Shown: positions 1-64,000 of the stretch, in pieces
How positions within the stretch are numbered: the first letter of the stretch is position 1
Layout: each line of letters begins with the position of its first letter
Assembly (NCBI GenBank): GCA_038496445.1
Contig: JALMLS010000404.1
Location: 62,001-126,000 of the forward strand
Direction of reading: 5' to 3'
Length of the DNA: 64,000 bases
Source of the DNA: Trichosphaerium sp. ATCC 40318
Taxonomy: Eukaryota; Protista; Tubulinea
Position numbers and translations under genes: made by a program
The notes under the pieces: model-generated
Told to the model about the DNA's origin: nothing
Databases searched by the model: none
What the model saw: only the letters and a program-made list of their open reading frames with translations

Positions 1-1170
1 CAAACGTAAGGGTATGCCTGAAGAAATACCTGTACTTGGAAAGATAGTTGACAAGCTATAATTCCTCTGACGAGCACTCACAATCATTATAAAATCCCAA
101 TCGAAAAAAAGTTCGGAAATCTGAAGACCCATTTAACAAGGTTCTCTGTGGCTTTTTTTAATGTAATTGGCTGCAGAAACCTCGCTCAAATCACTCAAGT
201 TGCAATAAAATAACTTTTTAGTTTAATCTAAACACGACTTTGTTTATTCCCTAGTACTCGTACTTCAGATCATTGTGTATACCACAAGCCAATTGCAATA
301 TGAACACTTGATAATTGTAACATAGGCAAAGTTGTTAAAAGAGACTAAAATTTAGCTAACTGGTTTTTTTTTTATGTCAAACTACAATTTAGAGGCCTAT
401 TTTCTTTTTTCAGTTATTTGGTCCAATGGCGTAAATGATGATTTTGAAAGATACAATAAGAAAACCCCAAAAGGCAAAGAAAATCCCAAAGCTTCTTGCT
501 AGAACACCCATCATACTTAATTTCTTATCAGGCTCTTCATCTCCAAAAAACATGCTCTCAATGATTGCCGAGCCCCACGTTACACTACAATCTACCTTAT
601 AAGCCAATATTAATATTAAAACATTTTATAATGTACATAAGGCGATTCCAAAGCTTCCCAAGATTGTTCCAGTCATCACAACCGCGCAAAATGTAATCCA
701 TAATAAATTAAAACTCTGTTTTCGTGGTGCTCTTTGTTGCTGAAAACGGATATTTACGGTTGTTTTTCGTACAAACATTGTCCGTTGCTGAATAAAACTT
801 GGCAAATTTGTGGGAGGTTAAGCAATCTGTAATTTTCAAAACAAATCCGTATTACTTAATCAGGCTATGAAAGGCCTAGTATGCTTCTAAACAGTCAACT
901 GCACATTCTGACCCTGTCATTTTTCATCACAAGAACATTGTTTGACGGACACATTCTCAGTATTGTGGTCATGATAATGCTTCCGTAATACGGCCATGAC
1001 ATTTCTACTCTGTGAATTGAACTAATCAATAGTACCCTCTATGAGTGATGTTCAAGTTTGTGACGTTCAAAGTGTAATTCCACCCAAAAAACATTGTTGC
1101 AAAGTGATGTTCAATGTGTTACATAAGCGGTTCTAAATTTTACTTGTAACAACTTCATCTAAGTGTTGCA

Positions 1171-2440
1171 ATGCTTCCCGTCAGTAAAAGAAACTTCATC
1201 GATTGTACACCATCAACCAATTTCCAACATCTACCCTCTGATGTATTTTTTACTATTGTATTTGATATGTCAAGTAACCCTATCATTATACCTATCCACA
1301 TGAAACGTGTATGCCATCTATTCTACAAGTTTGTATGTAGTGTATCAAACAATATAATAACTCGTCAAATGAAGCGTATTGGATGCCTTGACTTAAAGTG
1401 TTTGAAAGATCCTTCACAAACACTTCAACAGTTTTGGGAAAGAACAATTCCAGCATTGTATGATTATCCCGCTGTGCCTTTAAACAACCTTGCCAATACA
1501 CCCAATGAATTCTATAGGAGTATTGGTGACTTCAGGTTCAGTGCCAATGCCGTTCATTTGATACAACACTGCCTCGAATCCACGATTGTTGAGTACTTTG
1601 CAAATGGCTACTTTAACAAATACGAAGAAGCTAAACATGTTGAAGCTTTATCTACAAAACCCGCCAACAGTAAACTAGATATATCATTTAAAGGAGAGGC
1701 AGTTGAGTCTTTTGCAAACCTTTTTGGAGTTGAATACGATCCTGAAGACGATGACGAGTATAAAAGAAAAAATGATGACAAATTGAGCCAAGATGAAGAT
1801 GTTAGTGATGAAGAAGAGGACGATATGCTTGATACCGATAACAGTACTGACAATACTTTCTTAATTCTACTTTGTCTCATGCTGTTACTTAGCCAAGGAT
1901 ATGTTCAAGAACAAGAACATGCTTGAAGATGTGCCAAAGGAAGAACATACAAAAAGGTTTTCTATAAAACTGTTCTGGTATTGGATTTCTCAAGGCGACA
2001 TTGAAAACCTCTTAAAAGAAGATATAAAGCGCTTATGGCTTGACTTGCCTATACATGAACCTAACATAGATGGTGAGACGATCTTATTTCATCTTGTGCG
2101 CATGATGAGGAGGCACTGTTCTAAAGAACCAACGGACATGCTTACTGAGGTCTTGAAACACAAGGACTGCAATGTTAACCATCAAAATTGCTTGGGTGAT
2201 ACAGCGCTAACTGTTGCTGCAATGTTCGGAAATATGGAAGCTTGTGAGATACTGTTAGCTGTAGGTGCAGATGGTAGTATAAAGAACGAAGAGGGTAAAG
2301 ATGCAACATTTTATGTTCAACAATGGATAACTCACAAACCAAATGATGACAACATTATACAAGTTAGTTATAGTGGTGATGGAGAGGGTGTACTTGAAAT
2401 TGTAAGACAAAAGGTTGTATTGCCACGTGCAACATTGTAA
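1171..2440 (+). CDS. F-box-like / histone H3-like fold / acidic linker / ankyrin-repeat protein, ~406 aa; exons 1171-1843 and 1893-2440
   Basis: A 49-nt GTACTG..TTAG intron (1844-1892) joins ORF 1171..1926 in frame to ORF 1901..2440. Motifs: FQHLPSDVFFTI (F-box-like), DFRFSANAVHLIQHCLESTIVEYF (H3 L1-alpha2-like), an acidic run, and GDTALTVAAMFGNMEACEILLAVGAD (ankyrin). Confidence 0.7.
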
Positions 2441-2629
2441 TAAACCAAAGAGCGCAATCCTCCTTACTTTGACAGCGTCAACTCATAAAGACATCAAGAG
2501 CATTTAAGCCTAGTGAAGTAGAATAAAAAATAAATGTTCACCCTTAATCCAAACAAAAGCAGATTGCGTTAATATCCGTTTTTGTTGCAATCAATTCATT
2601 TTGAATCATCACCATTATTTTCATCCAAC

Positions 2630-2915
2630 AGGAGGAAGCGCTATTTATAATTGGAAGCCTCATGTCAGAAATCCGGGTGGGTTGTTCATTAATTACCAGA
2701 TTGAACACAATCTACTTGGATTTTTAGTGCTTAAAAACATGAATTTAATCTTGAACTGAAACCAGGAGATTGACGTACACTTCAGATACCATTGAGTTTT
2801 GAAAAGTTTACACTGTGAGAGGATGCACTAAAATAGTATAGTATCTCTTCAAGGTAAAATCGATTGTTTGTGCATGTGATGAAACACTAGATGTGTTACC
2901 TCTTCTCAGTATTCA
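2630..2915 (+). pseudogene. Decayed internal fragment of the F-box/Ig-like family (C-terminal domain only)
   Basis: Matches copy 6 at ~61147-61460 (ttggaagcctc.tgtcagaaatcc.ggtgggttgttc; ttgaactgaaaccaggagat; tgtgatgaaacac.agatgtgtt), with stops, indels and an internal deletion. Confidence 0.8.
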
Positions 2916-2941
2916 TTACAGTCATTTTTAAAAGTGCTTTA

Positions 2942-3871
2942 TTAAGATGTCTTATACATTGTAAGATTTACAACATTGCTTGTAACAGTTGAGCAATGTC
3001 CAAAAATAGAATTAGTAAGCCCTCGATGTTTTTCCTTTTCAGTATTGATTGTAATGAATACTTGAAGAGGGAAAACATCTGGTGTTTCATCATGTGCAAC
3101 AAAAACTTGATGTCTTATACCTTGAAGCGCCAAAGTACCAGGAGGTAGAAAGGGTGGAAATATGGATGGATTGATAAACTTTTCAAAACGCATCGGTACC
3201 TTGTATGTAACTGTACACCCAGGGTTCAACGCCTCATGAAAGTGGCGATTTTTTGAAAAAACAGTCTCACCGTGAAGATAGTGTTGGTAATTGTCGAGAA
3301 ACCCTTTAGGATCCTTTATTTCAGGCTTCCAAATATAAAAACAACTACCTCCTTCAATAAGATGGCAATCATCAAGGCTTGCCCCATAACCAAGGTACAC
3401 TTTCTCACGTGTTTTACCAATATTCTCGAGTGTAAGTGTGAATGTTATTGTGTCGCCTTTGTGAACATGGGTCTTGTCACAACTCAACTCTGAGATGATA
3501 TTTGAACACAATCTGTTTCGATACTTCTCTTTCCACGTGACTGCATCAAGATTATACAAAGTAGGCTTCTGCTTGCGCCTATAATATGACATTTGCTTAT
3601 TCTTAGCACTTGCGATGCGTTTGTGGATAGCAGACTCTATTTCTTCAGCGTCAAGACCCCATTTCTGATGATACAAATGTCGATAAATGTAATCTGAGTC
3701 ATTTCGTATCAATTCGCATAGATAATGGTTTGATTGTTGTAAAGATGCTAAATCTTGCCACAACAAATTGTTGCTAACGATAATACTCAAAATTATCTCG
3801 ACAGGCAGAGAAAACAAATCTGTTGTAGATGATCGTGATGTATCGAAACAACCACTACGTTTGGTCGTCAT
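2942..3871 (-). CDS. F-box + Ig-like (CARDB/DUF11-like) protein, family copy 1 (~309 aa)
   Basis: Intronless ORF. Start set at MTTKR (3871) by alignment to paralogs. F-box LFSLPVEIILSII..WQDLASLQQSNH; motif HVHKGDTITFTLTLENIG. Confidence 0.85.
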   Translation of the reverse strand: MTTKRSGCFDTSRSSTTDLFSLPVEIILSIIVSNNLLWQDLASLQQSNHYLCELIRNDSDYIYRHLYHQKWGLDAEEIESAIHKRIASAKNKQMSYYRRKQKPTLYNLDAVTWKEKYRNRLCSNIISELSCDKTHVHKGDTITFTLTLENIGKTREKVYLGYGASLDDCHLIEGGSCFYIWKPEIKDPKGFLDNYQHYLHGETVFSKNRHFHEALNPGCTVTYKVPMRFEKFINPSIFPPFLPPGTLALQGIRHQVFVAHDETPDVFPLQVFITINTEKEKHRGLTNSIFGHCSTVTSNVVNLTMYKTS

Positions 3872-4898
3872 TGCTCTTATTTTAAGATACGGTGCTCGTA
3901 AACCACAAAACAATATTCCGCGCTGAACAAATTCAAGGGTTGAACGACATAGACTAAGAGTAGAATTGAGTCCCAGATTAATTCGCCCAGAAACGTCCGT
4001 AGTACATTGTAGCACGCTGCATGGTTTAGGTTATACATTATCAGGTAAAGGTATGTACAGAGGAAAGAAATAAACACAAAACACAATGGCTTGAGGATAA
4101 ACAAAATGGTGAAACCATAAGATGGCATGAAACTGAGTTCTAATCAGGAACTCTGATAAATTTCTGCTTGAACACCCGGTGGTGTCTAACAACCTCGTAG
4201 AACAAAGAATTATACCAAATATACGTTAACATACTGAGAATGCGAAAAGAAAGCAAGACAAAATGCTTGACGTTTATTATGTAAATGTAAAAGGCAATAA
4301 ATAAAACTAAGACATTTTTAATAATAATGTGCGTTTACAGTTGTTGTAAACTTTTGTACTTTTCACGCTTGGCATACAGTATTAAATAAAGCGTTTAAGC
4401 CTATGTGTGAACACTTACATAATATAGCTCTATAGACACGGTAGAAGTGAACTGGTAACCTTGCGGCTATGGTGACCTTTTTTGAACTCTGTGTAGCCAA
4501 GTGTTCGGGATTGACGTTAAGTTGCAACTTATTGAATGGAAAAAAAATAAATTTCTCTGAACAACAACACAGTATTTTTACGCTCAGCCCAAAATAGTTT
4601 CAAGTTTACGAAGTAAACGCTATTTTTGGGACTATTACTACTAGTCACTTGCTCCCTTTTGAATCTGTTGTACTGAGTGGCTATCAGAGAAATATATTAG
4701 AATGAGTTGACACTTGACAGTAGTGCAAAATTTTCTTCACAAAATTTGTAGGTATACACCCTGTTCGCCTACAGATACAGTTGTAGTTATAATATGTTCT
4801 TCCCACATTTTTTTTCTTTTTTATTTGTTTGTAGTTAAATAAGATATCTCCCAGATCTACAAATGTGGTGCAGATAGTCAACGTGTCTTTCATCGTTT

Positions 4899-5010
4899 AA
4901 GGTCATTGGTTCGAATCCGATTCAGGCGTCGATTACGCCTCATGCAGTGATATCTGCAAGAGGAGGTTAGCCTGGTAGCTCAGTTGGTAGAGCGTACTCC
5001 TAGTAAGAGT
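4899..5010 (+). tRNA. Circularly permuted tRNA-Thr(AGT)-like sequence: 3' half (4899-4929) precedes 5' half (4969-5010); functionality unknown
   Basis: 3' part AAGGTC-ATTGG-TTCGAAT-CCGAT-TCAGGC covers variable loop, T-arm and acceptor strand. 5' part AGCCTGG-TA-GCTC-AGTTGGTA-GAGC-G-TACTC-CTAGTAA-GAGT covers acceptor strand, D-arm and anticodon arm (AGT). The halves pair over 6 bp in the acceptor stem and join at ~position 42/43. Confidence 0.75.
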
Positions 5011-5375
5011 TTATAATTACATCGTTTCATCAGTCTGGTTGGTGGTTTAAGAAAAACCCTAACTGGACTAATAAAATTTAAAGTCACGTGATGCGATCAC
5101 CACTTTTTTTTCCTAGCTTGTTTGCAATAGAAACCTTGGAAGCCATTCGAACGCTGAAAAGTATCCAACAAGTTGTGCAATAGCGTATGTTGTAATTAGC
5201 AGTAGGCAAGAAAGTGATGGCGTGCTCTTACTTTAGAAGGGCGTAACTTACTTTGTTCAGGTCTCTTTTGTTTGTAAATGACGGGGGTACACTATTGTTT
5301 ACAACGCTTTTGTCACATCAATACCTATGACTGATGAAGATACTCTGGAAAACGAAACCATCGTAAACATTTATT

Positions 5376-5670
5376 TTATTTGGCGTATTGCCTGTTCATA
5401 CAAGCAACGTCGCGAGTACATCTACTCTTAACTTGTACACACCAAGCAGAATCTGCGATATTTGGAGGTGATGACTGAAGAGCTGCTTTCAAGTCTTTAA
5501 AACCACCAAGTCTTGGACAACCCAAGTTAAACGCAAAGTCAACAATAGCGGATCGTTGAGAGCTTGTAAGCCTGCTGAAGTTCGAGCCTACATAAGACCT
5601 TTGCACAGCTCAATGCTGTGGAAATATCTTGGTTAAACAAACTTATTATTGCCCGTAATTCAAGCATTCG
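5376..5670 (-). pseudogene. T4-type (GH24) lysozyme C-terminal lobe, frameshifted remnant
   Basis: AIVDFAFNLG..RLGGFK.LKAAL and DSAWCVQVKSRCTRD match the phage-lysozyme C-terminal pattern. Upstream LFNQDISTA is in another frame. No catalytic N-terminal lobe is visible. Confidence 0.65.
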
Positions 5671-5986
5671 GTACGTACACAAAAAAGAAACTAAAGTCAG
5701 GGAACCTTCCTAATCATCAACCAGATGTTGTTGACAATTTCTTTTCCCACCAAAACTGGTGACTGGCTGTGAAAAACTAATGAAATTTCTGTTCCAACGC
5801 TGTACCGAAAGAAAACCGAAATCGCTTGCTGAGTGCTTATTAGAGGTTTTCCAGTGTGGTAACGCCAAAAATCACTAATGGCTGGTAGAATGGGAGCGAC
5901 TGTAGGCAATTTGACCTATAACGGAAGTCATTTGGGAAAAACTCAGAATTTTCGTACGCTTTTTATTTTTTTCACTACACGCGATA

Positions 5987-6703
5987 ATGTTGAAGCTTGT
6001 ATTGATTTTATCTGTTATTGTATGCGCTCTTTGTTGTAAACCAGGCGAAAAGGACTGCGAAAATGTAGATCTTGGCTCGTACGGTTTTAAAACGACTAAT
6101 TTGTTATGCTATAGCTTCTTACGCGTGTTGTTAGTTGTGGTGGAGCTTGTTGCAGCACTACAGTCGTGTTTATGAAATCTTCCGCAGATGAAGTCGTCGC
6201 TGCCATTAGACAATCACTTGCCACTGGTGGACCAGATAGACGGTAACTGTTTTATATTTTCTCCGCTCCAAACCGCTCATATTCGTAGTTATGCGCTTCA
6301 AACTACTGCTGAAGATGAGAATGGTGGTTTAGGTACGCATACAGCGTATTTCATTCGTATTAACCCATTTTGATTAGGTTTCCTTAACCTTGAGCCTTAT
6401 AACATCTCCACTGGCGTTCAGCGTCTCGGACAAGTATGGCATACTACTACGCCAGTTCCTTACCATGGTACAAACGCTTAAAACGAAGAATTCGCTTCTC
6501 TTACTAACGCGCTTCTAGATACAATAAATATTGCCTTGTACCCAACTGCAGACAACACTGGTACACGTGCCAACGCTTTTTCTATCTCCCAAATCGCTGG
6601 AGCTTACGGTGATGCTGGACAAAACTACTGGAATATTATCACACTTATCAAGTCTCTAAACTTGCCTTACACCATTGATATTAACTTTGGATGCGGTAAA
6701 TAA
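5987..6703 (+). CDS. Secreted protein of unknown function (multi-exon)
   Basis: Signal peptide MLKLVLILSVIVCALC. Exons split by GTAC..AG introns give DLGS|CGGACC ... GAYGDAGQNYWNI ... FGCGK*. Confidence 0.65.
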
Positions 6704-7259
6704 ACAATTCACAGCTGTGTTTGAAATTATTATTGAAGTTCTTGTTTTTTTGTAAAGTGTTCCGCACTGTTTCATTGAAAAAACAACAGAATGAGTAATA
6801 GCGGCTTGCATACAGTTCTACGCGCGTAGTGCGCTATTGAATACTTTTATGTGACATTTTTTGGCTTTCTCGTGCAATAAATAGAAGTCAGCATTGCAAT
6901 TATGTTAATGGTAGATACGAAGGTGAGTATGTAGAGTATACTAGTGAGTACCGCCGTTACAACCACCCCCTTGATCACTGGTTTATTAACAATGAAGTAG
7001 AAGCAAAGATCAAACGTTTGATCTGTATCAAAACGTAAAAAACAGTACCTTTTGCAGATATGTAATCTGTATCAAAAAGATGTACAATAACACTATTTTA
7101 TTACCGTTTCTTTCATATTCATTCATACCACTACAACGTCCACAGTCATTATGACACCTTCGTTTGTGACTGTAGTTACCCTTAGATTATTTGTGCCAAC
7201 ACCACTCAGCGATCAGGTCTTCATTTGTTCATACAATACTAGTGTTGTACGCTGGAGTT

Positions 7260-9139
7260 CAGATTCAATGAAAGACCGTATTTCAAAACCATCGACACTA
7301 CTTGCCATAGACAACTTCAAATACAATTAAAGCAAACCATCATGCGCAATACAAAGCCACAAAAAGAACTGAGCGATAAAAAATGTAACAAACTATGCCA
7401 CATGATATCTGAAGGCGAAATAACGTTGTTTGATACAAAGAGAGGCGTACCGCGTGAGGTAAAGTTATTTGCTGGATCCAAAGCTGTAAAACAGCGTGAA
7501 CAGTTCATCAAAGCCCTGGTACGTTATCATTGCTCGACATGACAATTTTTTAAACATTGATCAAACAAACTGTCGCGTGTCATACTAGGCATGATTGATT
7601 CCAAATCACGTGGTATTCTCACTTAAGAAAGAATATTGAAGTAATACATTATCCTTAGGCTGAAAGTAAAGTTAATCACGTGACAATACATCCAAACGGA
7701 TTAGGATACTCACTTGGAGCTTGGAACGACAACGAAATGGTAAGGCGCTACTGTAGCCAAAACTACAGGTCTCATAATCTAACTCCATCCACAAGCCTGG
7801 TCTAGACGCCATAGTCATTGCTTTGCGCGATAATCTTAGAACACTCAACCTCATTGACATTAACAAACATTGCAACCTAAACAAACTTTTTGAAGGCACG
7901 TTACAATATTTGTTTTGCAATTCAGTTACTTGTCACTACTTATACTCTTCTCTTCGTCAATTAGTCTTATCAGATAGATTTCCTCCTAACTTAAGAACAT
8001 TAAATATCGTTTCCAAAATACAAGACAAAGCATTTATAACAACAAGTCATTTGAAAAAATTGGCTAAAGCGAAATGTCCAAAACTCCGGAATCTTATTCT
8101 GTCAACTGTTAGTGGCGATGGGTTCTTTCACATAGCAAAGTTACTTGAATCTTCTGGGTTCAGTAAACTGAAATGTCTAAAAATTGTCCACACTGGGAGG
8201 ACGAGCCCTGGCAATGCAGGTTATGTTTATGAAAAACCGGTGAAATCCATCATAGACTTTGCTAAAAGTGTCTCAAATCATCCATCACTATCAAGCCTTT
8301 ATCTAGATTTCAGTTTTGGTGTAGTACTAAAGAACCAAAAAGGCACGCTTTCTTAACCAACAACACCTTTCATTACGGCTCAGCCATGTGAAGGGTGTTC
8401 AACTCAAAGCAAAATAATAAAAAAAATTGTGCTTAAACACGTGTATCTGCGCTTTTTATTAACTCTAACACTTTGTAAAATATAGTCATGGAAGCTTTAT
8501 CAGGTATCATGCAGAATATGGAGCTATCATTGTTTTCGCTTGGCGTAGTAAGATTTCCAGTGTCATCGCCATTTGCACATTTTCTTGGACATCGCCTTGG
8601 AGTAAACAAAACACTGCAAAAACTCTACGTTACAAATATTGCTTCGGACTCTCTTGCCTTGGTTATAGCAGATGAGTTAAAAGAGAATACTACGCTACGT
8701 TGTTTGAAACTAAGTCACTTGGTAGAGAGCGAAGGCACGATTGGTTTTTCCTTTTTTTTTCTTCTTTTTTTGCCAATGTGATTGTTGACGTTTTATTATC
8801 AGGGTCTATAGCGTTAGCAAAAGCTTTTAAGGAGTCTGAAACCCTTAAAGATCTTGATATTAGCAGTAATCAAAAGGCAAAAAGTAAAGCCTTGAAACAG
8901 ATTTGGACGCTTACCCAAATCAGAAAGAAAAAGCCTTATGCAATAAACGAAAAAACAAACTCGGAACACGAGGTAATTTCAGTTTTTTAAACACTTGGTT
9001 TTCTTATTCTGTACGTCAGGAACATGTACCCCACAATGACATTACTGGAGATACCTCAATGTTAGATGACCACATGTGTCACTCTCCTTATTTTGACTCC
9101 TACTATTATGCTGATGAAAAGGATATTAGCAAGAGCTGA
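7260..9139 (+). CDS. RNI-like leucine-rich-repeat protein (multi-exon, boundaries approximate)
   Basis: Same-strand ORF pieces with LxxLxL repeats (LRTLNL, CPKLRNLIL, LKENTTLRCLKLS, ETLKDLDISSN) separated by GT..AG introns. Confidence 0.55.
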
Positions 9140-9399
9140 CAAGAAGTAATAAACTGCATGACGGATTACGAATAAAAGCTAGCATAGGTTAATGTCAGTT
9201 TAATATTGTTCACAAAAAACCAAGTATTACGGGTAGAGTGGTTGCCAACTCCTTTCGTAGACGCAAGTGAGTGAAGATGGTAAAATTAACAAAGCAACTG
9301 TTTGACAAAATTTTTTGGCTTGGTGAGCGCTTTTTTATTTTTTTCTACAATTTTTTTTTAAAGGCACAAGCCTCGGCCATAACGGTCGTAAAAATTGAT

Positions 9400-12222
9400 T
9401 TAATCGACACCCTCCATTTCGGAGACTTCATCGCCATCATCTTCAGCCAAAGGAGGAAGCTCATCATCAGCAATATCATCGTCATCATCGTCATCGATGC
9501 TTAGACCGAGTTTGATCATTCTGTGGATACGTGCAGCAAATGTAGTTGGTTCTTCAAGGTTGAATCCAGAAGTCAACAAAGCTGTCTCAAATAGAAGCCA
9601 TACAAGATCTTTTACGGTCTTGTCGCTCTTATCAGCGTCGACTTTGTTTTTGAGTTCCTTTACAATAGGGTGTACAGGGTTGAGTTCGAAGGTCTTTTTG
9701 GATACCATGTATGTTGACATAGATGTATCACGGAGAGCTTGAGCGCGCATGATTTTCTCCATGTATGCGGACCATCCGAATTCACCGGTGGTGAGACAGC
9801 AAGGGGAGTTTACAACTCTAAAAACAAGAGTGAGAAAACGAACTCGACGAAGTCAAAACAAAAAAAAGCAAACAAATTAAAAAAAACTTTGTACCTGTGT
9901 GTTGTGACGACTTTCTCGACCTTGTCGTCCAAGATTTCCTTTACGGTCTTGCACAAGTTTTCGTAAGCAACTTTCTCTTCTTCCATTGCTTTCTTCTCGT
10001 CCTCAGATTCACCGAGATCGACACCGTCTTTTGTGACGCAAATGAACTTTTTGCCGTCGAATTCTTTCAATTGTTGCATGCCGTACTCATCAATAGGCTC
10101 AGTCATGTACAATACTTCCAATCCACGCTTCTTGAGACCCTCAACGAATGGAGAGGATTCAACAGATTTCTTGGAGTCACCAGTGATGTAGTAGATACCC
10201 TTTTGGTCTTCCTTCATACGTGTGATGTACTCTTTGAGTGAGGTGAAGTCATCACCAGATTTTGTAGAGTAGTAACGGAGGAGGTTGGCCATACGGTCTC
10301 TGTTTGTGGAGTCCTCGTGGATACCGTATTTAAGGTTACGAGAGAATGATTCGTAGAATTTTTTGAAATCTTCTTTGTTCTCAGCGATCTCTTCGAACAT
10401 TTCGATAGCCTTCTTTACGAGATTCTTACGGATGACCTTAAGGATCTTGTTTTGTTGCAAGGTTTCACGGGAGATGTTGAGAGGAAGATCTTCAGAGTCG
10501 ACCATACCCTAGCGTAAAAGATAAGCAACAAATTCGTTGAAGAGGATCATCATAAAAATAAAAAGCGCGAAAACGCTCACAAAAGGAGTTCAAAAAGCGT
10601 ACCTTAACAAAGTTGAGCCATTCAGGGATGATATCTTCACAGTTATCCATGATAAAGACACGTCTGACGTAAAGTTTGATGTTGTTCATCTTTTTACGGT
10701 TCTCGAACAAATCGAATGGAGCACGTTTTGGTACAAAGAGCATAGCAGTGAACTCTAATTGACCTTCAACAGAGAAGTGCTTGACGGACAAGTGTTCTTC
10801 CCAGTCGTTTGTGAGACCCTATCGTAGAACGTAAGCAAGAGAACAATAAAAAAAAATAACGCGTAGGCGACTAAAAAACGACGAGAAAAAAAAAACAACG
10901 TACCTTGTAGAATGAAGCATACTCTTCTGGAGTAACTTCTTTTGGGTTACGAAGCCATAGTGGTTTAGTCTTGTTGATTTGTTCCCATTCTTTGACTTCC
11001 TTCTTGACCTTCTTTGTCTTTTTGGCCTCTTCTTCGGCATCTTCTACCTTTGGTGTATCATCGTCACCCTCTTTCTTCTCGGCATCATCTTCACCTTCTT
11101 TTTTCTCAGCATCTTCGCCTTCTTTCTTTTCGGCTTGTTCTTTGAGTTCTTCTTCAGTGAGTTCAACTTCTTCTTCTTCCTCGCGTGTGGTCATGAGGTT
11201 GATTGGGTATTGGATGAATTGAGAGTGCTTCTTGACGATATCCTTGATTTTACGTTCTTCGATGTACTCGTGTTGGTCGTCCTTGAGGAACAAGGTGATT
11301 TGGGTACCACGACCGAGAGTGTTACCGGCAGGGTCGCGACGGATGGTGAAGTGACCACCAGCTTCAGATTCCCAGATGTACCTTTGAAACAGAGTGTAAG
11401 CGAGTGGCTTGGGGCGTATAGAGAACAAAAGGAAGAAAAAGAGCGATTTTGATCGAATAAAAGAAATAAAAAAAGTTTTTTTCTTTTTTGTGTTGAACTC
11501 AGTCAGTAACGTAGATATCGACACGGCATCAATTCCGTCCGCCCGTTCGCAATGCATCATAGTACACAAAGAAAAAAGAAGAGAGAAACCAGATAAAGAA
11601 AAAGCAAGGAGCGTGCGTGTAGAAGCACGTGAAACGTGTTTTGAAAATAAAAAAAATTGAAAAAAAATTAAAACGGAGAAATAAACGTACTGTTCGTCGT
11701 CATTGTGCTTGGTGATGACAGTAACTTTGTCAGCTACAAGGTATGCGGAGTAGAAACCGACACCGAATTGACCGATCATGCTGACATCAGCTTTACCTTC
11801 GCTGAGAGCCTCGACGAAAGCTTTTGTACCAGAGCGTGCAATGGTACCCAAGTTGTTTACCAAATCGGCTTTGGTCATACCAATACCGGTATCACGGAGA
11901 ACCCATGTTTTACCTTCAGGATCACTGGTAATTTCGATCTTTAGCTCCTTCTCAGAGTCCAAAGCATCTTTTTGGGTCAAAGATTGGTAACGAATCTTAT
12001 CAAGAGCCTAGAATGAAGCGTTAGAGGTGAACGAAAAGTAGATCAGCGCGTTTGGGGCAAAATATAGTTTCCAAGGTTTTTCCGTACGTCAGACGAGTTG
12101 GAAATAAGTTCACGAATGAAGATTTCCTTGTTGGAGTAAAATGTATTGATGATCAAAGACATCAGCTGGTTGATCTCAGCTTGAAAGAGAAACGTCTCGA
12201 CTTCGCCTGTTTCTGCCGCCAT
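9400..12222 (-). CDS. HSP90: Cytosolic heat shock protein 90; introns 12008-12087, 11382-11690, 10819-10903, 10509-10602, 9818-9894
   Basis: Signature motifs [65 protein letters not shown]. All five introns restore the frame. The C-terminus is MEGVD. Confidence 0.98.
11487..11570 (-). ncRNA. Box C/D snoRNA, U43/SNORD43/snR70-like, in HSP90 intron 2
   Basis: Terminal stem TTTGTGT/ACACAAA; box C-like ATGATG; box D CTGA; guide ACGGGCGG followed by D'-like CGGA. The guide is antisense to the conserved 18S segment CCGCCCGT. Confidence 0.8.
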
Positions 12223-12329
12223 GTTGTATAGTTTATTGTTATTTACTACGGGACGTGTTGTAACAAAGGGTTAAGCAATCACGAAAACACTGAAACACCA
12301 CGGAAGTTTGCAAAATATTTGTTAATTTC

Positions 12330-12752
12330 TGCGAGTTCTACCTGGAAGTTCTGGTTTTTAGGCGTCCAAATTCCATGGCAAGTTGCCAACGCTGCCGTAA
12401 TTGTGAATTAACGTGTTTTCCCGCAATTCTTTTTTCCTTTTGTATTTATTCTACGCTTGGATACGTAAATCTCCTCCAAAACGCTCCAGAGCATTCCTTT
12501 CTTTTCGTTTGTACGCTGCGTAGAAGAATTCTAGCTTCTACAAATCAATTCAACTAAACTCTTTCCTTTTCGCTCATACACGCTTTTCTGTTTACGTTGT
12601 GTGTACGCCACGCGAAAAATACGTAAAGGGAATGCTATTTTTCCAGTTCCTCAACAAAAGCCTTGTCAGCGGTACAAAAATTTTTCTCTTTTGGCCTTAT
12701 TATGAAATTCCGCATTGCGGCGCACTGTATTTTGGAGTTCTAGAAGAGTTTC
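12330..12752 (-). promoter_or_regulatory. Putative heat-shock elements upstream of HSP90
   Basis: TTCtaGAA at 12738-12745, plus imperfect GAA/TTC clusters at ~12335-12352 and 12521-12540. Confidence 0.4.
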
Positions 12753-13405
12753 GGCGTTTGCGTATGCAAATCATGCCGTGCTGATCAAACCGCTTTCTAC
12801 AGGCATATTTTCGCATGTTTTAGCCCTTTGCTGTATTAACAAGTGATTTGGTGTAGTTGAATGAACTGCAAGGCGGTACAGTTGTTTCATAGTCGCAAGC
12901 ATTGTGAAGACACTGTATACGGCCGAAACGCGTTGTTTACAAACCCAATCACGTGCAACGTTGAGTGTTTCGATCAATGAAAGCAGCATGTTAGCACTGT
13001 AGTACTGTAACGTTGTTTGCAGCCTGTTTACTGTTTGAAACAAAGCTATCAAATCTTGCAGCTCAACGCCGATACTTTCACTTCTTATTGCTCGAATCTG
13101 TCATTTGCGAACGTACAGTTTTTTTATTTGTAAAGGCTATGGTTTCGTTTGAAACGTTTTCTTCAACATTGTTGTCACGTCAAATGAACTAAGCAGCCAA
13201 AGGCAACTCATCAGCTTCCTTTAACAAAGGAAACGTACAGTGTCAATTACTTTGTTTATCTGCGCTGAAGGTGGATAATTCCCGGCAACGTCGTTTGGAT
13301 TTGAGTGAACACAATCGAGTTAAAAAGCAATTAATAACAATGTCAAACAGCCAAAAAAAGTAGATAAAACAAAACGTCTTTAGGGGAATAATCACATTTT
13401 ATTTG

Positions 13406-14521
13406 TTATTCGTGCATGGAAGCCCATTCATCAGCATTATTAAAAGCAAACAAGGTGTTTGTACCGTAAATAGGACCATTGATCTTGGTTATATGATCGT
13501 TAGAACCAATATTCCAATTTGCAATTAATCCAGATCCTCCATTACCACTAATATAGCTCCAGTTATTATTAACTAAACGGAGTGTTTGAGACCATCCGTT
13601 ATGATTCATAGCTACAAGTGAATCTGTAGGAGCATTCGAAGAAATGTCGAAATCTCCTGCGATGTACTTATCAGTTGCGGCAATAATCCAAGCTCCTGCT
13701 ATCATTCCGTGACCGCCTTCAGCGTACTTGAATGTTTTAGTGACACTGTCGAATCTCATGGTATGATGCCATCCGTTAGGATTGATAGCCAAGAGGTCCT
13801 CTACAGGGTGATCGTAGAAGGCACCAACGACATATTTATCAGCAGGTCCAATAACCCACCAGTGTATTTGTCCTGTTGTTGTACTTGATAGTATATCCCA
13901 TTTTTTTGTGTTTCTATTGAACATCATCACGTGGTATTCCGATGACTTTATCAAAACAACGTATGATGCTGGGTCAGGGTTAACTACTTCAAATCTTCCT
14001 GAGATTAAGGTATCCGAAGCATCAATGTCGCCGTCAACAGCGTATTGGAGTTGAGTCCATTTGAAGCCGTGCATATTGTTAATGTACGTCAAATCAAGCT
14101 TGTACGTTGCATATTTACCGTTAGGGTTTGCAATAAGAAGAGACTTTTTACCGTAAGCGTTAAAAAAACCAGAAACGTATTTATCGTCGCTAGCAGTTTG
14201 CCAGGTACCAATAAAGCCTTGACCGCTTTCGACAGCATGCCACTCTAGAGAAGTATCGTCTAAGTACGCTAACATCCATTGAACACCAGGCTTGATGAAC
14301 AGAGTGAATGCTCCGTGGTTTTGGTGAAACAGTATCTCCATTGGTATGAAGCGATCTCCTGGTTGGATATCCCACGTTATAGTAGTGAACGGTCCAGTAG
14401 GGTTAAAGAGGTTTGGGTATCTTTTTGCAACGAGTTGGGAAGCTCCAGCATGAGGTTGCCAGTAAGCTGACACTGCGCAAGTGAATAGCGTGAGTAGGAT
14501 GATACAAACGTGTTGTTTCAT
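13406..14521 (-). CDS. Secreted FG-GAP/VCBS-like beta-propeller repeat protein (intronless, 371 aa)
   Basis: Signal peptide. Repeated ~55-aa units W.I...DKY..G.F....D.L.A.N.NGW. Confidence 0.75.
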   Translation of the reverse strand: MKQHVCIILLTLFTCAVSAYWQPHAGASQLVAKRYPNLFNPTGPFTTITWDIQPGDRFIPMEILFHQNHGAFTLFIKPGVQWMLAYLDDTSLEWHAVESGQGFIGTWQTASDDKYVSGFFNAYGKKSLLIANPNGKYATYKLDLTYINNMHGFKWTQLQYAVDGDIDASDTLISGRFEVVNPDPASYVVLIKSSEYHVMMFNRNTKKWDILSSTTTGQIHWWVIGPADKYVVGAFYDHPVEDLLAINPNGWHHTMRFDSVTKTFKYAEGGHGMIAGAWIIAATDKYIAGDFDISSNAPTDSLVAMNHNGWSQTLRLVNNNWSYISGNGGSGLIANWNIGSNDHITKINGPIYGTNTLFAFNNADEWASMHE

Positions 14522-15627
14522 TCTTGTAGAGTTATCGCTAAATTGAAAGTCTTCAAGTTCTCATGAAATCTTGCATGGTTCAGTGAAATTATTTTCCGCA
14601 GTACTTTAGGAATTCGGTTGTCATCTTTCGGGTTGCGGTTTTCAATTCACCCATTAGTTCATGATGTTTTCAGGTGGTATTGGAAACCATAAAGGCGTGT
14701 AGAAGTAAGTTGCTGTCTTTTTCGGCTCAAAGCGCTTTTTCTTACGGAAACAATGCCAACCTATCGTAAACCACTGTTAATGGCGTGTGAATGATTTAAA
14801 AGCGAATTTCGCTCTTGGACGCATCAACAGCTCGCCTTTGTTTCAATGCTTTTCTCTAGTTACCGGTTAAACTGGTAATGACTGATTTTGTAAAGTTTGA
14901 TTCGTTTTCCTTTTAAGGGTTTACAGCAAATCAGTCCACTAGGCTTTTCAGCTTGGCCTATAGTATGTAGATGTTAGCTTATATGTTCCTGCCTGTGTAT
15001 CACTTTTATACTAACACATATGTGTAAGTATTACGATATCCTCGGCGATTGAAGACAGAGTGTGGCTACAAGGACGTTGCAAAAATATATGAGTTTCAGC
15101 CCAACATAATTAGATACCAACTTTAACTTTGTCATAATCATGTATTCAATGGGTTAGTTCGGATAAGCTGGGTTATTCAACAATTAGATACGGATTTCTC
15201 AAATGACAAAGTCGTTAACTGAGTTCTTTATTTACAACCACTATCAGTAGATATTGGTTTAAACCATACTTTCGTACCTCTGTGGCGTTGAGGAAAAGTT
15301 TCTTTATGCAAAAGAAAATAGGACTACTAGTGTACACTGATCAACGATCTTTAGCACAACATTAAGCCAGAATTTGCCTAACCCTGTAACTCGTCTTTTA
15401 ACCCTTTCGACACGCACGTGATCATTTTTTGGTTTGTCGTGCTTTACTTTGTCTAATACATCTAGCTCGGAGCTCATAGTGTAAGGAGTAAATAATGTAA
15501 CTCTGTTGACTATTTCGATTAGGTGCTACAAACCAAAAGCTCCTCAACACCCTGACTCACCAAACGCCCATGAATATTCATGAATGAATATTAATGAATA
15601 TGGCTTACGGAACAATGAATATGAATA

Positions 15628-15867
15628 TTGCTTGTATTCATAACGGAAGGGCGTTACGATGGAGTTAAAGCATTGGCGGGTCCATACAAATGTTATCAAG
15701 TGACAGATCATGGTGTTAAAGCATTGGCAGGAGTCCATACTATTATACTGGGTCGTATTGAAATAACAAATGAAGGTGTTAAAGCCTTGGCAGGAGCCCA
15801 CACAGTTGAAATAAGTGGCTGTTATACAAAAACAGATGATGGCTTCCATCTATTGAGAACTTGGTGA
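15628..15867 (+). pseudogene. Orphan cassette of ~3 LRR units of the GVKALAGVHT type (no F-box, no ATG start)
   Basis: DGVKALAG..KCYQVTDHGVKALAGVHTI..ITNEGVKALAGAHTV. Nucleotide match to repeats of the 24219..25286 gene. Confidence 0.75.
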
Positions 15868-16087
15868 TCTGTTTTATAGCTAATGACGGATCTGCATTGT
15901 TAGTATTACAGGAAACGTTTCATACGCTATCTCGGTTGTTTGGAACAAAACAAAGCTTATGACATACATCAAACACGTGGTAGACAAAAAGTATAGATAA
16001 GAGTTTTTAGTAGTAAAAGAACTAGATAAATATTGCTGAGATTTCTGGCTGTATATTTTACAAATTTTTAATAATTTGCTGAATTCA

Positions 16088-19000
16088 TCACTTTACATAA
16101 GTCTTAACAGCATCTTCAATGCTGTTTGCAACACTGGATTCAATACCAGAAAGGCCCTTTTAAAAAAAACCTGATTAGACAACAAAGACCAGTAGAGAGC
16201 GAATCAAACAAAAAAGAAAGGTGGAAAAAGTTGGGTACCAAGTTAGAGTATTTGTGACCAAGTAATTTAGACATGATTTCGTAATGTCTGTTAGCACCAG
16301 GACTAAGTTCTATTACATAACTGTTTTCTGGCAAGAATAAAGCATGGTTCATTCCTGCGCCATGTTCTCCTGTAAAAAAAATCCGTCAAAACCACAGTGC
16401 AGCGTGCAAAAAAAGGGAGAAATGAAGCAACTTTTTTTTTTGTTTTTCGAATTTTTTTGGGTGCTCGCTTTCTTGAACTTGGTTTTGCTATTACACGTAC
16501 CTATGAGCATATCACTATTAGCTACTATCTCAATCTGTCTTTTAAAGCTTAATTCTTTTGGATTAAAGTCAATAATATTGATACTGTAACTACTCTCTGG
16601 TATTTTTTTTTTCTTCAAAATTCCTGCAACTTTTTTCATAACTTCATCAGGGTTAGGCCATCTTATCCTTCTAACGTTCTTCCTGCTAATAACAACAATA
16701 TTTACTTTATCTAACTTTCCTTCACGCACATGACGTAGTCCATAGAATGACTTGACATGCTTAATAAACGCCAAGGCGATAGGAGAAGCTTCACAAGGGA
16801 GTTTTCTACTGACGCCTTTGTATCTACCAAGAAAAAAATAAGAAAAGTCCAATTATTAGCGAAAAAAAACATGCGTTGATAAGAGGTGTGCCATGTGATG
16901 TTTTAATATCATAGCACTTAAATAATCATTCTTTGTGAAGGTTTGTGGTTGTGATTCTTGTTAAACAACAAATTTCAAAAAAATCAACTACCATGCAAAA
17001 AACGATCAACAGAGCGACTCATGTTGTGAAACCACATTTATAAAGCAAGATGTTTGTTTTTTAATGATTTTCCAGGTAAAGAAAAAAAAAATGTAACTTG
17101 ATGAGGTAATAAACGAAGGAGTTGTTGTCAAAACAATAAAATATCAACCAAAAAAAAAATACTTACGAAAATAACGAAGCAGCTGCCCATGAATTTGTTA
17201 TGATATGTCTGTAACAAGTCCTTGGAGGGATATCATATGCTTCTCTGTAAACATGAGCGAAATCTGAAAAAGCATCATATTCACTATCAAAAGGACCAAT
17301 GCCTTTCCTGAACAACAAATAAGACACGAGGTTCAAAAAAAAAACCCCAACCTGTCACTAAGAATGATTTGTATTGACCTGTTTTCAATTCGATCTCTAG
17401 ACACATTAATGAGATAAATATGTGTGTAATGACTTACCTTAATATAGACAAGACAATAAAAGTCATCATCATATCTTCATGTGCGTGATAAGGATTAGTC
17501 GTATCCCATCTTTTCAAAAATAGAACAGTATTTTCAATCCAGTTGCTGCACTCAAATTTTACGTCATCATCAAGGCCTATCCAACGCTTTAAAATTTAAT
17601 ATCGGTTCATTATCGTACCATTTACAAACCAACTTTTAGATACATGTTCTAATTTCTTCACTTGAGGTGAATCACGGCGTTTACAAGTAGCACGAACAAC
17701 ACCCTAATTTTTTTAATCAGTATTTTTTTTTGGAATTAAAATCAATTTGTAGCGAGGCCTGAGCAAGCGATATTACTCTAATAGTTTGGGCTTTGTTGTG
17801 AATAAGCCCAACGAAGTTTGAAATTTTGTATTTGTGTTACGCTAAGACGAAATTCTTGTACCTTTTTGTATGGTTTAGGATTAATGTAATCAGGGCATTC
17901 CTGTTTGTTATCTATTAGCAAAAAGACAATCACAAAATGTATGTTAGTGACACGTACTGGTTCTCCATAACATGGTTCTACACCCCACATCTATACCAAT
18001 TATTAGAGTAATAAGAGTCAAAATAATCAAAGGATTTATCCAAGAAAAGAAATAATTTGTTCATTGATTCGATTCCGTTTCTACTGCACATGTGGCGTAA
18101 TAATTGTCGAAAAAATGAGAAATTAATAAAGTTGCACGTTTTTAGATTAGTAGAGATTGTTGTAGGTGTATAACCATGCACTCCAACCAAAGATTGAAAC
18201 AACAGTTCTTAAGAAACAAAAGCCAAAAAAAACCGAATTCGATTCGATAGAGTTAACCACTTGAACTAACTGCAGTAATACGTACATATTTAGGATTGAC
18301 CTATAAATATAATGATTATGGTTTAAAATAAACAAAGAGAGAGTACAATAAGAAATGTTCTCACAAAGAAACGTCACGTTATAACCACTTTTAGAGGGTC
18401 TAACTTGAGAAAATTTTAAGAACAAAGTTTCGTATCTAACACACTGTGTAGAATACAAAGCTCTTCCAAAGTTTGTAGTCAAAACTGCTGGATTTTTTTG
18501 GTAACGTTTTCGACAGTTTCTACGTTTCTGACGTTTATGAGAACATCTCTATTGAAAAGTGAAAAGAAAAACGTACTTGAACATTTTGAGCATCACAAAA
18601 AGACATTGAGTTTCCAGGCCTTCCAGGTGAGTCGTAAACCACTCTATAGCACGATATCCTTGAGAAATTGTCTTGACACATTGTTATTTCGTTCTCACGC
18701 CATTTTCTAAGCAATTGAACTCCTTTGTGGTTTTGTTTTAGGTACACACTGCTGTTGTCTTTTCAATCGTACCATACTCATCATCACACATTTTTGATGG
18801 CTTTGGAAGGTTTTTAGCTTCATTCAATACAGAATCAAATAAACGTTCTCCAATGTTTGTAGACTTGGAGTTGATGGGTTTATCCGTCGTTCTTGTAGGC
18901 AACCAGCTGCTTCCTGTCGAAGTTGAAGTAACAACAACCTAATTGCGTTAATATATACGGTGTTGCGTTCTGCAGGCGTATACAGTGTTACAGAACTTTA

Positions 19001-19169
19001 TTAGTACAAAAACAAAATTGCATACGTAGTTATCTATTGTTCCTGCGCCATTGGCTGTAACGTCTGTTGTAGTAGGTACATCACATGGTCTTAATGAAAT
19101 ATTCAACAGCGTAATAAGAGCCAATACTACCACCAATGCGATATAGCACGCGTTTCGTGGGAGCGCCAT
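16088..19169 (-). CDS. Glycosyltransferase family 61 (EOGT/POMGNT2-like), type II membrane, multi-exon
   Basis: N-terminal signal anchor; RWDTTNPYHAHED; QIEIVANSDMLIG..HGAGMNHALFLPENSYVIEL (GT61 signature). Confidence 0.85.
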
Positions 19170-19315
19170 GCTTTTACTAGGAGAAACGTTGGACAGACTG
19201 AGCGTAGCTGTTCGGTACGTGTGACTTAACAACACTTCCGTCATTTTCAGTTAATGACACAAAGAATCATAACCTAACAAGGCTCCAATAAGCATCAAAG
19301 CGTTTTAAAAATAGG

Positions 19316-19972
19316 ATGGAGCGTACTGAGAGCGCCCTGAGTACTGTGATTTTACCTTACGAGATGTTTTATCATATTGGAACGTTAGTAGTTGGAGATT
19401 GCATTAGAAGCGTGTATAATGTGTAAATAATTGTTTTTAGCTTCTGTGATTTTGATACAACTCTACAGTATGCTTCGATATCTAAAACAGTACGAGACGT
19501 TCTTATATCACTTGTGAAAAGCAACGGCGACCTTAACAAACAAGTAAGCGGGTTAGTAAAATAAAACGTTACAGTATTTATTAAAACGCTCTTTAAGGTA
19601 TTATTATTACCAAGATATATGGTATGAACATGAATCAGAGCTTAAATTTGTTGAACTTCGAGAAGATGGTTCATATTTTATGACAACCTGTGTTTTATCC
19701 GATACACCTATTAGAAGGTTTCTTTATCTACCAAACGGTAAGGAATGGATCTCTGTACATGGAAAATGGTCCATTGAACGTAGAAAGTCAAGTTACACAA
19801 CAAAACGTGCGTACATAATCTATTTATAGAAAACAAAAATTATTGAGTTAACTTTCGTTTTCCAGAGGATCTTGTAGTTGGGGTACATCTCAGTGGAGGT
19901 TCTCATTTGCGTTACACTATATTACGGTCAGAAGATGGAGAAGTATTATCCATGCACGTCATTTATTGTTAG
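19316..19972 (+). CDS. Small multi-exon F-box-like protein
   Basis: Spliced N-terminus VILPYEMFYHIGT|FCDFDTTLQYASISK fits an F-box. The exon structure is approximate. Confidence 0.5.
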
Positions 19973-20280
19973 ACAATGTGTTGAGTATTGCTGACTTTTT
20001 GATAGAGGAGGACTTGGTTCTTGCCAGTTCGAAAAAATAACAGTGTGGGAGCTTAGGAAAAAGTTCTGGAAAGAAAGGTATGCTATACATGGAATTTGTT
20101 TGCTTGTTTTGTTGAATGATGATGTAGGTTGTTCTTTAATTGGGATAGAAACGATGAACACTTTGATTGTATAATATTGTAAAAACAAAGTTAAGCTTAA
20201 TATTTTCGTTTGTTTATACCACGCTGTCGACAGATAATCATTTAATGTTACATCTAATCTTTATATATTTACAATAGGTT

Positions 20281-21355
20281 CTAGCATTTGTATACTTTTA
20301 CTATTTTGGTAACAGGTGTACGGCATACAGGGCAAACTAAACGCAAAGTTAATTGGTTTTTTTAATTTTTTTTTTTGCATGTTACCTTTAAATTCATGAC
20401 TTTCGACACATGTCATACATAAACAACTATGACCACAATCCACAATGACACTATTTATAGGATTGTCAAAACATACCTTGCATTCATTGTTTTCTGATTG
20501 GTCAGTTGTTTTTTGTACAGCATCAACTATTGGGGAGGTTTCTTTTTTGCTATCTGTGAATTGTTCCCAAAAGCCAGGGGCAACCTCGTGTGTGCTAGTA
20601 GCTGTAGGTGGCGGGTTGGATGCGTGAAGGGAACTGTTGTTACTGAAAGGATTAACACGAGGGGACGTATGAGCCAGTGTATGTTGAGAAGAAGGTGTGT
20701 CTTTAAAGGGATTTACAAAATTTGGTTGGTGAGTTGGAGCAGGCGGAACCGAGTGGTCGTTTTCTATCTTCTTTGTTAATCCACCTAAAAGATTGAATAA
20801 TTCCTGGCTCATAGGTCTAGAATAAATAAGGGGTTGTATGCCATTGGCGATAGTATATCATACCCACAATAGGCTGGACCGAATTTAGAAACTAAATTTC
20901 TTGTGAATATGTGTATAAATGCAGTCATTTCATTGCTCTTCAAAGATCCTATCTGAAGTCTTGAAACTACTTCTCTTTGAAACCACGACCAATATTTATT
21001 AATCTCTGATTCGTCTACAAACAAGATTAATCAGAGAAGAGCGAAGAAACATATGAAAACAAGTGTATTTTTGGAATTTATTTTTTTGCGTTTTCATTTT
21101 GGCTTCACCCTGTAACACGTGGTCACAAAATACGACTAAATGTGAGCATAAAAAATGCGGCAATGTCTTGGGTTTATACTTTAGTTGGATAACATTGCGC
21201 CAACAGCTCACTGCCCAAAAAAATTATTTAATTAAAACACAGATCACTGGTTTCGCATGACAATTACCTCTTGAACCACAAATTTGCAGTTTTCCAACTC
21301 CAGGTTCAACATGTACGATTCTGTATAAAAGTCCGGGTGTTTGGGTGTACAGCAT
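20281..21355 (-). CDS. C-terminal C3HC4 RING E3 ligase (IAP/MGRN-type RING); 5' exons uncertain
   Basis: CKVCFDNPINSVIVDCGHSCLCMTC..|VCPVCRTPVTKIVKVYKC* after splicing. Confidence 0.75.
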
Positions 21356-22020
21356 CCTGACGCCAATAGCAAACCCTATCAGCGTCAGTTGGAGTAATTT
21401 GTGATGATAATAGTGGGTTGGTTTATTGTACCTTTTAACAGCCTAGTTTTCGCGGTTTTATGCTTCTGGAGCTCGAATCCTGCCAATAAACCGTTGGATA
21501 GTTGTGTTACGCAAACTTTATCCCAAAACGCATCGCTACGTACTGCTATGGGTATATTCCACCCACTAGACTGTGTTGGCTCCATGCAACGTGGCTTTAC
21601 ACAAAAGTATATAAGCTGTTTTCTTTCATTGAAAATACAGTTTGGTGTAAGTCTTAACGCATCAGGAACAAAGGAGGACAAAACATCACGTGGACAAGAA
21701 AAACTGTAGCCAACTAAAATTGCTTTGTCAACGCAACAAAAAGCAAGAATAAAATGCGGTGCACGCCAAACAAAAAAGATCTTCGCTGCTAAACAAAAAC
21801 CAACTATCCTTATCAATGGTTGTTAATTCGTTGTAGTACCATCTACTCCTCACTCCAGTGCAATGATGGTTCACTGTACATGCTGTTTGTGCAGTAAATG
21901 TACATTGTCGTTACACAAACAAGTATGTTACACTATGCATTTGGTGATACCCTAAAAACTCCTCGTGAGTTCTCGAACACCAAAGAAAGATTATCACTAG
22001 AGATTAGAAAAAATCCATTT

Positions 22021-23559
22021 AGCTCATTACGCGTAACAAAAAAAAAAGTTACGCGTAACAAATTTTTCCTGGTCAAGTGACTCAGTGTCCTTGTTTTATT
22101 TTTTTTTGAGAAACGCCATATACGTTTTAATCATGCCTACAAGTGCAGGATATACTTTGATGCGATCATGGAATTTGTGAACAAGCCAGCAAAGTCAGCT
22201 GACTGATTCCAATTTTAGTGGGTTTTTTCGGTATTTGTTACAAAGTTTGCAATAATATTCCATCTTTTGTCCAAGCATTGTTGTTTATATATACAACACA
22301 TAAAATAGAATGGTATTAAACAAACCTCATTAAACTTGAAGTTTTTTAGTGTAATGACAGAATTGACAGACACCTCAAAAATTGTTGAGATTGTTTTTTT
22401 TTATTTTTGCAAAGTTGTCGCATGTACTACACAGACTCTTGAATAAATTTTTTAGTAATTTCACTTTCTAGCGTCTTTATATTGCTTATATATGAGTTCT
22501 AGGTATAAAAGGTTTGTTACAGTTAGCTACAAACAGGTTCAGAAAATGGTTTTTTGTATCTTTTGTGTGTTTGTAACTATTCATTTTTATGCTAATATTG
22601 TGCACTTAGTCAATATTGATCATTTGATCGTCTGAAATACAGCATCTCCTTCAACTAACACCATCTTTTTTAAAGGTACCTATTGGTGATAGCATTTTTC
22701 GGATTGTTTTTTGAGTGTCCAACAAAAAAAAAATACAATTTATTCAGAATTATAAAACGTCACCATAACACAAGGCCTTTGCAAGTACAAGATGTATTTG
22801 ATCATGATCAGGACACTTGGATACTATATTGTAATATGTGATGGCTACAGGGATGTCATTGTCATTTTCATAATTCCCGTAATCATTCGATAGTTTTGCT
22901 CTATACACTGCCCAGGCATTGAAGTACTCCATTTAGTTTGATTAGCATGATCAACAACATCAAAGTGAGTTGTATAAAATGAATGTATCACAGCTGACCA
23001 GCCCCAAAAACTAGCTTAATATGGATATTAAAGCTGTTTTCAAAAGTAGGATCATGTGCCTTTAAAAGTCTATCAATTAACTCTGACTTATTACCAACCA
23101 CTCAAACACTGTCTTTGCATTGTATTGGAAAACCCAGTTTTGCTACTGGGTTTAGAGACATGCTCAATTTCGGGGAAGGAAAATTTGCTCATATGTCAAA
23201 ACTCGCCAACCTTCATCAATAACTTTGTTTAGCTTTCAATCTGCTCTGTCGTTTGCATTTGTCTCTTCCTGTTGGCTTTTAGATTGTTTTATGTCTGAGT
23301 GCGCGATATTTTAGCGATTTTAGGCTATCACCTGCTCCTGCGTCCGGCTGACACATTCAAGCAGTAATTGACGCGTAGCAGCACGGCGTTTACGCGATTT
23401 CATGATTGTGTAACGGTTTGCGTTTTATTTTGCGTGAAGCGACTTTTAAACTATTGGAATAGGTAACAAATGTAGCGGTATTAATGTTGTCATGGTCAAC
23501 AGGGGTTTTTATTAAAATTTGTTACGCGTAATTTTTTTTTTTGTTACGAATAACGAGTT
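22021..23559 (-). mobile_element. Degenerate ~1.5-kb DNA transposon with ~45-bp imperfect terminal inverted repeats
   Basis: 22021-22066 (agctcattacgcgtaacaaaaaaaaaagttacgcgtaacaaatttt) is the inverse of 23514-23559. Broken coding remnants inside include SAP-like VVGNKSELIDRLLK and YTTHFDVVDHANQ..FNAWAVY, loosely piggyBac-transposase-like. Confidence 0.6.
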
Positions 23560-23621
23560 TAGTTCTTCATCAGTCAATTGAATGGAATCCTTCGAAAGCT
23601 ATTACTCTTGATAATTGATTA

Positions 23622-24289
23622 GGGACGATTTTTGTAAGCTTACAGTTCACACTTTCAAAAAAACTCTAGTGCATCTCAAAAACACTACTTTTACCCACAT
23701 TTAGGGTATGCTTCAGAGCACATATGTGGCTATAATTGATATAAACCAGAACTTGCTGGTAATTAATAGTGTGCTTCAATCAACTATTTCATTGAAACTA
23801 AAACTGAGGTTGTTCTGCCTGGTATCATATTTTGCTCCTCTATCACCACCATGTTTTGCAGGTAATTCTTTTACAGCATAGTGAGTAAGGATTACATTCT
23901 TTCGTTTAAGGCATTTTTTGTCACTTTCAGTGTACCACATAAAGCTATCGTCACCTGTCTCTAGACCTGATTGTTGTAAATTGGTCATTCTTTTGAGCAA
24001 TCATTCTAAGCCACAGATACCTTTTTCAAACCTTTACTTTTGGCTGCAGGTGCTCAATAAATCATTGTGTACCTACGCACGGTTATAGCATATTTGATGA
24101 TTTAGGTATCAAAACACAGAGGTTTCTTTTTCAAGGAAGCTGATGAACATATAGTTAAGTCTTAAAAAAAATGCCACAAGTAAATTAACTAATTTATTCC
24201 ACTTAACAATAGAGCCATTCATTGCAAACGTACATTCACACCGGATAAAGCATTGATATGAGGTGTGGACCGCTTACAAAAATCGTCCC
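23622..24289 (-). mobile_element. Non-autonomous TIR element, copy A (18-bp TIR GGGACGATTTTTGTAAGC, TA target duplication)
   Basis: Perfect TIRs at 23622-23639 and 24272-24289, each flanked by TA. The interior is homologous to copy B. Confidence 0.9.
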
Positions 24290-25286
24290 TACAATCCACA
24301 AGCGTAATAGTATGAACACCAGCCAATGTTTTAACACCATCATCCGTTACTTTATTACAGTAAGTTAGATTAACTGTGTGGGCTCCTGCTAAGGCTTTAA
24401 CACCATCATCTGTTATTTCATTACACCTGTATAGATCAATAGTATGGACTCCTGCCAATGCTTTAACTCCATCATCTGTTATTTGAATACACCAAGATAG
24501 ATCAATTGCATGAACCCCTGCCAACGCTTTAACTCCATCATTCGTTATTTGATTACACCAATATAGGTCAATAGTATGAACTCCTGCTAAAGCTGCGACT
24601 CCATCATCCGTTATTCCAAAACAACATCTAAGTATAATTGTATGAACGCCAGCTAAAGCTTTAACACCTTCATCTGTTATTAGCTTGCTGCAGTATGATA
24701 GATCAACTGCATGAACTCCTGCCAAAGCTTTAACACCACAATCTGTCACTTGATAACATTTAGAAATACTAATTGCATGGACTCCCGCCAATGCTTTAAC
24801 TCCATTGTCTGTTATTTGAGTACAGCAAGATAAATCAATTTTCCGTATTCCAGCAAGCTGAGCAACCATCTCATCATTCACGTCAGCCTTCATACTGGAA
24901 TGAAACCATCCAACTTTATATGTGGTAAAGCTAATACTATCAATGACTTTGAACCCACTAAAGTCAATATTTTTGTCCAACTTGGACAGTTCGAGCGCAT
25001 AAGCGCCATGTAGGTACTGCAAATCTTTTTGGTTGATACGAAAATCAATAGTAATTGTACTTGTACTGATTAAATGTCTAAATCTCTGAAACAACGTTCT
25101 GAGCCTTCTTCTAGATTTAATAATAATTTTTCTACCACTCGTGTATCCTATATGCTGTACTGCGATATCGGACAATAAATGTGATGTTTGAGCAACTGAA
25201 CGCATGGAGGACGCAGGAACAAACTGTAGAATGTTAACTGTTAATTCAACGGGTATCTCATCAAAGAATGCGGTATTTGAGTTCAT
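24219..25286 (-). CDS. F-box + ~9 x 22-aa LRR protein; last 23 codons supplied by the TIR element
   Basis: F-box FFDEIPVELTVNILQFV. Tandem LAGVHxIxLxxCxxITDDGVKA repeats. Intronless. Confidence 0.9.
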   Translation of the reverse strand: MNSNTAFFDEIPVELTVNILQFVPASSMRSVAQTSHLLSDIAVQHIGYTSGRKIIIKSRRRLRTLFQRFRHLISTSTITIDFRINQKDLQYLHGAYALELSKLDKNIDFSGFKVIDSISFTTYKVGWFHSSMKADVNDEMVAQLAGIRKIDLSCCTQITDNGVKALAGVHAISISKCYQVTDCGVKALAGVHAVDLSYCSKLITDEGVKALAGVHTIILRCCFGITDDGVAALAGVHTIDLYWCNQITNDGVKALAGVHAIDLSWCIQITDDGVKALAGVHTIDLYRCNEITDDGVKALAGAHTVNLTYCNKVTDDGVKTLAGVHTITLVDCRDDFCKRSTPHINALSGVNVRLQ

Positions 25287-25600
25287 GGCTTTTATGTATT
25301 TGTGTATGTGATGTTGAGGCTTTATTTCGATACCTTTGTCTTGTCACGTGTGCAAGTTTTTATTTTGAATCGTTTAGTTTCCAAACTAAGATTGACTTTT
25401 TTCTGTTTTTGTACCGCAAGCTGTCCACGTTGTAAACCCCAAATCCTCGAGGATACCTTAAAAGCGTTGCTTTTGCATACACGAGAACACTGTAACACAA
25501 AGAACGACGAAAGAGATTGAGAGGCTCAATACGAGCCATTTTATGTTATGCACGTTAAAACGATAATATTTGTAACGTATTAACGCGTATTTAGAACGTA

Positions 25601-27111
25601 ATGGCTTTTAATGATCGAATTAAATTATTTTTGGCTTTAAGCGTGTTTATGGTGTTCGCATTTATATGTATGGGCAACTACATAACGTATAAGACGAGTT
25701 CACCTGAGAATATAGATAGACTAATAAAAGTACGTTTTATCGCTTCTACCAACGAAATCATATGCTAACAATTGGTTTGAAGGGTTTTTTGCTTACCCAA
25801 AAAGCAGCTTCGCTTAACGCCAATAAAGAGCCGTCAAAAGATGTTAAACACGATGACAACGCGGATGAGAATACCGGAGAGGGCAATAAAGCACCTCTAC
25901 CGCTACCAGGAGGTAATACAAACAAAGACCTATCGGACAAACCGCAAAACTCAAAGATAGAACCTATAGACATCTCAACACTTGATACAGCTGCGAAGAA
26001 ACGCGCTAAAGCCGACGAGATGAATTCTAAGCAGTTTATTCACAATAACGATAAATTCTCGTTCGTGCCATCAGAGATGTCAGTTATATTTCTCATACAG
26101 GTACACGTGCGTGCGGATGAATTGAGGCACACATTAGATTCTCTGAGAATGGCTAAGGATATTGATAAGTCGCTTATCATTTTAAGTCATGATGTTTTTT
26201 CGCAGGATATTTTTGACGAAGTCAAGAAAATCGATTTCACGAGTTATATTCAATTATTTTTTCCTTATGCCACTGATTTATACCCTGACACATTCCCTGG
26301 ACTTGACCCAAGAGATTGTGTTTGGAATGTATCTTACGCCAAAGCAGAAAAAAGCGGATGTCAGAACTATGCTTTTTCGGATGCTCATAAACATTATAGA
26401 GAGCCGCATATAACTCAGCTTAAACATCATTGGTTATGGAAGTTACACTTTGTTTATCAAGGTGTTGATATACTTAAAGGATATGATGGCGTTATATACC
26501 TACTAGAGGATGACTTTTATGTCAGCCCTGACGCAATTCATTTTGCTTCGGCTATTGAAAAACAAGCAAATGAACAATGTCCTGACTGTCTACTCTTCAG
26601 TGTTGGTAGATTAACTGATCGTGGCCCTGATTTTAGTAATTCTGGCGATGTAAATATCACGTGGTTTAATACAGATAACTCAGCGCTTGTTGTAAGACGA
26701 AATTTTTGGGAAAAACTTAGAGGTGAATGTGGTCAGTTTTTTTGTGATTTTGATGATTATAACTGGGATTTGACATTAGCAGCGATTTCAGGGAAATGCA
26801 ATCTTAAGACTTTCAAGGCAAAAGCAAATCGTATTATACATATAGGTAGATGTAAGGGTACACATGTTATGGGTGCGTGTACTTCAGATACAATTAAAGC
26901 GAAAATAGATGCGTTCATGAAGAAGGAAGTCAACCTCTTTCCTACAAAACTTACTTTTGCCAAAGAACCAAAAAAAATGTCTGAGAGTATAAAAGCTCAT
27001 GGTTATGGTGGTTGGGGTGATATAAGAGATAAATATTTATGTAAGAGTTTTATATCTGATCACGTGGACAAAGATGTTTTAGAGAAGGCACATGGAAAGC
27101 TGAAAATATAA
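25601..27111 (+). CDS. MGAT2: Alpha-1,6-mannosyl-glycoprotein 2-beta-N-acetylglucosaminyltransferase (GnT-II, GT16)
   Basis: Signal-anchor exon from 25601, then one intron. Motifs LIQVH.R, QLFFPY..YPDTFPG.DPRDC, TQLKHHWLWK, LEDDFYV, FCDFDDYNWD, GGWGDIRD. Confidence 0.92.
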
Positions 27112-27870
27112 ACAAATTTCAATCAAAAAACTGTTGTGATTGAGTACCTTGTACATGTTGTAAAAAAAATAAGGTTTCAAGAATAAAAACTCTTGAGATC
27201 TACAGCTGCACATGGACATCTCTTTGTAAATTACCGTCTTATTTCACAGAACTGTATAAGGTTTAAATTCAAGCTGACTTCAGACTTTTGCTATTGGCGC
27301 TCTTTATTAGCTGTCTGGCTCAAAGTTTGTATTTACGTTGAAAATAATTTATTAGGCGGCCTTTATGTTTCTAGTGGCACGGTCAAGATTTTCGGTGGTT
27401 CATTTAAAATTCAAATGCCGCTCGGCGGCCATTGTTGTCGATGAATAGAACTGATTCTTTCACGTCAACAATTAGATGAGTGGTGCTATTGTTTTCACTA
27501 TGCGAAGGTCACGTTTTTGGGGTTTTTTTACATTGGTAATTGTATTGCATGCAATGATTAATAAACACTGGCACAGGCACTGTAGATAAACGGCAGGAGG
27601 AGTACTTGATGATAACCACAAAAGAGTTTTGGTATTCTAACAGCACAATTTTACACGAGTTCTTAAATGTAGGATAACCCGCTCATGTGGTTACTCTAGA
27701 TAGAATTTTATTAAGAAGTTCCGCTTCTTGTATACACGCACACATGCGTGGGAAACATGTTTTAACTGTTTTTATTGTGCTTGTTTGGCTTAGAATGTCA
27801 AAAAAAAAATCAACTTCAAAGGTGCAACAGCAATTATTATTTTTATTTGGGGTTTATAACATCCAAACTT

Positions 27871-28215
27871 TTAGAATTCTCTAAGCCATCTTTGGCCTTG
27901 CTCACGCAAGTCACGTACTTCTCGTTGTACATGACGCCTTGCTTCTTCTACTTCAGCTGTGAAGTCAGCCTTACAGTCGTCAGTGCAAATATCGCCTTCT
28001 CTGTCACATCTGCTTATGATACGGTTTTGATAGCGCTCTTCGAAGCCAAAAAATTTAACCCAACGCGGGATATCGTTAGCGTCTTCAATGCATTCGTTCT
28101 CATCTTGTATGCAATCTCCAATGCAAGAAGCAAAGTTTGTTGTGTATCTTAGTGCAATCACTTGAGTGAGGCAGCAACAAGCAATAAGAAGTAGTACGAT
28201 TGTAAATGAGCGCAT
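27871..28215 (-). CDS. Small secreted cysteine-rich protein (114 aa)
   Basis: Signal peptide; CX3CX6C ... CX6CX3C pattern; charged helical tail. Confidence 0.7.
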   Translation of the reverse strand: MRSFTIVLLLIACCCLTQVIALRYTTNFASCIGDCIQDENECIEDANDIPRWVKFFGFEERYQNRIISRCDREGDICTDDCKADFTAEVEEARRHVQREVRDLREQGQRWLREF

Positions 28216-29166
28216 TTTGTTGTTTATCGTGTACGAGAAACTGTTTAATGGTCTTAACTTCTACTTTTAAGGATACTTTCCTTATTTAGAAGGTAAAGTC
28301 CTTAAACTGAAATCAGAACTACGTAAATGTTTCTACGGTAGTACACGCTCTAAAACACAAGCCTCAACAACAGTCCTAGGTTTGAATTCTACTGGATCTT
28401 TGTGGCGACCGGAATTGCTTTAGCACAAAGCCATAGCTGGATAGAAAACTCCTTATGTCGTAAAACAGAGCACTACCTTTGGGAGTGAAATTGGTCCCAT
28501 GTTTTTACAAAAAAAAACCGCTTCAAAGATGGCATGCGAGAGGGCAGAGTTAAAGTAACATGTACGACCTTGAAGGGTCTCAGGCTTCATGACCAAGCAA
28601 TCAAGGTAAGAGATAGGTTCTCCTCCAATCCGTTGTTTGTAGGAGCCAATGGACGATAGGGATCTAACATGTTCATAAAGTAGTGAACGTGCAAAAAACT
28701 GTACATTTTGGGCAATTAGATAGCGACGGTATTGCTAGCCAAACTCCTTCCAAGGATACTAGAGTATACAAGGCAATGATTGGCACTTTCTAGATGACTA
28801 TGATGGAAATGGTGACATTGGGGATGAGACGTTTTGCCTATAATTGGTAAAAAAACATGTAAAAAACTTAACCGACTCATAAAGATTGCAAGATAATTTT
28901 GAACGCTATACTTGTAACCGAATATGCCCAACATATAGTAGATAATGTACAAAAAATAAATTCACGTTTTTGTTTGCTGCTAAGGACATGGGAACTACAC
29001 AACAAATATTCTCTCTAGATACCAAGAGGAGTGACCGCATTCTGGCCATAAAATCCTGATTGAACTGACAATGGACAAATCTAGTACATAAAGCAGTGGT
29101 GGCAGTTTACGTGACTATTTCATTGAAGGAACGACTTAAAAACAATCACAGATTAACCGAAGCTAA

Positions 29167-30108
29167 ATGGCAATGAAACGCATCACGTGTGTTGATACAT
29201 CAAGTACAGAAGTCACAGGCTTGTTTTCGCTTCCAATTGAGATACTACAACATATTATTGTTAGCAACGACCTTTCATGGCAAGATTTGGCTTCATTACA
29301 ACAATCAAACCATTATCTGTGCGAAATGATACAAAACTCATCAGATTACATTTATCGTCATTTGTACCATCATAAATGGGGTCTTGATGCTGAGGATATA
29401 GAGTTCGCTGTACATCAACTTATCCGCAGAAAAGGGTGTATGCGCAAGTCTCCCCATTCAGAAGAAATGCCAACTTTGTATAATCTTAATGCAGTCACGT
29501 GGAAAGAAAAGTACAGAAATAAACTCCTTCCAAATATTATCTTGGAGTTGAATTGTGACAACAAACATGTTCACAAAGGACAGACAGTAACCTTCAAACT
29601 TACACTTCAGAATATTGGTAAAAAACAAGAGCAAGTCTACCTTGGCCATGGCTCCAATTGGATACCCGATCATTATATTGAAGGTGGAGATGTTGGTTAT
29701 ATATGGAAGCCTATTATCACAGATCATCGGTTTCTCAACAATTTCAAGAGCGACCACGCATTTGCTGCTCATTTTTATGGAGTGGGCAATGATCACTCTT
29801 ATTTTAAAATGAACCCAGGGGATAGAAAATCATTTGATATGCCATTACATTTTGATAACAAGAAATCACAGTTAAAATTTAAATCTAGAACAACTTACAT
29901 ACCTCCTGGTTTATTGTCTTTTCAAAGTAAAATCTGTGAAGTGATGGTTGCATGTGATGAAACACCAGATGTGTTTCCTCTTAAAATATTTGTCAAACTA
30001 CACACAGCCAATCACGTTCCGTTTGAATTTAAGGGTCATACTAAGATGCATTGCATAGCAGTAACAAGCAATGTTGTAAATCTTACAATGTACAAAACAC
30101 GCCAATAA
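29167..30108 (+). CDS. F-box + Ig-like protein, family copy 2
   Basis: Intronless 313-aa ORF with all family framework motifs. Confidence 0.88.
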   Translation: MAMKRITCVDTSSTEVTGLFSLPIEILQHIIVSNDLSWQDLASLQQSNHYLCEMIQNSSDYIYRHLYHHKWGLDAEDIEFAVHQLIRRKGCMRKSPHSEEMPTLYNLNAVTWKEKYRNKLLPNIILELNCDNKHVHKGQTVTFKLTLQNIGKKQEQVYLGHGSNWIPDHYIEGGDVGYIWKPIITDHRFLNNFKSDHAFAAHFYGVGNDHSYFKMNPGDRKSFDMPLHFDNKKSQLKFKSRTTYIPPGLLSFQSKICEVMVACDETPDVFPLKIFVKLHTANHVPFEFKGHTKMHCIAVTSNVVNLTMYKTRQ

Positions 30109-30377
30109 AGCACTACACAACTGTCTTTTTAGCTTTGTACTATTGAGCTAATAGTTGATTAACACTGCTCCGAAGGAAGGTGTGAGGACGATCATTTGTT
30201 CAATACAGACCACTCATGTAGCCAATAAACAAGTCTTTCACCTTCAAAACGTGTTCAATTACAATTATTGACATTGACCAAAGCGAGAAGTAAATGGCAA
30301 CACGTGCGTTATTGAATCATTCAGAAGAAAACTCAAGACAACCCTAAAACAGTACTTTCAGCTTTAAACAAGCACAA

Positions 30378-31271
30378 ATGGAAATAAAAGGGGTCATCAC
30401 ATGTATTGATTCATCAAACGCAGTTACAGACTTGTTTTCGCTTCCTCTCGAGATACTACAACATATTATTGTTAGTAACGACCTTTCATGGCAAGATTTG
30501 GCGTCGTTACAACAATCAAACCATTATCTGTGCGAAATGATACAAAACTCATCAGATTACATTTATCGTCATTTGTATCATCAGAAATGGGGTCTTGATG
30601 CTGAAAAAATAGAGTCCGCTATCCACCAGCATACCAAAATACAAGAGCATATAAATAATTATGAGCATCCCATGGCTTATTTCTTGTCACCCAAGTTGCG
30701 TAATCTTGAGTCAATCACGTGGAAAGAGAAATACAGAAATAAACTTCGTCCAAACATCATTGCAGAGTTGAATTGTGACAACAAACATGTTCACAAAGGA
30801 CAGACAGTAGCATTCAAACTTACACTTCAGAATATTGGCAAAAAACAAGAGATAGTGGACCTTTATCAAATGGAAAATGGTGATGCTATTTGCATTTGGG
30901 AGCCTATAATCACAGATGAAAGAGGGTTTCTCTACAATTTCAAGAGTATCCACAATTATTATTTAAAACGGGAAATTGGTTCTGGTTGTGCTAGATTGAA
31001 TTCAGGGGACCAACAAACAATAGAGATACCATTATTGTTTGATAATTTTAAGTCAGATGTAGGATGTTCTAGATCTAGAATATTCAAGCTACCTCCTGGT
31101 ACATTATCTCTTCAAGGTAAAATCTCTGAAGTGATGGTTGCATGTGATGAGACACCAGATGTGTTTCCTCTCCAAGTATTTGTAAAACTCTATGTTTATG
31201 CATTTTCCAATAGTAAAAATCCAATAGTTTCAAGCAATGTTGTACATCTTACAATGTACAAAACACACTAA
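30378..31271 (+). CDS. F-box + Ig-like protein, family copy 3
   Basis: Intronless 297-aa ORF; framework conserved; loops 2 and 5 are shortened. Confidence 0.88.
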   Translation: MEIKGVITCIDSSNAVTDLFSLPLEILQHIIVSNDLSWQDLASLQQSNHYLCEMIQNSSDYIYRHLYHQKWGLDAEKIESAIHQHTKIQEHINNYEHPMAYFLSPKLRNLESITWKEKYRNKLRPNIIAELNCDNKHVHKGQTVAFKLTLQNIGKKQEIVDLYQMENGDAICIWEPIITDERGFLYNFKSIHNYYLKREIGSGCARLNSGDQQTIEIPLLFDNFKSDVGCSRSRIFKLPPGTLSLQGKISEVMVACDETPDVFPLQVFVKLYVYAFSNSKNPIVSSNVVHLTMYKTH

Positions 31272-31726
31272 TAAACTCTTTAAACTTGTAAATGAGAAAA
31301 GCCCTATTGCTGCTATTTTGACACCCAGCAATTCTACTGATCGCTAACTTAGAGTGAACATAGGTTAAAAAATTCAAACAACTATTTCTAGCTAAGCTGA
31401 AATTGTTTTACTCCAAAAGATTGGCAATCTCAGAAGCTTCAAACTGAATACACAGCACGTTACGTCATAGTAAGTATGTACTGTTGAGCATTCCAGTGTG
31501 GATAGTCATTAGTAATCTTGATATACAATAAAGGAATTAAACTAAGCTTACTGTAAGCATGATGTGTAAACAATCTTTTAATTAAAGCCTTGCTACTAAG
31601 TGGTCAAACCAAGACATGTTTGCCTAAAACTTTCTTATGTACTTTTTACAGCGAGATCAATACAATCATATTCAATGAAACTATCATCGAAGATATTTTT
31701 CCATTTCTGTTTTTGCAAAAAATTTA

Positions 31727-32674
31727 TTAAGATGTCTTGTACATCGTAAGGTTTACAACATTGCTTGTAACAGTTGAGCAATGTCCATAAACAACCTTGT
31801 TACCCCTAGTGTTATAAACCCTTATATGTGAATCCTTTAAAGTGTTGAGTTTTACGAATACTTGGAGAGGAAACACATCTGGTGTCTCATCACAAGCAAC
31901 CATCACTTCAGAGATTTTGCCTTGAAGAGATAATGTACCAGGAGGTATTTTAGACTGCTGCAACGCTAGAAATAATCCTCTTAATGGCTTTAAGTTGTCA
32001 AAAAGTAAAGGTATCTCAAATGTCTGTCTATCTCCTGGTTGCAGAATACGAGCAAGTCTATCTAGTTCAAAATATTCACGTTCAATCTTGTAATTTTGGA
32101 ACAACTCACCAGGATTTATGACAAGAGGTTTCCAAATATACACAGCACCTCCACCTTCAATTCGCTGACAATCATCAAGCCTTGAACCAGTACCAAGGTG
32201 TACTGTCTCTTCCGTCGTACCAATATTATGAAGTGTAAGTGTGAATGTTATTGTGTCGCCTTTGTGAACATGGGTCTTGTCACAACTCAACTCCGAGATG
32301 ATATTTGAACACAATCTGTTTCGATACTTCTCTTTCCACGTGACTGCATTTAAATTATACAAAAGAGTAGGCCCATAATACCTACAATATGACAATTGCT
32401 GATTTAAAGCAAGTGCGATGTGTTTGTGGATACCAGACTCTATTTCTTCAGCATCAAGACCCCATTTCTGATGATACAAATGACGATAAATGTAATCTGA
32501 CGAGTTTCGTATCATTTCGCACAGATAATGGTTTGATTGTTGTAACGAAGCTAAATCTTGCCATGAAAGGTCATTACTTACAATAATATGTTGTAGTATC
32601 TCGATTGGAAGCGAAAACAACTCTATGACTTCCACGCATAATGTATCAACACGTGCAAGCCGTTTAGGTGTCAT
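31727..32674 (-). CDS. F-box + Ig-like protein, family copy 4 (mosaic)
   Basis: Intronless 315-aa ORF, convergent with copy 3. Confidence 0.88.
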   Translation of the reverse strand: MTPKRLARVDTLCVEVIELFSLPIEILQHIIVSNDLSWQDLASLQQSNHYLCEMIRNSSDYIYRHLYHQKWGLDAEEIESGIHKHIALALNQQLSYCRYYGPTLLYNLNAVTWKEKYRNRLCSNIISELSCDKTHVHKGDTITFTLTLHNIGTTEETVHLGTGSRLDDCQRIEGGGAVYIWKPLVINPGELFQNYKIEREYFELDRLARILQPGDRQTFEIPLLFDNLKPLRGLFLALQQSKIPPGTLSLQGKISEVMVACDETPDVFPLQVFVKLNTLKDSHIRVYNTRGNKVVYGHCSTVTSNVVNLTMYKTS

Positions 32675-32979
32675 TTGAACTTTAAATAATTATAATTTGG
32701 GCAATCAGTTTTCACTGAGCGACACAGAAAGATTTTTGACAAATAAACAAAGGATTGGTTTTTATGGTTTTATTTTTTTGTACAGGGTTAGGCAACATAT
32801 AAAAGTAAAGAATATTCTGCCTCACATGTATCATGATCCAATATTCGAAAAAGGATAAGTAGTAGAGAGGGCGAAAATCGTATTCTTTTGTGTGTAGAAA
32901 AAATACCCAACAAATATCATTATTATTTCTTTTTTTGTTCTTGTTTTTTTTTTTTTCAGTTCTTAGGCCTGGTGTGATG

Positions 32980-35900
32980 CTAAGATAGGATATCCTTTAA
33001 AGCCTGTGTAGAAGAGATATTAGAATTTGAATAAAACCACATGGGAACTAAGAAGCTGAACTTTTCTTTCAGAAAAGAAAAAAAGTTTTTTTTCAATATA
33101 AAAAGTATGGTATGCTCTTACCTCATATTTCTCGGCGTATGTCTTATAGTACTCTTCGTTATTATTCTCCTTACTTAGATAATCTTTTATGGTAACACCA
33201 CTTGCTTTGTATAGCTCAGTAAACTTATTTACATCCTAAACAAACACGTTAGAAACAAAAAAAACTCAAAAAAAAAAAAAAAAAAATAGTTCAAGGAATT
33301 TATGGCTTGGCATCTACGGCCTTGCTTTGACAACTCAAATAAAATGTTACTTATAAGATATACGTACTGTTAGCTCAATAATCTTCAAAAATGTTTCAGA
33401 GGCGATTTTCTCAGCAAGAGATCTTGATTCGATTACTGATGTCAAAGGCGCCTTCAAATCAGCTAGAGGTACACCTCCTGATACAACAGAAGTTCCAAGG
33501 AAGTTACCAATATGCTTAGGTGCCAAAGGATAATCAATAACAACATCTTCAATAGTCTCAATTGTGAGAGATAACCTAAGAAAAAAATAAGAATAATTCA
33601 AAGAAAAAAATCAAGCGGATCTTTTTATCCAATCCTACGTACCCACTGACGACGTCTTTGGCTGATAATAATTTCTCACTAAAGAAGTGCTCCATGAGAC
33701 CAACAAGTAATTTACGTTTCTCAGGTTTCTGGACAATGCCACACTCAAAGAATTTCATAGCAACACGTCCATGTTGATCAGGTGATTCAAGTTCTTGTAC
33801 ACAAAGTACAGCTTCCTCCTTTTCGTAACTAAGAAGATATTCTTCAAGGATGAGTTCGATCTTCTTATCAAGTTTTGTAAAGTCGACTTTCTATAACAAA
33901 GGTAAGAAGAAAGAAACCAGAGAAGAAGAAGAAAAGTCAATTTGTTTTCAGAAGTTAAGTTTGTTTGAACGAATCTTCGCAAGACAACTCACCTTTGCCT
34001 CAACCTTTGGTGCTGGTGCTTGAGCTTGTTTGTTAGGTGACTGTGCAGGTCTGTTTTGGTTGTTATTTCCTCTTTGGTTATTACCACCGTGCTGTTTCTT
34101 TGAGTTGACTTGTGGAGAGCCTCTGTTCTTTTTACGATTATTTCTGCTCCTTGAGTTGCTTGTTTTGAATTCATATTTGTTCTGCACAGGTACTCTACCA
34201 CCACCGCCGCCACCACGGCGATTGTCGTTATTTCTGTTACGTCCACGATTACTTCTAAACAATTTATAAGCAAGGTGAATCTCAGAGTAAATACAAGAGC
34301 CAAAAGTGCAAAAGAACTCCAAAAAAAGTACTTTTTCAAAAATTTTGTTGAAGATTAATCGTACGTTTTGGTGCTGACTGTGTTCCATCCGTCATCTGAT
34401 CTTCCACCAGATTTAGATAAATTACCAGAACGACCGCTTCCTCTTGATCTATTACCACGACGTCCTTTATTACCGGATGTTTCCCAATCTCCAGCACTTC
34501 TATTCAATCTACCACCGCCACCACGGCCTCCTCTTTGGTTGCGTGAATTACGTGGTGAGTACGAATTATTACGGTTATCTCTTGGAGATCTATAATCTCT
34601 TGGAGATGATTGAGCAGATGACCTTGATTGAGTGGACGCTGGTTTGCCTAAAACAAAGGTTAGACCAAGAAAAATTCAAAAAGATTCGCTTTGTTTTCTT
34701 TTACCTTTTTCAGCCCAACCACGTTTGTAAAAGTCAAGGGTATCCATTAACATGTATTTCATACGTGAGTCTAATTTATCGCTTGTTGACAAATGTTCTA
34801 CAACCTTAACATAGTTTTGGATCTTTGTAGGATCTCTAAGGACAAAAATTAGCAAAAGAAAAGCAACAGTTGCAAACAAACAAAAAAAAAACACGTTTCA
34901 TTATCAAAACGAACCTTTTTTGTAGTTTTTTACCAGTAAGTCTCAACAACACTGACATGAGTTCAATAGAGCGCGCAACAGGTGCCTCCAAGTCACCAAT
35001 AAGTGTTCTCAATACGCTGTGGATTACAACATCTGGAAGCATCTCTTTTAAGTACAAGTTACCAACGAATTGGACATCTTTAAAAGAGTGAAGGAGGGTT
35101 AACTTTTCTTCTTCAAAAAAAAATCGGACTATGATTGACTTTTGTGTCCAAAAAAAGTTGCATAAAATCAAGAGGATACTGCCAAGGCTTCTACGTGTAT
35201 TCTTAAATGCTACTTCTTCTTTCTGTGCGCTATTCATTTCTTCAGTAACCTTATATTTTGGTTCTTTAGCACGATCTTTGAATTCATGCTCGCAAGAGCC
35301 AATGAGCAATCGTCTAAAGTCCTATACCAACGCGTAAATATTAATGATTCTACTCGCTTCAAAGAAAACAAACTACGTACAATAGGGCGCGCGTTTTCAA
35401 CTTTAAACACTGGAAGACGTTGTGATAGAATTTGACAAAGATGAGCGTAGATTTCACCAAAGTTTGGTTCTTCAATAGCCTTTTCAAAAACAAGACCTAC
35501 CAGACCCTAAACAAATACAGTGAGTACTCTTATCTACTTTTATAAAACGTACCTTAAGTGGTGCTGGGCTCTTAACTTGTTTTTCGGCCAACTCAATGAC
35601 TTGGTTTGTCAATTTCTGAAAGTTAGCTTTTGCAAGCTTATTAAGGATTCTAAACAGTTAAATAAGCTTTTTTGAACCCTTTTTGGAAACTTTGACGCAC
35701 ATATTGACATCACGATAGAGAGTTTGGTATTTAGCAACATTTTCTTCACTCTCATCAGCTTCCCAACGCCCTTTGACATTGAGTTTTGGTTTCTGAAAGG
35801 AACGTAAGTAAAAAAAGATGCACTACGCGCAAATAAAAACGGTTGACTTACAGGCTTTGGAGGTCCTTTTGGCTGCCTTGGCTTTCTGTTTTGTTTACCA

Positions 35901-36216
35901 GCACGTCCATGACGACGTTTCTCATTCTTAGGTCCTACAAAGCGTAAACTTACAAAACCAGAACAAAACCACAGGGTAGAGGATAATACAACGTACGTAG
36001 AGCAAATTTGGTGTTGAAACCTTCTGGTGTCTCTTTACAATGTGCTAACTACATAATGCATAAGTATTACGAGTACATACGGTAACCTATGTACGTCTTT
36101 AAATGAAAGCAAGAAATCAGTCTTGTAAGTCTTTTTCTTATTAGGATCTTCAGGTTCTTGTTCTTGTTCAACAGCAACAACATCGCTTGAAGATGAAACT
36201 AGGTACACAGATGTTC
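32980..36216 (-). CDS. EIF4G: eIF4G-like region: eIF4E-binding motif, MIF4G, RS/RG-rich linker, MA3 domain (multi-exon)
   Basis: YKTDFLL (YxxxxL-phi); ILNKL..NFQKL; VFEKAIEEP.F..IYA.LC; FRRLLIGSCEHEF; RRSLG..FVGNLY; MA3-like LEEYL..KEEAVLCVQEL and DVVIDYPLAPK. Confidence 0.9.
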
Positions 36217-36319
36217 CTAGATAGTAGTTTTAGGCAAAGCAATAAAAAAGTTGGAATTACACTTCGTTTATCTGTTCAGTACAAGTCTATTTAACATCCA
36301 AAAAGATAGTGTTACGTAC

Positions 36320-38900
36320 CTTGAGTCAATTTTGCTACAGCAGCGAAAGAAGTACGGTTGCAAGCAATACCATATTCTCTAGCTAGATCGACAATATTAC
36401 CGTCCAATTCACCCGCTTTAGCTAATAAAGAGTTAGTTTCAATCCAAAAAAAAATACTAGTCTACAAAATCAAAAATAACACGCTAGACGCATACACGAA
36501 GCATACAAAGGTATGTAGCGCTATAAATTTGCAAAATTCAATGATTTTGAATTTACTTTTGGAGCGATTAAATAGGCTTGTACGCACATTCATCATCTTG
36601 TTCTTCTTGTATATCGTAAATACGCTCATTTGCAGCGATGTAATGTAGAATTTGTCCTTCAGTTATCTCGGCTTTATCAACCATGACGGTGAGCTCATGA
36701 GTCAATTTTTCCTTTCCTTGAGGTATTGTAAGCATAATTTCAATTTTGAATAAAATGGAAACCATCAATCAGTGAATTTCAGAGAAACGAAAAGCAAAGA
36801 CTCAAATAGTAATGTATAAAACAGTGTAGTCGTACCTTCATCGTCTAAAGGTGGGAATGTAATCTTTAGGGTAACTGGGGACTCTTCAGTAGGAATTCTA
36901 GTCAAGAAACCCCAAACAATAGCAAGATCTAAATGCGAATTAATACCCTTAGCTTGGCTGTAAAGAGCAAATATGATTTCGAGAGTTCAGCTAAATGAAA
37001 AAAAATTGTAGAATCTTTAACAATAATTATGTACCTCCACGATAAAAGCTGGATATTGTTTCAGACGATTCTTTGTACATTACGCCAGTCTTAAAGCCTG
37101 AGTAGTCAACAGATACTTCAGCAAAAATAGCTTGCAAAGCACGCTCAACTTGGCGCATAGCCTTATCTAGGTTGTTTCTTTAGTTAAATCTAAGCTCTAC
37201 AAAAAAAAAATACTCACTTTTAAGTTCTTCCTCAGATGAAGCATCAAAAACGAACTCTGGGTATCCACAAGCGCTCTTAACGATTGAATTGAGCTACACG
37301 AATCATAGTTAGAAAAAACGTACTACTTGCTCTAAGAAAGAAAAAAAAAATGTCATAAAAACACGTACAACAAACGTGTTAGTAGCACTACCAATGGCTA
37401 GGGTAAAAAAATTGCCATTGTGGTTCTCAACAGGTTCATGTTCCTCATTTTCGTCAGTTTGATACTTCTCAACAACGGAAATCAAAGCATCACTATCAGA
37501 CACTTGTCCACTTGAAATAAGGTAGAGCTGACGCGATTTTACTGTTTTCTCTGCAGGCGCTAGTTTATATACTTCCTCTAGTCCAACGTGAAGGTCTCTG
37601 AGGTAAAGTGTGAGCATTAAATCGAGCCACTAGGGTAGTTTTTAGTACCTGTGACCTTGCTCGATTGCAGCAAGCATTTTATCATTAGCATACTCTCTAG
37701 CCTTTTCTATATTCTCTGTTGAAGCCAATACGCTCTTATCAAAAGCCATGGATAGTTTGGAACCCAATACGATAACATTGAATTGCACCTGAAGAAAATA
37801 TCGTTAGTACAAAGATTCTTTACTAAAAATGTCAAAAATGTAGCTGGTTTTGCAAACATTCGCGTAAAGTTTCACGCGCGTAGCGGCTGCGAAAAACATT
37901 GTAAATAGAGCTTACTTGATCATGCTTAGTCAGTTCATCAAGAGCAGAGTGTAGAGCTTGTTTAAAAGAGTCTAAATTAGCCTTGTAGGCATCCACTACG
38001 AATAAAATTTCGCAAGCTACAGTTTGTACTGGTACGGCATCTGTCTTGAAGCAGAACATGACAGCAACCTTTTCGCGTCTAAATTCGGATTTTAAAACAA
38101 TGTAAGGAAAATACATTCAAAAAAACGGAAATAGATTTGTGAGATGTAACAACAATAGTAGTTCAGTGTACATACCTTTCGCCAGGGAATTTCTCAAGGA
38201 AACAACCAGGAAGCTTTTTATCTTCGCTTTGCTTCCAATTAACCAAAATACAGATATCTGCGTCGCTTAGTGCGTTTGTTTCGCCTTCTTTTGGTTTTTC
38301 CAATGATAAAGTTCCTTTCGCCGCATCACTGTTTTCAAATACAATAGGGTGCGTAGGCGATGTCACAGCTTCAATATCGCAAAACATGTCCACCGACAAT
38401 TGGACATCAAGACCATAGTCGATATTCTCGCCACCATCTTCCCTGTCGCCTACATAACTGCGAGGAGACACAGTTGTTGGTAAAACAAGGCGTAATCCTG
38501 TTTCACCTTCCAAGTACAGTTCAGAGACAAAAGTGATTTGTACGGATAGTACATCACCCACAATATCGTCCAAGCGAGCGATAAGTAGATCTGGTGAGTC
38601 TGCAGTGAGCTCTGCGCTGATATCGTGACCTGTCACTTCCTTGTACTTTTTCAGCGCTTCTTGTCTGTCCTCTACCTTACTGATGATTTTGTTATCGTCT
38701 AAGGCTATCTGGAAGTCCGTAATGATACCAAGGTCATAAATTGGAAACTTGAACACGGCCGATTTGGCATCGGTCACTGTGTATCGCTGGGTGTATGTTA
38801 TTTGAGCAGCGAGGTTTTGTACTGTCCCAGTAATTGAAACATCCTTCAAAGGAATAGGATCGTTGTTAATTCGCCATAGATTAGACTTTACCGTGTGCAT
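36320..38900 (-). CDS. VIT + vWA (VWA5A/PARP4-type) region, apparently spliced in frame to the eIF4G region
   Basis: VIT motifs IPLKDVSITGTV..AQITYTQRY..AVFKFP and LRLVLPTTV.PR; vWA strands ILFVVD and FFTLAIG; C-terminal IVDLAREYGIACNRTSFAAV. Confidence 0.8.
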
Positions 38901-39046
38901 TCGAGCTCAAATGCGCTATGCGGTATGAATACTTTTGTAGACAACTTTTTCGCTTGTGCGGAAAGTACACTTTTTTTAATCACTCACCTCAAAAATTACT
39001 TGGACGCTAGCGCTAACGCGTTGACACGCGTGTTGTTAATACAGTT

Positions 39047-42000
39047 ATGCCAGAAGAATCTAATCGGTCCAAATGTCCGCCAATTGCACTTTTGAGTATT
39101 TACAAGCATTGTAGGGAAGTGTCACATTATTTTGAACCAGATAGCTTCGTTTTCAACGGTTTGCGTTTTTATCGCGGTTGTGGCTTCTATTGGCACTACT
39201 GTATTGTACTTGGATGTAATTGAGCCAAGCATGTGTCAAGTACCTTATATGTACCCATACACTATTCGTGTCCATCCCAAAGGTGTCCCTGATACCACCA
39301 AATACGCTTTGTATCTTTATAGAGACGGTTACCCAACAAAGAGACAACCAACAGTAAACCAGTCATAAATAGTGGCATTCGCACTAATACACTCCTAGAG
39401 AGTGGAAAAAGGTAGCCTTACTGGCATTCCTGTTCTTTTTTTCCCTGGAAACGCAGGTTAAGTACATTCAGCGCATTCTTTCTTCTGACTCGTCCCAAGG
39501 TAGCTACAATCAAGTGCGAACGCTTGGATACAAGCTGTTTATCCAACACAACAAGTTTGATGAAACTGTGCGTATTTTTTTTTACATAATCACGTGATCA
39601 ATTAGCAGATTTTTCGTTTTCTAATATACCTCAGAAGAATGTTAAAGAAAGATATGATGTGTTCGTTGTTGATCAAAAGGAAGAGTTTTCGGGTTTCAGC
39701 GGTGTATTATTGAAGCGTCAGACAGAGTATGCGGTTGCTTGTTTGAAATACATTATGTCATTGTATCAAAAGCCGAGGCAAGCTGTATTGGTTGGTCACT
39801 CTATGGGTGGTATTATCGCTATGGGTGTTCTTGCTTCACCTGGATATGTACCCAATAGTGTGCATACCATATTAACGCTTGCTTCACCTCTCAGGTTAGC
39901 ATTTTGCGAAAGGCATTTTCTTGTACTTGTTCTCAAATTAATCTTGTTATCGCTTCTGTAGGAGACCTCCATTGAGTTTTAGTGCAAAAATGGATCAATA
40001 CTACAGGAATATTTCTAGGTTTTGGTCAGAGAGTGAAGGTAAGGTATACACAGTCATGTGCAAGATTAACATTTAAAAAAGTGACAAAAGATGTGGCTGT
40101 TGTATCGATTGCTTCTGGTGCTAGAGATTTGCAAGTTAGTGACACTCTAGCGCTTATTAAGACTTCTTCTACGCTTGAAAATTATCTAGCGCTATCAGCT
40201 ACATCTATACCTTATGTATGGGCTTCACCAGATCACCAAGTACGAAAAATACTATTTGGCTGTAATCAGTTGCACCTTACTGTATGTTTAGGCTGCTGTG
40301 TGGTGCTCACAACTTATCTCTATTCTTTGTAAAGCACTTGATAGTACAGTAAAAGCACGTCTTACTGTCCCTAAAGTTTTGCCAATTGATGATCGCATGA
40401 AGACGCTAAAAAGCTTCTTTGTATCGTAAGTTTAGAATTTTGTTTTGTAAAAAAACCCCCCATATTCTCACGTTGCTTAGACAAATCGACAAGTTGTTGT
40501 TTTCAAGTGTTACTCTTAAAACTGTGAATAAATTATCAAAGGTATGTATCTACACTTAATGACTTATTAATCGTTCATTGTTAAAGGCTAGAGTAAAATC
40601 AAAACATGCATTTATCAGCTTTGGAAGTTCTGTCAAACTTTCAACAAAACATTACTTAACTTGGAACATTCGGTACTTTTAAAGAAAAAATTACTACGCA
40701 AAGGAATGGAGTATCCATACCTCGTTACACTTATGTTGCTGTTTTAACATGTGTACTGTAGTGAACATGAAGGAAAGTCATTTTATTTTGTCACTTCAAT
40801 ATCCATAGTAAAATATGGCGTTATCGTATGCTCTTCGGATGACGATTGTCACAGCGTTGATAAAGATAATATCATACGCTTACCTTACTCTGTGGGTATG
40901 TAGAACGATTTTTTTAACAGCGACAAGGGCTGATTTTTATGTTAGCAACTTGAGTTTTCCGTTTTTTTTGTTTGACTTTTCATACAGAACGCAAATCACA
41001 GACTATCGTTTCTCAGCAGAATTTATTCATTGTATATATTCCTGCTTCTCAACTAAAGGATTATGCTTATGTTGGAGTGCTCAAAAAGAAAGGACATGAA
41101 ATACCTTCAACAGAGTATTGTGGCATGTTTAAAGATACATTAAATACAAAAGATTTCTTTGATGATTCAATACGTATACCTACAGATGCCTTGATATCAA
41201 AGGTATCAATAGAAAATACATTATCATACCAAGTAGATGTATCTCCTACCAATACGAGTAAGTGAGATTGAGGTTTTTGACTTTTCGGTTAATGAAAGTT
41301 TCTTTTTAGGCGTTTTGTGCTATGAACCTTTACTATTCCATTATCTCCCGTATATGCGTCAGTTTAGATGGGGTATCAACTCTTTAATCACTAAAGGTCA
41401 TCATGATACGGAAAACGATACTGGTTATTTATTTATTCTAAGAGATCCAAAATGTTCATATGAAGTACCCAACAAACTAATGTTTCAACTTTTTGATGTT
41501 TTTATCCTAGGTAAAATTCTCAATTTCATGGAGGGATACTATTGATATTTATACTCGAGAGGTTGCGCCTATTATCATAACATCTGTTTGTGCTATTTAT
41601 TCTATTGCTGTATGTCTTCGCATACTCCAAGGTATACTTTCGTTTCGAGTAAAAAACGTGATAGATTTTTTTTTACTGACAAGATTCCTTTAACAGGTTC
41701 AAATACCCATTTGAGTGTATTTGATATAACTACAGCTGTTATCTTTTTAAATATGGTGGGCGTATTTTTACATTTTTCACAGATGCTACAACACCCTATT
41801 CAGCACACGTACGCCATAGCATGATTTCAAAAATCTTGTTGAATTTTTTGCTTGTTCTTTTTTTCTCATCTTCTTCCTTAGTTTGCTTGGCATTTCTGTT
41901 GCTGGTGGTTTTGTGTCATCGATGATCTATGTATCTTCCGTGGTTGGAAGCATCTACATGCGATTTAGACAACCTAAATCGTCAAGTCAGCCTATGTCTT

Positions 42001-42559
42001 TGATAGGCTTTTCAGTGTTGATTGTTATTGCATCAGTGTTATCATACTATGTACCGCTCATAGCTTTGGTGCTTATCATTGCATTGTTTTTGCGGACGCC
42101 TGTGTCCAAGGTAAGTCAATTTTCCTTTATCTGCCATAACAGTACCGAATAATTAATGACTTTTGTGCAGGATTCATTATCTCTGTTTGCTGGCGCTATA
42201 GGATTACTTCTTGTATCATTGCCACCTCTTCTTCCTGTTGTAGGAGCAGATAAGACTATTATAACACCTCAAGTGTCTACTGTTTTTTCTGTTCTTGCTT
42301 GTGTCACATACGTATCTGCTTTGACATTAAGACTCGGCTTAAAGACGCGATTTTTACTGTACGTTTGATATCATATTAATATGGCATAGTTTTTTTTGAT
42401 TATGATCGTAGGGTTTTACCTGGTATGTTGTTCATACTTGGAACATTTTTCTATGATTTAGAGCGATTCTGGTATAGTTCTTCATGGCTTTCTATAGCTT
42501 TTATTTTAATGTCATTATGTGGAAAGGTTGCTGATACAAAAAAAGGCAAAACAGATTAA
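39047..42559 (+). CDS. PGAP1: GPI inositol-deacylase (alpha/beta hydrolase plus multi-TM), many exons; head-to-head with the VIT-vWA gene
   Basis: MC.VPYMYP, YALYLYRDG, PVLFFPGNAGSYNQVR, LVGHSMGG, TILTLASP, DHQAAVWC, and hydrophobic C-terminal exons. Confidence 0.9.
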
Positions 42560-42642
42560 GAAAAAAATCGGAAATGGTAATAAAAAAAGCATTAGCCACG
42601 TGGCTAATTGGGTGTAATAAAAACCACTATCAAGGTTGTATA

Positions 42643-43990
42643 GGGACTATTTTTGTAAGCGGTTCACACCTCTTATATCAAAGCTTTAGCGAGTGTTAAT
42701 GTATCTCTAGAACGAATGGCTCTATTGTTATGTTCTAAGTGTGAAATAAATTATTTACTTTTTTACATGTTTTTTGGCGTATTTTTTTAATACATAGCTA
42801 AAAAAGCTTCAATCGAGCTTCATTGAGAATAAGCAGATGATTAGAGCCTGCGATCATCATAAACGGCTCTTGCAAATAAATTTATGCGTTATGGGCTAAA
42901 ATAAAGCTTATGGTACCACAATATGAACGTGTATGTACAATGTACCTTTAAACGACGTTTATCGCTCGGAAAACGCTTAAAACGTTGGTTTACTGTGTTA
43001 ATATTCTAGTCAAATCGAGTTCCCCAATACCGATGTAGGGCAAGCGTGTACAAGCGTTTAAATGGTGTACATACATTTAATAGCTATTTTACATATGCTA
43101 AGAAGGGTTTCAAGTCTGTACAGCCTTGCGTAATCTGTAAATTCCAATATTCCGTCCTCCGTTACCATAAGCAATTTTACATTTTATGAAATACCATGAG
43201 TAATTGAAGGTCCCTTACTCTTTGAAAGTACAGTCCATACACTGTATATGATACAGCATAACTTTCAGCAATAGTTAAACAATTGTAGCAGCATAGTTTC
43301 AAAGAAACTGTTTTTGGTAAGTACTGAAGTATCTCCATGTAAAAAGTAAGTTCTGTCTCTAAAACTTCTGTAGTGGTAAAACATAACTACAGCAAGCTTT
43401 AAGGACCTCTGATTCAATAAAGTACTAAGCAAGAGTGAGTATTTTGACATTTTCATTTTACTATTATGTTCATCAACTTCTATGAAAAAGTAACCTCCGT
43501 GTTTTGATACCTAAATTATCAAATACTCTATAACTGCATATAGGTAGACAATGGTTTATTAGGCACCTGCCGCCAAAAGGAAAGATTTGAAAAAGGTATC
43601 TGTGGGTTAGAATGATTGTTCAAAATAGTGACCAATTTACAGCAATCAGGTATAGAGACGGGTGATGATAGCTTTATGTGGAACACTGAAAGTGATAAAA
43701 AAGGCAAGAAACGACAGAATGTAATCCTTAATCACTATGATGTTCAAGAATTACCTGCAAAACATGGTGGTGTTAGAGGAGAAGAATATGATCCCAGGCA
43801 GAAAAAACTCGGTTTTAGATTCAATGAAATAGTTGATTGAAGTACACTATTAATTACCAGCAAGTTCTGGTTCAACAAAATTGTAGACACAAATGTGTTC
43901 TGAAGCATACCCAAAATTTGGCCAAAAATAACGTTTTTGAGGTGTGCTAGACTTTTTTTGAAAGTGTGAACTGCTTACAAAAATCGTCCC
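42643..43990 (+). mobile_element. Non-autonomous TIR element, copy B (~1.35 kb, TA-flanked)
   Basis: GGGACTATTTTTGTAAGC at 42643-42660 and GCTTACAAAAATCGTCCC at 43973-43990. Segments 42643-42790 and 43460-43990 match copy A in inverted orientation; about 670 extra internal bp. Confidence 0.88.
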
Positions 43991-44041
43991 TAACGCATTT
44001 CACTAAGTCCTCCTACTTAAGCAGAACAAAAATCGTTACAA

Positions 44042-44974
44042 ATGGCAACTAAAGAGCTTATGCGTGTTGTTGTACTATGTATAAAAGTCACAGAGTTGTT
44101 TTCGCTTCCTATTGAGATACTACAACATATTATTGTGAGTAACGACCTTTCATGGCAAGATTTAGCTTCGTTACAACAATCAAACCATTATCTGTGCGAA
44201 ATGATACGAAACTCGTCAGATTACATTTATCGTCATTTGTATCATCAGAAATGGGGTCTTGATGCTGAAGAAATAGAGTCTGATATCCACAAACGCATCG
44301 CACTTGCTTTAAATAAGCAATTGTCATATGGGCCTACTTTGTATAATCTTGAGTCAATCACGTGGAAAGAAAAGTACAGAAATAAACTACGTCCAAACAT
44401 CATTGCAGCGTTGAGTTGTGACAACAAACATGTTCACAAAGGCGAGACAGTAACATTTAAACTTACACTTCAGAATATTGGCAAAACGCAAGAGATAGTA
44501 CGTCGTAATTATGGCTCTACTGTTGGTGAAGACCATCGAATTGAAGGTGGTTATTCTGTTTGTATTTGGAAGCCTCTTCTTAAGAATACAGGAGCTAATT
44601 TTGATAATTATAAGACAACGACCTTCCATGGTTTCGTTTCTGAGGTGCACATGGAAGAGAAGGACTATTATTTTACAATGAATCCAGGGGATAAACAAAC
44701 ATTTTATATGCCTTTACTTTTTGACAACTTTGAGCCAACAGAATTTAACGTTGCTCCTCAAATACCTGGTACATTATCTCTTCTAGGCAAAAAGTATGAA
44801 GTGTTTGTTGCATGTGATGAAACACCAGATGTGTTTCCTCTTAAAGTATTCGTAAATCTCAGTTCTCAAAAGGAGGTTTTCAAAAAAAACCATCAAGGGG
44901 ATAACACGACTGTTTGTGGACATTGTTCAGCTATTACAAGCAATGTTGTAAACCTTACAATGTATAAAATGTGA
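44042..44974 (+). CDS. F-box + Ig-like protein, family copy 5
   Basis: Intronless 310-aa ORF starting ~50 bp after the TIR element. Confidence 0.88.
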   Translation: MATKELMRVVVLCIKVTELFSLPIEILQHIIVSNDLSWQDLASLQQSNHYLCEMIRNSSDYIYRHLYHQKWGLDAEEIESDIHKRIALALNKQLSYGPTLYNLESITWKEKYRNKLRPNIIAALSCDNKHVHKGETVTFKLTLQNIGKTQEIVRRNYGSTVGEDHRIEGGYSVCIWKPLLKNTGANFDNYKTTTFHGFVSEVHMEEKDYYFTMNPGDKQTFYMPLLFDNFEPTEFNVAPQIPGTLSLLGKKYEVFVACDETPDVFPLKVFVNLSSQKEVFKKNHQGDNTTVCGHCSAITSNVVNLTMYKM

Positions 44975-45717
44975 TAATAAATAGGTTATAAAATGGTAAC
45001 TATTCAAGGTTTGCTTTTGTAGTCCTTTCTTTAACAACAGTCTACTTTATTCTTTAATCCAACCAGCTGGCCAAATTGATGAATTTGACCATATCTTTTC
45101 TTGCTACTGTCATATGAACTTTGTCATCATGCGCGCAGTAGAGAGTAGTGGCCAACTTTACGATTTTTTGTTGCAACTGCAACACAACAGGTTTGTCAGA
45201 TGATGCTACTCTTGTGTATCCCACAGGCACTTTTTCGCAAGTGCTTGCTACAAGGCCACTGACGTGGTTGGTATTACATGATACAGTAGCTTTAAGCCAA
45301 ATTCCCTAAGCTTGTTGAGATCCATGGCTAAACAAAAATTAGAGTCGCTTGTAAAATGATGGCACCTACCAATTGTTTTCGACCATTTTGCAAAATGAAA
45401 GAGGGATTCATTTGGTGTGAGATGAGGCTCAATCAAAGGGTTGATAAAGTTAATCAGATAACTAGTTAAATTCATCAAGACACTTCGATTCTGCTATAAA
45501 AGTACATGCCAACCAAAGCTGTGCGCAAGCCGGCAAGGTTTCTCCGGAGCTATAAAAACAACAACTTGTATTTGTTCAAAAGCCATCAAAACAGATAGAT
45601 TTAGCACGTGAACCACAATCCCAAAACAAATACACGAAATTCGTTCAAATGGAAAACTCACAATTTTTCGCATTCTTCTTGTCAAAGCGCTTATTAATCC
45701 ACGATTTCAAGACGCGT

Positions 45718-46720
45718 ATGGAGAGTAATAACCAAAATACCATTTCTACGCTTGGCGAAAGACAATCGTACGTTATTTAACCAAAATACCCGTATTCATA
45801 CGCTATCAAGATCTACAAACCTCCTGGACATACCTGTCGAGATTTTAACGCTTATTCTGACAAATACTGAACAAGCACGTTTCTCAGCAGCGCAAAGCTG
45901 TCAACTACTTAGTTCTATCATCCATAACATCGTTGGGTATAGTACAGTGGCAATAAAAACGTTCGCTCAAGCGTACTTGTTTAACGAAGTGTTCCCTTTC
46001 GAAACAGCAAGAAGGAATACACATATCATCATCAAAACGAGTCTAGTCAAGGACAGCACAAACAACGATGGAGATGACATTGTAACAATCCTTGCCGGAT
46101 TTAAAACATTGGGTATTGAAGGTCTATTCGGTGGTCTTGTTGTTGAAGAGCAAGCCCTTGATAGTACTAATGAGTGTGGGTTACGTACAATTGACCTAAG
46201 TCTATCTTCAGCATCAGACTGTAGTATTAAAATGCTTGCTGGTATTCATACTATAGATCTAAGAAATACTTTTGTTGGAGATGAAGGACTTCAAGCTCTT
46301 GCTGGTGTACATACTATCAATTTAGAGCATTGCTCGATAAGTGATAAAGGTGTAAAGGCTTTAGCTGGTGTACATACTATCAACTTGTGTTATTGCTATG
46401 CGGTTAGTGATGTAGGTGTCAAGGCTTTGGCTGGTGTTCATACGATAAACCTTTCAAGAACACGTGTTACTGACGCCGGTTTAAAATATTTAGTTGGAGT
46501 ACATACCTTGGAGATCATCAGTACATCTGTTAGTGATGATGGGATAAAGGTATTGAAAGGTATTCATACGTTAATAGCGTACCATACGCGCGTCAGCGGG
46601 AATGTTACAATTCCTGGGATACAAGTTTTTGTTCATAAACCTCCGGCTAAAAAAGAAACGAATCTTGTTTTTGAAGACAGCTCTTCTGACGAAGACCTTG
46701 GATTCTCTCTTTTTGGTTGA
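45718..46720 (+). CDS. F-box + 21/22-aa LRR protein with a P-stalk-like acidic tail; intron 45768-45810
   Basis: ATG at 45718 is joined in frame by a GTACGT..AAG intron. F-box LLDIPVEILTLIL; LAGVHTINL repeats; ends EDSSSDEDLGFSLFG*. Confidence 0.85.
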
Positions 46721-47518
46721 AGTGATGAAAAAGGTAGTAGTTTTTGTTTTTATAAGCTATTTTTAGCAAATATTGTTTTCACGTGTTGTAAGAAGACTTT
46801 GATAATCAAATAAAGTAATTATAATTTTTTGCTTTTTGTCCATCACTTAGGTGACTTGTTTATTCTTGAGACACAAAACAACACAAATGTACAAGTTGCT
46901 TATCATGAAACTACTCGTGGAATGGTAACAATAAATACACATTGTCTGTCTCTTTAATCAACAATCCGGTCTAGTCTCTTACATATGCTTAAGTTGTGTA
47001 CCCTTTGCGCTTATCTTCAAGCACCAAAAAGATGTAGGACTAGTTCGCAAACAAGACTTGACACAATGATTTGAAAGTTTTATTTAATATGTTTGATTAG
47101 GACTGGTTTATAGTATTGGTTGTCATGCTAAATTTAGAAGTTCTTCTGCTTGATCCAGTTTGTCGGTCAAGTTTCTTGGTATTTGTTGAAGCTCTGAATT
47201 TAGAAATTCTTCTCCTTGATCCAGTTTGTCTTACAGTTTTCTTTATCCTTATGCTTTCCCACTTTCTTTGTTTAGACTGTCTAGTGTTATACTTTGACCG
47301 GCATTCTCCGTTACCTAAATAGAAATAAACCACAAACTCACTACGGTGAAGATCATTGAAGAAAAAAATTGACTTGAAAAAAGTTGGTTAGATGGTTAAG
47401 TTATAAAGGTTTGAGTTGATGGTTCTCAAGTGTTACTCTGCAGTAGTTAACGCTCTTTCGTATTTAAGAATGTTATTTGAGTGTAGCGTTTAAAGGCTAA
47501 TTTCATGTTTCTCAAACT

Positions 47519-49482
47519 TTAAAAACCCCACTTACTTGAACATTGTGAAGGACGTGATCCACTGGTATCCATCTGCTCGATAAGTTCTAAAACAGTAACA
47601 ACACGACTAAATGATGGTCTGTCTCTTGGTTCACTTTCCCAACAATCTTGCGCCAAGATAGCTAGCTCTGATACATCATCCTTATCCCAAATTTTTTCGT
47701 GGAAATAAGGCCTTTCCGCTTGCATTACAAGACGTCTTCAATAATCAAGTTAGCTAACCTCCGTTTTATTATAAAAGTATTGTTGTACGCTAGCTCTGTT
47801 CTATCTGCAACATCCTTCCAAGCGCGTTCAGAGCATATAAGCTCATAGCAAAGTATACCAAAAGCGTAAACATCCGCCCTAGAGAACATGGTAAGCAATT
47901 CTTGAGTTCTAAGTTCTCTTGCACATACATTTGCCAATCTTTGATTGTTACTTTACCTGGAGTATCAGGGAATAAGGCATAAACTTCTGGAGCCATGTAT
48001 CTTGATAGAGATTTAAGAAAAAGTACAAGAAGCGAAAGGAAAGTGTTTTTTTTCTTTGAATGATGGTAACATACGTTGGTGTACCCATGCCTAAACGGGT
48101 GACATTAATTGATCTACCTCCAATACTTCTTTGTACAGTATTTCTTTCATTCGCTGAAGATACAGAAGAAAGCAAACTAATGCCAGTTGTACCACAGATC
48201 CTTGAAAGCCCAAAATCTAATATTTTCACTTTCGATCCTGCATATACCATAACCTAACAAATAAGTCATTTACTTTACAGATGTATAACCGTAGGTCTTA
48301 CGTTCTCTGCTTTTAAGTCTCTATGTGATCCATTCATTTTATGTATATACTCCATACCAAGAGCAATACCCTTTAAAATCTTCAACCTTCTTTCGAAAAA
48401 CTTGGGCTAAAAAAAACCCAGTTAGCAGTTTTGCTCTCCGGAGGCTACAAAGCGGTACGTTAAAAAGTCAAAGTGTTGAGATTTTAAGCACGTAGGCGCT
48501 TGATTATTCTGGTACATATGCATACCTGAAAAGCATTGTGTATTATAAAATCTCTTAGAGATTTATCCGTGTATGGTAACTCAATGATTTTTGCCAAATC
48601 ATTACCAGGAATATATTGTGTTACAATACCCAATACCTTCCTTGATACACCTCTAATATTGACATCACCTTAAATTATACGTCAACAACAGTAACATTGA
48701 TTTAAAAAACCACTGTGTCAAACTGACCACGTGATATTCAAAAATAAAAACTAAACGAACCATTAATGTATCCAAGGAACTTTACAATATTTTCGTGATG
48801 TAGGGACTTCAATGTCATAACCTCTCTATGAAATAAAGCAGCGTCATCACCCTTTGCATCAGCAGCGATATTTCCTTTAAGTATCTTAACAGCAACTGGC
48901 TCACCAGCAAACATCGCTAGATACACCTCTACGAAAAGAAAACAAAAATTAATTAAAAAAAACAAACATGTATCTAGTGAAAAGTTCATATGTTGCTATC
49001 TTACCTCCGTATACACCGCTACCAAGGCATGCTTCATTATCGTACTTTGATTTGAGCTTGTTTGTAGGTATATACTTATGAAAATAAAGCAGTTTAGAAT
49101 ACACAAAGTAAACTGTTTTTCTTTTTTTTTTCTCAAGTCGTACCTTAACGCCGGCGTCTTTTAGTGCTTGCAGTTCCCTCTCAAACTTCTCCTCGCTTTT
49201 TTCTACACGTTCGTTGACCTCTTTATTCATTTTCTCTCTTTGTTGACGCGCTTCATTTGAGTTTATTTTTGCTTGCTCTAACATACACTTTTCAACCTCA
49301 GCTCGAATTATTTCGCTTTAGTAGAACGTTAGACTCGTGCCAGTTGTACGCACATAAAAAACTCACCGATGCTCTTCTTTCCGATCCTTAGGCTTAAGGA
49401 TAAGGGGTCCCTTATTTAAGTACTCTTGCCCAATTATCGCTAGCATCTGTTGAGCAGTAAGTGCTGGAATAATATTTCCCAT
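47519..49482 (-). CDS. TKL-group protein kinase with N-terminal MG (possible myristoylation) and coiled coil
   Basis: LGSGVYGEVY, VAVKIL, HRDLKAEN, DFGLSR, GTPTYMAPE, DVYAFG, CWESEPRDRPSF. Confidence 0.92.
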
Positions 49483-50289
49483 CGTATAATATGTTCACTA
49501 TAGCTTCGTGGTCAAAGGAACTCAACGTTAAGCCAGGAACAAACAGCGGTTAGAATATTTCCCATCGTGTTGAATATGTTGTTCACTGTTGGTGACGACA
49601 ATCTCATAATACAATAAACTCTGGCTGTATAATGGTGAGATAATACTGTATTTAGTCTCAAATTGTATTGAACTCAACTGTTAAACCAGGAACAAACCAC
49701 CAGCGTTGCTAAGTCACGATAATTCACTTAATAAAATAAAACACACTTAACTGTCGTACCTCGCACCTTTTCTCGTAACATGTATTTGTAACGCTGTGAA
49801 AAAAAAGAACACGTGTTTTTTTTGAATTGAAGGTGTAGATTACATTAATGTGAGGTTTGCAAGATGTGAAAGATCCGGCATCTAAAAGTCAGTTTGTCAC
49901 ACAACTTTAATGAGACAGAATAATCCCTGTAACATGTCAAATACATTTTTATAGTCTTTTATTGCATTTTATTTATGCACATAATGCTGATACCTTTGTT
50001 TTGATAGTTCTTCAGTTGTCACTTTTCACACCAGCTGACTTGCAGGGTTATTAACTTAAGCTGTTGTTTTCACTTTGGCCACTTGATGTGCATGTGATTG
50101 CATACTAGAAAGAGTATGTAGTCCAACTTAGTATTCATAACTAGAATGTCATAATATCAACCAGCGGATTCGACTTTTCTTTGTTGTCTACAAACCACCA
50201 GGAGGATGGTGGCTGTAATGTTGTACAGGGTTTATTAAAGGTGAACGATTAATTAGATTACTTACGATTAATTAATTAGATTGGGGCGG

Positions 50290-51955
50290 ATGAATTAACA
50301 ACAGTGTCCTAACAAAAAAACATCAGTACTAACTCAAAGAACAAAAATAAATTTCCAATAAATAGTGTATCCTACAATGAAGTATGGTGTGGGTTAGGTC
50401 ACAGTGACATATAAGGGGTATCATGTCATCACGTGTTTACAAAGAAGAATTAGGTTTAGTACCGGAAAAGGAAATCGATCTTTCCATGCCATCACAACTG
50501 TTAGAATATCATCAGCCGGGCGATATATCATTATTTGCTGAGCTTAGCAATTGATTCAATCAAAGCAGTAGCTTCATCAACATGCTTGGAAGCACCGTCA
50601 ACAGCCAGTTGAATTCTTCAAAAAAAGTAAATATGCTGTAAGTTAACTAGGAAACTTTAGCGTACATTTCTCTTTCGAGTTGAGCACCAATCTTAACGAA
50701 GCCTCCCTTGTTTTCACACTTACCACAGTAATTAGAAGCAGTGAAAACAGTCAGAACGCGTTTGTCATGAGAGTATTCGAATCCCTGAAGTAATAATTAG
50801 AACTTAATTAAAATAAAGTCAGAACTGTACCTCCTTAACAAGCTGGTGAGATCTAATAATAACGTCGATCCCGTTGGCATCACAGAAAGTCTTAGTTACG
50901 AGAGATCCCCATATGAATCCAGCGCCTCTTGGGCTAATACCAAATAACGTCACGTTAGGATCAGGGTCACTCCAGAGTAAGTCTAGAAGAATAGCTATAA
51001 GCTTCAAAGCCAAAAAACAAAACTAGGAAAAGAACACTGTACCAGTAACAGGACCATGTACAGGTACATCAGATCCACGAGGCATATCAGCAATTTGCTT
51101 CAAGGTACTAATACTTGGCGATAATCCACCATGAACGACAAATGTCTAAAGCAAAGTAAGAAAGGAAAGAAAAGAAAAAAACAAGTATGAAAGACCGTAC
51201 CTTGTTGTTAACCATTGCAGCAAGAGGTAAATCGTCAAATACGCTACAGCACAATTCATGCAATTCGTCACCTGCCTTGTGGTGCATAGTGTAAAGCTCT
51301 GCCTTGAACCCATATCTACAAACGAACATCAGAAGATGGAACAAAAAGTACAGCAAAAACCAAACACCGACGTACACTTCGGATATTTTAACGCATTCGT
51401 GGTTTCCACGAAGAAGGTAGACATTAGTTGGGAATAGGAGTTTCAAGAGAAGAATCAATTGAATACAAGCTACCGAGTTGTCTCCTCTAAAAGCAAGAAT
51501 GAGGCGATGAGAAGTGTTGGTGATAAAGTATCGTACCTGTCGACGATGTCGCCCATGAACAAGTATTTTGTTTCAGCTGGTGATCCTCCAATGCGAAGTA
51601 CTTCTAAGAGAAAGGTAGTTAGCACAAAGAAGTTAAAAATAAAAGTGAACATCAATTTTAGAAAACGGCTTGGGTACCTTTGAGGTCTTCAAACTCTCCA
51701 TGGATATCTCCTACAGCGACTAATGGGGCTGTCAGTTGAAGTAGAGAAGATTCGGCTGCAAACTTAGATTTAACCTACAAGAAGAGTAAGTGACCGTTGG
51801 TGACACGTGAGATTGACGTTTCGTACTGCTTTGCAAATTTTTCTGAAGCTTTCTTCATCGAGTTTCTCGTTCTTGTTTACTATGCTCAGCCAAGTCTTGA
51901 GCGTATCAGTAGGTATTGTCATTGTTTCTTGAGTAGTAGGGTTTGTTTCTGTCAT
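50290..51955 (-). CDS. PPP-family Ser/Thr phosphatase (PP2A/PP4/PP6-like, divergent); 3' end approximate
   Basis: [51 protein letters not shown]. Confidence 0.93.
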
Positions 51956-52479
51956 TGCGGAGGTGTTGCTTTGATAGTTGAGTAGTTGTTGTTTTGTCAC
52001 TAGCGAACTAAGGTTTTGGCGATCAAAATCAAGAGCAACCCAAAAACTGATGTTCGAGCATTGAGCATCATGGGTAAAGGTATTACGGGGTTTGAATGAC
52101 TCTACTAACTTAAAGCGTAACAGCTAAAATTGATGTTCAATATTTCAGCCGAACAAAAAAGTCATTAACGTTTTCTCAAAGTACTCTGTATTAGGTGTTG
52201 TATAATTCTACTTACTAGTAGCTGCATTTGCTAAATTGATGTTCAACTTTTTCTGCTAAAAGTTGACATAGACTCTGTCTTGCAAAACTATTCGTAGACC
52301 ATCGTAGACGGGCTTGTGTAAGCCAAAATAGCGAAATAGAGCGAGTATCTCTTGAACTTTATTTCAGATTTACAAGCATGATGAAGTCACAGCGCTTAGT
52401 ATTAATGTATGTGTTTCGCATAAACCCTCAAGGGAATAAATAAGTCTTTGTATTTTCTATCCAGCCCTGTTTTTCTTTA

Positions 52480-53190
52480 GGCTTGAAAGTGCTTTAGAAA
52501 TAGCCGAAGGCTCAGGTATTTCATTTGAAGCTATGGGCATTGTTGGGACTTCCCAGTACCTGACAATTGTCGAGTGGTATTCTAGCTGCAATTGCCATTA
52601 TTAAAACTGAGGGTTTAGCTTCAGTTGCCTTCGAAGAAAAAAAATAAGAAAAACAATAATCCAAACGCTTACACAAAACTTGTTGAGTTACGTTAGAGCT
52701 CTGTGATAATTGGAAATTACTAGTGCGAACAGTGATAGTATCATACCAAAGTTTGGCAATGTATATCTGCAATGTGTAGGAGGCAAGGCAAGAAAGCATA
52801 TTTAATAAACGAGGAAAATCACAATACAATTTATGACTTTGCAGGCAATTCTAATAGTTTGTTGGCATTTTAGAAACACGGTACCCGGCTCCCTTCCGGC
52901 CATAAACAAAATTACAACCAACGATGACACAAAGTACTCAAAAGCAAGATTCAACAAAGAATACAACGCCTGAAAACGTCGACAGTCTGGCGTGCTTCGA
53001 ACGTTGAATCCTACATCTGGATAGCTTAGACATGTAACCCACTTGTAGCTAAAATCGATGATAAAGTGACGCAGCAAGTATACACAAAACTCACCGTTAC
53101 TAAAAAAAATTAGGATAACTCAGAACCAGCAATTTGATTGCTGCATAGTTCAATGGCAACGAACAAAATACATAATAAATTCTCCCACAT
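52480..53190 (-). CDS. Possible multi-exon membrane protein
   Basis: Hydrophobic ORF fragments starting MWENLLCILFVAI. No recognisable domain. Confidence 0.25.
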
Positions 53191-54205
53191 TTCTGCACTT
53201 TATTTTCTTTTCTATCATTACACTTCAACGTGAAAAAGTGCTGAAACAAGTAATTTCACATTAAAACGTAAAAAAGGAATAATCGTTTAGTTGCACGTTT
53301 GGCGAAACAAAACTTTGCCGAAACGGTTCTACAGTGTAAACAGGCTACACAAGGCTTTATGAGCATTTTTCAAATGTGCATTATCCATATTTGAGTAGTT
53401 TGAGTGGATATTTCAGTGAACTCTATCCCATAATTTTTTTTGGATTATAATGTTGTGCATAAAAGTATTGTTGGATTTATCCATAAATGTGAAAGCGATC
53501 GAGGTTTCTTTCATAAAAAACAACGGCTGTACAATGAGTATGATATAATAGGGTACACACAAGAAGGCAATTTTATCTTCCAACACATCGTGACTTGATG
53601 TAAGAGTTGGGTTACAAGGTCTAGTGCACAGTGTATTCTATATTATCCGTCTCATTGAGGTGGGCTGCCATCGAACTTGGCTCAAGGCTTTGATGTAGAA
53701 GATCAAGCTTTGACTGCCATTGGACTTGGCCTCCAGGAGCTTTGCTGTGCTGCAAAGCTTCTAAGGGCCCTCAACTGCTATCTTCGGGTTCTACAACTGA
53801 TGATTAAGGTAGTTGCGTTGTTTTTTTTTGCAGTATCTATGCAGAAGTACTTTTGACATATTCCACGTTGGTGACTATGTTTTTTAATTTACAGCTGTTG
53901 CTGTGCAAGCTGAGCATTCCTTAAGAGTACATCAATTTTGCTGAAAACTCTCCCTGCTGTTAGGTCTATCTACCTCCAAGTGTTGCAGTCTATTACCACG
54001 TGGGTTTTTGTACTTTGGCATAGTTTTCTTTTTAAGTAATTTGCACATGTTGTCAACGCTTGTAAGCGTACCTAATTTATCCAAATACATGCCATGCTAC
54101 GTATTTAATATATACAGCATAGGACTTCTTTTAGTGAGCACTAGATAAGTTGCCCACTTGTTAAGTTAGAGTATCTGAAACCTAGACAACAAAGGACAAG
54201 AAATC

Positions 54206-54949
54206 ATGATAAGTGCTTTGAAATCAAATTACTGTCACCACTTGAACCTTCCGCTTGAGCTACAACTTGATATAATTGATTTAGACTTTGCAGTTTATGT
54301 ACAATGGCCTCTTCTATCAAAATACACTGCAACAATCACAAGGTTTGATGATGAACTAAAAAAACATGGAAAGTGGATAAAAAGCATAATTTTGTATTAC
54401 TACGACAGTAAGCGAAATAAGTACTCTATCCACTACAAACGTAAGGTAAAATAGCAAAAAATTACCAGCGCCAATCTAGTGATAGCACCAATAACTTCAA
54501 CTTAAGGCCATAAACGCAGCTGCAAACTAATTTGCCTTTTTGACTTCCTTGTTCACGTGATCTTTATTACAAATACGTTAGGCTGAGTGTAGTTTCAAAC
54601 ATGATCTGCTTCATGGGGAATACAAAGAGTGGGATCGATTTAATGATCATTTACAGCAGCATTGTTACTACATAGATGGTTTTCTTGAAGGAGAATACAA
54701 GTATTTTTATGATAATGGCAACATAACCCTTCATGGTTATTACATCAAAGGCAAACGAGAAGGAGAGTTCAAAGGGTGGCATGATAATGGGCAGCTACAC
54801 AGTGAATACTGTTGTGTTGATGGCATCTGGAAGGAGAGTATAAAGCATGGCACAGAAATGGCCAATTAGAAGAAAAATACAGCTGTATTAAAAGTAGATA
54901 TCATGGAGAGCACAAGATATGGTACAGTGAGGTCAAATTAGATGTGTAA
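54206..54949 (+). pseudogene. F-box-like + MORN-variant repeat gene with intron 54446-54581 and a frameshift near 54828
   Basis: HLNLPLELQLDII; repeats LHGEYKEW, DGFLEGEYKYFYDNG, KGKREGEFKGWHDNGQL, then (frame-shifted) LEGEYKAWHRNGQL. Confidence 0.75.
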
Positions 54950-55476
54950 TTATGAGCAGGCACATGTGAATGGAGAAAACAATGGGATAATAACGTCAAT
55001 TAATTGCAGAATATCATCGCACAATACTTATGGATTGTAACAAGTTGGGATTATTTATGTAACACTATCTTGTGCTTGTTCTTAATTTGATGTTCATTTT
55101 TGTTTTGAGAATATCATCGCACAATACTTATGGATTGTTGGTGTTATTTTATTTGCATTGTAATGCTGGCAGTTGGTTTTTTGATTATTTATGTAATTAG
55201 CACTATCTTGTGCTTGTTCTTAATTTGATGTTCATTTTTGTTTTGACTCTCATTGTATTTTCCATGTTTCCAGCATATGCCGTTACATACTCCATAGAAA
55301 GTCAATTGCATTGCAATATTCCATAAGGTATATTTTGACTCTCGAAGTTATGACCTTTATTACTCCACTTATCTTGTTAGAAGTCAGTTTCAGCGACAGT
55401 CTTTTTTGGTTGGTTTTAAGTCACATCGTCCTTAGAAGTCTTTCGTTATCAATTTTTTTTATGTATTATCTAAAAG

Positions 55477-57800
55477 GAGGATGAAAGCGAATTATTTTAT
55501 GATATGGGTCACGTGGGTTACTGCAGTACTTGCTGGTTCGCATTTCTTTTGTCTTTATGTCTTCGCACAAAATATACACTTACAAAGAGCAAAGCACGCC
55601 CGTCTGGTAACTCACTGTACTTTTCTGGCGTCTCTGGTGATATTAGTGAAAATGGTAATGGAGCGCTCAAGATCAAGTTAAACGCTACTGAATATGATGA
55701 GTTTACATTCGCTGCATGGATAAAATTCGCCAGGTAAGAATAACATTTTAGTATTCAACAAGTTGTACACCACTAATTAATCTTTTTCCGTAATTAGAGT
55801 TTGTAATACAACTAAAAATGATTGTAATATTGACGCGGTGTTCGCTAATAAGTATGCTGGTTGTGGCGACCGTCCAGGAGACGCTTTATTTGTTGGTAAG
55901 AGTAACCTCAATAAATCACTATTTTAAAAATACTAACACGTGTGTAGGTAAAGCTGGTAGTGGTTTACAGCAACTTACTTATGAAAGCGCTGCAGGAGGC
56001 TGTATTGCTTATACCACAGACGATTACCTTGTGCCTTCGGATGAATGGGTAAGTAGACAGATTCGGATTACCCAAACTTGGTGATCACAAACTCGTATTA
56101 AAATTTAACCGTATTACTCAGATCTTTGCTTATTTGTTGAAGGTTTTAGTGGCGTTTACACGTTCTTGGATATCAAATATGACAACGAAATACTTAATCT
56201 CTGACAGAGTGTTTCGCTTTAATAAGACTTTTAATAATTTGCCTCATGCAACAATTTCAGATTGCTACATTGGTGCCTTCCCTGATCCAGTCCGCATTGT
56301 TCATAGCTTCAACGTACATTATTGTTTTACTCCATTTATCTGTTAATACGTGCACAATTAGGGAAGTATTGATAACGTTGGAATTTGGTCAAAGGTTCTC
56401 ACCGAAACAGAAATATCAAATTTTGCTTCGAATCCTTTTGATGATAGTGATCATGACAGTCTTATTGGATACTTTACTTTTGATAACCAACTTGCTCCAA
56501 GTGGCGATATTACAGATACAGAAAACAAAGTATTTGCAGAGCGAATAGGAACTGGAGCAAAACCACTTTTTCGTAAGTCATCGAAAAAAAATCACAGAAG
56601 TTAATTTACAGATTAGAATATGGAACACAATTGTCAGATTCCCCTATTCCTCCACCACCAGAATCTCCAACTACATTGATGCCAACATCAATACCAACTA
56701 GTTCGAGTTGCATAAATGGAAGTGTGTTTGATGACAGCTTTTGTGATGGAGATATTGTTGTTGTTCAAAAAGATTTGGTTGTAGTGGACACACATTTCCT
56801 TGAAGATAAGCTGGTAGTTAGAGGTACACTGAGGTATAATTTTAGCAACACTAACAGTGTGAATTTCAGGTGATTTTACCTTGGGATCAGGAGGAGCTCT
56901 TATATTCAGTGAGAATACAACAATAACTGTTGATGATTGTGTGACTTTAGAAGGCGAGATTGTACTGAATTTCATTACCTCTTCCAAGGTACCGCTCATC
57001 AGATGGAAAGAAAATTGTGAAGCTCCGAAGTTAGATTCATTCAGCATTCGAAACACCAATGGTTGCTCTGTTGAGGCATCCATATCAGGCACGAGACTGT
57101 TTCATTGTCTAAACAAATGTATTAACTGTTTATAGGGCGGACACTCCTTGTTCTATCACAATTTGCACCACAGGGAAGATGTAAAAGTGGCTCAATATAT
57201 ATTAGTGGATATATACTTGTTTCTGTTGTAATGTGGTTTGTACTCATGTAGCAAATAAACGTAATTTAGAACCAACACTTTTAGCTTGGGTATGATTATT
57301 CATGTGTTCCTAGTTTACTGTGAAGACTTGAATGCTTGTGTAAGTAGTATTTGCTTTGTCAGCATATCGTGAGTTCACAGACTAACAGATGGCAACGAAC
57401 ATCCCTTGTCTCACACACAACTAATACTCCTTACTTCATTAACTTCGTTTATTACTTGTACAAGACATTTACTACATTGCTCGTAGGTTGCTCAAACCTT
57501 TGTCGCGAAAAAAGGATCCTCTAAAACCTGCCTCTTTAGTTACAATAGCCTGTTTTAGCGTAAGAGTTCTTCCACCTCGAGAATATCAGCGAGAATCTCG
57601 TTTGGCATGTCTAACAGCATTTTGACATCTGTATCACGGGTGTTATCCATTCTTTTCTGTAGTTGTAAGAAAGAGTGGCTGCCTTCAATAGTTAATATCG
57701 CAAAAGTCTATTGAGGATTTATGTCTGGTAATAGTGTTTGCGTGAACCTCTCCTTGATCAGTGAAAGTAAAAAAAGGTAGTGTTTAATGTTTTAAGACTG
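55477..57800 (+). CDS. LamG/concanavalin-like + Pro/Thr stalk + beta-rich domain + TM segments; surface-receptor-like gene, copy A (ends uncertain, may be disrupted)
   Basis: FTFAAWIKF, W|VLVAFT, GSIDNVGIWSKVLTETEI, LIGYFTFD (LamG); PPPPESPTT stalk; hydrophobic 3' exons. Confidence 0.6.
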
Positions 57801-58191
57801 GTGACAGTAGAATCACGGGATTGATACCATATATTACTACCACTTTAGCAACGCTTGTGCTCTGGTCATGTGAATCAACAGTTGTTGCTTACTTTTGTTT
57901 ATTAGCAGTGGCGTATGTGCCAATATGAGCGTTTGACTGTATAATCAAGCAAGCACAACCAACATTGGCAAATTGGGTAAACTAAAGAAAACCTGAAATA
58001 ACCAAACGTCATATCACGTGATAGCTCATTATAAAATAACACGAGATATTTTAAATTAATTATTTAGCTGGTTCGAGTTGAACGACGCTGACAAACATCA
58101 GGCAGAAAAAAATCAAGTCTTTTCGATTTTAAGCCTATTCGTCCTTAATCGTTTTAAAATTGACTTCCCTTCTCGTACATATGTCTCAAAC

Positions 58192-60004
58192 AAGGATGAG
58201 AGTGTATTATTTTATGATATGGATCGCGTGGGTTACTGCAGTACTTGCTGGTTAGCCTTATTTATTTTTTGTCTTTATGTCTTCGCACAAAATATACACT
58301 TACAAAGAGCAAAGCACGCCCGTCTGGTAACTCACTGTACTTTTCTGGCGTCTCTGGTGATATTAGTGAAAATGGTAATGGAGCGCTCAAGATCAAGTTA
58401 AACGCTACTGAATATGATGAGTTTACATTCGCTGCATGGATAAACTTCGCCAGGTAAAAGAATTCTTTTCCTTCCCTTAATTGCCAAAACAATATTGAGC
58501 TCGTTACCTATAATTAGGGTTTGTAATGCAACAGAAGAAAATTGCAAGATTGATACGATATTTACTAGTAAGTATGCTGGGTGTTACCGTTCAGGAGACG
58601 CATTATTTGTTGGTACGAAGGAAAATAACTGCTTTTAAAAAAGGACCACGTGCTCACAAAAAAACAAATAAAAGGGAAACACGATGTTGGTTTGCAACAG
58701 CTTACTTATGAAAATGCAATTGATAGTTGCTTTGCTTATACTACTGATAATTATCTGGTACCATCCAATGAGTGGGTAAGTAGTAGAAACAACAAAAGTT
58801 TTAAAAAAAAAGATCAAAACATGTTGCCTTCATGTCGCTTCTATGAATACGCTTAGTATTTTGTTCAGGTTTTGGTGGCGTTTACACGTTCTTGGATATC
58901 AAATATGACAACAAAATACTTGATTTCTGACAGAGTGTTTCGCTTTAATGAGACTTTCAATGATTTGCCTCATACAACCATTTCAGAATGCTATATTGGT
59001 GGCTTCCCTGATCCAGTCCGTATTGTTCATAGCTTCAATGTACATTAATTTTTCACTTGCCCATTTATTTGTTAATACGTGCATAATTAGGGAAGTATTG
59101 ATAACGTTGGAATTTGGTCAAAGGTTCTTTCTGAAACAGAAATATCAAATTTTGCTTCGAATCCTTTTGACGATAGTGATCATGACAGTCTTATTGGATA
59201 CTTTACTTTTGATAACCAACTTGCTCCAAACGGCGATATTACAGATACAGAAAACAAAGTATTTGCAGAGCGAATAGGAACTGGAGCAAAACCACTTTTT
59301 CGTAAGTCATCGAAAAAAAATCACAGAAGTTAATTTACAGATTAGAATATGGAACACAATTGTCAGATTTACCTATTTCTCCTCCTACAGAATCTCCAAC
59401 ACTAACACCAACATTAACACCCGCCCCGATATCAAGTTGCATAAATGGGAGTGTATTTGATGACAGTTTTTGTGATGGAGATACTGTTATTGTTCCTAAA
59501 GATGTGGTTGTATTGGACACACATTTCCTTGAAGATAACATTATAGTTAGAGGTACAACAAAGCAACACATTCAAAAATACGCTGTAATTTTAGCAACAC
59601 TAACAGTGTTGCATATAAGGTGACTTTACCTTGGGATCAGGAGGAGCTCTTATATTCAGTGAGAATACAACAATAACTGTTGATGATTGTGTGACTTTAG
59701 AAGGCGAGATTGTATTGAATTTCATTACCTCTTCCAAAGTATCACTCATCAGATGGAAAGAAAATTGTGAAGCTCCGAAGTTAGATTCATTCACTGTTCG
59801 AAACACCAATGGTTGCTCTGTTGAGGCATCCATATCAGGTACAAGACTCTTCCAATGTTGCCAACTGAGAAATTTATAAGGGCAAACACTCCTTGTTCTA
59901 TTACAGGTCCCATCACAAGGAAAGTGTAGCAACGGTTCAATAGCAATTAGTGGGTATATACTTGTTTCTGTAATAATGTGGTTTGTACTCATGTAGCAAA
60001 TAAA
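58192..60004 (+). repeat. Direct ~1.8-kb duplicate of 55477-57259 (LamG receptor-like copy B, truncated after the first TM)
   Basis: Long near-identical blocks, including an intron. Homology stops after gtactcatgtagcaaataaa. Confidence 0.9.
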
Positions 60005-60615
60005 ATAAAACTGAAAAAAACCCAAACATTCTGATATCAACGGCAATAAAAGAATACACTATTGTCAATGTCATTTCTGTTTACATATTAACCAATGGGA
60101 ACGTAGAATTGTTGGAAGAAGAAAATAGAGATTAAAGATAACAATAAATGAATCCAACTTATTGATACTCCTATTTGGTTGTAGCAGTGATTCTGAAGGA
60201 AGAGAAAAATGCTGTTCTTACTTCCAAGTTTTTTACTATGCTTTTACACATTGCTTTTTAGATCAGTTTGGCTCCTGAAAGACTTATATCGTTTGAACAT
60301 ACTGAGTACAATGACTAGTAAAACAATCTGTCATATTGCCAATATAATTGTTGAATCTATGCTGCCATTGACATTTTGTTTAACACTCTTTGGTATTAAG
60401 GCACACATAAAGGCACCATAGTGATTGATGATATATGATATCTACATGATTTGACAGAAGCGTCAATACTGGTAAGCTCTGCCAAAAGTGCTAAGAAGTC
60501 ACTTTCTCCAGAAAATAAAGTATAACGAACTGAGATGGACAATTAAATAGCACGTGACTCGTTTAGTGAAGAAAGTTCAAGACCAAAAACTTTTTCAATT
60601 TCAAACAACAGTAAA

Positions 60616-61587
60616 ATGGCAACTCAGCAATTCGCACGTGTTAATACTTTACTCACGGAAGTAACAAACTTGTTTTCGGTACCGATCGAGATACTTTTAC
60701 ATATTTTTGTCAACAACGACCTTTCATGGCAAGATTTGGCGTCATTACAACAATCAAACCATTATCTGTGCGAAATGATACGAAACGACGCTGATTACAT
60801 TTATCAACATTTGTATCATCAGAAATGGGGTCTCGATGCTGAAGAAATAGAGTCTGTTGTCCATCAACGTATCGTGCAAGATTTTAACGCTCGAAAGCCC
60901 TTTTTGGACGCGTCGTCACGTATTCAAATGTCATCAACTTTTTACAATCTTGGTGCAGTCACGTGGAAAGAAAAGTACAGAAATAAACTCTGTCCAAACA
61001 TCATTGCAGAGTTGAGTTGTGACAAGAAACATGTTCACAAAGGACAGACAGTAACACTCAAACTTACACTGGAGAATATTGGTAAAACGGAAGAGACAGT
61101 ACACCTTGGTACTGGGTCAAGGCTTGATGATTGTCATCTTATTGAAGGAGGAAGTGCTGTTTATATTTGGAAGCCTCTTGTCAGAAATCCTGGTGGGTTG
61201 TTCGAAAATTACCAGATCGAAAACGATGTACCTGGATATTTTAATGCAAAAATACATGATGAATTTTTTATTGAACTGAAACCAGGAGATAGACGTACAT
61301 TTGAGATACCATTACTTTTGGACAGACTGAAACGATCAACAATAGCACCACGGCTTTTAATGGGGCCATCTGACCCACCCTCTGGTACATTATCTCTTCG
61401 AGGCAAAATATATCAAGTGTGTGTTGCTTGTGATGAAACACCAGATGTGTTTCCTCTTAAATTATTTGTAAAAATCAATACTGAAAAGGAGTCGCATAGA
61501 GCAGCTCATTTTAGTATATTTCATGGACATTGTTCGGCTGTTATAAGCAATATTATAAACCTTACAATGTATAAGACGTCCCAATAA
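60616..61587 (+). CDS. F-box + Ig-like protein, family copy 6
   Basis: Intronless 323-aa ORF with all framework motifs. Confidence 0.88.
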   Translation: MATQQFARVNTLLTEVTNLFSVPIEILLHIFVNNDLSWQDLASLQQSNHYLCEMIRNDADYIYQHLYHQKWGLDAEEIESVVHQRIVQDFNARKPFLDASSRIQMSSTFYNLGAVTWKEKYRNKLCPNIIAELSCDKKHVHKGQTVTLKLTLENIGKTEETVHLGTGSRLDDCHLIEGGSAVYIWKPLVRNPGGLFENYQIENDVPGYFNAKIHDEFFIELKPGDRRTFEIPLLLDRLKRSTIAPRLLMGPSDPPSGTLSLRGKIYQVCVACDETPDVFPLKLFVKINTEKESHRAAHFSIFHGHCSAVISNIINLTMYKTSQ

Positions 61588-61843
61588 ACTTATTCAAACC
61601 ATTGTTAAATAGAAAGACAGCACTAGCACTATACAAGTTTACCATATCTCCAGCTTTGTGAGTACCATTTGAATAACAAGTTGTCATACTTCTTGTATAC
61701 ATTATACCTTAATTGTACAGTTGTTAATAAAGAAGTTGTGTGATATGGTATGCTACATAGAGTACACAAAGAGCTACTAAACGTTGTGATAAGATGTTTA
61801 TTTAAACAGGTTTTTTTCTCGTCGCTGGTGCTAGTCTTTTACA

Positions 61844-64000
61844 TTACAATTCTTCCTCTGAATATGGATTCTCTGCATTAACATCTATAGCTTGACCACT
61901 ATATTTTTTATACAACACAAACGCAACAACAGCGATCACAACAATAATAACAACTAATTCCAAACGTCAACTCAAAGCACAGAAAAAAAGTGGAAAAAAA
62001 AACCAGAACAAATCTCGTTCAACTCAATGCAAAACAAAATTATTGATACTTACCTATTATAAGAACAATGAAAACTATTCCGACTGTTGGTAGTCCAGAA
62101 GAAGGATCTGTTGTTTGCCTTCCTACAGAGTACAGTGAGTGCTTTTAATTTGATGAAAATAACCAAAACAAGAATTCCACAGAAAACTGCTTGCTCACCT
62201 CCTACTGCTTCTGTTGGTGAAGCTGGCGTTAAAGAGGTAGTTGGTGTATTTGTTATTGATGGTACGAAAGCAGGCGTAAAAGGTAAAGGCGATTCAATTG
62301 GTGGACTAGGGAGGCTGGGAATAGGACCAAAGAGTGCTGGTGGTAGATCATTATCACACAATAAGGCGTATGAGCATGTCCTTGATGAAACGCATGTAGT
62401 AGACCATCCAAGTACGTTATCATAACTACAGCACTCTGGATTACAAGCGCATACTAGTTCACAACATGTAGCGTTTGCGCATCCCCATGCACCTGCCTAG
62501 AAAGTCGTGTCATTGAATACTGTTGGACAATATATTCCAAAGAGTTTACCTCGCTGCAATTATTTCCTCCTGGAGTTGTTGATCCACATGGGTTTGGTGG
62601 ACAAGGCCATTCTATTGTTTCGTCTGCTTCTATTGGAAGTAATCAGATGATAAAATATAAAGAGTATAGCGAGTACCAAGCTCAAGGTTGATGCCACCGA
62701 CACATCTTGAAAGAGAAATCTTTTTGTACCTGTAACAAACAATCAGATGTAAAAAAAATACGTTTTTTGCTTTTCTGAAAAGTAAAGTACCCAGAAGACG
62801 AAACACGTGCTGTGGCAGGTGCAAAACATGAACCAAATTCTATATCTGGGTGTTGAGGTGCAAGTAAGACGCAGTGATTACTTTCATTTCGAGCAAATCC
62901 AATATCACTTTGAGAAACACAAACGTTAATAATGAAATACAATATTTTTCTTTCTCATTTGTACCATGCAAAGTCATCTGCTGTGCACTCACATGTTTGT
63001 TCTGTAATATTCTCTCTACCATTGAAATCTGGAGGTACTATACAAGATGCGTTTTGCTTCTTTCTGACTATGTTAGTTCGTCTTACGCCAAGAATACAAT
63101 CGCTCCTTTGTGCTAGGAAAAAATAGTAAGTATGTGACGTTTGGTTTGCACGTGTTTTTTTTTGCGTCTATTCTACAGAGTCAAAAACTTACAATGTGGC
63201 TCAAAATACTCGTAATCAGAGTCAGGGGATCCAATAGTCTCGTAATCAAAGGAACCTAAAAGTAGGTAAAAAAAAAAGAGTTAAAATTATGAAAAAATGA
63301 AATTTCTTTGACTGTACATTCACGTGAGATCAATTCTGTCGTGTCAATGTGGTAAATATAAGTTTCTCTTATAATACCACTGTTACTTTCACCTGAAATA
63401 AATGTTAATAAGAACAATAGTATGTGTCAAAAACCGTTTCATTTTTTTTGCTTTTTTGAGCTGACATGTTGATATAACGTACCAGTGAGCAGGAAACCTG
63501 GGTGCACAGCATTATGATCAACAAGTAAGCGTTCCTTTGGAGCAATAAGTTAGGAACATGAAATCAGAAATTGGAAAGAAGGAAGTACGGGAGTGAAGTC
63601 ACATGTAGGACAAGCTGTTGTATTCTCAATAACACATGTTTGAAACGTTAATCCTTGATCAAATGAATATGATATTGTGTTTTCACCTTCTTCTCCTGGG
63701 GCAACAACAAGAACACTACCTAAAAAGAAAGCCAAAAAGGTTAGAAATACTTCGCAGCCACCAAAAAAAAATTGTTATCGAGTCGAAAGAATAAACCCAA
63801 AGTCATACCGTGATTTGTCATGTCAAAATTGGATGTAGCAGCACCAATATTTTTCCAAGTTACTCCTCCATCTCTACTTAAATATGTGTAAATAGGGCTA
63901 TCCGTATCAAGGAATGGACCAACATTTCCTAATCAAAGAATCAGACCAAGGTACCTTCAAACTAAAGGCCGGAACAAATCTCTATGAAAGTTTCTTGCAC
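61844..64000 (-). CDS. Vps10/sortilin-domain sorting receptor, 3' part (continues beyond window)
   Basis: GNVGPFL..YTYLSRDGGVTW and ISYSFDQGLTF (BNR/Asp-box); Cys-rich 10CC-like exons; P/T stalk; TM VIIVIAVVAFVVY; tail NPYSEEEL*. Confidence 0.8.

Follow-up and report, generated by a model that had tools for sequence, protein, structure and literature searches.

Six intronless paralogs and the relic of a seventh

The window, by which we mean the whole 64,000-nucleotide stretch of DNA analysed, holds six paralogous genes and the remains of another, all inside 59 kb, with three copies inside 3.5 kb. That the six are intact and intronless had been proposed from the sequence alone, and stop-free translation of all six ORFs bears this out. 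They are g3k (2942–3871, reverse strand; 309 residues), which translation, alignment and trees place closest of the six to a homologue from the MMETSP transcriptomes; g29k (29167–30108, forward strand; 313 residues), which by translation and alignment lies in tandem with g30k (30378–31271, forward strand; 297 residues), whose V2 and V5 loops are the shortest in the family; g32k (31727–32674, reverse strand; 315 residues), a clear nucleotide mosaic of other copies; g44k (44042–44974, forward strand; 310 residues by translation and alignment); and g61k (60616–61587, forward strand; 323 residues). The six proteins, 297–323 residues long, are pairwise 53–66% identical, and since ORFs of about 300 codons are concerned, in DNA of 36% GC, a chance origin is very unlikely.

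A decayed, partial copy lies at 2628–2904 on the forward strand, as seen by tblastn, by frame translations and by hmmsearch of the six-frame translation. It consists of three collinear pieces (2628–2723, 2774–2812 and 2851–2904), which lie in three different frames, are broken by stop codons and match positions 175–276 of the family profile. Exact-match contigs of public run X1 span 29303–29971 (g29k), and a contig of run X2 spans 32369–32800 (g32k). Altogether, three public runs with parts of the stretch place g29k and g32k in the sample, along with a copy resembling g61k and one or more additional diverged copies; these runs are kept as contigs and speak to the presence of the copies, not to their transcription.

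Domain organisation of the encoded proteins

The predicted layout of the proteins is a variable leader of 19 residues, three F-box-like helices with a helical extension (residues ~20–82), a linker, V1, and a β-sandwich of ~190 residues, which would open with a DUF11/CARDB-type A'-B strand motif and carry four long inter-strand segments, V2–V5.

Judged from profile comparison, the N-terminus is probably an F-box. It had been called one outright; the Pfam F-box-like model PF12937 is the top match in all six proteins (E 8e-5 to 1e-2, model positions 3–46 of 47), but falls below the curated cut-off in each, scoring 16–20 bits with the whole protein and up to 22.7 bits (in g61k, the top score of the family) when only the N-terminus is used, where 24.3 is required. 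Using hhalign, the N-terminus aligns with the F-box region of a neighbouring F-box-LRR ORF at a probability of 70%, while its alignment to the F-box of a second F-box-LRR neighbour (24219–25286) is not significant. Searching the PDB with a profile built on the first 110 residues returned no F-box chain at E ≤ 10. A low-confidence model predicts helices at residues 23–32, 37–46 and 48–56, followed by an all-β C-terminal domain; a three-helix motif of ~45 residues ahead of a separate domain, as expected of F-box proteins, is thus present in the model.

Alignment confirms the conserved blocks that the sequence-only reading had quoted. WQDLASLQQSNHYLCE, KWGLDAE, TWKEKYRN, CD..HVHKG.T, LTL.NIG, IW.P and VA.DETPDVFPL show no differences among the six proteins. 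Small corrections apply elsewhere: the near-invariant SNVVNLTMYK reads SNIINL in g61k and SNVVHL in g30k; F.LTL begins with L instead of F in g61k; and PPG has S for its second P in g61k and I for its first in g44k. The last-loop peptides had been quoted correctly, and the five segments described as differing in sequence and length do so, being 10–33% identical versus 53–88% for the framework blocks. Mean pairwise amino acid identity is 0.88 in the F-box block and 0.53–0.76 in the other blocks, as against 0.29 in V1 (17–26 residues), 0.33 in V2 (4–13), 0.21 in V3 (27–34), 0.10 in V4 (11–17) and 0.24 in V5 (10–23). The first 19 residues are likewise variable, at an identity of 0.37. We also weighed a metal site built from conserved Cys, His and Asp but rejected it, since C131, D132 and H137 are the only such residues invariant across all seven sequences.

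The placement of these segments in inter-strand loops holds for V2–V5, which fall on non-strand stretches between predicted strands, mostly with pLDDT below 50, but not for V1, the linker that joins the helical F-box region to the β domain and lies outside the latter. Phe, His, Tyr, Gly and Arg are over-represented in the loops (aromatic residues and His make up 21%, versus 11% in the framework), a composition that is not linker-like. Between V2 and V3 lies one short framework block, C3, with a single predicted strand, so that the two segments are expected at opposite ends of the sandwich. Thus the five segments need not make one CDR-like surface.

The DUF11/CARDB-type pattern noticed where the C-terminal domain of ~190 residues begins is supported by weak Pfam matches, by HMMER and by hhalign. 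DUF11 scores 12–13 bits (cut-off 24.6) and DUF7927 14–16 bits (cut-off 31), over residues 127–158 only; the MOV-10 Ig-like domain and BsuPI are further weak Pfam matches, and no DUF11/CARDB-type family in Pfam gives a whole-domain profile match above its curated score. Against 31 DUF11 repeats, hhalign returned a probability of 92% with only 26 columns aligned.

An AlphaFold model of the C-terminal domain, for which that of g30k was used, is all-β and of low confidence (pLDDT 52.5, pTM 0.59), and the full-length model, at pLDDT 44, is too poor for fold searching. The best matches listed for the domain model are all E-set/Ig-like sandwiches, with Z of 6.9–9.4 over 93–119 residues; they include CARDB (3idu) and the ApaG domain of FBXO3, itself an F-box protein, whose Z of 6.9 is shared by dozens of Ig-like domains unrelated to it. 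With Foldseek, the best match has E 4e-4 and TM 0.40. Both models being of low confidence, it is important to note that matches near Z 7–9 lie close to the background of the fold-search tool, whose stated typical best Z without a clear match is about 7–8. Of the Ig-like sandwich that had been proposed, what stands is that an all-β fold of the E-set/Ig-like kind is, on these models, the most likely one. The term 'antibody-like' survives as an analogy only. No family member has a V-set match in Pfam, antibody variable domains are absent among the structure matches listed, where E-set-type sandwiches dominate, and we see no sign of somatic diversification.

Relatives and origin of the family

An exhaustive HMMER search of 1.84 billion representative proteins returned P0001 as the sole full-length relative, and a separate search for homologous proteins likewise gave P0001 alone. 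It is an MMETSP transcript from a related species with a complete ORF of 333 residues and 50% identity, whose boundaries agree with those of the six ORFs and which retains the same framework blocks, although it has no match whatever in Pfam. The remaining matches cover short parts of the profile only. Six of 24 were scanned against Pfam and are multi-repeat Ig-like surface proteins (DUF11/CARDB-type, FN3 or LapA), most of them multi-repeat DUF11/DUF7927/DUF7507/CARDB proteins hitting the same domain-opening motif; the family profile matches 31 of the 32 DUF11 repeats in a bacterial-type surface protein that also bears a type IX secretion signal. An FN3 protein, P0003, matching profile positions 196–287, was rejected as a relative at an hhalign probability of 6%. 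The metagenome and viral contigs searched contained no relatives, exact-match look-ups gave no entry for P0001 or g29k, and scores in an ESM Atlas feature search (≤0.80) stayed in the chance range. The six genes encode a previously undescribed protein family, in which an F-box is probably joined to a β-sandwich domain with variable loops.

Giant viruses and intracellular bacteria both encode expanded F-box families, and acquisition of the cluster from either would account for the lack of introns and for a DUF11-like motif of prokaryotic type. The family genes are indeed intronless while neighbours such as HSP90 (9810–11980) are split into separate ORF pieces, and the DUF11/CARDB-type matches include the bacterial-type 32-repeat protein described above. 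However, G+C is uniform across the window (0.35–0.40), ordinary eukaryotic genes (HSP90, MGAT2 and VIT) lie among the copies, neither viral nor metagenome contigs yielded a relative, the exhaustive protein search gave no full-length relative besides P0001, and that homologue is expressed by a related species, as its presence in the MMETSP transcriptome attests. We regard a non-cellular origin as very improbable.

Sequence evolution, proposed function and known systems

In nucleotide comparisons the nearest paralog changes along the gene, making the paralogs mosaics of one another. The PHI permutation test gives p ≤ 0.001, four pairs have identity runs at p ≤ 0.0025, and g44k and g32k are 93–100% identical in nucleotides over codons 16–105. 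Such mosaicism points to gene conversion among the paralogs; recombination of this kind also invalidates single-tree site models and undermines tree-based tests of selection. The framework evolves at dN/dS of 0.24–0.42. For the loops, pN/pS over all pairs is 0.7–1.2 and saturated, and in the least-diverged pairs, with loops pooled, ω is 1.5. The dN/dS check of the loops therefore leaves a point estimate that cannot be told statistically from 1 (p = 0.17), which is compatible with neutral drift.

Our preferred reading, to which we assign a probability of roughly 0.6 taken as a whole, is that a marine protist carries the six copies as genuine nuclear genes, each a single exon, and that they form a family of SCF substrate adaptors specific to its lineage, shaped by birth-and-death and by conversion. 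The F-box would dock on Skp1 of an SCF ubiquitin ligase, the β-sandwich would recruit the protein to be ubiquitinated, and differences between loops would direct the paralogs to different targets. The family would change by local duplication, by loss (one relic copy) and by segmental gene conversion, with conversion and purifying selection limiting divergence of the framework as the loops drift or diversify.

There are two further ways in which the variable segments might be understood. The first, which we consider possible and by no means negligible, is that they are unconstrained surface loops and a linker on old duplicates, drifting neutrally and conferring no specificity, while purifying selection and conversion preserve the fold together with a conserved binding role of the framework (for instance in the invariant CD..H.H, NPGD and DETPDVFPL patches). 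The saturated loop pN/pS and the non-significant ω are what drift would give; DNA flanking the copies has no visible similarity between them, indicating that neutral sequence is already randomised; and several framework loops keep the same sequence even in P0001, from the other species. On the other hand, loop lengths are confined to narrow ranges, the richness in aromatics and His is unlike that of disordered spacers, and V3–V5 alone give ω of 1.75 (p = 0.066) in the least-diverged pairs.

The second, in our judgement unlikely, is that the genes are a germline set of antibody-like cytosolic SCF receptors on one β-sandwich scaffold, which would send foreign proteins (viral, bacterial or endosymbiont) to the proteasome, with conversion shuffling loop cassettes and diversifying selection keeping the loops different. 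The contrast between framework and loops, together with the mosaic structure, fits such a set, as do, in the closest pairs, ω point estimates above 1 for V1, V3, V4 and V5. There is also a precedent in the F-box families of nematodes, where positive selection acts on the substrate-binding domain and which are tied to responses to viruses and microsporidia (PMC8120010). However, the window has only six copies and one relic, the related species yields a single transcript, positive selection is not significant, V2 and V3 are expected at opposite ends of the sandwich, and V1 lies outside it.

Were that receptor set real, it would constitute a cell-autonomous, 'degrade-the-invader' immunity outside animals and plants; were the loops neutral, this would be an ordinary paralog family of unknown function. 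The putative target-binding scaffold is new, having no Pfam family and a single full-length homologue in the exhaustive search, and the nucleotide mosaic shows in compact form how gene conversion acts on a framework that paralogs share. The proteins are small (~300 residues, single exon) and their variable loops clearly bounded, making them practical for loop-swap, Skp1-binding and substrate-trapping work.

In nematodes and plants, F-box adaptors whose target-binding domains evolve fast have undergone lineage-specific expansion, and their role there is debated (immunity or drift); as SCF adaptors the present family would add a protist case. By the account of Thomas 2006 given in PMC8120010, the nematode (FBA2/FTH) and plant expansions show adaptive evolution in the substrate-binding domain. 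Like them, our family has clustered paralogs in tandem and inverted arrangement, birth-and-death evolution, and a conserved F-box (here 88%) beside a far more variable, presumably substrate-binding C-terminus (loops 10–33%); here as there, an immune role would be a proposal only. Unlike them, it resides in a protist, has few copies in the window, shows a loop ω not significantly above 1, is markedly mosaic through gene conversion, and carries a C-terminal domain, predicted to be a β-sandwich with a DUF11-like start, that is unrelated to FTH, FBA or LRR.

The order of N-terminal F-box, linker and single β-sandwich recalls FBXO2/Fbs1 (FBA domain) and FBXO3 (ApaG domain, PDB 5hdw), although there is no sequence similarity to either and the present domain, at ~190 residues, bears four long insertions. 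With DUF11, CARDB, DUF7927 and DUF7507 (PF01345, PF07705, PF25549 and PF24346) the family shares the A'-B strand motif CD..V..G.TVTF.LTL.N.G, but the likeness ends after about 26–35 residues, and our domain is nearly twice as long as those repeats, single-copy, fused to an F-box and without a signal peptide. Immunoglobulin variable domains likewise have a conserved β framework with inter-strand loops that vary in sequence and length; in the present family, however, V-set similarity is lacking, the variation is germline and among few paralogs, the loops by strand order alternate between the ends of the sandwich, and one of the five segments lies outside the domain. The pattern is closer to that of known fast-evolving F-box families than to that of antibodies.

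Six intact paralogs and a relic copy

All six ORFs singled out by the sequence-only reading translate without stops: g3k (2942-3871) and g32k (31727-32674) on the minus strand, and g29k (29167-30108), g30k (30378-31271), g44k (44042-44974) and g61k (60616-61587) on the plus strand. The paralogs can be aligned end to end at 53-66% pairwise identity, with 118 of 331 columns invariant. The invariant blocks and loop peptides quoted in that reading are correct except in three small details: L replaces F of the 'F.LTL' block in one copy, the dipeptide of the PPG block differs in g44k and g61k, and the SNVVNLTMYK block has two conservative variants. Its division into conserved framework and variable segments is borne out by a sharply bimodal regional identity, 0.53-0.88 in the framework (F-box block 0.88, remaining blocks 0.53-0.76) versus 0.10-0.33 in the five segments (V1 0.29, V2 0.33, V3 0.21, V4 0.10, V5 0.24), all of which vary in length.

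Searching all six reading frames with the family profile detected a decayed, partial seventh copy on the plus strand. It consists of three collinear pieces (2628-2723, 2774-2812 and 2851-2904; profile positions 175-276), each in a different frame and broken up by stops. This copy is tail-to-tail with g3k and directly follows an ankyrin ORF (1901-2440, plus strand; Pfam Ank_2, E 5e-13), the second of two neighbouring plus-strand ORFs in 1171-2440; in the first, an LP..V motif lies close to the start and the tail is acidic.

Framework dN/dS is 0.24-0.42 in all pairs. An exhaustive search of 1.84 billion representative proteins returned a single full-length homologue, P0001, a complete 333-aa ORF from an MMETSP transcriptome with 50% identity. 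Given that its start and end coincide with those of the family and that the framework blocks are retained, we conclude that the single-exon gene model is right, that the framework is conserved between species, beyond any homogenisation inside one genome, and that a relative transcribes the family. In three public runs from one sample, exact contigs cover g29k (29303-29971) and the 5' part of g32k together with the 126 nt ahead of it, and fragments of a g61k-like copy and of another, diverged copy are present as well; it is important to note that the library kind of these runs is not on record, and that the contigs establish presence and cannot show transcription. In X1, a public sequencing run stored as contigs, a 249-nt contig matches two conserved g29k blocks (29244-29513) with 143 diverged nt between them, indicating at least one further, non-g29k paralog in that sample.

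A probable F-box and a predicted beta-sandwich

The best Pfam match is F-box-like (PF12937) in all six proteins, covering model positions 3-46 of 47, but every score (16-20 bits; 22.7 bits, E 8e-5, for the g61k N-terminus alone) falls below the curated 24.3 bits. Against an intronless F-box-LRR ORF (45752-46720, plus strand; Pfam LRR_6), the N-terminal profile of the family matches the F-box region with an hhalign probability of 70%; against a second such ORF (24219-25286, minus strand; likewise intronless, with LRR_6) it gave no significant alignment, and it found no solved F-box protein. The F-box consensus is LPxEIL..I...L...DL..L..V.K.W..L, to which we take the family sequence LPIEILQHII...LSWQDLASLQQSNHYLCEMI to be a good fit. 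A low-confidence full-length model predicts short helices at 23-32, 37-46 and 48-56 and then a long one, which is the F-box layout. Thus an N-terminal F-box, as first proposed, is probable.

The CARDB/DUF11-type pattern noted earlier in the C-terminal domain is genuine but does not extend beyond the A'-B strand motif, given that profile-profile alignment to 31 DUF11 repeats spans only 26 columns (probability 92%). Weak Pfam matches are to DUF11 and DUF7927 at residues 127-158 and, in g61k, to the MOV-10 Ig-like domain and BsuPI. After P0001, the matches of the exhaustive search are large multi-repeat proteins, most of which, among those Pfam-scanned, carry DUF11, DUF7927, DUF7507 or CARDB repeats; each of these proteins matches the family profile many times, at positions ~123-160, and in one of them 32 DUF11 repeats occur together with a type IX secretion signal.

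The AlphaFold model of the shortest C-terminal domain, built from a 7-sequence alignment, is all-beta (pLDDT 52.5, pTM 0.59), such low confidence arising because only seven sequences exist. All structure searches with it give Ig-like or E-set sandwiches. These include Spo0M (Z 9.4), RbmA (9.2) and the Ig-like domain of AlkC (9.1), as well as transglutaminase C-terminal domains, TRAP, alpha-2-macroglobulin MG domains, BsuPI, CARDB 3idu and the FBXO3 ApaG domain (Z 6.9 for each of the last two). Among the matches listed, 93-119 of 190 residues align. Since Z-scores of this size are close to what the tool states as its usual best for a model lacking a clear match, we use them for the fold class alone; an Ig-like sandwich, as in the sequence-only reading, is the most likely fold, and the domain is modelled as a beta-sandwich of ~100-115 core residues with ~75 residues of insertions.

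Variable segments and their evolution

In the modelled strand order, V2 separates the strand that follows the NIG turn from the IW strand, and V3 separates the IW strand from the one ahead of NPGD; V4 comes after the long TFEIPLLF strand, and V5 between the VFPLQVFVKL strand and the last strand, NLTMYK. Four of the five variable segments are thus placed between predicted strands, and pLDDT is below 50 over most of V2-V5. V1 is in the linker, outside the domain; residues 1-19 are also variable, and the NIGK, NPGD and ACDETPD loops are invariant. The block of 12 residues between V2 and V3 contains a single predicted strand, so the two segments should exit at opposite ends of the sandwich, and a single CDR-like tip is not the geometry the model leads us to expect. 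Segment lengths stay within narrow ranges, and the composition of the loops favours Phe, His, Tyr, Gly and Arg (aromatic residues and His together 21%, versus 11% in the framework), which would fit a structured and possibly binding surface better than a disordered spacer.

The nearest paralog switches along the gene in windows of nucleotide identity. For g32k it is g44k in codon windows 1-120 (93-100% over codons 16-105), g3k in 106-165 (up to 99%), g61k in 151-240, g30k in 241-300 (up to 93%) and g3k again in 286-330. A PHI-type incompatibility test (permutation p<=0.001) and longest-identical-run permutation tests (p<=0.0025 in four pairs) also point to conversion, but neither allows for rate heterogeneity along the gene, which makes the switching the stronger evidence. 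By eye, the copies have no recognisable similarity in their flanking DNA; either the duplications are old or conversion is limited to coding sequence. Synonymous divergence is much lower in the framework (dS 0.28-0.68) than in the loops, where it is saturated; this would fit framework conversion, although loop alignment error could also raise loop dS. In trees, g3k is closest to P0001 and the tandem neighbours g29k and g30k pair.

Pooling the least-diverged pair of each variable segment gives an omega of 1.5 (58.5 nonsynonymous differences over 205 sites versus 10.5 synonymous over 56; p=0.17), and 1.75 for V3-V5 alone (p=0.066). Judged from these substitutions, the loops are under much weaker constraint than the framework, but neutrality is not rejected.

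Genomic setting and comparison with known families

G+C is uniform across the window (0.35-0.40), the DNA is eukaryotic, and the family shares it with ordinary cellular genes. HSP90 (9810-11980, minus strand) is in at least two ORF pieces and hence has introns; the six family members, the two F-box-LRR ORFs and MGAT2 (25762-27111, plus strand) are each a single long ORF. VIT-domain and RING-finger ORFs are also present. For a 371-aa ORF with an ATG start (13406-14521, minus strand), Pfam gave no match at E<=0.1, and ARAGORN, a standard scan of a kind that would miss permuted genes, found no tRNA genes in the whole window.

The interpretation with the best support is that of a lineage-specific family of putative SCF substrate adaptors, in which the F-box would contact Skp1, the beta-sandwich would bind targets through loops specific to each paralog, and the family would evolve by birth-and-death and gene conversion. 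The 'antibody-like' label and foreign targets are hypotheses. The expanded F-box families of nematodes and plants are the same kind of system: their F-box is described as under purifying selection and their substrate-binding domain as positively selected, with a role in immunity suggested, not established (PMC8120010, citing Thomas 2006). Pfam has no family for the scaffold described here, and it is this scaffold and the host lineage that are new relative to the nematode and plant expansions.

What the first reader, a model, noticed from the sequence alone, without database searches (positions are those of the whole stretch)
4891..5027. Circularly permuted tRNA-Thr(AGT) with a hairpin spacer and flanking 8-bp direct repeat
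Seen: the tRNA 3' half (pos ~43-73, 4899-4929) lies upstream of the 5' half (pos 1-42, 4969-5010). Joined, they fold into a full cloverleaf with A43 pairing T27; the only stem mismatch is A1:G72. The ~40-nt spacer forms a hairpin (CCTC-A-TGCAG tgatat CTGCA-A-GAGG, 4938-4963), and AGGCGT/ACGCCT gives a competing hairpin. CATCGTTT flanks the unit at 4891-4898 and 5020-5027, and a T-run follows at ~5104. Established: permuted tRNA genes are known in Cyanidioschyzon, some green algae and nucleomorphs, and Thermofilum, and mature through a circular intermediate with a BHB motif. I see no clear BHB here, and a 42/43 break is not one I recognise. Inference: either a new permuted tRNA class, or an inserted circular unit from a tandem tRNA array or circular RNA with an 8-bp target duplication.
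Basis: partly seen in the sequence, partly recalled or inferred. Interest (0 to 1): 0.82.

Follow-up and report, generated by a model that had tools for sequence, protein, structure and literature searches.

The report
Permuted tRNA-Thr module in scaffold RNA
A small, well-conserved gene in this amoeba spells a complete threonine tRNA back part first, set inside an RNA frame that at least twenty sister genes share; ordinary threonine tRNA genes also exist, so it is more likely a tRNA look-alike, or an extra tRNA made by an unknown route, than a needed tRNA gene.

Summary
Window 4898-4929 (tRNA positions 42-73), a 39-nt spacer and 4969-5009 (positions 1-41) join into a full tRNA-Thr(AGU) cloverleaf. 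The break can be read as 41/42 or 42/43.

It is not an insertion. The CATCGTTT repeat lies inside a roughly 250-nt transcription unit (about 4862-5111). That unit has a U6-type promoter (CCACAAT-like box, then a TATA-like box) and a T8 terminator. It is kept in three diverged copies: about 4% variable columns against about 40% in the flanks.

The unit belongs to a family of at least 21 genes with one shared frame:
- 5' GTGGTGCA..GTC pairs with 3' GAY-GCGAT-CACCAC, and this stem covaries.
- The trailer carries a C(U/A)UCG motif.
- A permuted tRNA module with varying anticodons is broken at 41/42.

The same frame also occurs without any tRNA. There is no BHB motif, and four ordinary tRNA-Thr(AGU) genes exist.

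My best reading (about 0.45) is a Y-RNA/YrlA-like scaffold RNA that displays a tRNA-shaped module. A true permuted pre-tRNA matured by an unknown route is not excluded (about 0.25). No RNA data were available.

The scan has noted such units before on other pieces of this same genome, about 40 notes in all.

The parts
4802..4809 (+). Upstream CCCACATT box (family and U6 consensus CCACAAT), a proximal-element-like promoter box
   Evidence: The same box lies about 33 nt before the TATA-like box in the sister units and in four U6 snRNA genes of this genome. It is absent in the 68 nt upstream of the ordinary tRNA-Thr genes.
4835..4843 (+). TATA-like box TTAAATAAG, about 27-30 nt before the inferred RNA start
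   Evidence: It is conserved in all three Thr copies. The spacing matches that of the U6 genes.
4862..5111 (+). Inferred Pol III transcription unit. The start within about 3 nt is inferred; the end is the T run.
   Evidence: Across the three copies, 11 of 250 columns vary, against about 40% in both flanks. Fold z-score is -3.8.
4865..4890 (+). 5' strand of the terminal stem: GTGGTG, GCA, then GTCA-A-CGTG-T-CTTT
   Evidence: It pairs with 5080-5103. G.GTGCA and GTC are invariant in 12 units.
4891..4897 (+).
   Evidence: Identical in the three copies. It forms no helix with the trailer.
4898..4929 (+). tRNA positions 42-73: two anticodon-stem bases, variable loop AGGTC, T arm, 3' acceptor strand and discriminator T
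   Evidence: One substitution among the copies, at the discriminator (T to C in the C152 copy).
4930..4968 (+). Spacer that closes the acceptor stem, with a hairpin at 4938-4963
   Evidence: It is the least conserved part of the transcript (4 of 39 columns). The hairpin is better paired in the two other copies. Sister units have spacers of only 4-12 nt.
4969..5009 (+). tRNA positions 1-41: 5' acceptor strand, D arm, and anticodon stem-loop with AGT
   Evidence: Identical among the copies except a one-base D-loop deletion in the C152 copy.
5010..5031 (+). Trailer linker carrying the family motif (TACATCGTTT at 5018-5027; family consensus W-rich + C[T/A]TCG)
   Evidence: T.C.TCG is invariant in 12 aligned units. 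The same motif occurs 4-6 times in the tRNA-less scaffold RNAs.
5032..5069 (+). Trailer hairpin of about 16 bp
   Evidence: Among the three copies there is one compensatory U-A to C-G change and two wobble-keeping changes. A compensatory change in the matching hairpin separates the Tyr and Phe units.
5080..5103 (+). 3' strand of the terminal stem: AAAG-T-CACG-TGAT, conserved GCGAT loop, CACCAC
   Evidence: ACG.GA.GC.A.CA.C is invariant in 12 units. The outer helix covaries: GAGGTG/CACCTC, GAGATG/CATCTC, GCGGTG/CACCGT.
5104..5111 (+). T8 run, the Pol III terminator
   Evidence: It is present at the same place in most sister units read and marks the downstream edge of conservation.

Best explanation
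Shown: window about 4862-5111 is an independent small-RNA gene. It has a U6-type external Pol III promoter and a T-run terminator. It is one of at least 21 genes in this genome built on one plan. The RNA's 5' and 3' ends pair into a long conserved stem. From that stem branch a variable hairpin, a single-stranded C(U/A)UCG motif and a complete tRNA fold. The tRNA's chain enters at position 42 and leaves at position 41, and its acceptor end is closed by a spacer.

Inferred: the RNA works as a whole, as a scaffold RNA that displays a tRNA-Thr(AGU)-shaped module. This is the way bacterial YrlA Y RNAs display a tRNA mimic on a protein-binding stem. The stem and motif would bind family-specific proteins. 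The tRNA-shaped part would be recognised by tRNA-binding factors, with the anticodon loop as a specificity element. On this reading it is not spliced into an ordinary decoding tRNA.
For: - Gene status: the conserved block runs exactly from the promoter to the T run in three copies whose flanks are about 40% variable. The CCACAAT box plus TATA-like box is shared with the U6 genes and absent from ordinary tRNA-Thr genes.
- Family: model R1 finds 21 units at 40-69 bits, and the next hit scores 27 bits.
- Conserved frame: the frame sequences are shared and the outer helix covaries.
- The frame is as conserved as the tRNA part: leader 0 of 37 and trailer 5 of 93 variable columns.
- The frame has a role of its own: the same ends and motif occur in RNAs with no tRNA at all (L052-L057).
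- Not needed for decoding: there are four ordinary tRNA-Thr(AGT) genes. Ordinary genes also exist for Lys-TTT, Tyr-GTA and Ile-TAT, Gly-TCC and Glu-TTC.
- Modules depart from working tRNAs while keeping the frame: Thr has A1.G72 in all copies; the Ile unit's acceptor is 3 bp; the Cys unit's acceptor is mismatched; the Tyr and Phe units have a bulged T stem; the C27 and C36 units have 9-nt anticodon loops.
- Body and anticodon disagree: one Leu/Ser-type body carries TGA, TAG or TAA.
- No BHB-like helix at the junction in 7 units.
- The only Rfam family with a full-length match is YrlA, below threshold.
- A TROVE-domain gene exists in the genome.
Against: - The module keeps everything a decoding tRNA needs: U8, G18G19, the G15:C48 pair, U33, A37, the T loop, and a eukaryote-type A34 anticodon.
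- Pairs 27:43 and 28:42 hold across the break in every class-I unit whose module could be parsed.
- Acceptor stems evolve by compensatory changes.
- Anticodons are diverse, and change faster than the rest among close copies.
- The spacer is the least constrained part, as expected if it is cut out.
- No ordinary tRNA-Glu(CTC) gene was found, although a permuted one exists.
- The YrlA match is far below threshold. The Ro60-binding GNCGAA motif is absent. No unit lies next to a TROVE gene.
- No RNA data could be reached, so neither expression nor processing is shown.
Confidence: 0.45

Rival explanations
1. It is a true circularly permuted tRNA-Thr(AGU) gene. An unknown nuclease that does not use a BHB motif cuts leader and trailer at 41/42, with the conserved frame as its recognition element. 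A tRNA ligase closes the circle. RNase P and RNase Z remove the spacer, and CCA is added.
For: - The cloverleaf is complete.
- The break position is constant at 41/42, with pairs kept across it.
- The upstream TATA-like box and T-run terminator match the C. merolae permuted genes (PMC3978253).
- The spacer is the most variable transcribed part and is single-stranded next to both acceptor ends.
- Published spacers range from 1 to 74 nt, so short spacers do not exclude this.
- No ordinary Glu-CTC gene was found.
Against: - No BHB or BHB-like helix forms at the junction, and the junction is at none of the reported positions.
- Four ordinary genes carry the same anticodon.
- The A1.G72 mismatch is kept in all three copies.
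- Several sister modules could not work as tRNAs.
- The frame exists without any tRNA and is conserved as strictly as the tRNA part.
- No canonical-order copy of this tRNA exists in the genome.
Confidence: 0.25
2. It is a two-piece tRNA-like RNA. RNase P and RNase Z open the acceptor loop and CCA is added, as happens with Mycobacterium smegmatis YrlA and with permuted tmRNA genes. No ligation occurs at 41/42. The two pieces stay together through the terminal stem, which projects like a giant variable arm. The molecule is aminoacylated for translation or for another aminoacyl-tRNA-dependent reaction.
For: - In the class-II-type units the frame leaves the fold at the variable-arm position.
- The terminal stem is long and covaries.
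- The Thr spacer has unpaired stretches at both acceptor ends.
- This reading needs neither a BHB motif nor a ligase.
Against: - Spacers of 4-5 nt in sister units are poor substrates for both enzymes.
- The acceptor defects in the Thr, Gly, Ile and Cys units argue against charging.
- An arm leaving the anticodon stem at 41/42 may clash on the ribosome (inference).
- There are no RNA data.
Confidence: 0.15
3. It is a passive insertion. A circular or tandem-array-derived tRNA fragment inserted here with an 8-bp target-site duplication.
For: CATCGTTT occurs on both sides of the tRNA parts.
Against: - Both repeat copies are inside the conserved transcript, and the downstream one is the family motif.
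- An 8-nt repeat arises in 13% of shuffles.
- The 137-nt query finds only the three paralogous loci and no tandem array.
- The flanking repeat exists only at those three loci, so there is no empty site.
- Sister units with other tRNAs share the same frame.
Confidence: 0.02
4. It is a decaying relic with no function, kept alike in three copies by gene conversion.
For: The A1.G72 mismatch. The window copy's spacer hairpin is the least well paired of the three.
Against: - The conserved block ends sharply at the promoter and at the terminator.
- Changes in the hairpins are compensatory or keep a wobble pair.
- The promoter elements are kept.
- At least 21 family members share the frame.
Confidence: 0.03

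Closest known systems
Circularly permuted tRNA genes of Cyanidioschyzon merolae, prasinophyte green algae, the Bigelowiella nucleomorph and Thermofilum pendens (Soma 2007; review PMC3978253)
   Same: The 3' part lies upstream of the 5' part on one strand, and a spacer joins the acceptor ends. There is an upstream TATA-like box and a downstream T stretch, with the A and B boxes in reversed order.
   Different: - Those genes form a BHB or BHB-like motif at the junction and break at 20/21, 37/38, 50/51 or 59/60. This one has no such helix and breaks at 41/42 (or 42/43).
- This unit sits in a frame of about 135 nt shared by at least 21 genes, and by RNAs without a tRNA.
- Ordinary genes for the same anticodon exist here.
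- The host is an amoeba, a group with no report in the papers I could search.
Bacterial and phage YrlA Y RNAs (Rfam RF02553; Chen et al. 2014, PMC4201824)
   Same: The order is T arm, closed acceptor stem, D arm. The RNA's own 5' and 3' ends form a long stem. The tRNA part acts as a module on a protein-binding scaffold. It is the only Rfam family that matches end to end.
   Different: - The score is 26.7 bits against a cut-off of 69.
- YrlA has no anticodon arm; here a full anticodon stem-loop is kept.
- There is no GNCGAA motif and no adjacent Ro60 gene.
- This is a eukaryotic Pol III gene, and the family has many members with different anticodons.
Two-piece tmRNA from circularly permuted ssrA genes (alpha-proteobacteria, cyanobacteria; PMC3985003; otherwise from my own knowledge)
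   Same: The gene is permuted so that an intervening segment closes the acceptor stem of the tRNA-like domain. The mature RNA needs no ligation, because the pieces stay paired.
   Different: tmRNA is bacterial and carries one tag-coding function. Here nothing shows that the spacer is excised.
Animal Y RNAs and other U6-type (type 3) Pol III genes (own knowledge; PMC10498592 lists the class)
   Same: An external proximal element plus TATA promoter, a terminal stem made of the 5' and 3' ends, a U-run 3' end, and small multigene families.
   Different: There is no sequence or Rfam similarity to Y RNA. Animal Y RNAs carry no tRNA fold.

Membership tests
Circularly permuted tRNA gene (algal/archaeal type) | 3' part upstream of the 5' part on one strand; rejoined, they give a complete cloverleaf | tested here: met
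   ARAGORN calls the joined 73 nt tRNA-Thr(agt), and its minimum-energy fold is the cloverleaf.
Circularly permuted tRNA gene (algal/archaeal type) | BHB or relaxed BHB motif formed by leader and trailer at the junction | tested here: not met
   The leader/trailer duplex is -4.2 kcal/mol against a shuffle mean of -6.3. Six sister units give the same picture. Both sides are T-rich and share direct, not complementary, sequence.
Circularly permuted tRNA gene (algal/archaeal type) | Junction at a reported position (20/21, 37/38, 50/51, 59/60) | tested here: not met
   The junction is at 41/42 or 42/43 in the 3' strand of the anticodon stem. Reported positions are from PMC3978253.
Circularly permuted tRNA gene (algal/archaeal type) | Upstream TATA-like promoter and downstream T-stretch terminator | tested here: met
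   TTAAATAAG at 4835-4843 and T8 at 5104-5111, conserved in three copies.
Circularly permuted tRNA gene (algal/archaeal type) | Circular intermediate and a mature, aminoacylated tRNA | not testable with these tools
   No RNA data were reachable. Metagenome scans gave only chance hits and a look-up in the assembled-contig collection found nothing.
Circularly permuted tRNA gene (algal/archaeal type) | The permuted gene supplies a tRNA the genome otherwise lacks (my working criterion; true of the C. merolae set as I recall it) | tested here: not met
   Four ordinary tRNA-Thr(AGT) genes, L021-L024.
YrlA / Y RNA-like (RF02553) | Reaches the Rfam gathering score | tested here: not met
   26.7 bits against 69. 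The best sister unit reaches 44.4 bits.
YrlA / Y RNA-like (RF02553) | T arm, closed acceptor stem, D arm in that order, inside a stem formed by the RNA's two ends | tested here: met
YrlA / Y RNA-like (RF02553) | Ro60-binding stem with the GNCGAA(N)G motif; no anticodon arm | tested here: not met
   The motif is absent on both strands. A full anticodon stem-loop is present.
YrlA / Y RNA-like (RF02553) | Encoded next to the Ro60 (rsr) gene; bound by Ro60 | tested here: not met
   TROVE-domain genes lie on C75 and C20, and no unit is on those contigs. Binding is not testable here.
U6-type (type 3) Pol III gene of this genome | CCACAAT box, TATA-like box about 33 nt later, start about 27-30 nt after that, T-run end | tested here: met
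   Four U6 loci and the sister units show the same layout. The window copy reads CCCACATT, one mismatch to the consensus.
Scaffolded permuted-tRNA family of this genome (defined here) | 5' G.GTGCA..GTC; trailer C[T/A]TCG; 3' ACG.GA.GC.A.CA.C plus T run; tRNA module broken at 41/42 | tested here: met
   Alignment A3. Model R1 scores the window's unit at 60.9 bits.

The most novel reading that the evidence does not exclude
This amoeba runs a second tRNA-producing system. Genes with U6-type promoters encode tRNAs back part first inside a shared RNA frame. A route that does not use a BHB motif turns them into aminoacylated tRNAs with chosen anticodons. The route could be a new nuclease plus ligase, or a stem-held two-piece form. 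This would be a new way to make, and perhaps to regulate or recode with, tRNAs in a eukaryote.
Probability: 0.3. Interest if true: 0.9.

Novelty: new variant of a known kind. Interest (0 to 1): 0.7.

Why it matters
Permuted tRNA genes are so far reported only from a few algae, one nucleomorph and one archaeon, and always with a BHB splicing motif. tRNA-mimicking Y RNAs are known from bacteria and phages.

Here a eukaryote outside those groups carries at least 21 conserved Pol III genes that combine both ideas. Each has a full tRNA, anticodon loop included, written in permuted order on a shared, covarying scaffold. None has a BHB motif.

If the modules are matured, this reveals a new tRNA-processing route. 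If they are not, it is to my knowledge the first eukaryotic family of YrlA-style tRNA mimics, with anticodon diversity that suggests anticodon-specific partners. Either outcome can be tested directly with one tRNA-seq or Northern experiment.

Tried and rejected
- Standard finders: ARAGORN and Rfam at gathering thresholds find nothing in the window.
- Brute-force ARAGORN over all possible joins was far too permissive to be useful. I replaced it with a rule-based parse.
- Relatives elsewhere: two metagenome scans (tRNA core; 3' frame motif) gave either nothing or chance hits in high-GC coding DNA. Two viral-contig scans gave the same. No relative outside this genome was found.
- RNA evidence: a look-up of the 35-aa ORF inside the unit in the assembled-contig collection found nothing. 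Earlier notes call a sister Thr unit 'transcribed', but I could not see or reproduce the basis for that.
- TROVE gene subtype (Ro60 or TEP1 type): a PDB sequence search, NCBIfam and the protein atlas gave nothing usable. The subtype is left open.
- Known RNA family for the tRNA-less scaffold RNAs: none at E up to 1.
- Pattern error: the pattern had a gap one base too long for 4-nt variable loops. It was corrected. The 'hits' turned out to be further permuted units, not ordinary tRNAs.
- Alignments: the MAFFT alignments A3 and A4 misplace the acceptor strands around the long Thr spacer. I therefore did not use them for formal pair counting of the acceptor stem.
- Pairing partners for the trailer motif: pairing with the T loop, the leader or the 3' strand is not supported by the variation among units (read by eye).
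- Joined sequence: the joined tRNA was built only inside scripts and was never sent to a database tool. The halves were searched by reference, and the junction was searched with short patterns.
Full report
**What is in the sequence**

The window is part of contig C115 of a 70-Mb, 642-contig eukaryotic genome. It has about 37% G+C and carries eukaryote-type genes such as MGAT2, HSP90 and F-box/LRR. Earlier notes of the scan call the organism an amoeba.

- tRNA positions 42-73 at 4898-4929;
- a 39-nt spacer at 4930-4968;
- tRNA positions 1-41 at 4969-5009.

I joined the two parts inside a script only. The result is 73 nt that ARAGORN calls tRNA-Thr(agt). Its minimum-energy fold is the cloverleaf, and A1.G72 is the single stem mismatch. 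Both the leader and the trailer have a T at the break, so joins at 41/42 and at 42/43 give the same sequence. ARAGORN and Rfam at gathering thresholds see nothing in the unrearranged DNA. With relaxed thresholds the only end-to-end Rfam match is YrlA, the bacterial tRNA-mimicking Y RNA, at 26.7 bits against a cut-off of 69.

**It is a gene, not an insertion**

The 137-nt unit occurs three times: in the window, at C134:39694-39830 and at C152:79836-79971. The copies are 96-100% identical. They sit inside paralogous segments of about 1.25 kb that are otherwise only 84-87% alike.

The column-by-column comparison (alignment, counts) gives these variable-column counts:
- leader: 0 of 37;
- 3' tRNA part: 1 of 31;
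- spacer: 4 of 39;
- 5' tRNA part: 1 of 42;
- trailer: 5 of 93;
- T run: 0 of 8;
- flanks on either side: 39% and 43%.

The conserved block starts at a CCCACATT box (4802-4809) followed by TTAAATAAG (4835-4843). It ends at T8 (5104-5111).

Four U6 snRNA genes of this genome carry the same upstream layout: ACCACAAT, about 25 nt, a TATA-like box, then about 20 nt to the RNA. The ordinary tRNA-Thr genes do not carry it. So the unit is driven by a U6-type external Pol III promoter and ends at a Pol III terminator.

An 8-nt repeat in such a stretch arises in 13% of shuffles. No tandem tRNA-Thr array carries this spacer. The flanking repeat exists only at the same three loci, so there is no empty site. 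The target-duplication reading is therefore refuted. Three independent contigs also rule out an assembly chimera.

**It belongs to a family with a shared frame**

Sub-threshold YrlA hits across the genome and a 3'-end pattern led me to sister units, which I fetched and read. Twelve units aligned end to end (A3) share:
- 5' G.GTGCA..GTC;
- a tRNA module in permuted order;
- a trailer with an invariant T.C.TCG (W-rich, then C[T/A]TCG) 4-12 nt after position 41;
- a variable hairpin;
- 3' ACG.GA.GC.A.CA.C followed by a T run.

The 5' GTGGTG pairs with the 3' CACCAC, and this helix covaries: GAGGTG/CACCTC, GAGATG/CATCTC and GCGGTG/CACCGT.

A covariance model built from the 5' frame through the T arm (R1) finds 21 units at 40-69 bits. 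The window's unit scores 60.9 bits and the next hit in the genome scores 27. This count is a lower bound.

The anticodons I read are Thr AGT (3 units), Lys TTT (2), Tyr GTA, Phe GAA, Cys GCA, Ile TAT, Gly TCC, Glu CTC, Ser GCT, a Leu/Ser-type body with TGA, TAG or TAA, and CAT.

In every class-I unit whose module could be parsed the break is at 41/42. Pairs 27:43 and 28:42 hold across it with five different dinucleotides. In the class-II-type units the frame leaves at the variable-arm position.

The downstream CATCGTTT of the finding is this family's trailer motif. The same frame ends and 4-6 copies of the motif also occur in RNAs that hold no tRNA at all (L052-L057).

**No BHB motif**

The last 22 leader bases and the first 22 trailer bases, with the adjoining exon bases, form no duplex better than shuffled controls. 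The window's unit gives -4.2 kcal/mol against a mean of -6.3, and six sister units behave the same way. The reported junctions of permuted tRNA genes are 20/21, 37/38, 50/51 and 59/60, each with a BHB or relaxed BHB motif (PMC3978253). This unit meets neither condition.

**Is it needed as a tRNA?**

A pattern search for ordinary Thr(AGT) genes found four. ARAGORN confirms them. They have G1:C72, a T73 discriminator, their own T runs, and a sequence unrelated to the permuted module. No canonical-order copy of the permuted Thr or Glu modules exists.

Ordinary genes also exist for Lys TTT, Tyr GTA and Ile TAT, Gly TCC and Glu TTC. I found no convincing ordinary Glu CTC gene, which remains an open point.

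**Signals that pull in different directions**

For a working tRNA:
- The module keeps all universal tRNA positions and a eukaryote-type A34 anticodon.
- The acceptor stems of the Tyr and Phe units differ by two compensatory C:G to T:A changes.
- The spacer is the least constrained transcribed part.
- Among three units on contig C34 that are 97-99% identical elsewhere, changes pile up in the anticodon loop (p about 0.001-0.007).

Against a working tRNA:
- A1.G72 is kept in all three Thr copies.
- The Gly unit has U1.U72.
- The Ile unit's acceptor is a 3-bp hairpin.
- The Cys unit's acceptor is mismatched.
- The Tyr and Phe units have a bulged T stem.
- The C27 and C36 units have a 9-nt anticodon loop.
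- One Leu/Ser-type body carries Ser and Leu anticodons.
- The frame is conserved as strictly as the tRNA part.
- The frame has a life of its own without a tRNA.

**Reading**

What is shown is a conserved Pol III gene family with a covarying terminal stem and a permuted tRNA fold.

What I infer as most likely (about 0.45) is that the RNA acts as a whole. On this reading it is a scaffold RNA presenting a tRNA-shaped module, as YrlA does in bacteria (PMC4201824). The genome has a TROVE-domain gene on C75. Its type is unresolved, no unit lies beside it, and the Ro60-binding motif is absent. So this is a 'works like' claim, not a claim of YrlA membership.

Two rivals remain live. One is maturation into a standard tRNA by a route that does not use a BHB motif (about 0.25). 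The other is a two-piece, stem-held and possibly charged form. [quoted passage not shown] No RNA evidence could be reached.

**Novelty and the earlier record**

In the papers I could search, permuted tRNA genes are reported only from algae, a nucleomorph and archaea. Nothing links them, or YrlA-like RNAs, to amoebae.

The scan itself has noted such units on other pieces of this genome about 40 times, including Thr units that are probably the two paralogs. I found the following points in none of the earlier notes I was shown:
- the U6-type promoter;
- the shared covarying frame and its tRNA-less relatives;
- the count of at least 21 units;
- the ordinary Thr(AGT) genes;
- the refutation of the target duplication.

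The joined tRNA sequence was used only inside scripts and was sent to no database tool.

Noticed in passing
L052-L057 (G000 C1:947098-947453, C19:106174-106529, C62:213749-214104, C62:255407-255762, C89:21028-21383, C91:210501-210856): RNAs with the same frame ends (5' GAGGTGC/GATGTGC.., 3' GGGGCACGCTACGC.A.CACCTC plus a T run) but no tRNA. Instead they carry 4-6 copies of the (A)TACTTCG motif among hairpins. No Rfam family matches them.
   Followed up: partly
L095 (G000 C25:137100-137560) and L015 (C112:54964-55617): A second class of permuted tRNA units with the same CCACAAT plus TATA promoter but a different frame: 5' AGATCTAGTAGT pairs with 3' ACTAGGTCT before a T run. The C25 unit is Glu(TTC)-like and appears to be broken at 29/30.
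   Followed up: partly
L005 (C88:25532-26240), L007 (C18:278088-278749), L087 (C134:18540-18670): A third class that is closer to YrlA (up to 38 bits). The 5' end is GGGTGCTC.AATG, and L005 and L007 end in CACCC. It has a T arm, a closed acceptor and a D arm, with no local anticodon hairpin after the D arm.
   Followed up: no
G000 C34: 283429-283531, 340891-340992, 394930-395031: Three nearly identical frame units on one contig differ mainly in the anticodon loop (TAG, TAA, TGA). This suggests selection for, or a mechanism of, anticodon change.
   Followed up: partly
G000 C75:170808-171991 (-) and C20:313423-314467 (+): Two TROVE-domain loci. The C75 gene looks intact and about Ro60-sized from its exons. 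The C20 copy is full of stop codons. Whether either is Ro60 type or TEP1 type was not resolved.
   Followed up: partly
G000 C86:118229-118302 (L082): The only canonical-order tRNA with a CTC anticodon that I saw has an Ile-like body and two U.U mismatches in the acceptor stem. No typical ordinary tRNA-Glu(CTC) was found, while a permuted one exists at C201.
   Followed up: partly
L083/L084 (G000 C297:7130-7260, C4:642520-642650): A repeated element with a T-arm-like hairpin (ACAGG TTCGACC CCTGT) that ARAGORN does not call a tRNA. Its nature is unknown.
   Followed up: no
window 4449-4800 and 5112-5688: The three Thr units sit in paralogous segments of about 1.25 kb. A stretch at about 5140-5200 downstream of the terminator is better conserved than its surroundings and might be another small element. 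No ORF longer than 80 aa lies between 4128 and 7672.
   Followed up: no
G000 C291, C318, C369 (for example L016): Dense tandem tRNA clusters repeated on three short contigs, probably the organelle genome or copies of it. Their tail-to-head neighbours give weak false YrlA hits, which served as a useful control.
   Followed up: no

Follow-up and report, generated by a model that had tools for sequence, protein, structure and literature searches.

The six F-box/Ig genes in the window, by which we mean the whole 64,000-nucleotide stretch of DNA from the marine amoeba Trichosphaerium sp. that was analysed, are nucleotide-level mosaics of one another. The segments that they share at high identity are the conserved frameworks of the genes; these segments differ in age and stop at the variable loops, and several of the copies are transcribed. 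It is likely that the best explanation is episodic ectopic gene conversion, which homogenises the frameworks of a lineage-specific F-box family evolving by birth-and-death. The preliminary description of this DNA had proposed ectopic conversion that uses the frameworks as anchors and so reassorts the variable loops. Conversion and the swapping of segments stand, but the roles of frameworks and loops do not, because the high-identity tracts are themselves the frameworks.

An F-box/Ig gene family in the window

The GC content of the window is 32-43% and its housekeeping genes, HSP90 for example, are eukaryotic and intron-rich; the published Trichosphaerium sp. genome has 37.7% GC and 8.7 introns per gene (PMC10521059). 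Six intact, intronless, single-ORF copies of 297-323 aa were found, each combining an F-box-like N-terminus with a DUF11-like Ig domain, together with one decayed copy, which fits birth-and-death evolution:

2942-3871, minus strand: copy 1, 309 aa; recovered as RNA-type contigs by another study, of 2015
29167-30108, plus strand: copy 2, 313 aa; 29303-29971 matched exactly by two overlapping X1 contigs
30378-31271, plus strand: copy 3, 297 aa; tail-to-tail with copy 4
31727-32674, minus strand: copy 4, 315 aa; the most mosaic of the copies
44042-44974, plus strand: copy 5, 310 aa; a copy 4-type F-box and helix joined to a copy 3-type F2
60616-61587, plus strand: copy 6, 323 aa; nearest to copy 4 in V2-V3a
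about 2630-2914, plus strand: c7, a decayed, 5'-truncated fragment with stops and indels; tail-to-tail with copy 1

The six copies are evenly related, with 65-77% nucleotide identity in all pairs, and alternate conserved blocks (F1-F6) with variable, indel-rich stretches (V1-V5). Homology begins near the ATG and reaches an AATAAA that overlaps or adjoins the stop codon, and copies 2, 3 and 6 keep some similarity upstream. Comparison of the flanks revealed no terminal inverted repeats (TIRs) and no shared flanks bracketing the copies, an unrelated TIR element near copy 5 apart. The fragment c7 is 83.5% identical to copy 6 (61146-61320) and only about 68% to copy 1, and for this reason we rejected the idea that it is an amplification chimera. 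It adjoins the stop of copy 1; a read-through transcript of copy 1 could form a hairpin with part of its coding sequence (arms 2864-2905 and 3064-3105, 81%).

The F-box assignment comes from matches to PF12937 in all six copies (E=6e-4 to 0.011, under the gathering score) and from an Atlas feature match to an F-box cluster (0.92); a sequence search of the PDB gave no match for it. Helices are predicted after the F-box, and the C-terminal 200 aa are modelled as an Ig-like beta-sandwich with long variable insertions. The first strands of this domain match bacterial DUF11/DUF7927 repeat proteins (phmmer; hhalign E=3e-5), although under the Pfam cut-offs. A model of the Ig domain of moderate confidence (pTM 0.60) finds Ig-like folds at Z of about 8 and DUF11 clusters at TM of about 0.48, the full-length protein model being poor (pLDDT 44). 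From the F-box motif, the proteins are probable SCF substrate adaptors. Billions of proteins were searched and only one full-length homologue was found outside the window, the MMETSP transcript protein P0001 (50% identity); its linker peptide occurs among the loose ends of X1 and X4, indicating that P0001 is a further paralog of this species, and no contig is recorded for it. F-box is among the commonest virus-like domains of Trichosphaerium sp. (PMC10521059). The F-box/Ig family has no relatives in IMG/VR or the JGI metagenomes and no meaningful viral structure match, hence a viral origin is unsupported.

Several other features of the window were recorded. Two non-autonomous TIR elements, at 23620-24291 (20-nt perfect arms) and 42641-43992 (29-nt arms, 93%), are 86% alike over 541 nt; the former provides the last codons and the stop of an F-box-LRR gene (24219-25286, minus strand) and the latter ends 50 nt upstream of the copy 5 ATG. 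At 22023-23557 there is a second element, about 1.5 kb long, whose inverted arms measure 44 nt (91%). The F-box-LRR gene is one of two that are intronless (24219-25286 and 45752-46720), accompanied by an LRR remnant at 15625-15858; relatives of these genes are mostly MMETSP/JGI transcripts, and an IMG/VR search was without match. The motif CACGTG occurs 47 times in the whole window, where about 7 occurrences are expected by base composition, with one conserved site falling within the TWKEKY framework and further sites lying upstream of copies 3 and 6.

Copy 4 is assembled from tracts with different partners

The closest relative of copy 4 changes along its length, as had been described for five of its segments, all of which we recovered:

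32387-32624, minus strand: tract (i), F-box and helix V1a; copy 5 at 44092-44329, 238 nt
32232-32349, minus strand: tract (ii), framework F2, the start of the Ig domain; copy 1 at 3429-3546, 118 nt
32082-32215, minus strand: tract (iii), V2-F3-V3a; copy 6 at 61087-61220, 90%
31847-31947, minus strand: tract (iv), framework F5; copy 3 at 31090-31190, 101 nt, 3 mismatches
31730-31787, minus strand: tract (v), C-terminal framework F6; copy 1, 3 mismatches in 58 nt

Each partner stands well apart from the other four copies. In tract (i) (32390-32620) copy 4 has 7 mismatches to copy 5 against 36-43 to the others; the corresponding figures are 1 against 21-26 in tract (ii), 13 against 46-68 in tract (iii) (32082-32215), 3 against 14-25 in tract (iv) (31848-31947) and 3 against 10-20 in tract (v). 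The 7 mismatches of tract (i) fall in 3 replacement and 4 silent codons, and the single mismatch of tract (ii), the youngest exchange event, is silent. For tract (iv) the partner is the inverted neighbour, the arms lying 656 nt apart. Tract (iii) is the oldest of these and probably reflects vertical sisterhood of copies 4 and 6 left unconverted, not a moved cassette; c7 is no better than copy 6 as its source and is the best match for no copy 4 tract.

Copy 4 is not alone in this, as tracts are present in most of the copy pairs. Copies 3 and 5 share a tract of 143 nt with 9 mismatches (F2 of copy 3, 30701-30843), copy 3 also shares F1/F2 pieces with copy 2, and the INTEKE segment of copies 1 and 6 is 83% identical. 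As first reported, partners lie up to about 29 kb apart and on both strands. Tract divergence ranges from 1 to 10%, with private changes that include silent ones, and this inequality indicates that the exchange events were spread over evolutionary time.

Statistical evidence for recombination

We used our own equivalents of GENECONV, RDP and GARD, namely a fragment scan and PHI, triplet and AU tests. PHI gave p=1e-4 on all informative sites as well as on framework-only sites, and p=5e-4 on silent sites; eight triplet tests reached p=2e-4, which is the permutation floor (x60 = 0.012). None of the 105 trees was accepted by all five segments of the tree test, these segments having been picked post hoc, after the data had been seen. 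When sequences were simulated without recombination, under rates specific to sites or to regions, none of 500 runs attained the observed switching statistics, which were 38 against a simulated maximum of 28-34 and 21 against a maximum of 14-17. Tracts, PHI, tree test and simulations together confirm that the copies are mosaics and support segmental ectopic exchange among paralogs.

Recent exchange tracts lie in frameworks and hardly in loops V3-V5

In each copy, recent high-identity tracts take up 41-73% of the framework bases; for loops V3-V5 the figure is 0-3%, and V3b, V4 and V5b are covered by no recent tract in any of the 15 pairs. PHI on the Ig loops was not significant (p=0.11-0.44, n=65 sites), compared with p=1e-4 for the frameworks (n=64), and seven of the 105 trees fit all Ig-loop segments, against none for the five tracts. 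In silico, the loop test detects 2-3 recent swaps about 80-88% of the time and complete shuffling in 48-75%, a power that poor loop alignment may lower; the former figure means that the negative result carries weight for recent events among the six copies. Every copy has private V1b, V3b, V4 and V5b loops, with 48-54% in the best pair. The ratio pN/pS is 0.36 in frameworks versus 0.89 (95% CI 0.77-1.03) in loops, so the loops may be near-neutral or under relaxed or mixed selection, and a value near 1 leaves room for positive selection at some sites. At silent sites, too, the frameworks have diverged less (pS 0.35) than the loops (0.54, which poor alignment may inflate), as expected from homogenisation. 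DGR-like mutagenesis was considered as a source of loop variation and rejected, the loop differences being even over the three codon positions and without an invariant template copy.

Two loops had been described as exchanged. The first, V1a, lies in the predicted helix after the F-box, outside the Ig domain, and is the one variable piece that has clearly been reassorted within a tract (94% between copies 4 and 5, 85% between copies 1 and 5). For the second, a single tree of all the Ig loops can accommodate the similarity of copies 4 and 6 in V2-V3a.

Mechanism

In our preferred reading, conversion of frameworks, a family of probable SCF substrate adaptors would expand by duplication and evolve by birth-and-death, while ordinary homology-dependent, non-allelic gene conversion would occasionally overwrite 60-240 nt of one copy, across distances of up to about 29 kb and in either orientation. 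Because conversion depends on homology, its tracts fall within conserved framework sequence and break off where the diverged, indel-rich loops begin. In this way the frameworks would become homogenised and mosaic, and the loops would be mostly vertical, drifting or diversifying by substitution and indels. Copy 4 would be a sister of copy 6 whose frameworks were later overwritten by copy 5-, copy 1- and copy 3-type sequence. We infer conversion rather than double crossover, as well as the direction and the true donor of each tract.

The same patchwork was seen in an unrelated, intron-containing tandem duplicate pair (55469-57259 and 58184-60004) that served as a control for conversion, in which identical stretches of 178 and 138 nt alternate with others of 45-65% identity. 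Patchwork identity thus looks like a general property of duplicates in this genome and not one specific to the F-box/Ig family.

An alternative is that framework-anchored exchange does move loops, in a genome-wide family whose private loops have their donors beyond the window; the substrate receptors would then form a combinatorial repertoire that may serve in defence against giant viruses or bacteria. Consistent with this, V1a is common to copies 1, 4 and 5 (81-94%) and V2/V5a to copies 1, 4 and 6 (71-92%), an incompatible pattern in which V1a has been reassorted relative to V2, and PHI on V1a together with V2-V5 gives p=0.0005-0.003. Further paralogs whose best match switches along their length do exist, and loop pN/pS is compatible with some positive selection. 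However, the piece responsible, V1a, is a predicted helix, the Ig loops alone carry no signal at a power that would usually reveal 2-3 recent swaps, and V3b, V4 and V5b are free of recent tracts in all pairs. Nor does the window hold a silent donor array or cassette archive, its family members being the six intact copies and c7, and copy 1 is the same in the 2015 RNA set and in the assembly. We consider this alternative unlikely. A more elaborate version, to which we give little credence, would have genome-wide 'F-box-nanobody'-like receptors in which conversion preserves the Skp1-binding/Ig scaffold and recombines loops with paralogs outside the window, as a combinatorial ubiquitin-ligase immunity against giant viruses or bacteria.

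Exchange through RNA, by cDNA template switching or cDNA-mediated conversion, would also account for the lack of introns: all copies are intronless in an intron-rich genome, their homology stops at the AATAAA, and several are transcribed. We regard it as improbable, given that poly(A) remnants are missing after the AATAAA signal, that copies 2, 3 and 6 retain upstream similarity, and that the intron-containing duplicate pair is patchwork too.

Transcript evidence and assembly check

Chimeras of collapsed paralogs, arising in assembly or polishing, would imitate mosaics, and the Trichosphaerium sp. genome, the probable source of the window, was whole-genome-amplified and assembled with Canu, Pilon and Redundans (PMC10521059). 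The RNA-type runs that cover the region are spliced at a neighbouring gene (joints 33002/33121 and 33234/33367) and so behave as RNA. The runs of one sample hold copies 2 and 4 and further paralogs, and X4 holds copy 1 and others; the samples may pool cells or nuclei, and X4 is perhaps from the same strain. X2 record 12 equals copy 4 over 32369-32817 with 0 differences, including the alleles unlike copy 5, and contigs X1-4/5 reproduce copy 2 over 29303-29971 exactly. X4 record 22, from the other study of 2015, has 40 differences to copy 4 over 32218-32563, exactly the number that copy 1 has there; carrying these 40 differences, it shows that the junction between the F-box of copy 1 and its tract (ii) is real. 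Copy 1 was unchanged between that RNA set and the assembly. An X1 contig with the copy 4 letter at 32294 was rejected as proof of tract (ii) in copy 4, since copy 2 has the same letter. Moreover, no tract is 100% identical, each having private and often silent changes. The private changes and the independent RNA contigs make assembly chimerism very improbable; no listed independent contig crosses the junctions of copy 4 from (i)/(ii) and (ii)/(iii) onwards, and this leaves a small doubt.

The further paralogs in the RNA data lie outside the window, and one of them has only 9 differences to copy 4 in tract (ii) while matching none of the six. The family is therefore larger than the six copies analysed, and the actual donors may differ from the apparent partners. 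Two other transcribed regions were observed near the copies: 28634-28991, upstream of copy 2, has 82-93% matches to several RNA-type contigs and is a transcribed dispersed repeat, and the transcript of the spliced upstream gene has its 3' end at 32819, nearly abutting the contigs over the copy 4 5' region (from 32817), so that read-through is possible.

Finally, purifying selection on the frameworks (pN/pS 0.36), or convergence on framework residues, could mimic partner switching without any recombination, a reading that is extremely improbable and that we exclude as the explanation of the mosaicism because the signal holds on silent sites and never arises in simulated data that include regional rate variation.

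Significance and comparison with known systems

Ectopic conversion that makes chimeric paralogs is a known mechanism, and judged by its mosaicism alone the present family is a good case of it but an ordinary one. It does illustrate how loops can be free to diverge in a family whose scaffold stays common, and it is a warning that gene trees of such mosaic families are unreliable. More notable than the mosaicism is the protein family itself, which has no full-length relative outside the species among billions of proteins and whose combination of an F-box-like motif with a bacterial DUF11-like Ig domain looks new. Should the proteins truly be SCF adaptors directed against parasites, one could use them to test, in a virus-exposed amoeba, whether expanded F-box families serve as intracellular immune receptors.

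FBXO3 and the plant SKIP16-type proteins combine an F-box with ApaG, an Ig-like beta-sandwich for substrate recognition, and are conserved low-copy genes. The family described here likewise joins a putative F-box to an Ig-like beta-sandwich, and ApaG is among the mid-rank fold matches (Z 6.5-6.7); however, no sequence similarity was found between them, and the domain here resembles bacterial DUF11/DUF7927 repeats. Chicken immunoglobulin conversion is AID-initiated, somatic and unidirectional, running from pseudo-V donors to one rearranged gene whose CDRs it diversifies. The short templated tracts between V-like sequences are alike in the two systems, but the analogy, drawn in the preliminary description, fails at the loops, as tracts cover 0-3% of V3-V5 and the Ig-loop PHI is not significant.

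The parallel with VSG mosaics of Trypanosoma brucei, which are formed during infection from silent gene and pseudogene donors, use a single expression site and vary a surface antigen (PMC3708902), extends to segmental exchange between dispersed, diverged paralogs. All six copies here are intact and several are transcribed, with no single expression site seen; the tracts are old and lie over frameworks; and private tract divergence of 1-10%, with copy 1 the same in the 2015 RNA, speaks against a somatic or within-infection timescale. No signal peptide is evident, the strongest hydrophobic stretch (KD19 1.2-1.9) being the F-box helix, and in the window neither a silent archive nor a surface antigen was found.

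The unstable F-box families of Caenorhabditis, with birth-death evolution, a conserved F-box, a fast C-terminal domain and foreign proteins as proposed targets (PMC8665587), resemble the present family. Species-specific expansion, purifying selection on the F-box, a fast-evolving substrate domain and decayed copies are common to both, the difference being that the substrate domain here is a DUF11-like Ig fold with loop pN/pS of 0.89 (CI 0.77-1.03). On our analysis, the F-box/Ig family behaves like the plant Type I NLR resistance genes (lettuce RGC2, tomato I2), which likewise undergo frequent exchange and consist of evenly related chimeric paralogs. In tomato I2 (clades I/V), exchange tracts measure 77-3,022 bp and cross sub-loci (PMC4161772), whereas those described here measure 60-240 nt between partners up to 29 kb apart. 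The proteins are different, identity is lower here (65-77% versus mostly above 85%), and exchange in the F-box/Ig family avoids the variable loops.

Follow-up and report, generated by a model that had tools for sequence, protein, structure and literature searches.

Organization of the gene

The window, a stretch of 64,000 nucleotides from the genome of Trichosphaerium sp. ATCC 40318, contains on its minus strand the coding region shown in Table 1. It starts with a VIT-vWA module, of the type known from VWA5A, PARP4 and ITIH proteins, and continues with the eIF4E-binding motif, the MIF4G domain and the MA3 domain of a translation initiation factor 4G. The exon model was built from coordinates only, and every exon can be read through in the phase it needs. 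All 23 introns in this model are of the GT-AG type, with lengths of 46–166 nt. Short introns and a protist gene content set the window apart from human DNA. Scans with Rfam and for tRNAs gave no credible match inside the introns of this locus. The locus is tightly packed: the ATG of the next gene is found about 306 nt past the eIF4G stop. Single exons of the window were used as queries, and the fold and the full-domain MIF4G score given below come from a relative, P0167.

Table 1. Positions in the window of the features of the fused coding region.
Feature	Position	Strand	Remarks
Whole fused coding region	32980..38900	-	24 exons, 3936 nt, 1311 codons + TAG
Exon 1: start codon (ATG 38900) and VIT domain	38176..38900	-	Pfam VIT PF08487
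Exons 2–9: vWA without MIDAS and ITIH-like C-terminal region, ending in ...NRTSFAAVAKLTQ	36320..38078	-	
Intron 9, domain boundary	36217..36319	-	103 nt, phase 1, donor GTACGTAA
TSVYLV, 18 nt skipped if the alternative acceptor (ending 36199) is used	36199..36216	-	
Exon 10: acidic linker, KKK, eIF4E-binding motif	36095..36216	-	Aligns with P0167 residues 597–642
YKTDFLL, canonical Y-x4-L-hydrophobic eIF4E-binding motif	36107..36127	-	Direct sequence reading
Exons 13–18: MIF4G (HEAT-1)	34705..35792	-	Collinear with P0167 residues 701–954
Exons 19–20: Arg/Gly/Asn/Ser-rich linker with RGG runs	33993..34647	-	Translation
Exons 21–22: MA3 (HEAT-2)	33368..33890	-	Pfam MA3; aligns with P0167 residues 1182–1322
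Stop codon TAG	32980..32982	-	C-terminal ALKDILS aligns with ALKTILLP of P0167

The junction between the two halves

The last vWA exon ends in ...IVDLAREYGIACNRTSFAAVAKLTQ. Its final base is 36320, and the intron begins at 36319 (aag/GTACGTAA). Two AG acceptors, ending at 36217 and 36199, are both in phase 1 and in frame with this donor. The preliminary description had proposed these sites, splicing in frame into the exon which carries YKTDFLL, and their coordinates are confirmed. It had also stated that this exon has no ATG of its own, which agrees with our results: exons 10–15 do not contain any methionine, and the first in-frame ATG is found in exon 16, within MIF4G. The frame of exon 10 is closed by a TAA at 36232–36230, 13 nt upstream of the 36217 acceptor. 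The residues TSVYLV, which the 36199 acceptor would skip, align with TVIVS, KIVLLA and QVILVS in three relatives, so the 36217 acceptor is favoured. Judging from the reading frames, splicing of 36320 to 36216 would unite both halves.

Two other starts for the eIF4G half have been considered and rejected. The sole ATG in 36312–36218 opens a frame that stops after nine codons; the donor available to it would be in phase 0, while both acceptors are in phase 1. An ATG/GT in another frame of exon 9 presents the same phase clash; exon 9 has no methionine in the vWA frame.

An in-frame junction is expected by chance in about one third of the cases. The argument that the junction found here goes beyond chance rests on its collinear homology with fused proteins of other organisms; the junction peptide of the window gene is collinear with the sequence of these relatives. 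Exact matching of DNA patterns representing the spliced junction and exon 10 against metagenome contigs gave no hit.

When intron 9 is retained, the sequence reads GGT ACG TAA, with a stop at 36314–36312 after two extra residues. This immediate stop had been noticed before and is indeed present. A switch based on intron retention had also been suggested, and this suggestion does not find support in our analysis. Besides a real fusion, one could envisage a free VIT-vWA protein produced through regulated retention of intron 9 or through polyadenylation within it. In fact, the intron lies exactly at the domain boundary, the stop follows two residues later, and direct reading of the intron reveals A-rich stretches which are candidate poly(A) signals. 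However, introns 3, 6 and 19 likewise lead to a stop in at most four codons (4 of the 23 introns, including intron 9), so the early stop of intron 9 is not special. The donor, length and acceptor of intron 9 are typical for this gene: its type of donor is shared by eight other introns, and its length is within the range of the rest. In a relative, whose genomic contig is L024, this position is not interrupted by an intron, and therefore any switch of this kind is not conserved. In addition, a retained intron so far from the 3' end would normally trigger nonsense-mediated decay. We consider that such regulation is improbable.

Fused relatives in other protists

When the VIT exon was searched against 1.84 billion representatives, its top hits were P0001, P0002, P0003 and P0004. 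VIT, VWA_3 and MIF4G are found together in P0002, P0004, P0167, P0168, P0152 and P0158, most of which also have MA3. The complete Trinity ORF P0004, with 1319 amino acids, comes from Pyxidicula operculata (EukProt). P0167, with 1371 amino acids, is found in four mRNA-sized contigs of 4.3–4.5 kb, coming from four samples, which align as spliced cDNA to the genomic contig L024 with 13 GT-AG gaps. In L024, the region from TSF... through YDLEFML is inside a single exon, with no intron at the junction. P0152 is an uninterrupted ORF of 1379 amino acids on three contigs, either genomic or derived from transcripts. The 1311 residues of the window gene are close to these lengths.

Exons of the window align individually, and in order, with fused proteins from three other organisms. 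In the case of P0167, 21 of the 24 exons do so: exon 11 is unmatched, and exons 12 and 23 give only stray short matches. Several intron positions and phases are common to the window gene and to the gene of the relative, on both sides of the junction. The three relatives are deeply diverged, with 27–40% identity. Other searches did not extend the family. Word-index protein searches gave no new fused member among the matches listed, whether the query was the whole P0167, only its eIF4G region or an alignment of three members; Pfam detected no VIT in seven eIF4G relatives whose N-termini are long, and no cluster of the ESM Atlas combines VIT and MIF4G.

These relatives bear on the possibility of two adjacent genes, in which the VIT-vWA gene would end, unspliced, at the TAA mentioned above, an independent eIF4G gene would follow, and the in-frame junction would be a coincidence. 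The unspliced frame does end cleanly, with ...AKLTQGT and the stop right after the conserved TSFxAV motif; genes are tightly packed in this region, and chance alone gives an in-frame junction in one case out of three. Nevertheless, the first in-frame ATG of the eIF4G half comes midway through MIF4G, and the single ATG of the 103-nt gap cannot be joined in frame with any of the two acceptors. The junction of the relatives is contiguous, once within one exon, the residues right after the acceptor are homologous with their linker, and the total length fits theirs. Two separate genes appear very improbable. That no fewer than three other protists have the VIT-vWA::eIF4G fusion on one mRNA or in an uninterrupted frame indicates that it is a conserved architecture and not a pair of neighbouring genes. 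Sequence comparison shows conservation of the whole architecture in a minimum of three further protist lineages and, for at least one of them, at the mRNA level.

The same genome contains a canonical eIF4G elsewhere and at least 28 VIT exons, which indicates that duplications are common in it. When exon 10 and the MA3 exon were searched against this genome, no paralogue appeared and each matched only itself. Such duplications might have left a 5'-truncated copy of eIF4G behind a VIT-vWA gene, a decaying or unexpressed chimera limited to this genome. We give practically no weight to this explanation: the ORF of 1311 codons and its 23 pairs of splice sites are intact, three deeply diverged relatives have the same architecture with common intron positions, and their VIT regions form a single clade with that of the window gene.

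The VIT-vWA head

Exon 1 matches the Pfam VIT domain (47.8 bits, with a cut-off of 26.5). The N-terminus aligns from residue 4 with P0167, P0152 and P0004, and exons 2–9 are collinear with residues 254–598 of P0167. In the relatives, VWA_3 remains below the Pfam threshold (24.5–25.2 bits vs 27). The AF2 model of residues 1–600 of P0167 (L020:50-1849) has a pLDDT of 84.6 and matches ITIH1 (6FPY) with an E value of 6.5e-31 over about 630 columns; other vWA structures also match. On the basis of this model and of collinearity, a vWA fold is predicted directly after VIT in the window gene.

A characteristic feature of this head is the loss of the MIDAS. The three elements DxSxS, GGT and TDG are replaced in every member of the fusion family. 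For example, DxSxS appears as DAYKA in the window (exon 2) and as DSAQQ, DCALP and DAATI in the relatives; TDG appears as SSG in the window (exon 4) and as TTA, TSG and SNG in the relatives. On the other hand, DCSGS, GGT and TDG are conserved at some 90% or above in 47 stand-alone VIT-vWA proteins. When compared with these 47 proteins, the four VIT regions of the fusion form one group with 100/100 support.

The eIF4G half

The eIF4E-binding motif is found N-terminal to MIF4G. Direct reading gives YKTDFLL in the window, with YDLEFML in P0167, YPTDFLL in P0152 and YDRSFLL in P0004 as its counterparts. The MIF4G domain is split across six exons, which explains why single exons only reach Pfam scores of 21.6 and 26.1 bits, under the 30.8-bit cut-off. 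The MIF4G of P0167 reaches 128.8 bits, and the collinearity of exons 13–18 with it indicates that the window gene also has this domain. In known eIF4Gs, MIF4G binds eIF4A, eIF3 and RNA. The MA3 domain (PF02847) is detected in exon 21 with 44.4 bits, the cut-off being 23.2.

The only match to W2 (HEAT-3) in the genome is on another contig, C7, and this domain is absent from the fused relatives; W2 is a feature of metazoan-type eIF4G and is not universal. Since the N-terminus is replaced, no PABP-binding region can be placed. Summed scores per exon are 289 and 280 bits against fusion-type eIF4Gs and about 267 against canonical ones, so by sequence the eIF4G half appears only marginally closer to the fusion type.

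Comparison with known proteins

Like human eIF4G1 and eIF4G3, plant eIF4G and eIFiso4G, and yeast Tif4631 and Tif4632, the fusion carries its eIF4E motif shortly before MIF4G, and MIF4G is followed by an RG-rich linker and by MA3. Within the aligned part, P0167 is 40–44% identical in its eIF4G portion to eIF4G of protists and plants. The N-terminus is different: in the eIF4G family it is disordered, with PABP- and RNA-binding elements, whereas the fusion has a folded VIT-vWA of about 600 residues. The fusion also lacks W2, and VIT is absent from the other eIF4G relatives retrieved.

The likeness to ITIH1, VWA5A and PARP4 is found in the other half: VIT is followed by vWA and by a C-terminal region which ends in a motif of the TSFVAV type. 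What distinguishes the fusion from these proteins is the replacement of the MIDAS elements and the union of the module with a translation factor. By eye, its N-terminus does not show any hydrophobic signal.

Specialized eIF4G paralogues are known, such as eIF4G2 (DAP5/p97/NAT1) and the kinetoplastid eIF4G1-5; DAP5 does not have an eIF4E-binding motif. Like the fusion, they are extra paralogues found beside a canonical protein and have an altered N-terminus, an analogy which suggests that the fusion may represent a specialized branch of initiation. Unlike DAP5, the fusion keeps the eIF4E motif, and gains a large folded head.

The second-best structural match of the module is a VIT-vWA protein of the flagellar doublet of Trypanosoma brucei (PDB 9e5c, chain 4s; E 2.4e-25). 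This protein illustrates that a VIT-vWA can have an intracellular role, as a docking element attached to a large assembly. An eIF4G part is lacking in it, and its likeness to the P0167 module is limited to the fold, with 16% identity.

Interpretation and significance

The region 38900–32980 of the minus strand is very probably one 24-exon gene coding for a 1311-residue eIF4G paralogue with a VIT-vWA head, which we propose as a scaffold of the cap complex. The preliminary description had suggested a VIT-vWA::eIF4G fusion, new to eIF4G. This idea is borne out by the exon-by-exon match with fused proteins, by the spliced mRNA contigs and by the single-exon junction. Our literature search found no paper linking eIF4G or MIF4G with VIT or vWA, and the view that this architecture is undescribed for eIF4G is supported. 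Gene calls made at the exon level or in prokaryotic style break the fused gene into a "hypothetical protein" and a "translation initiation factor 4G", so the architecture is invisible in current databases.

In this protein, the long disordered N-terminus usual for eIF4G is replaced by an ITIH-like VIT-vWA module, folded and some 600 residues in length. A short acidic linker, YKTDFLL, MIF4G, the RG-rich linker and MA3 follow in this order, with no W2. The fused protein would act as an eIF4G-type scaffold of the cap complex, its head would dock the eIF4E-mRNA complex, without metal, onto a partner or structure, and the paralogue would work alongside the canonical eIF4G of the same genome. As a tentative suggestion, which we consider possible but rather doubtful, the head without MIDAS may tether the eIF4E/eIF4A complex to a large structure or partner (cytoskeleton, vault-like particles, membranes) or may replace the PABP-mediated closed loop, giving rise to a second, targeted branch of translation.

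Cap-dependent translation has eIF4G as its central scaffold, and the N-terminus of this factor carries regulatory contacts and those which circularize the mRNA. A conserved paralogue which exchanges this N-terminus for a VIT-vWA without MIDAS, and keeps the eIF4E motif, MIF4G and MA3, points to an unstudied means by which the cap-binding complex may be directed. The intracellular VIT-vWA module of VWA5A and PARP4, which is poorly understood, acquires a defined molecular context as well. If the head does serve in one of the ways suggested above, these amoebae would have a second branch of cap-dependent translation, targeted in space or by selection, without counterpart in animals, fungi or plants.

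Gene model

With about 36% G+C and short GT-AG introns, the window is eukaryotic and unlike human. An ATG at 38900 opens a minus-strand ORF whose first exon holds a VIT domain (Pfam, 47.8 bits). Further down the same strand there are weak exon matches to MIF4G and a clear MA3 domain (Pfam, 44.4 bits). The gene model was built from coordinates only, exons being translated one by one and split codons treated separately. Its 24 exons form a single frame of 3936 nt, 1311 codons and a TAG at 32982-32980. All 23 introns are GT-AG, with sizes of 46-166 nt (median 79 nt), and nine of them start with GTACGT. Evidence on the window gene itself comes from exons searched singly and from its relatives.

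As the preliminary description had stated, the exon with the eIF4E motif has no ATG of its own: Methionine is absent from exons 10-15. In the eIF4G half, no in-frame ATG occurs before exon 16, within MIF4G, so a stand-alone eIF4G gene would be without the eIF4E motif and would have only half of the MIF4G domain.

Some other features of this region should be mentioned. Intron 16, if retained, would add 34 residues inside MIF4G, leaving the protein untruncated; its spliced reading agrees with the homologues (RRSLG-N-VQFVGNLY vs KRMLGNINFVGELY). Intron 8 has a second in-frame acceptor 6 nt downstream, ending at 36416, and Rfam and tRNA scans of this intron were empty. An F-box gene follows on this strand, its ATG about 306 nt past the eIF4G stop (32674-32980), so there is little room here for the 3' UTR of one gene and the promoter and 5' UTR of its neighbour.

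The same fusion in other organisms

The VIT exon (245 residues) was compared with 1.84 billion cluster representatives. The best matches are four proteins, P0001 (35% identity), P0002, P0003 and P0004. According to Pfam, P0002 (1087 aa) contains VIT, VWA_3 and MIF4G, while P0004 (1319 aa) also has MA3. All four domains are present in the cluster members P0167 and P0168 (1371 aa) and P0152 and P0158 (1379 aa). P0004 is a complete Trinity/TransDecoder ORF from the testate amoeba Pyxidicula operculata (EukProt EP01125).

Four contigs (4.3-4.5 kb, from four samples) encode P0167 in an unbroken reading frame. They extend about 50-90 nt 5' and 140-310 nt 3' of the ORF, the size of an mRNA. One of them, L020, aligns in blocks, with 97-100% identity, to L024, a locus in a 541-kb genomic contig. 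The 13 gaps in the coding region (49-143 nt) are all bounded by GT...AG, which indicates that L020 is the spliced mRNA of this locus. In L024, ...NYTSFFFNDKATQTVIVSHYND...KKKKVYDLEFMLRYQ lies within one exon (cDNA 1733-2079), so in that genome the end of vWA and the eIF4E motif must be parts of one gene.

For P0152, one unbroken ORF is present in each of three contigs of 10-11.5 kb (L028-L030), which hold several genes and are either genomic or transcript-derived. In split gene calls of its cluster the break falls inside MIF4G, away from the junction. For example, P0159 comprises VIT, vWA and the first 70 MIF4G positions. Every called gene in these contigs is a long uninterrupted ORF; both strands are used and spacers are very short. 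In L028, the fused gene begins at 4404, just after a minus-strand call ending at 4397. Neighbours include ELAPOR1-like, START, TNFAIP8 and tubulin genes. These contigs correspond either to a very compact, almost intron-less eukaryotic genome or to merged transcripts.

The preliminary description considered an eIF4G carrying a VIT-vWA module to be a new architecture, and a full-text literature search found no such fusion. Nor is it mentioned in a survey of the architectures that eIF4G has in eukaryotes (PMC5862402). Among the matches listed, it is absent from NCBI- and UniRef-sourced proteins, and no large cluster of the ESM Atlas combines VIT with MIF4G. EukProt, JGI and Logan are the sources of the known fused members, whose pieces are labelled there as "hypothetical protein" or as "translation initiation factor 4G".

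The junction and its conservation

The junction coordinates proposed in the preliminary description are exact. The last vWA exon (...NRTSFAAVAKLTQ) ends at 36320, and intron 9 starts at 36319 (exon end aag, followed by GTACGTAA). Two AG acceptors, with their last base at 36217 and at 36199, are both in phase 1 and in frame, and YKTDFLL is found at 36127-36107, in the following exon (36216-36095). Upstream, a TAA (36232-36230) closes the frame of this exon 13 nt before the first acceptor. A separate start in the 103-nt gap was rejected by direct reading: The sole ATG there cannot splice in frame to either acceptor.

Window exons were entered as separate fragments into an alignment of three fused proteins. 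The end of the last vWA exon, ...TSFAAVAKLTQ, aligns with ...TSFFFNDKATQ of P0167, and the start of exon 10, TSVYLVSSSSD, with TVIVSHYND (P0167), KIVLLASEAD (P0152) and QVILVSSTD (P0004). Further along exon 10, an acidic stretch and KKK are followed by the eIF4E motif. This alignment favours the acceptor at 36217, since the one at 36199 would remove conserved residues.

In order, 21 of the 24 window exons, taken singly, align to P0167 residues 5-1369. Exon 11 has no match in P0167, and exons 12 and 23 only have stray short ones. The window and L024 have several introns of common position and phase on either side of the junction, as shown in the Table. In a maximum likelihood tree of the exon-1 region, with 47 stand-alone VIT-vWA proteins for comparison, the window gene, P0167, P0152 and P0004 share one long branch (support 100/100), with two of these four rows having an unusual composition and one a long branch, which calls for some care in reading the tree.

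Introns and metal-site elements of the fused gene
Feature	Position	Strand	Characteristics
Intron 8	36422-36587	-	166 nt, longest of the gene, just before last vWA exon
Intron 16	35078-35179	-	102 nt, divisible by three, no in-frame stop
Shared intron	after P0167 residue 309		phase 0
Shared intron	after P0167 residue 423		phase 0
Shared intron	near P0167 residue 487		phase 1
Shared intron	near P0167 residue 561		phase 1
Shared intron	P0167 position 728.67		phase 2
Last intron			window and L024 agree within one codon
DxSxS element			relatives DSAQQ, DCALP, DAATI; window DAYKA
TDG element			relatives TTA, TSG, SNG; window SSG

Retention of intron 9 had been suggested as a switch releasing a free VIT-vWA protein. 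The retained intron does read GGT ACG TAA, a stop after two extra residues. The same happens with intron 6, and retaining intron 3 or 19 also gives a stop within four codons. Intron 9 (103 nt) is an ordinary intron, indistinguishable from the others of the gene and without counterpart in L024. We have found no positive evidence for such a switch; exact junction and exon patterns had no match in metagenome contigs.

The VIT-vWA head

In the relatives, the Pfam score for vWA is 24.5-25.2 bits, below the cut-off of 27. An AlphaFold2 model of the first 600 residues of P0167 (L020:50-1849, 50-row alignment) has a mean pLDDT of 84.6 and a pTM of 0.86. Its top Foldseek match is inter-alpha-inhibitor heavy chain 1 (6FPY, E 6.5e-31, about 630 columns). 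The second, a VIT-vWA protein in the flagellar microtubule doublet of T. brucei (PDB 9e5c chain 4s), sets a precedent for this module as a structural component inside the cell. Lower-ranking matches include further vWA folds, among them ArnAB, Sec23/24 and integrin beta. The predicted structure of this relative, together with these matches, settles the vWA fold.

Among 47 stand-alone relatives, conservation of the MIDAS elements DCSGS, GGT and TDG is about 90% or higher; these elements are gone from all fused members. The genome of this organism has at least 28 VIT-domain exon matches in more than 20 contigs, so its VIT(-vWA) family is large.

The eIF4G half and a canonical paralogue

The eIF4G region of P0167 matches protist and plant eIF4G (up to 3e-81, 40-44% identity); among the matches listed, VIT is not found in those proteins. 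Judged by sequence, the C-terminal half is a genuine eIF4G. Pfam does not detect a W2 domain in the fused proteins.

A second, canonical eIF4G is found in the same genome, in contig C81 (about 226500-230700, minus strand; loci L001, L018 and L019). Its MIF4G shares about 37% identity with that of the window, MA3 is present, and a long low-complexity N-terminal ORF of 563 residues, rich in Pro, Glu, Lys and Val, has its own eIF4E motif, YSRNFMM, at its end. This makes the fused gene an additional paralogue. VIT and MIF4G matches are found together in no other contig of this genome, which has a single copy each of exon 10 and of the MA3 exon.

Possible role of the fused protein

In summary, this is one gene with a continuous spliced frame and a conserved architecture, which has lost the MIDAS and retained the eIF4E motif, MIF4G and MA3. 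By analogy with what is established for eIF4G, YKTDFLL of the fused protein would bind eIF4E, while its MIF4G and MA3 would bind eIF4A, and the protein would thus be expected to act as a scaffold of the cap complex. Domains of the vWA type without MIDAS serve as metal-independent docking surfaces in Sec23/24, Ku and TFIIH p44, and the VIT-vWA head might, speculatively, do the same. It might then tie the cap complex to some partner, replacing the PABP- and RNA-binding N-terminus.
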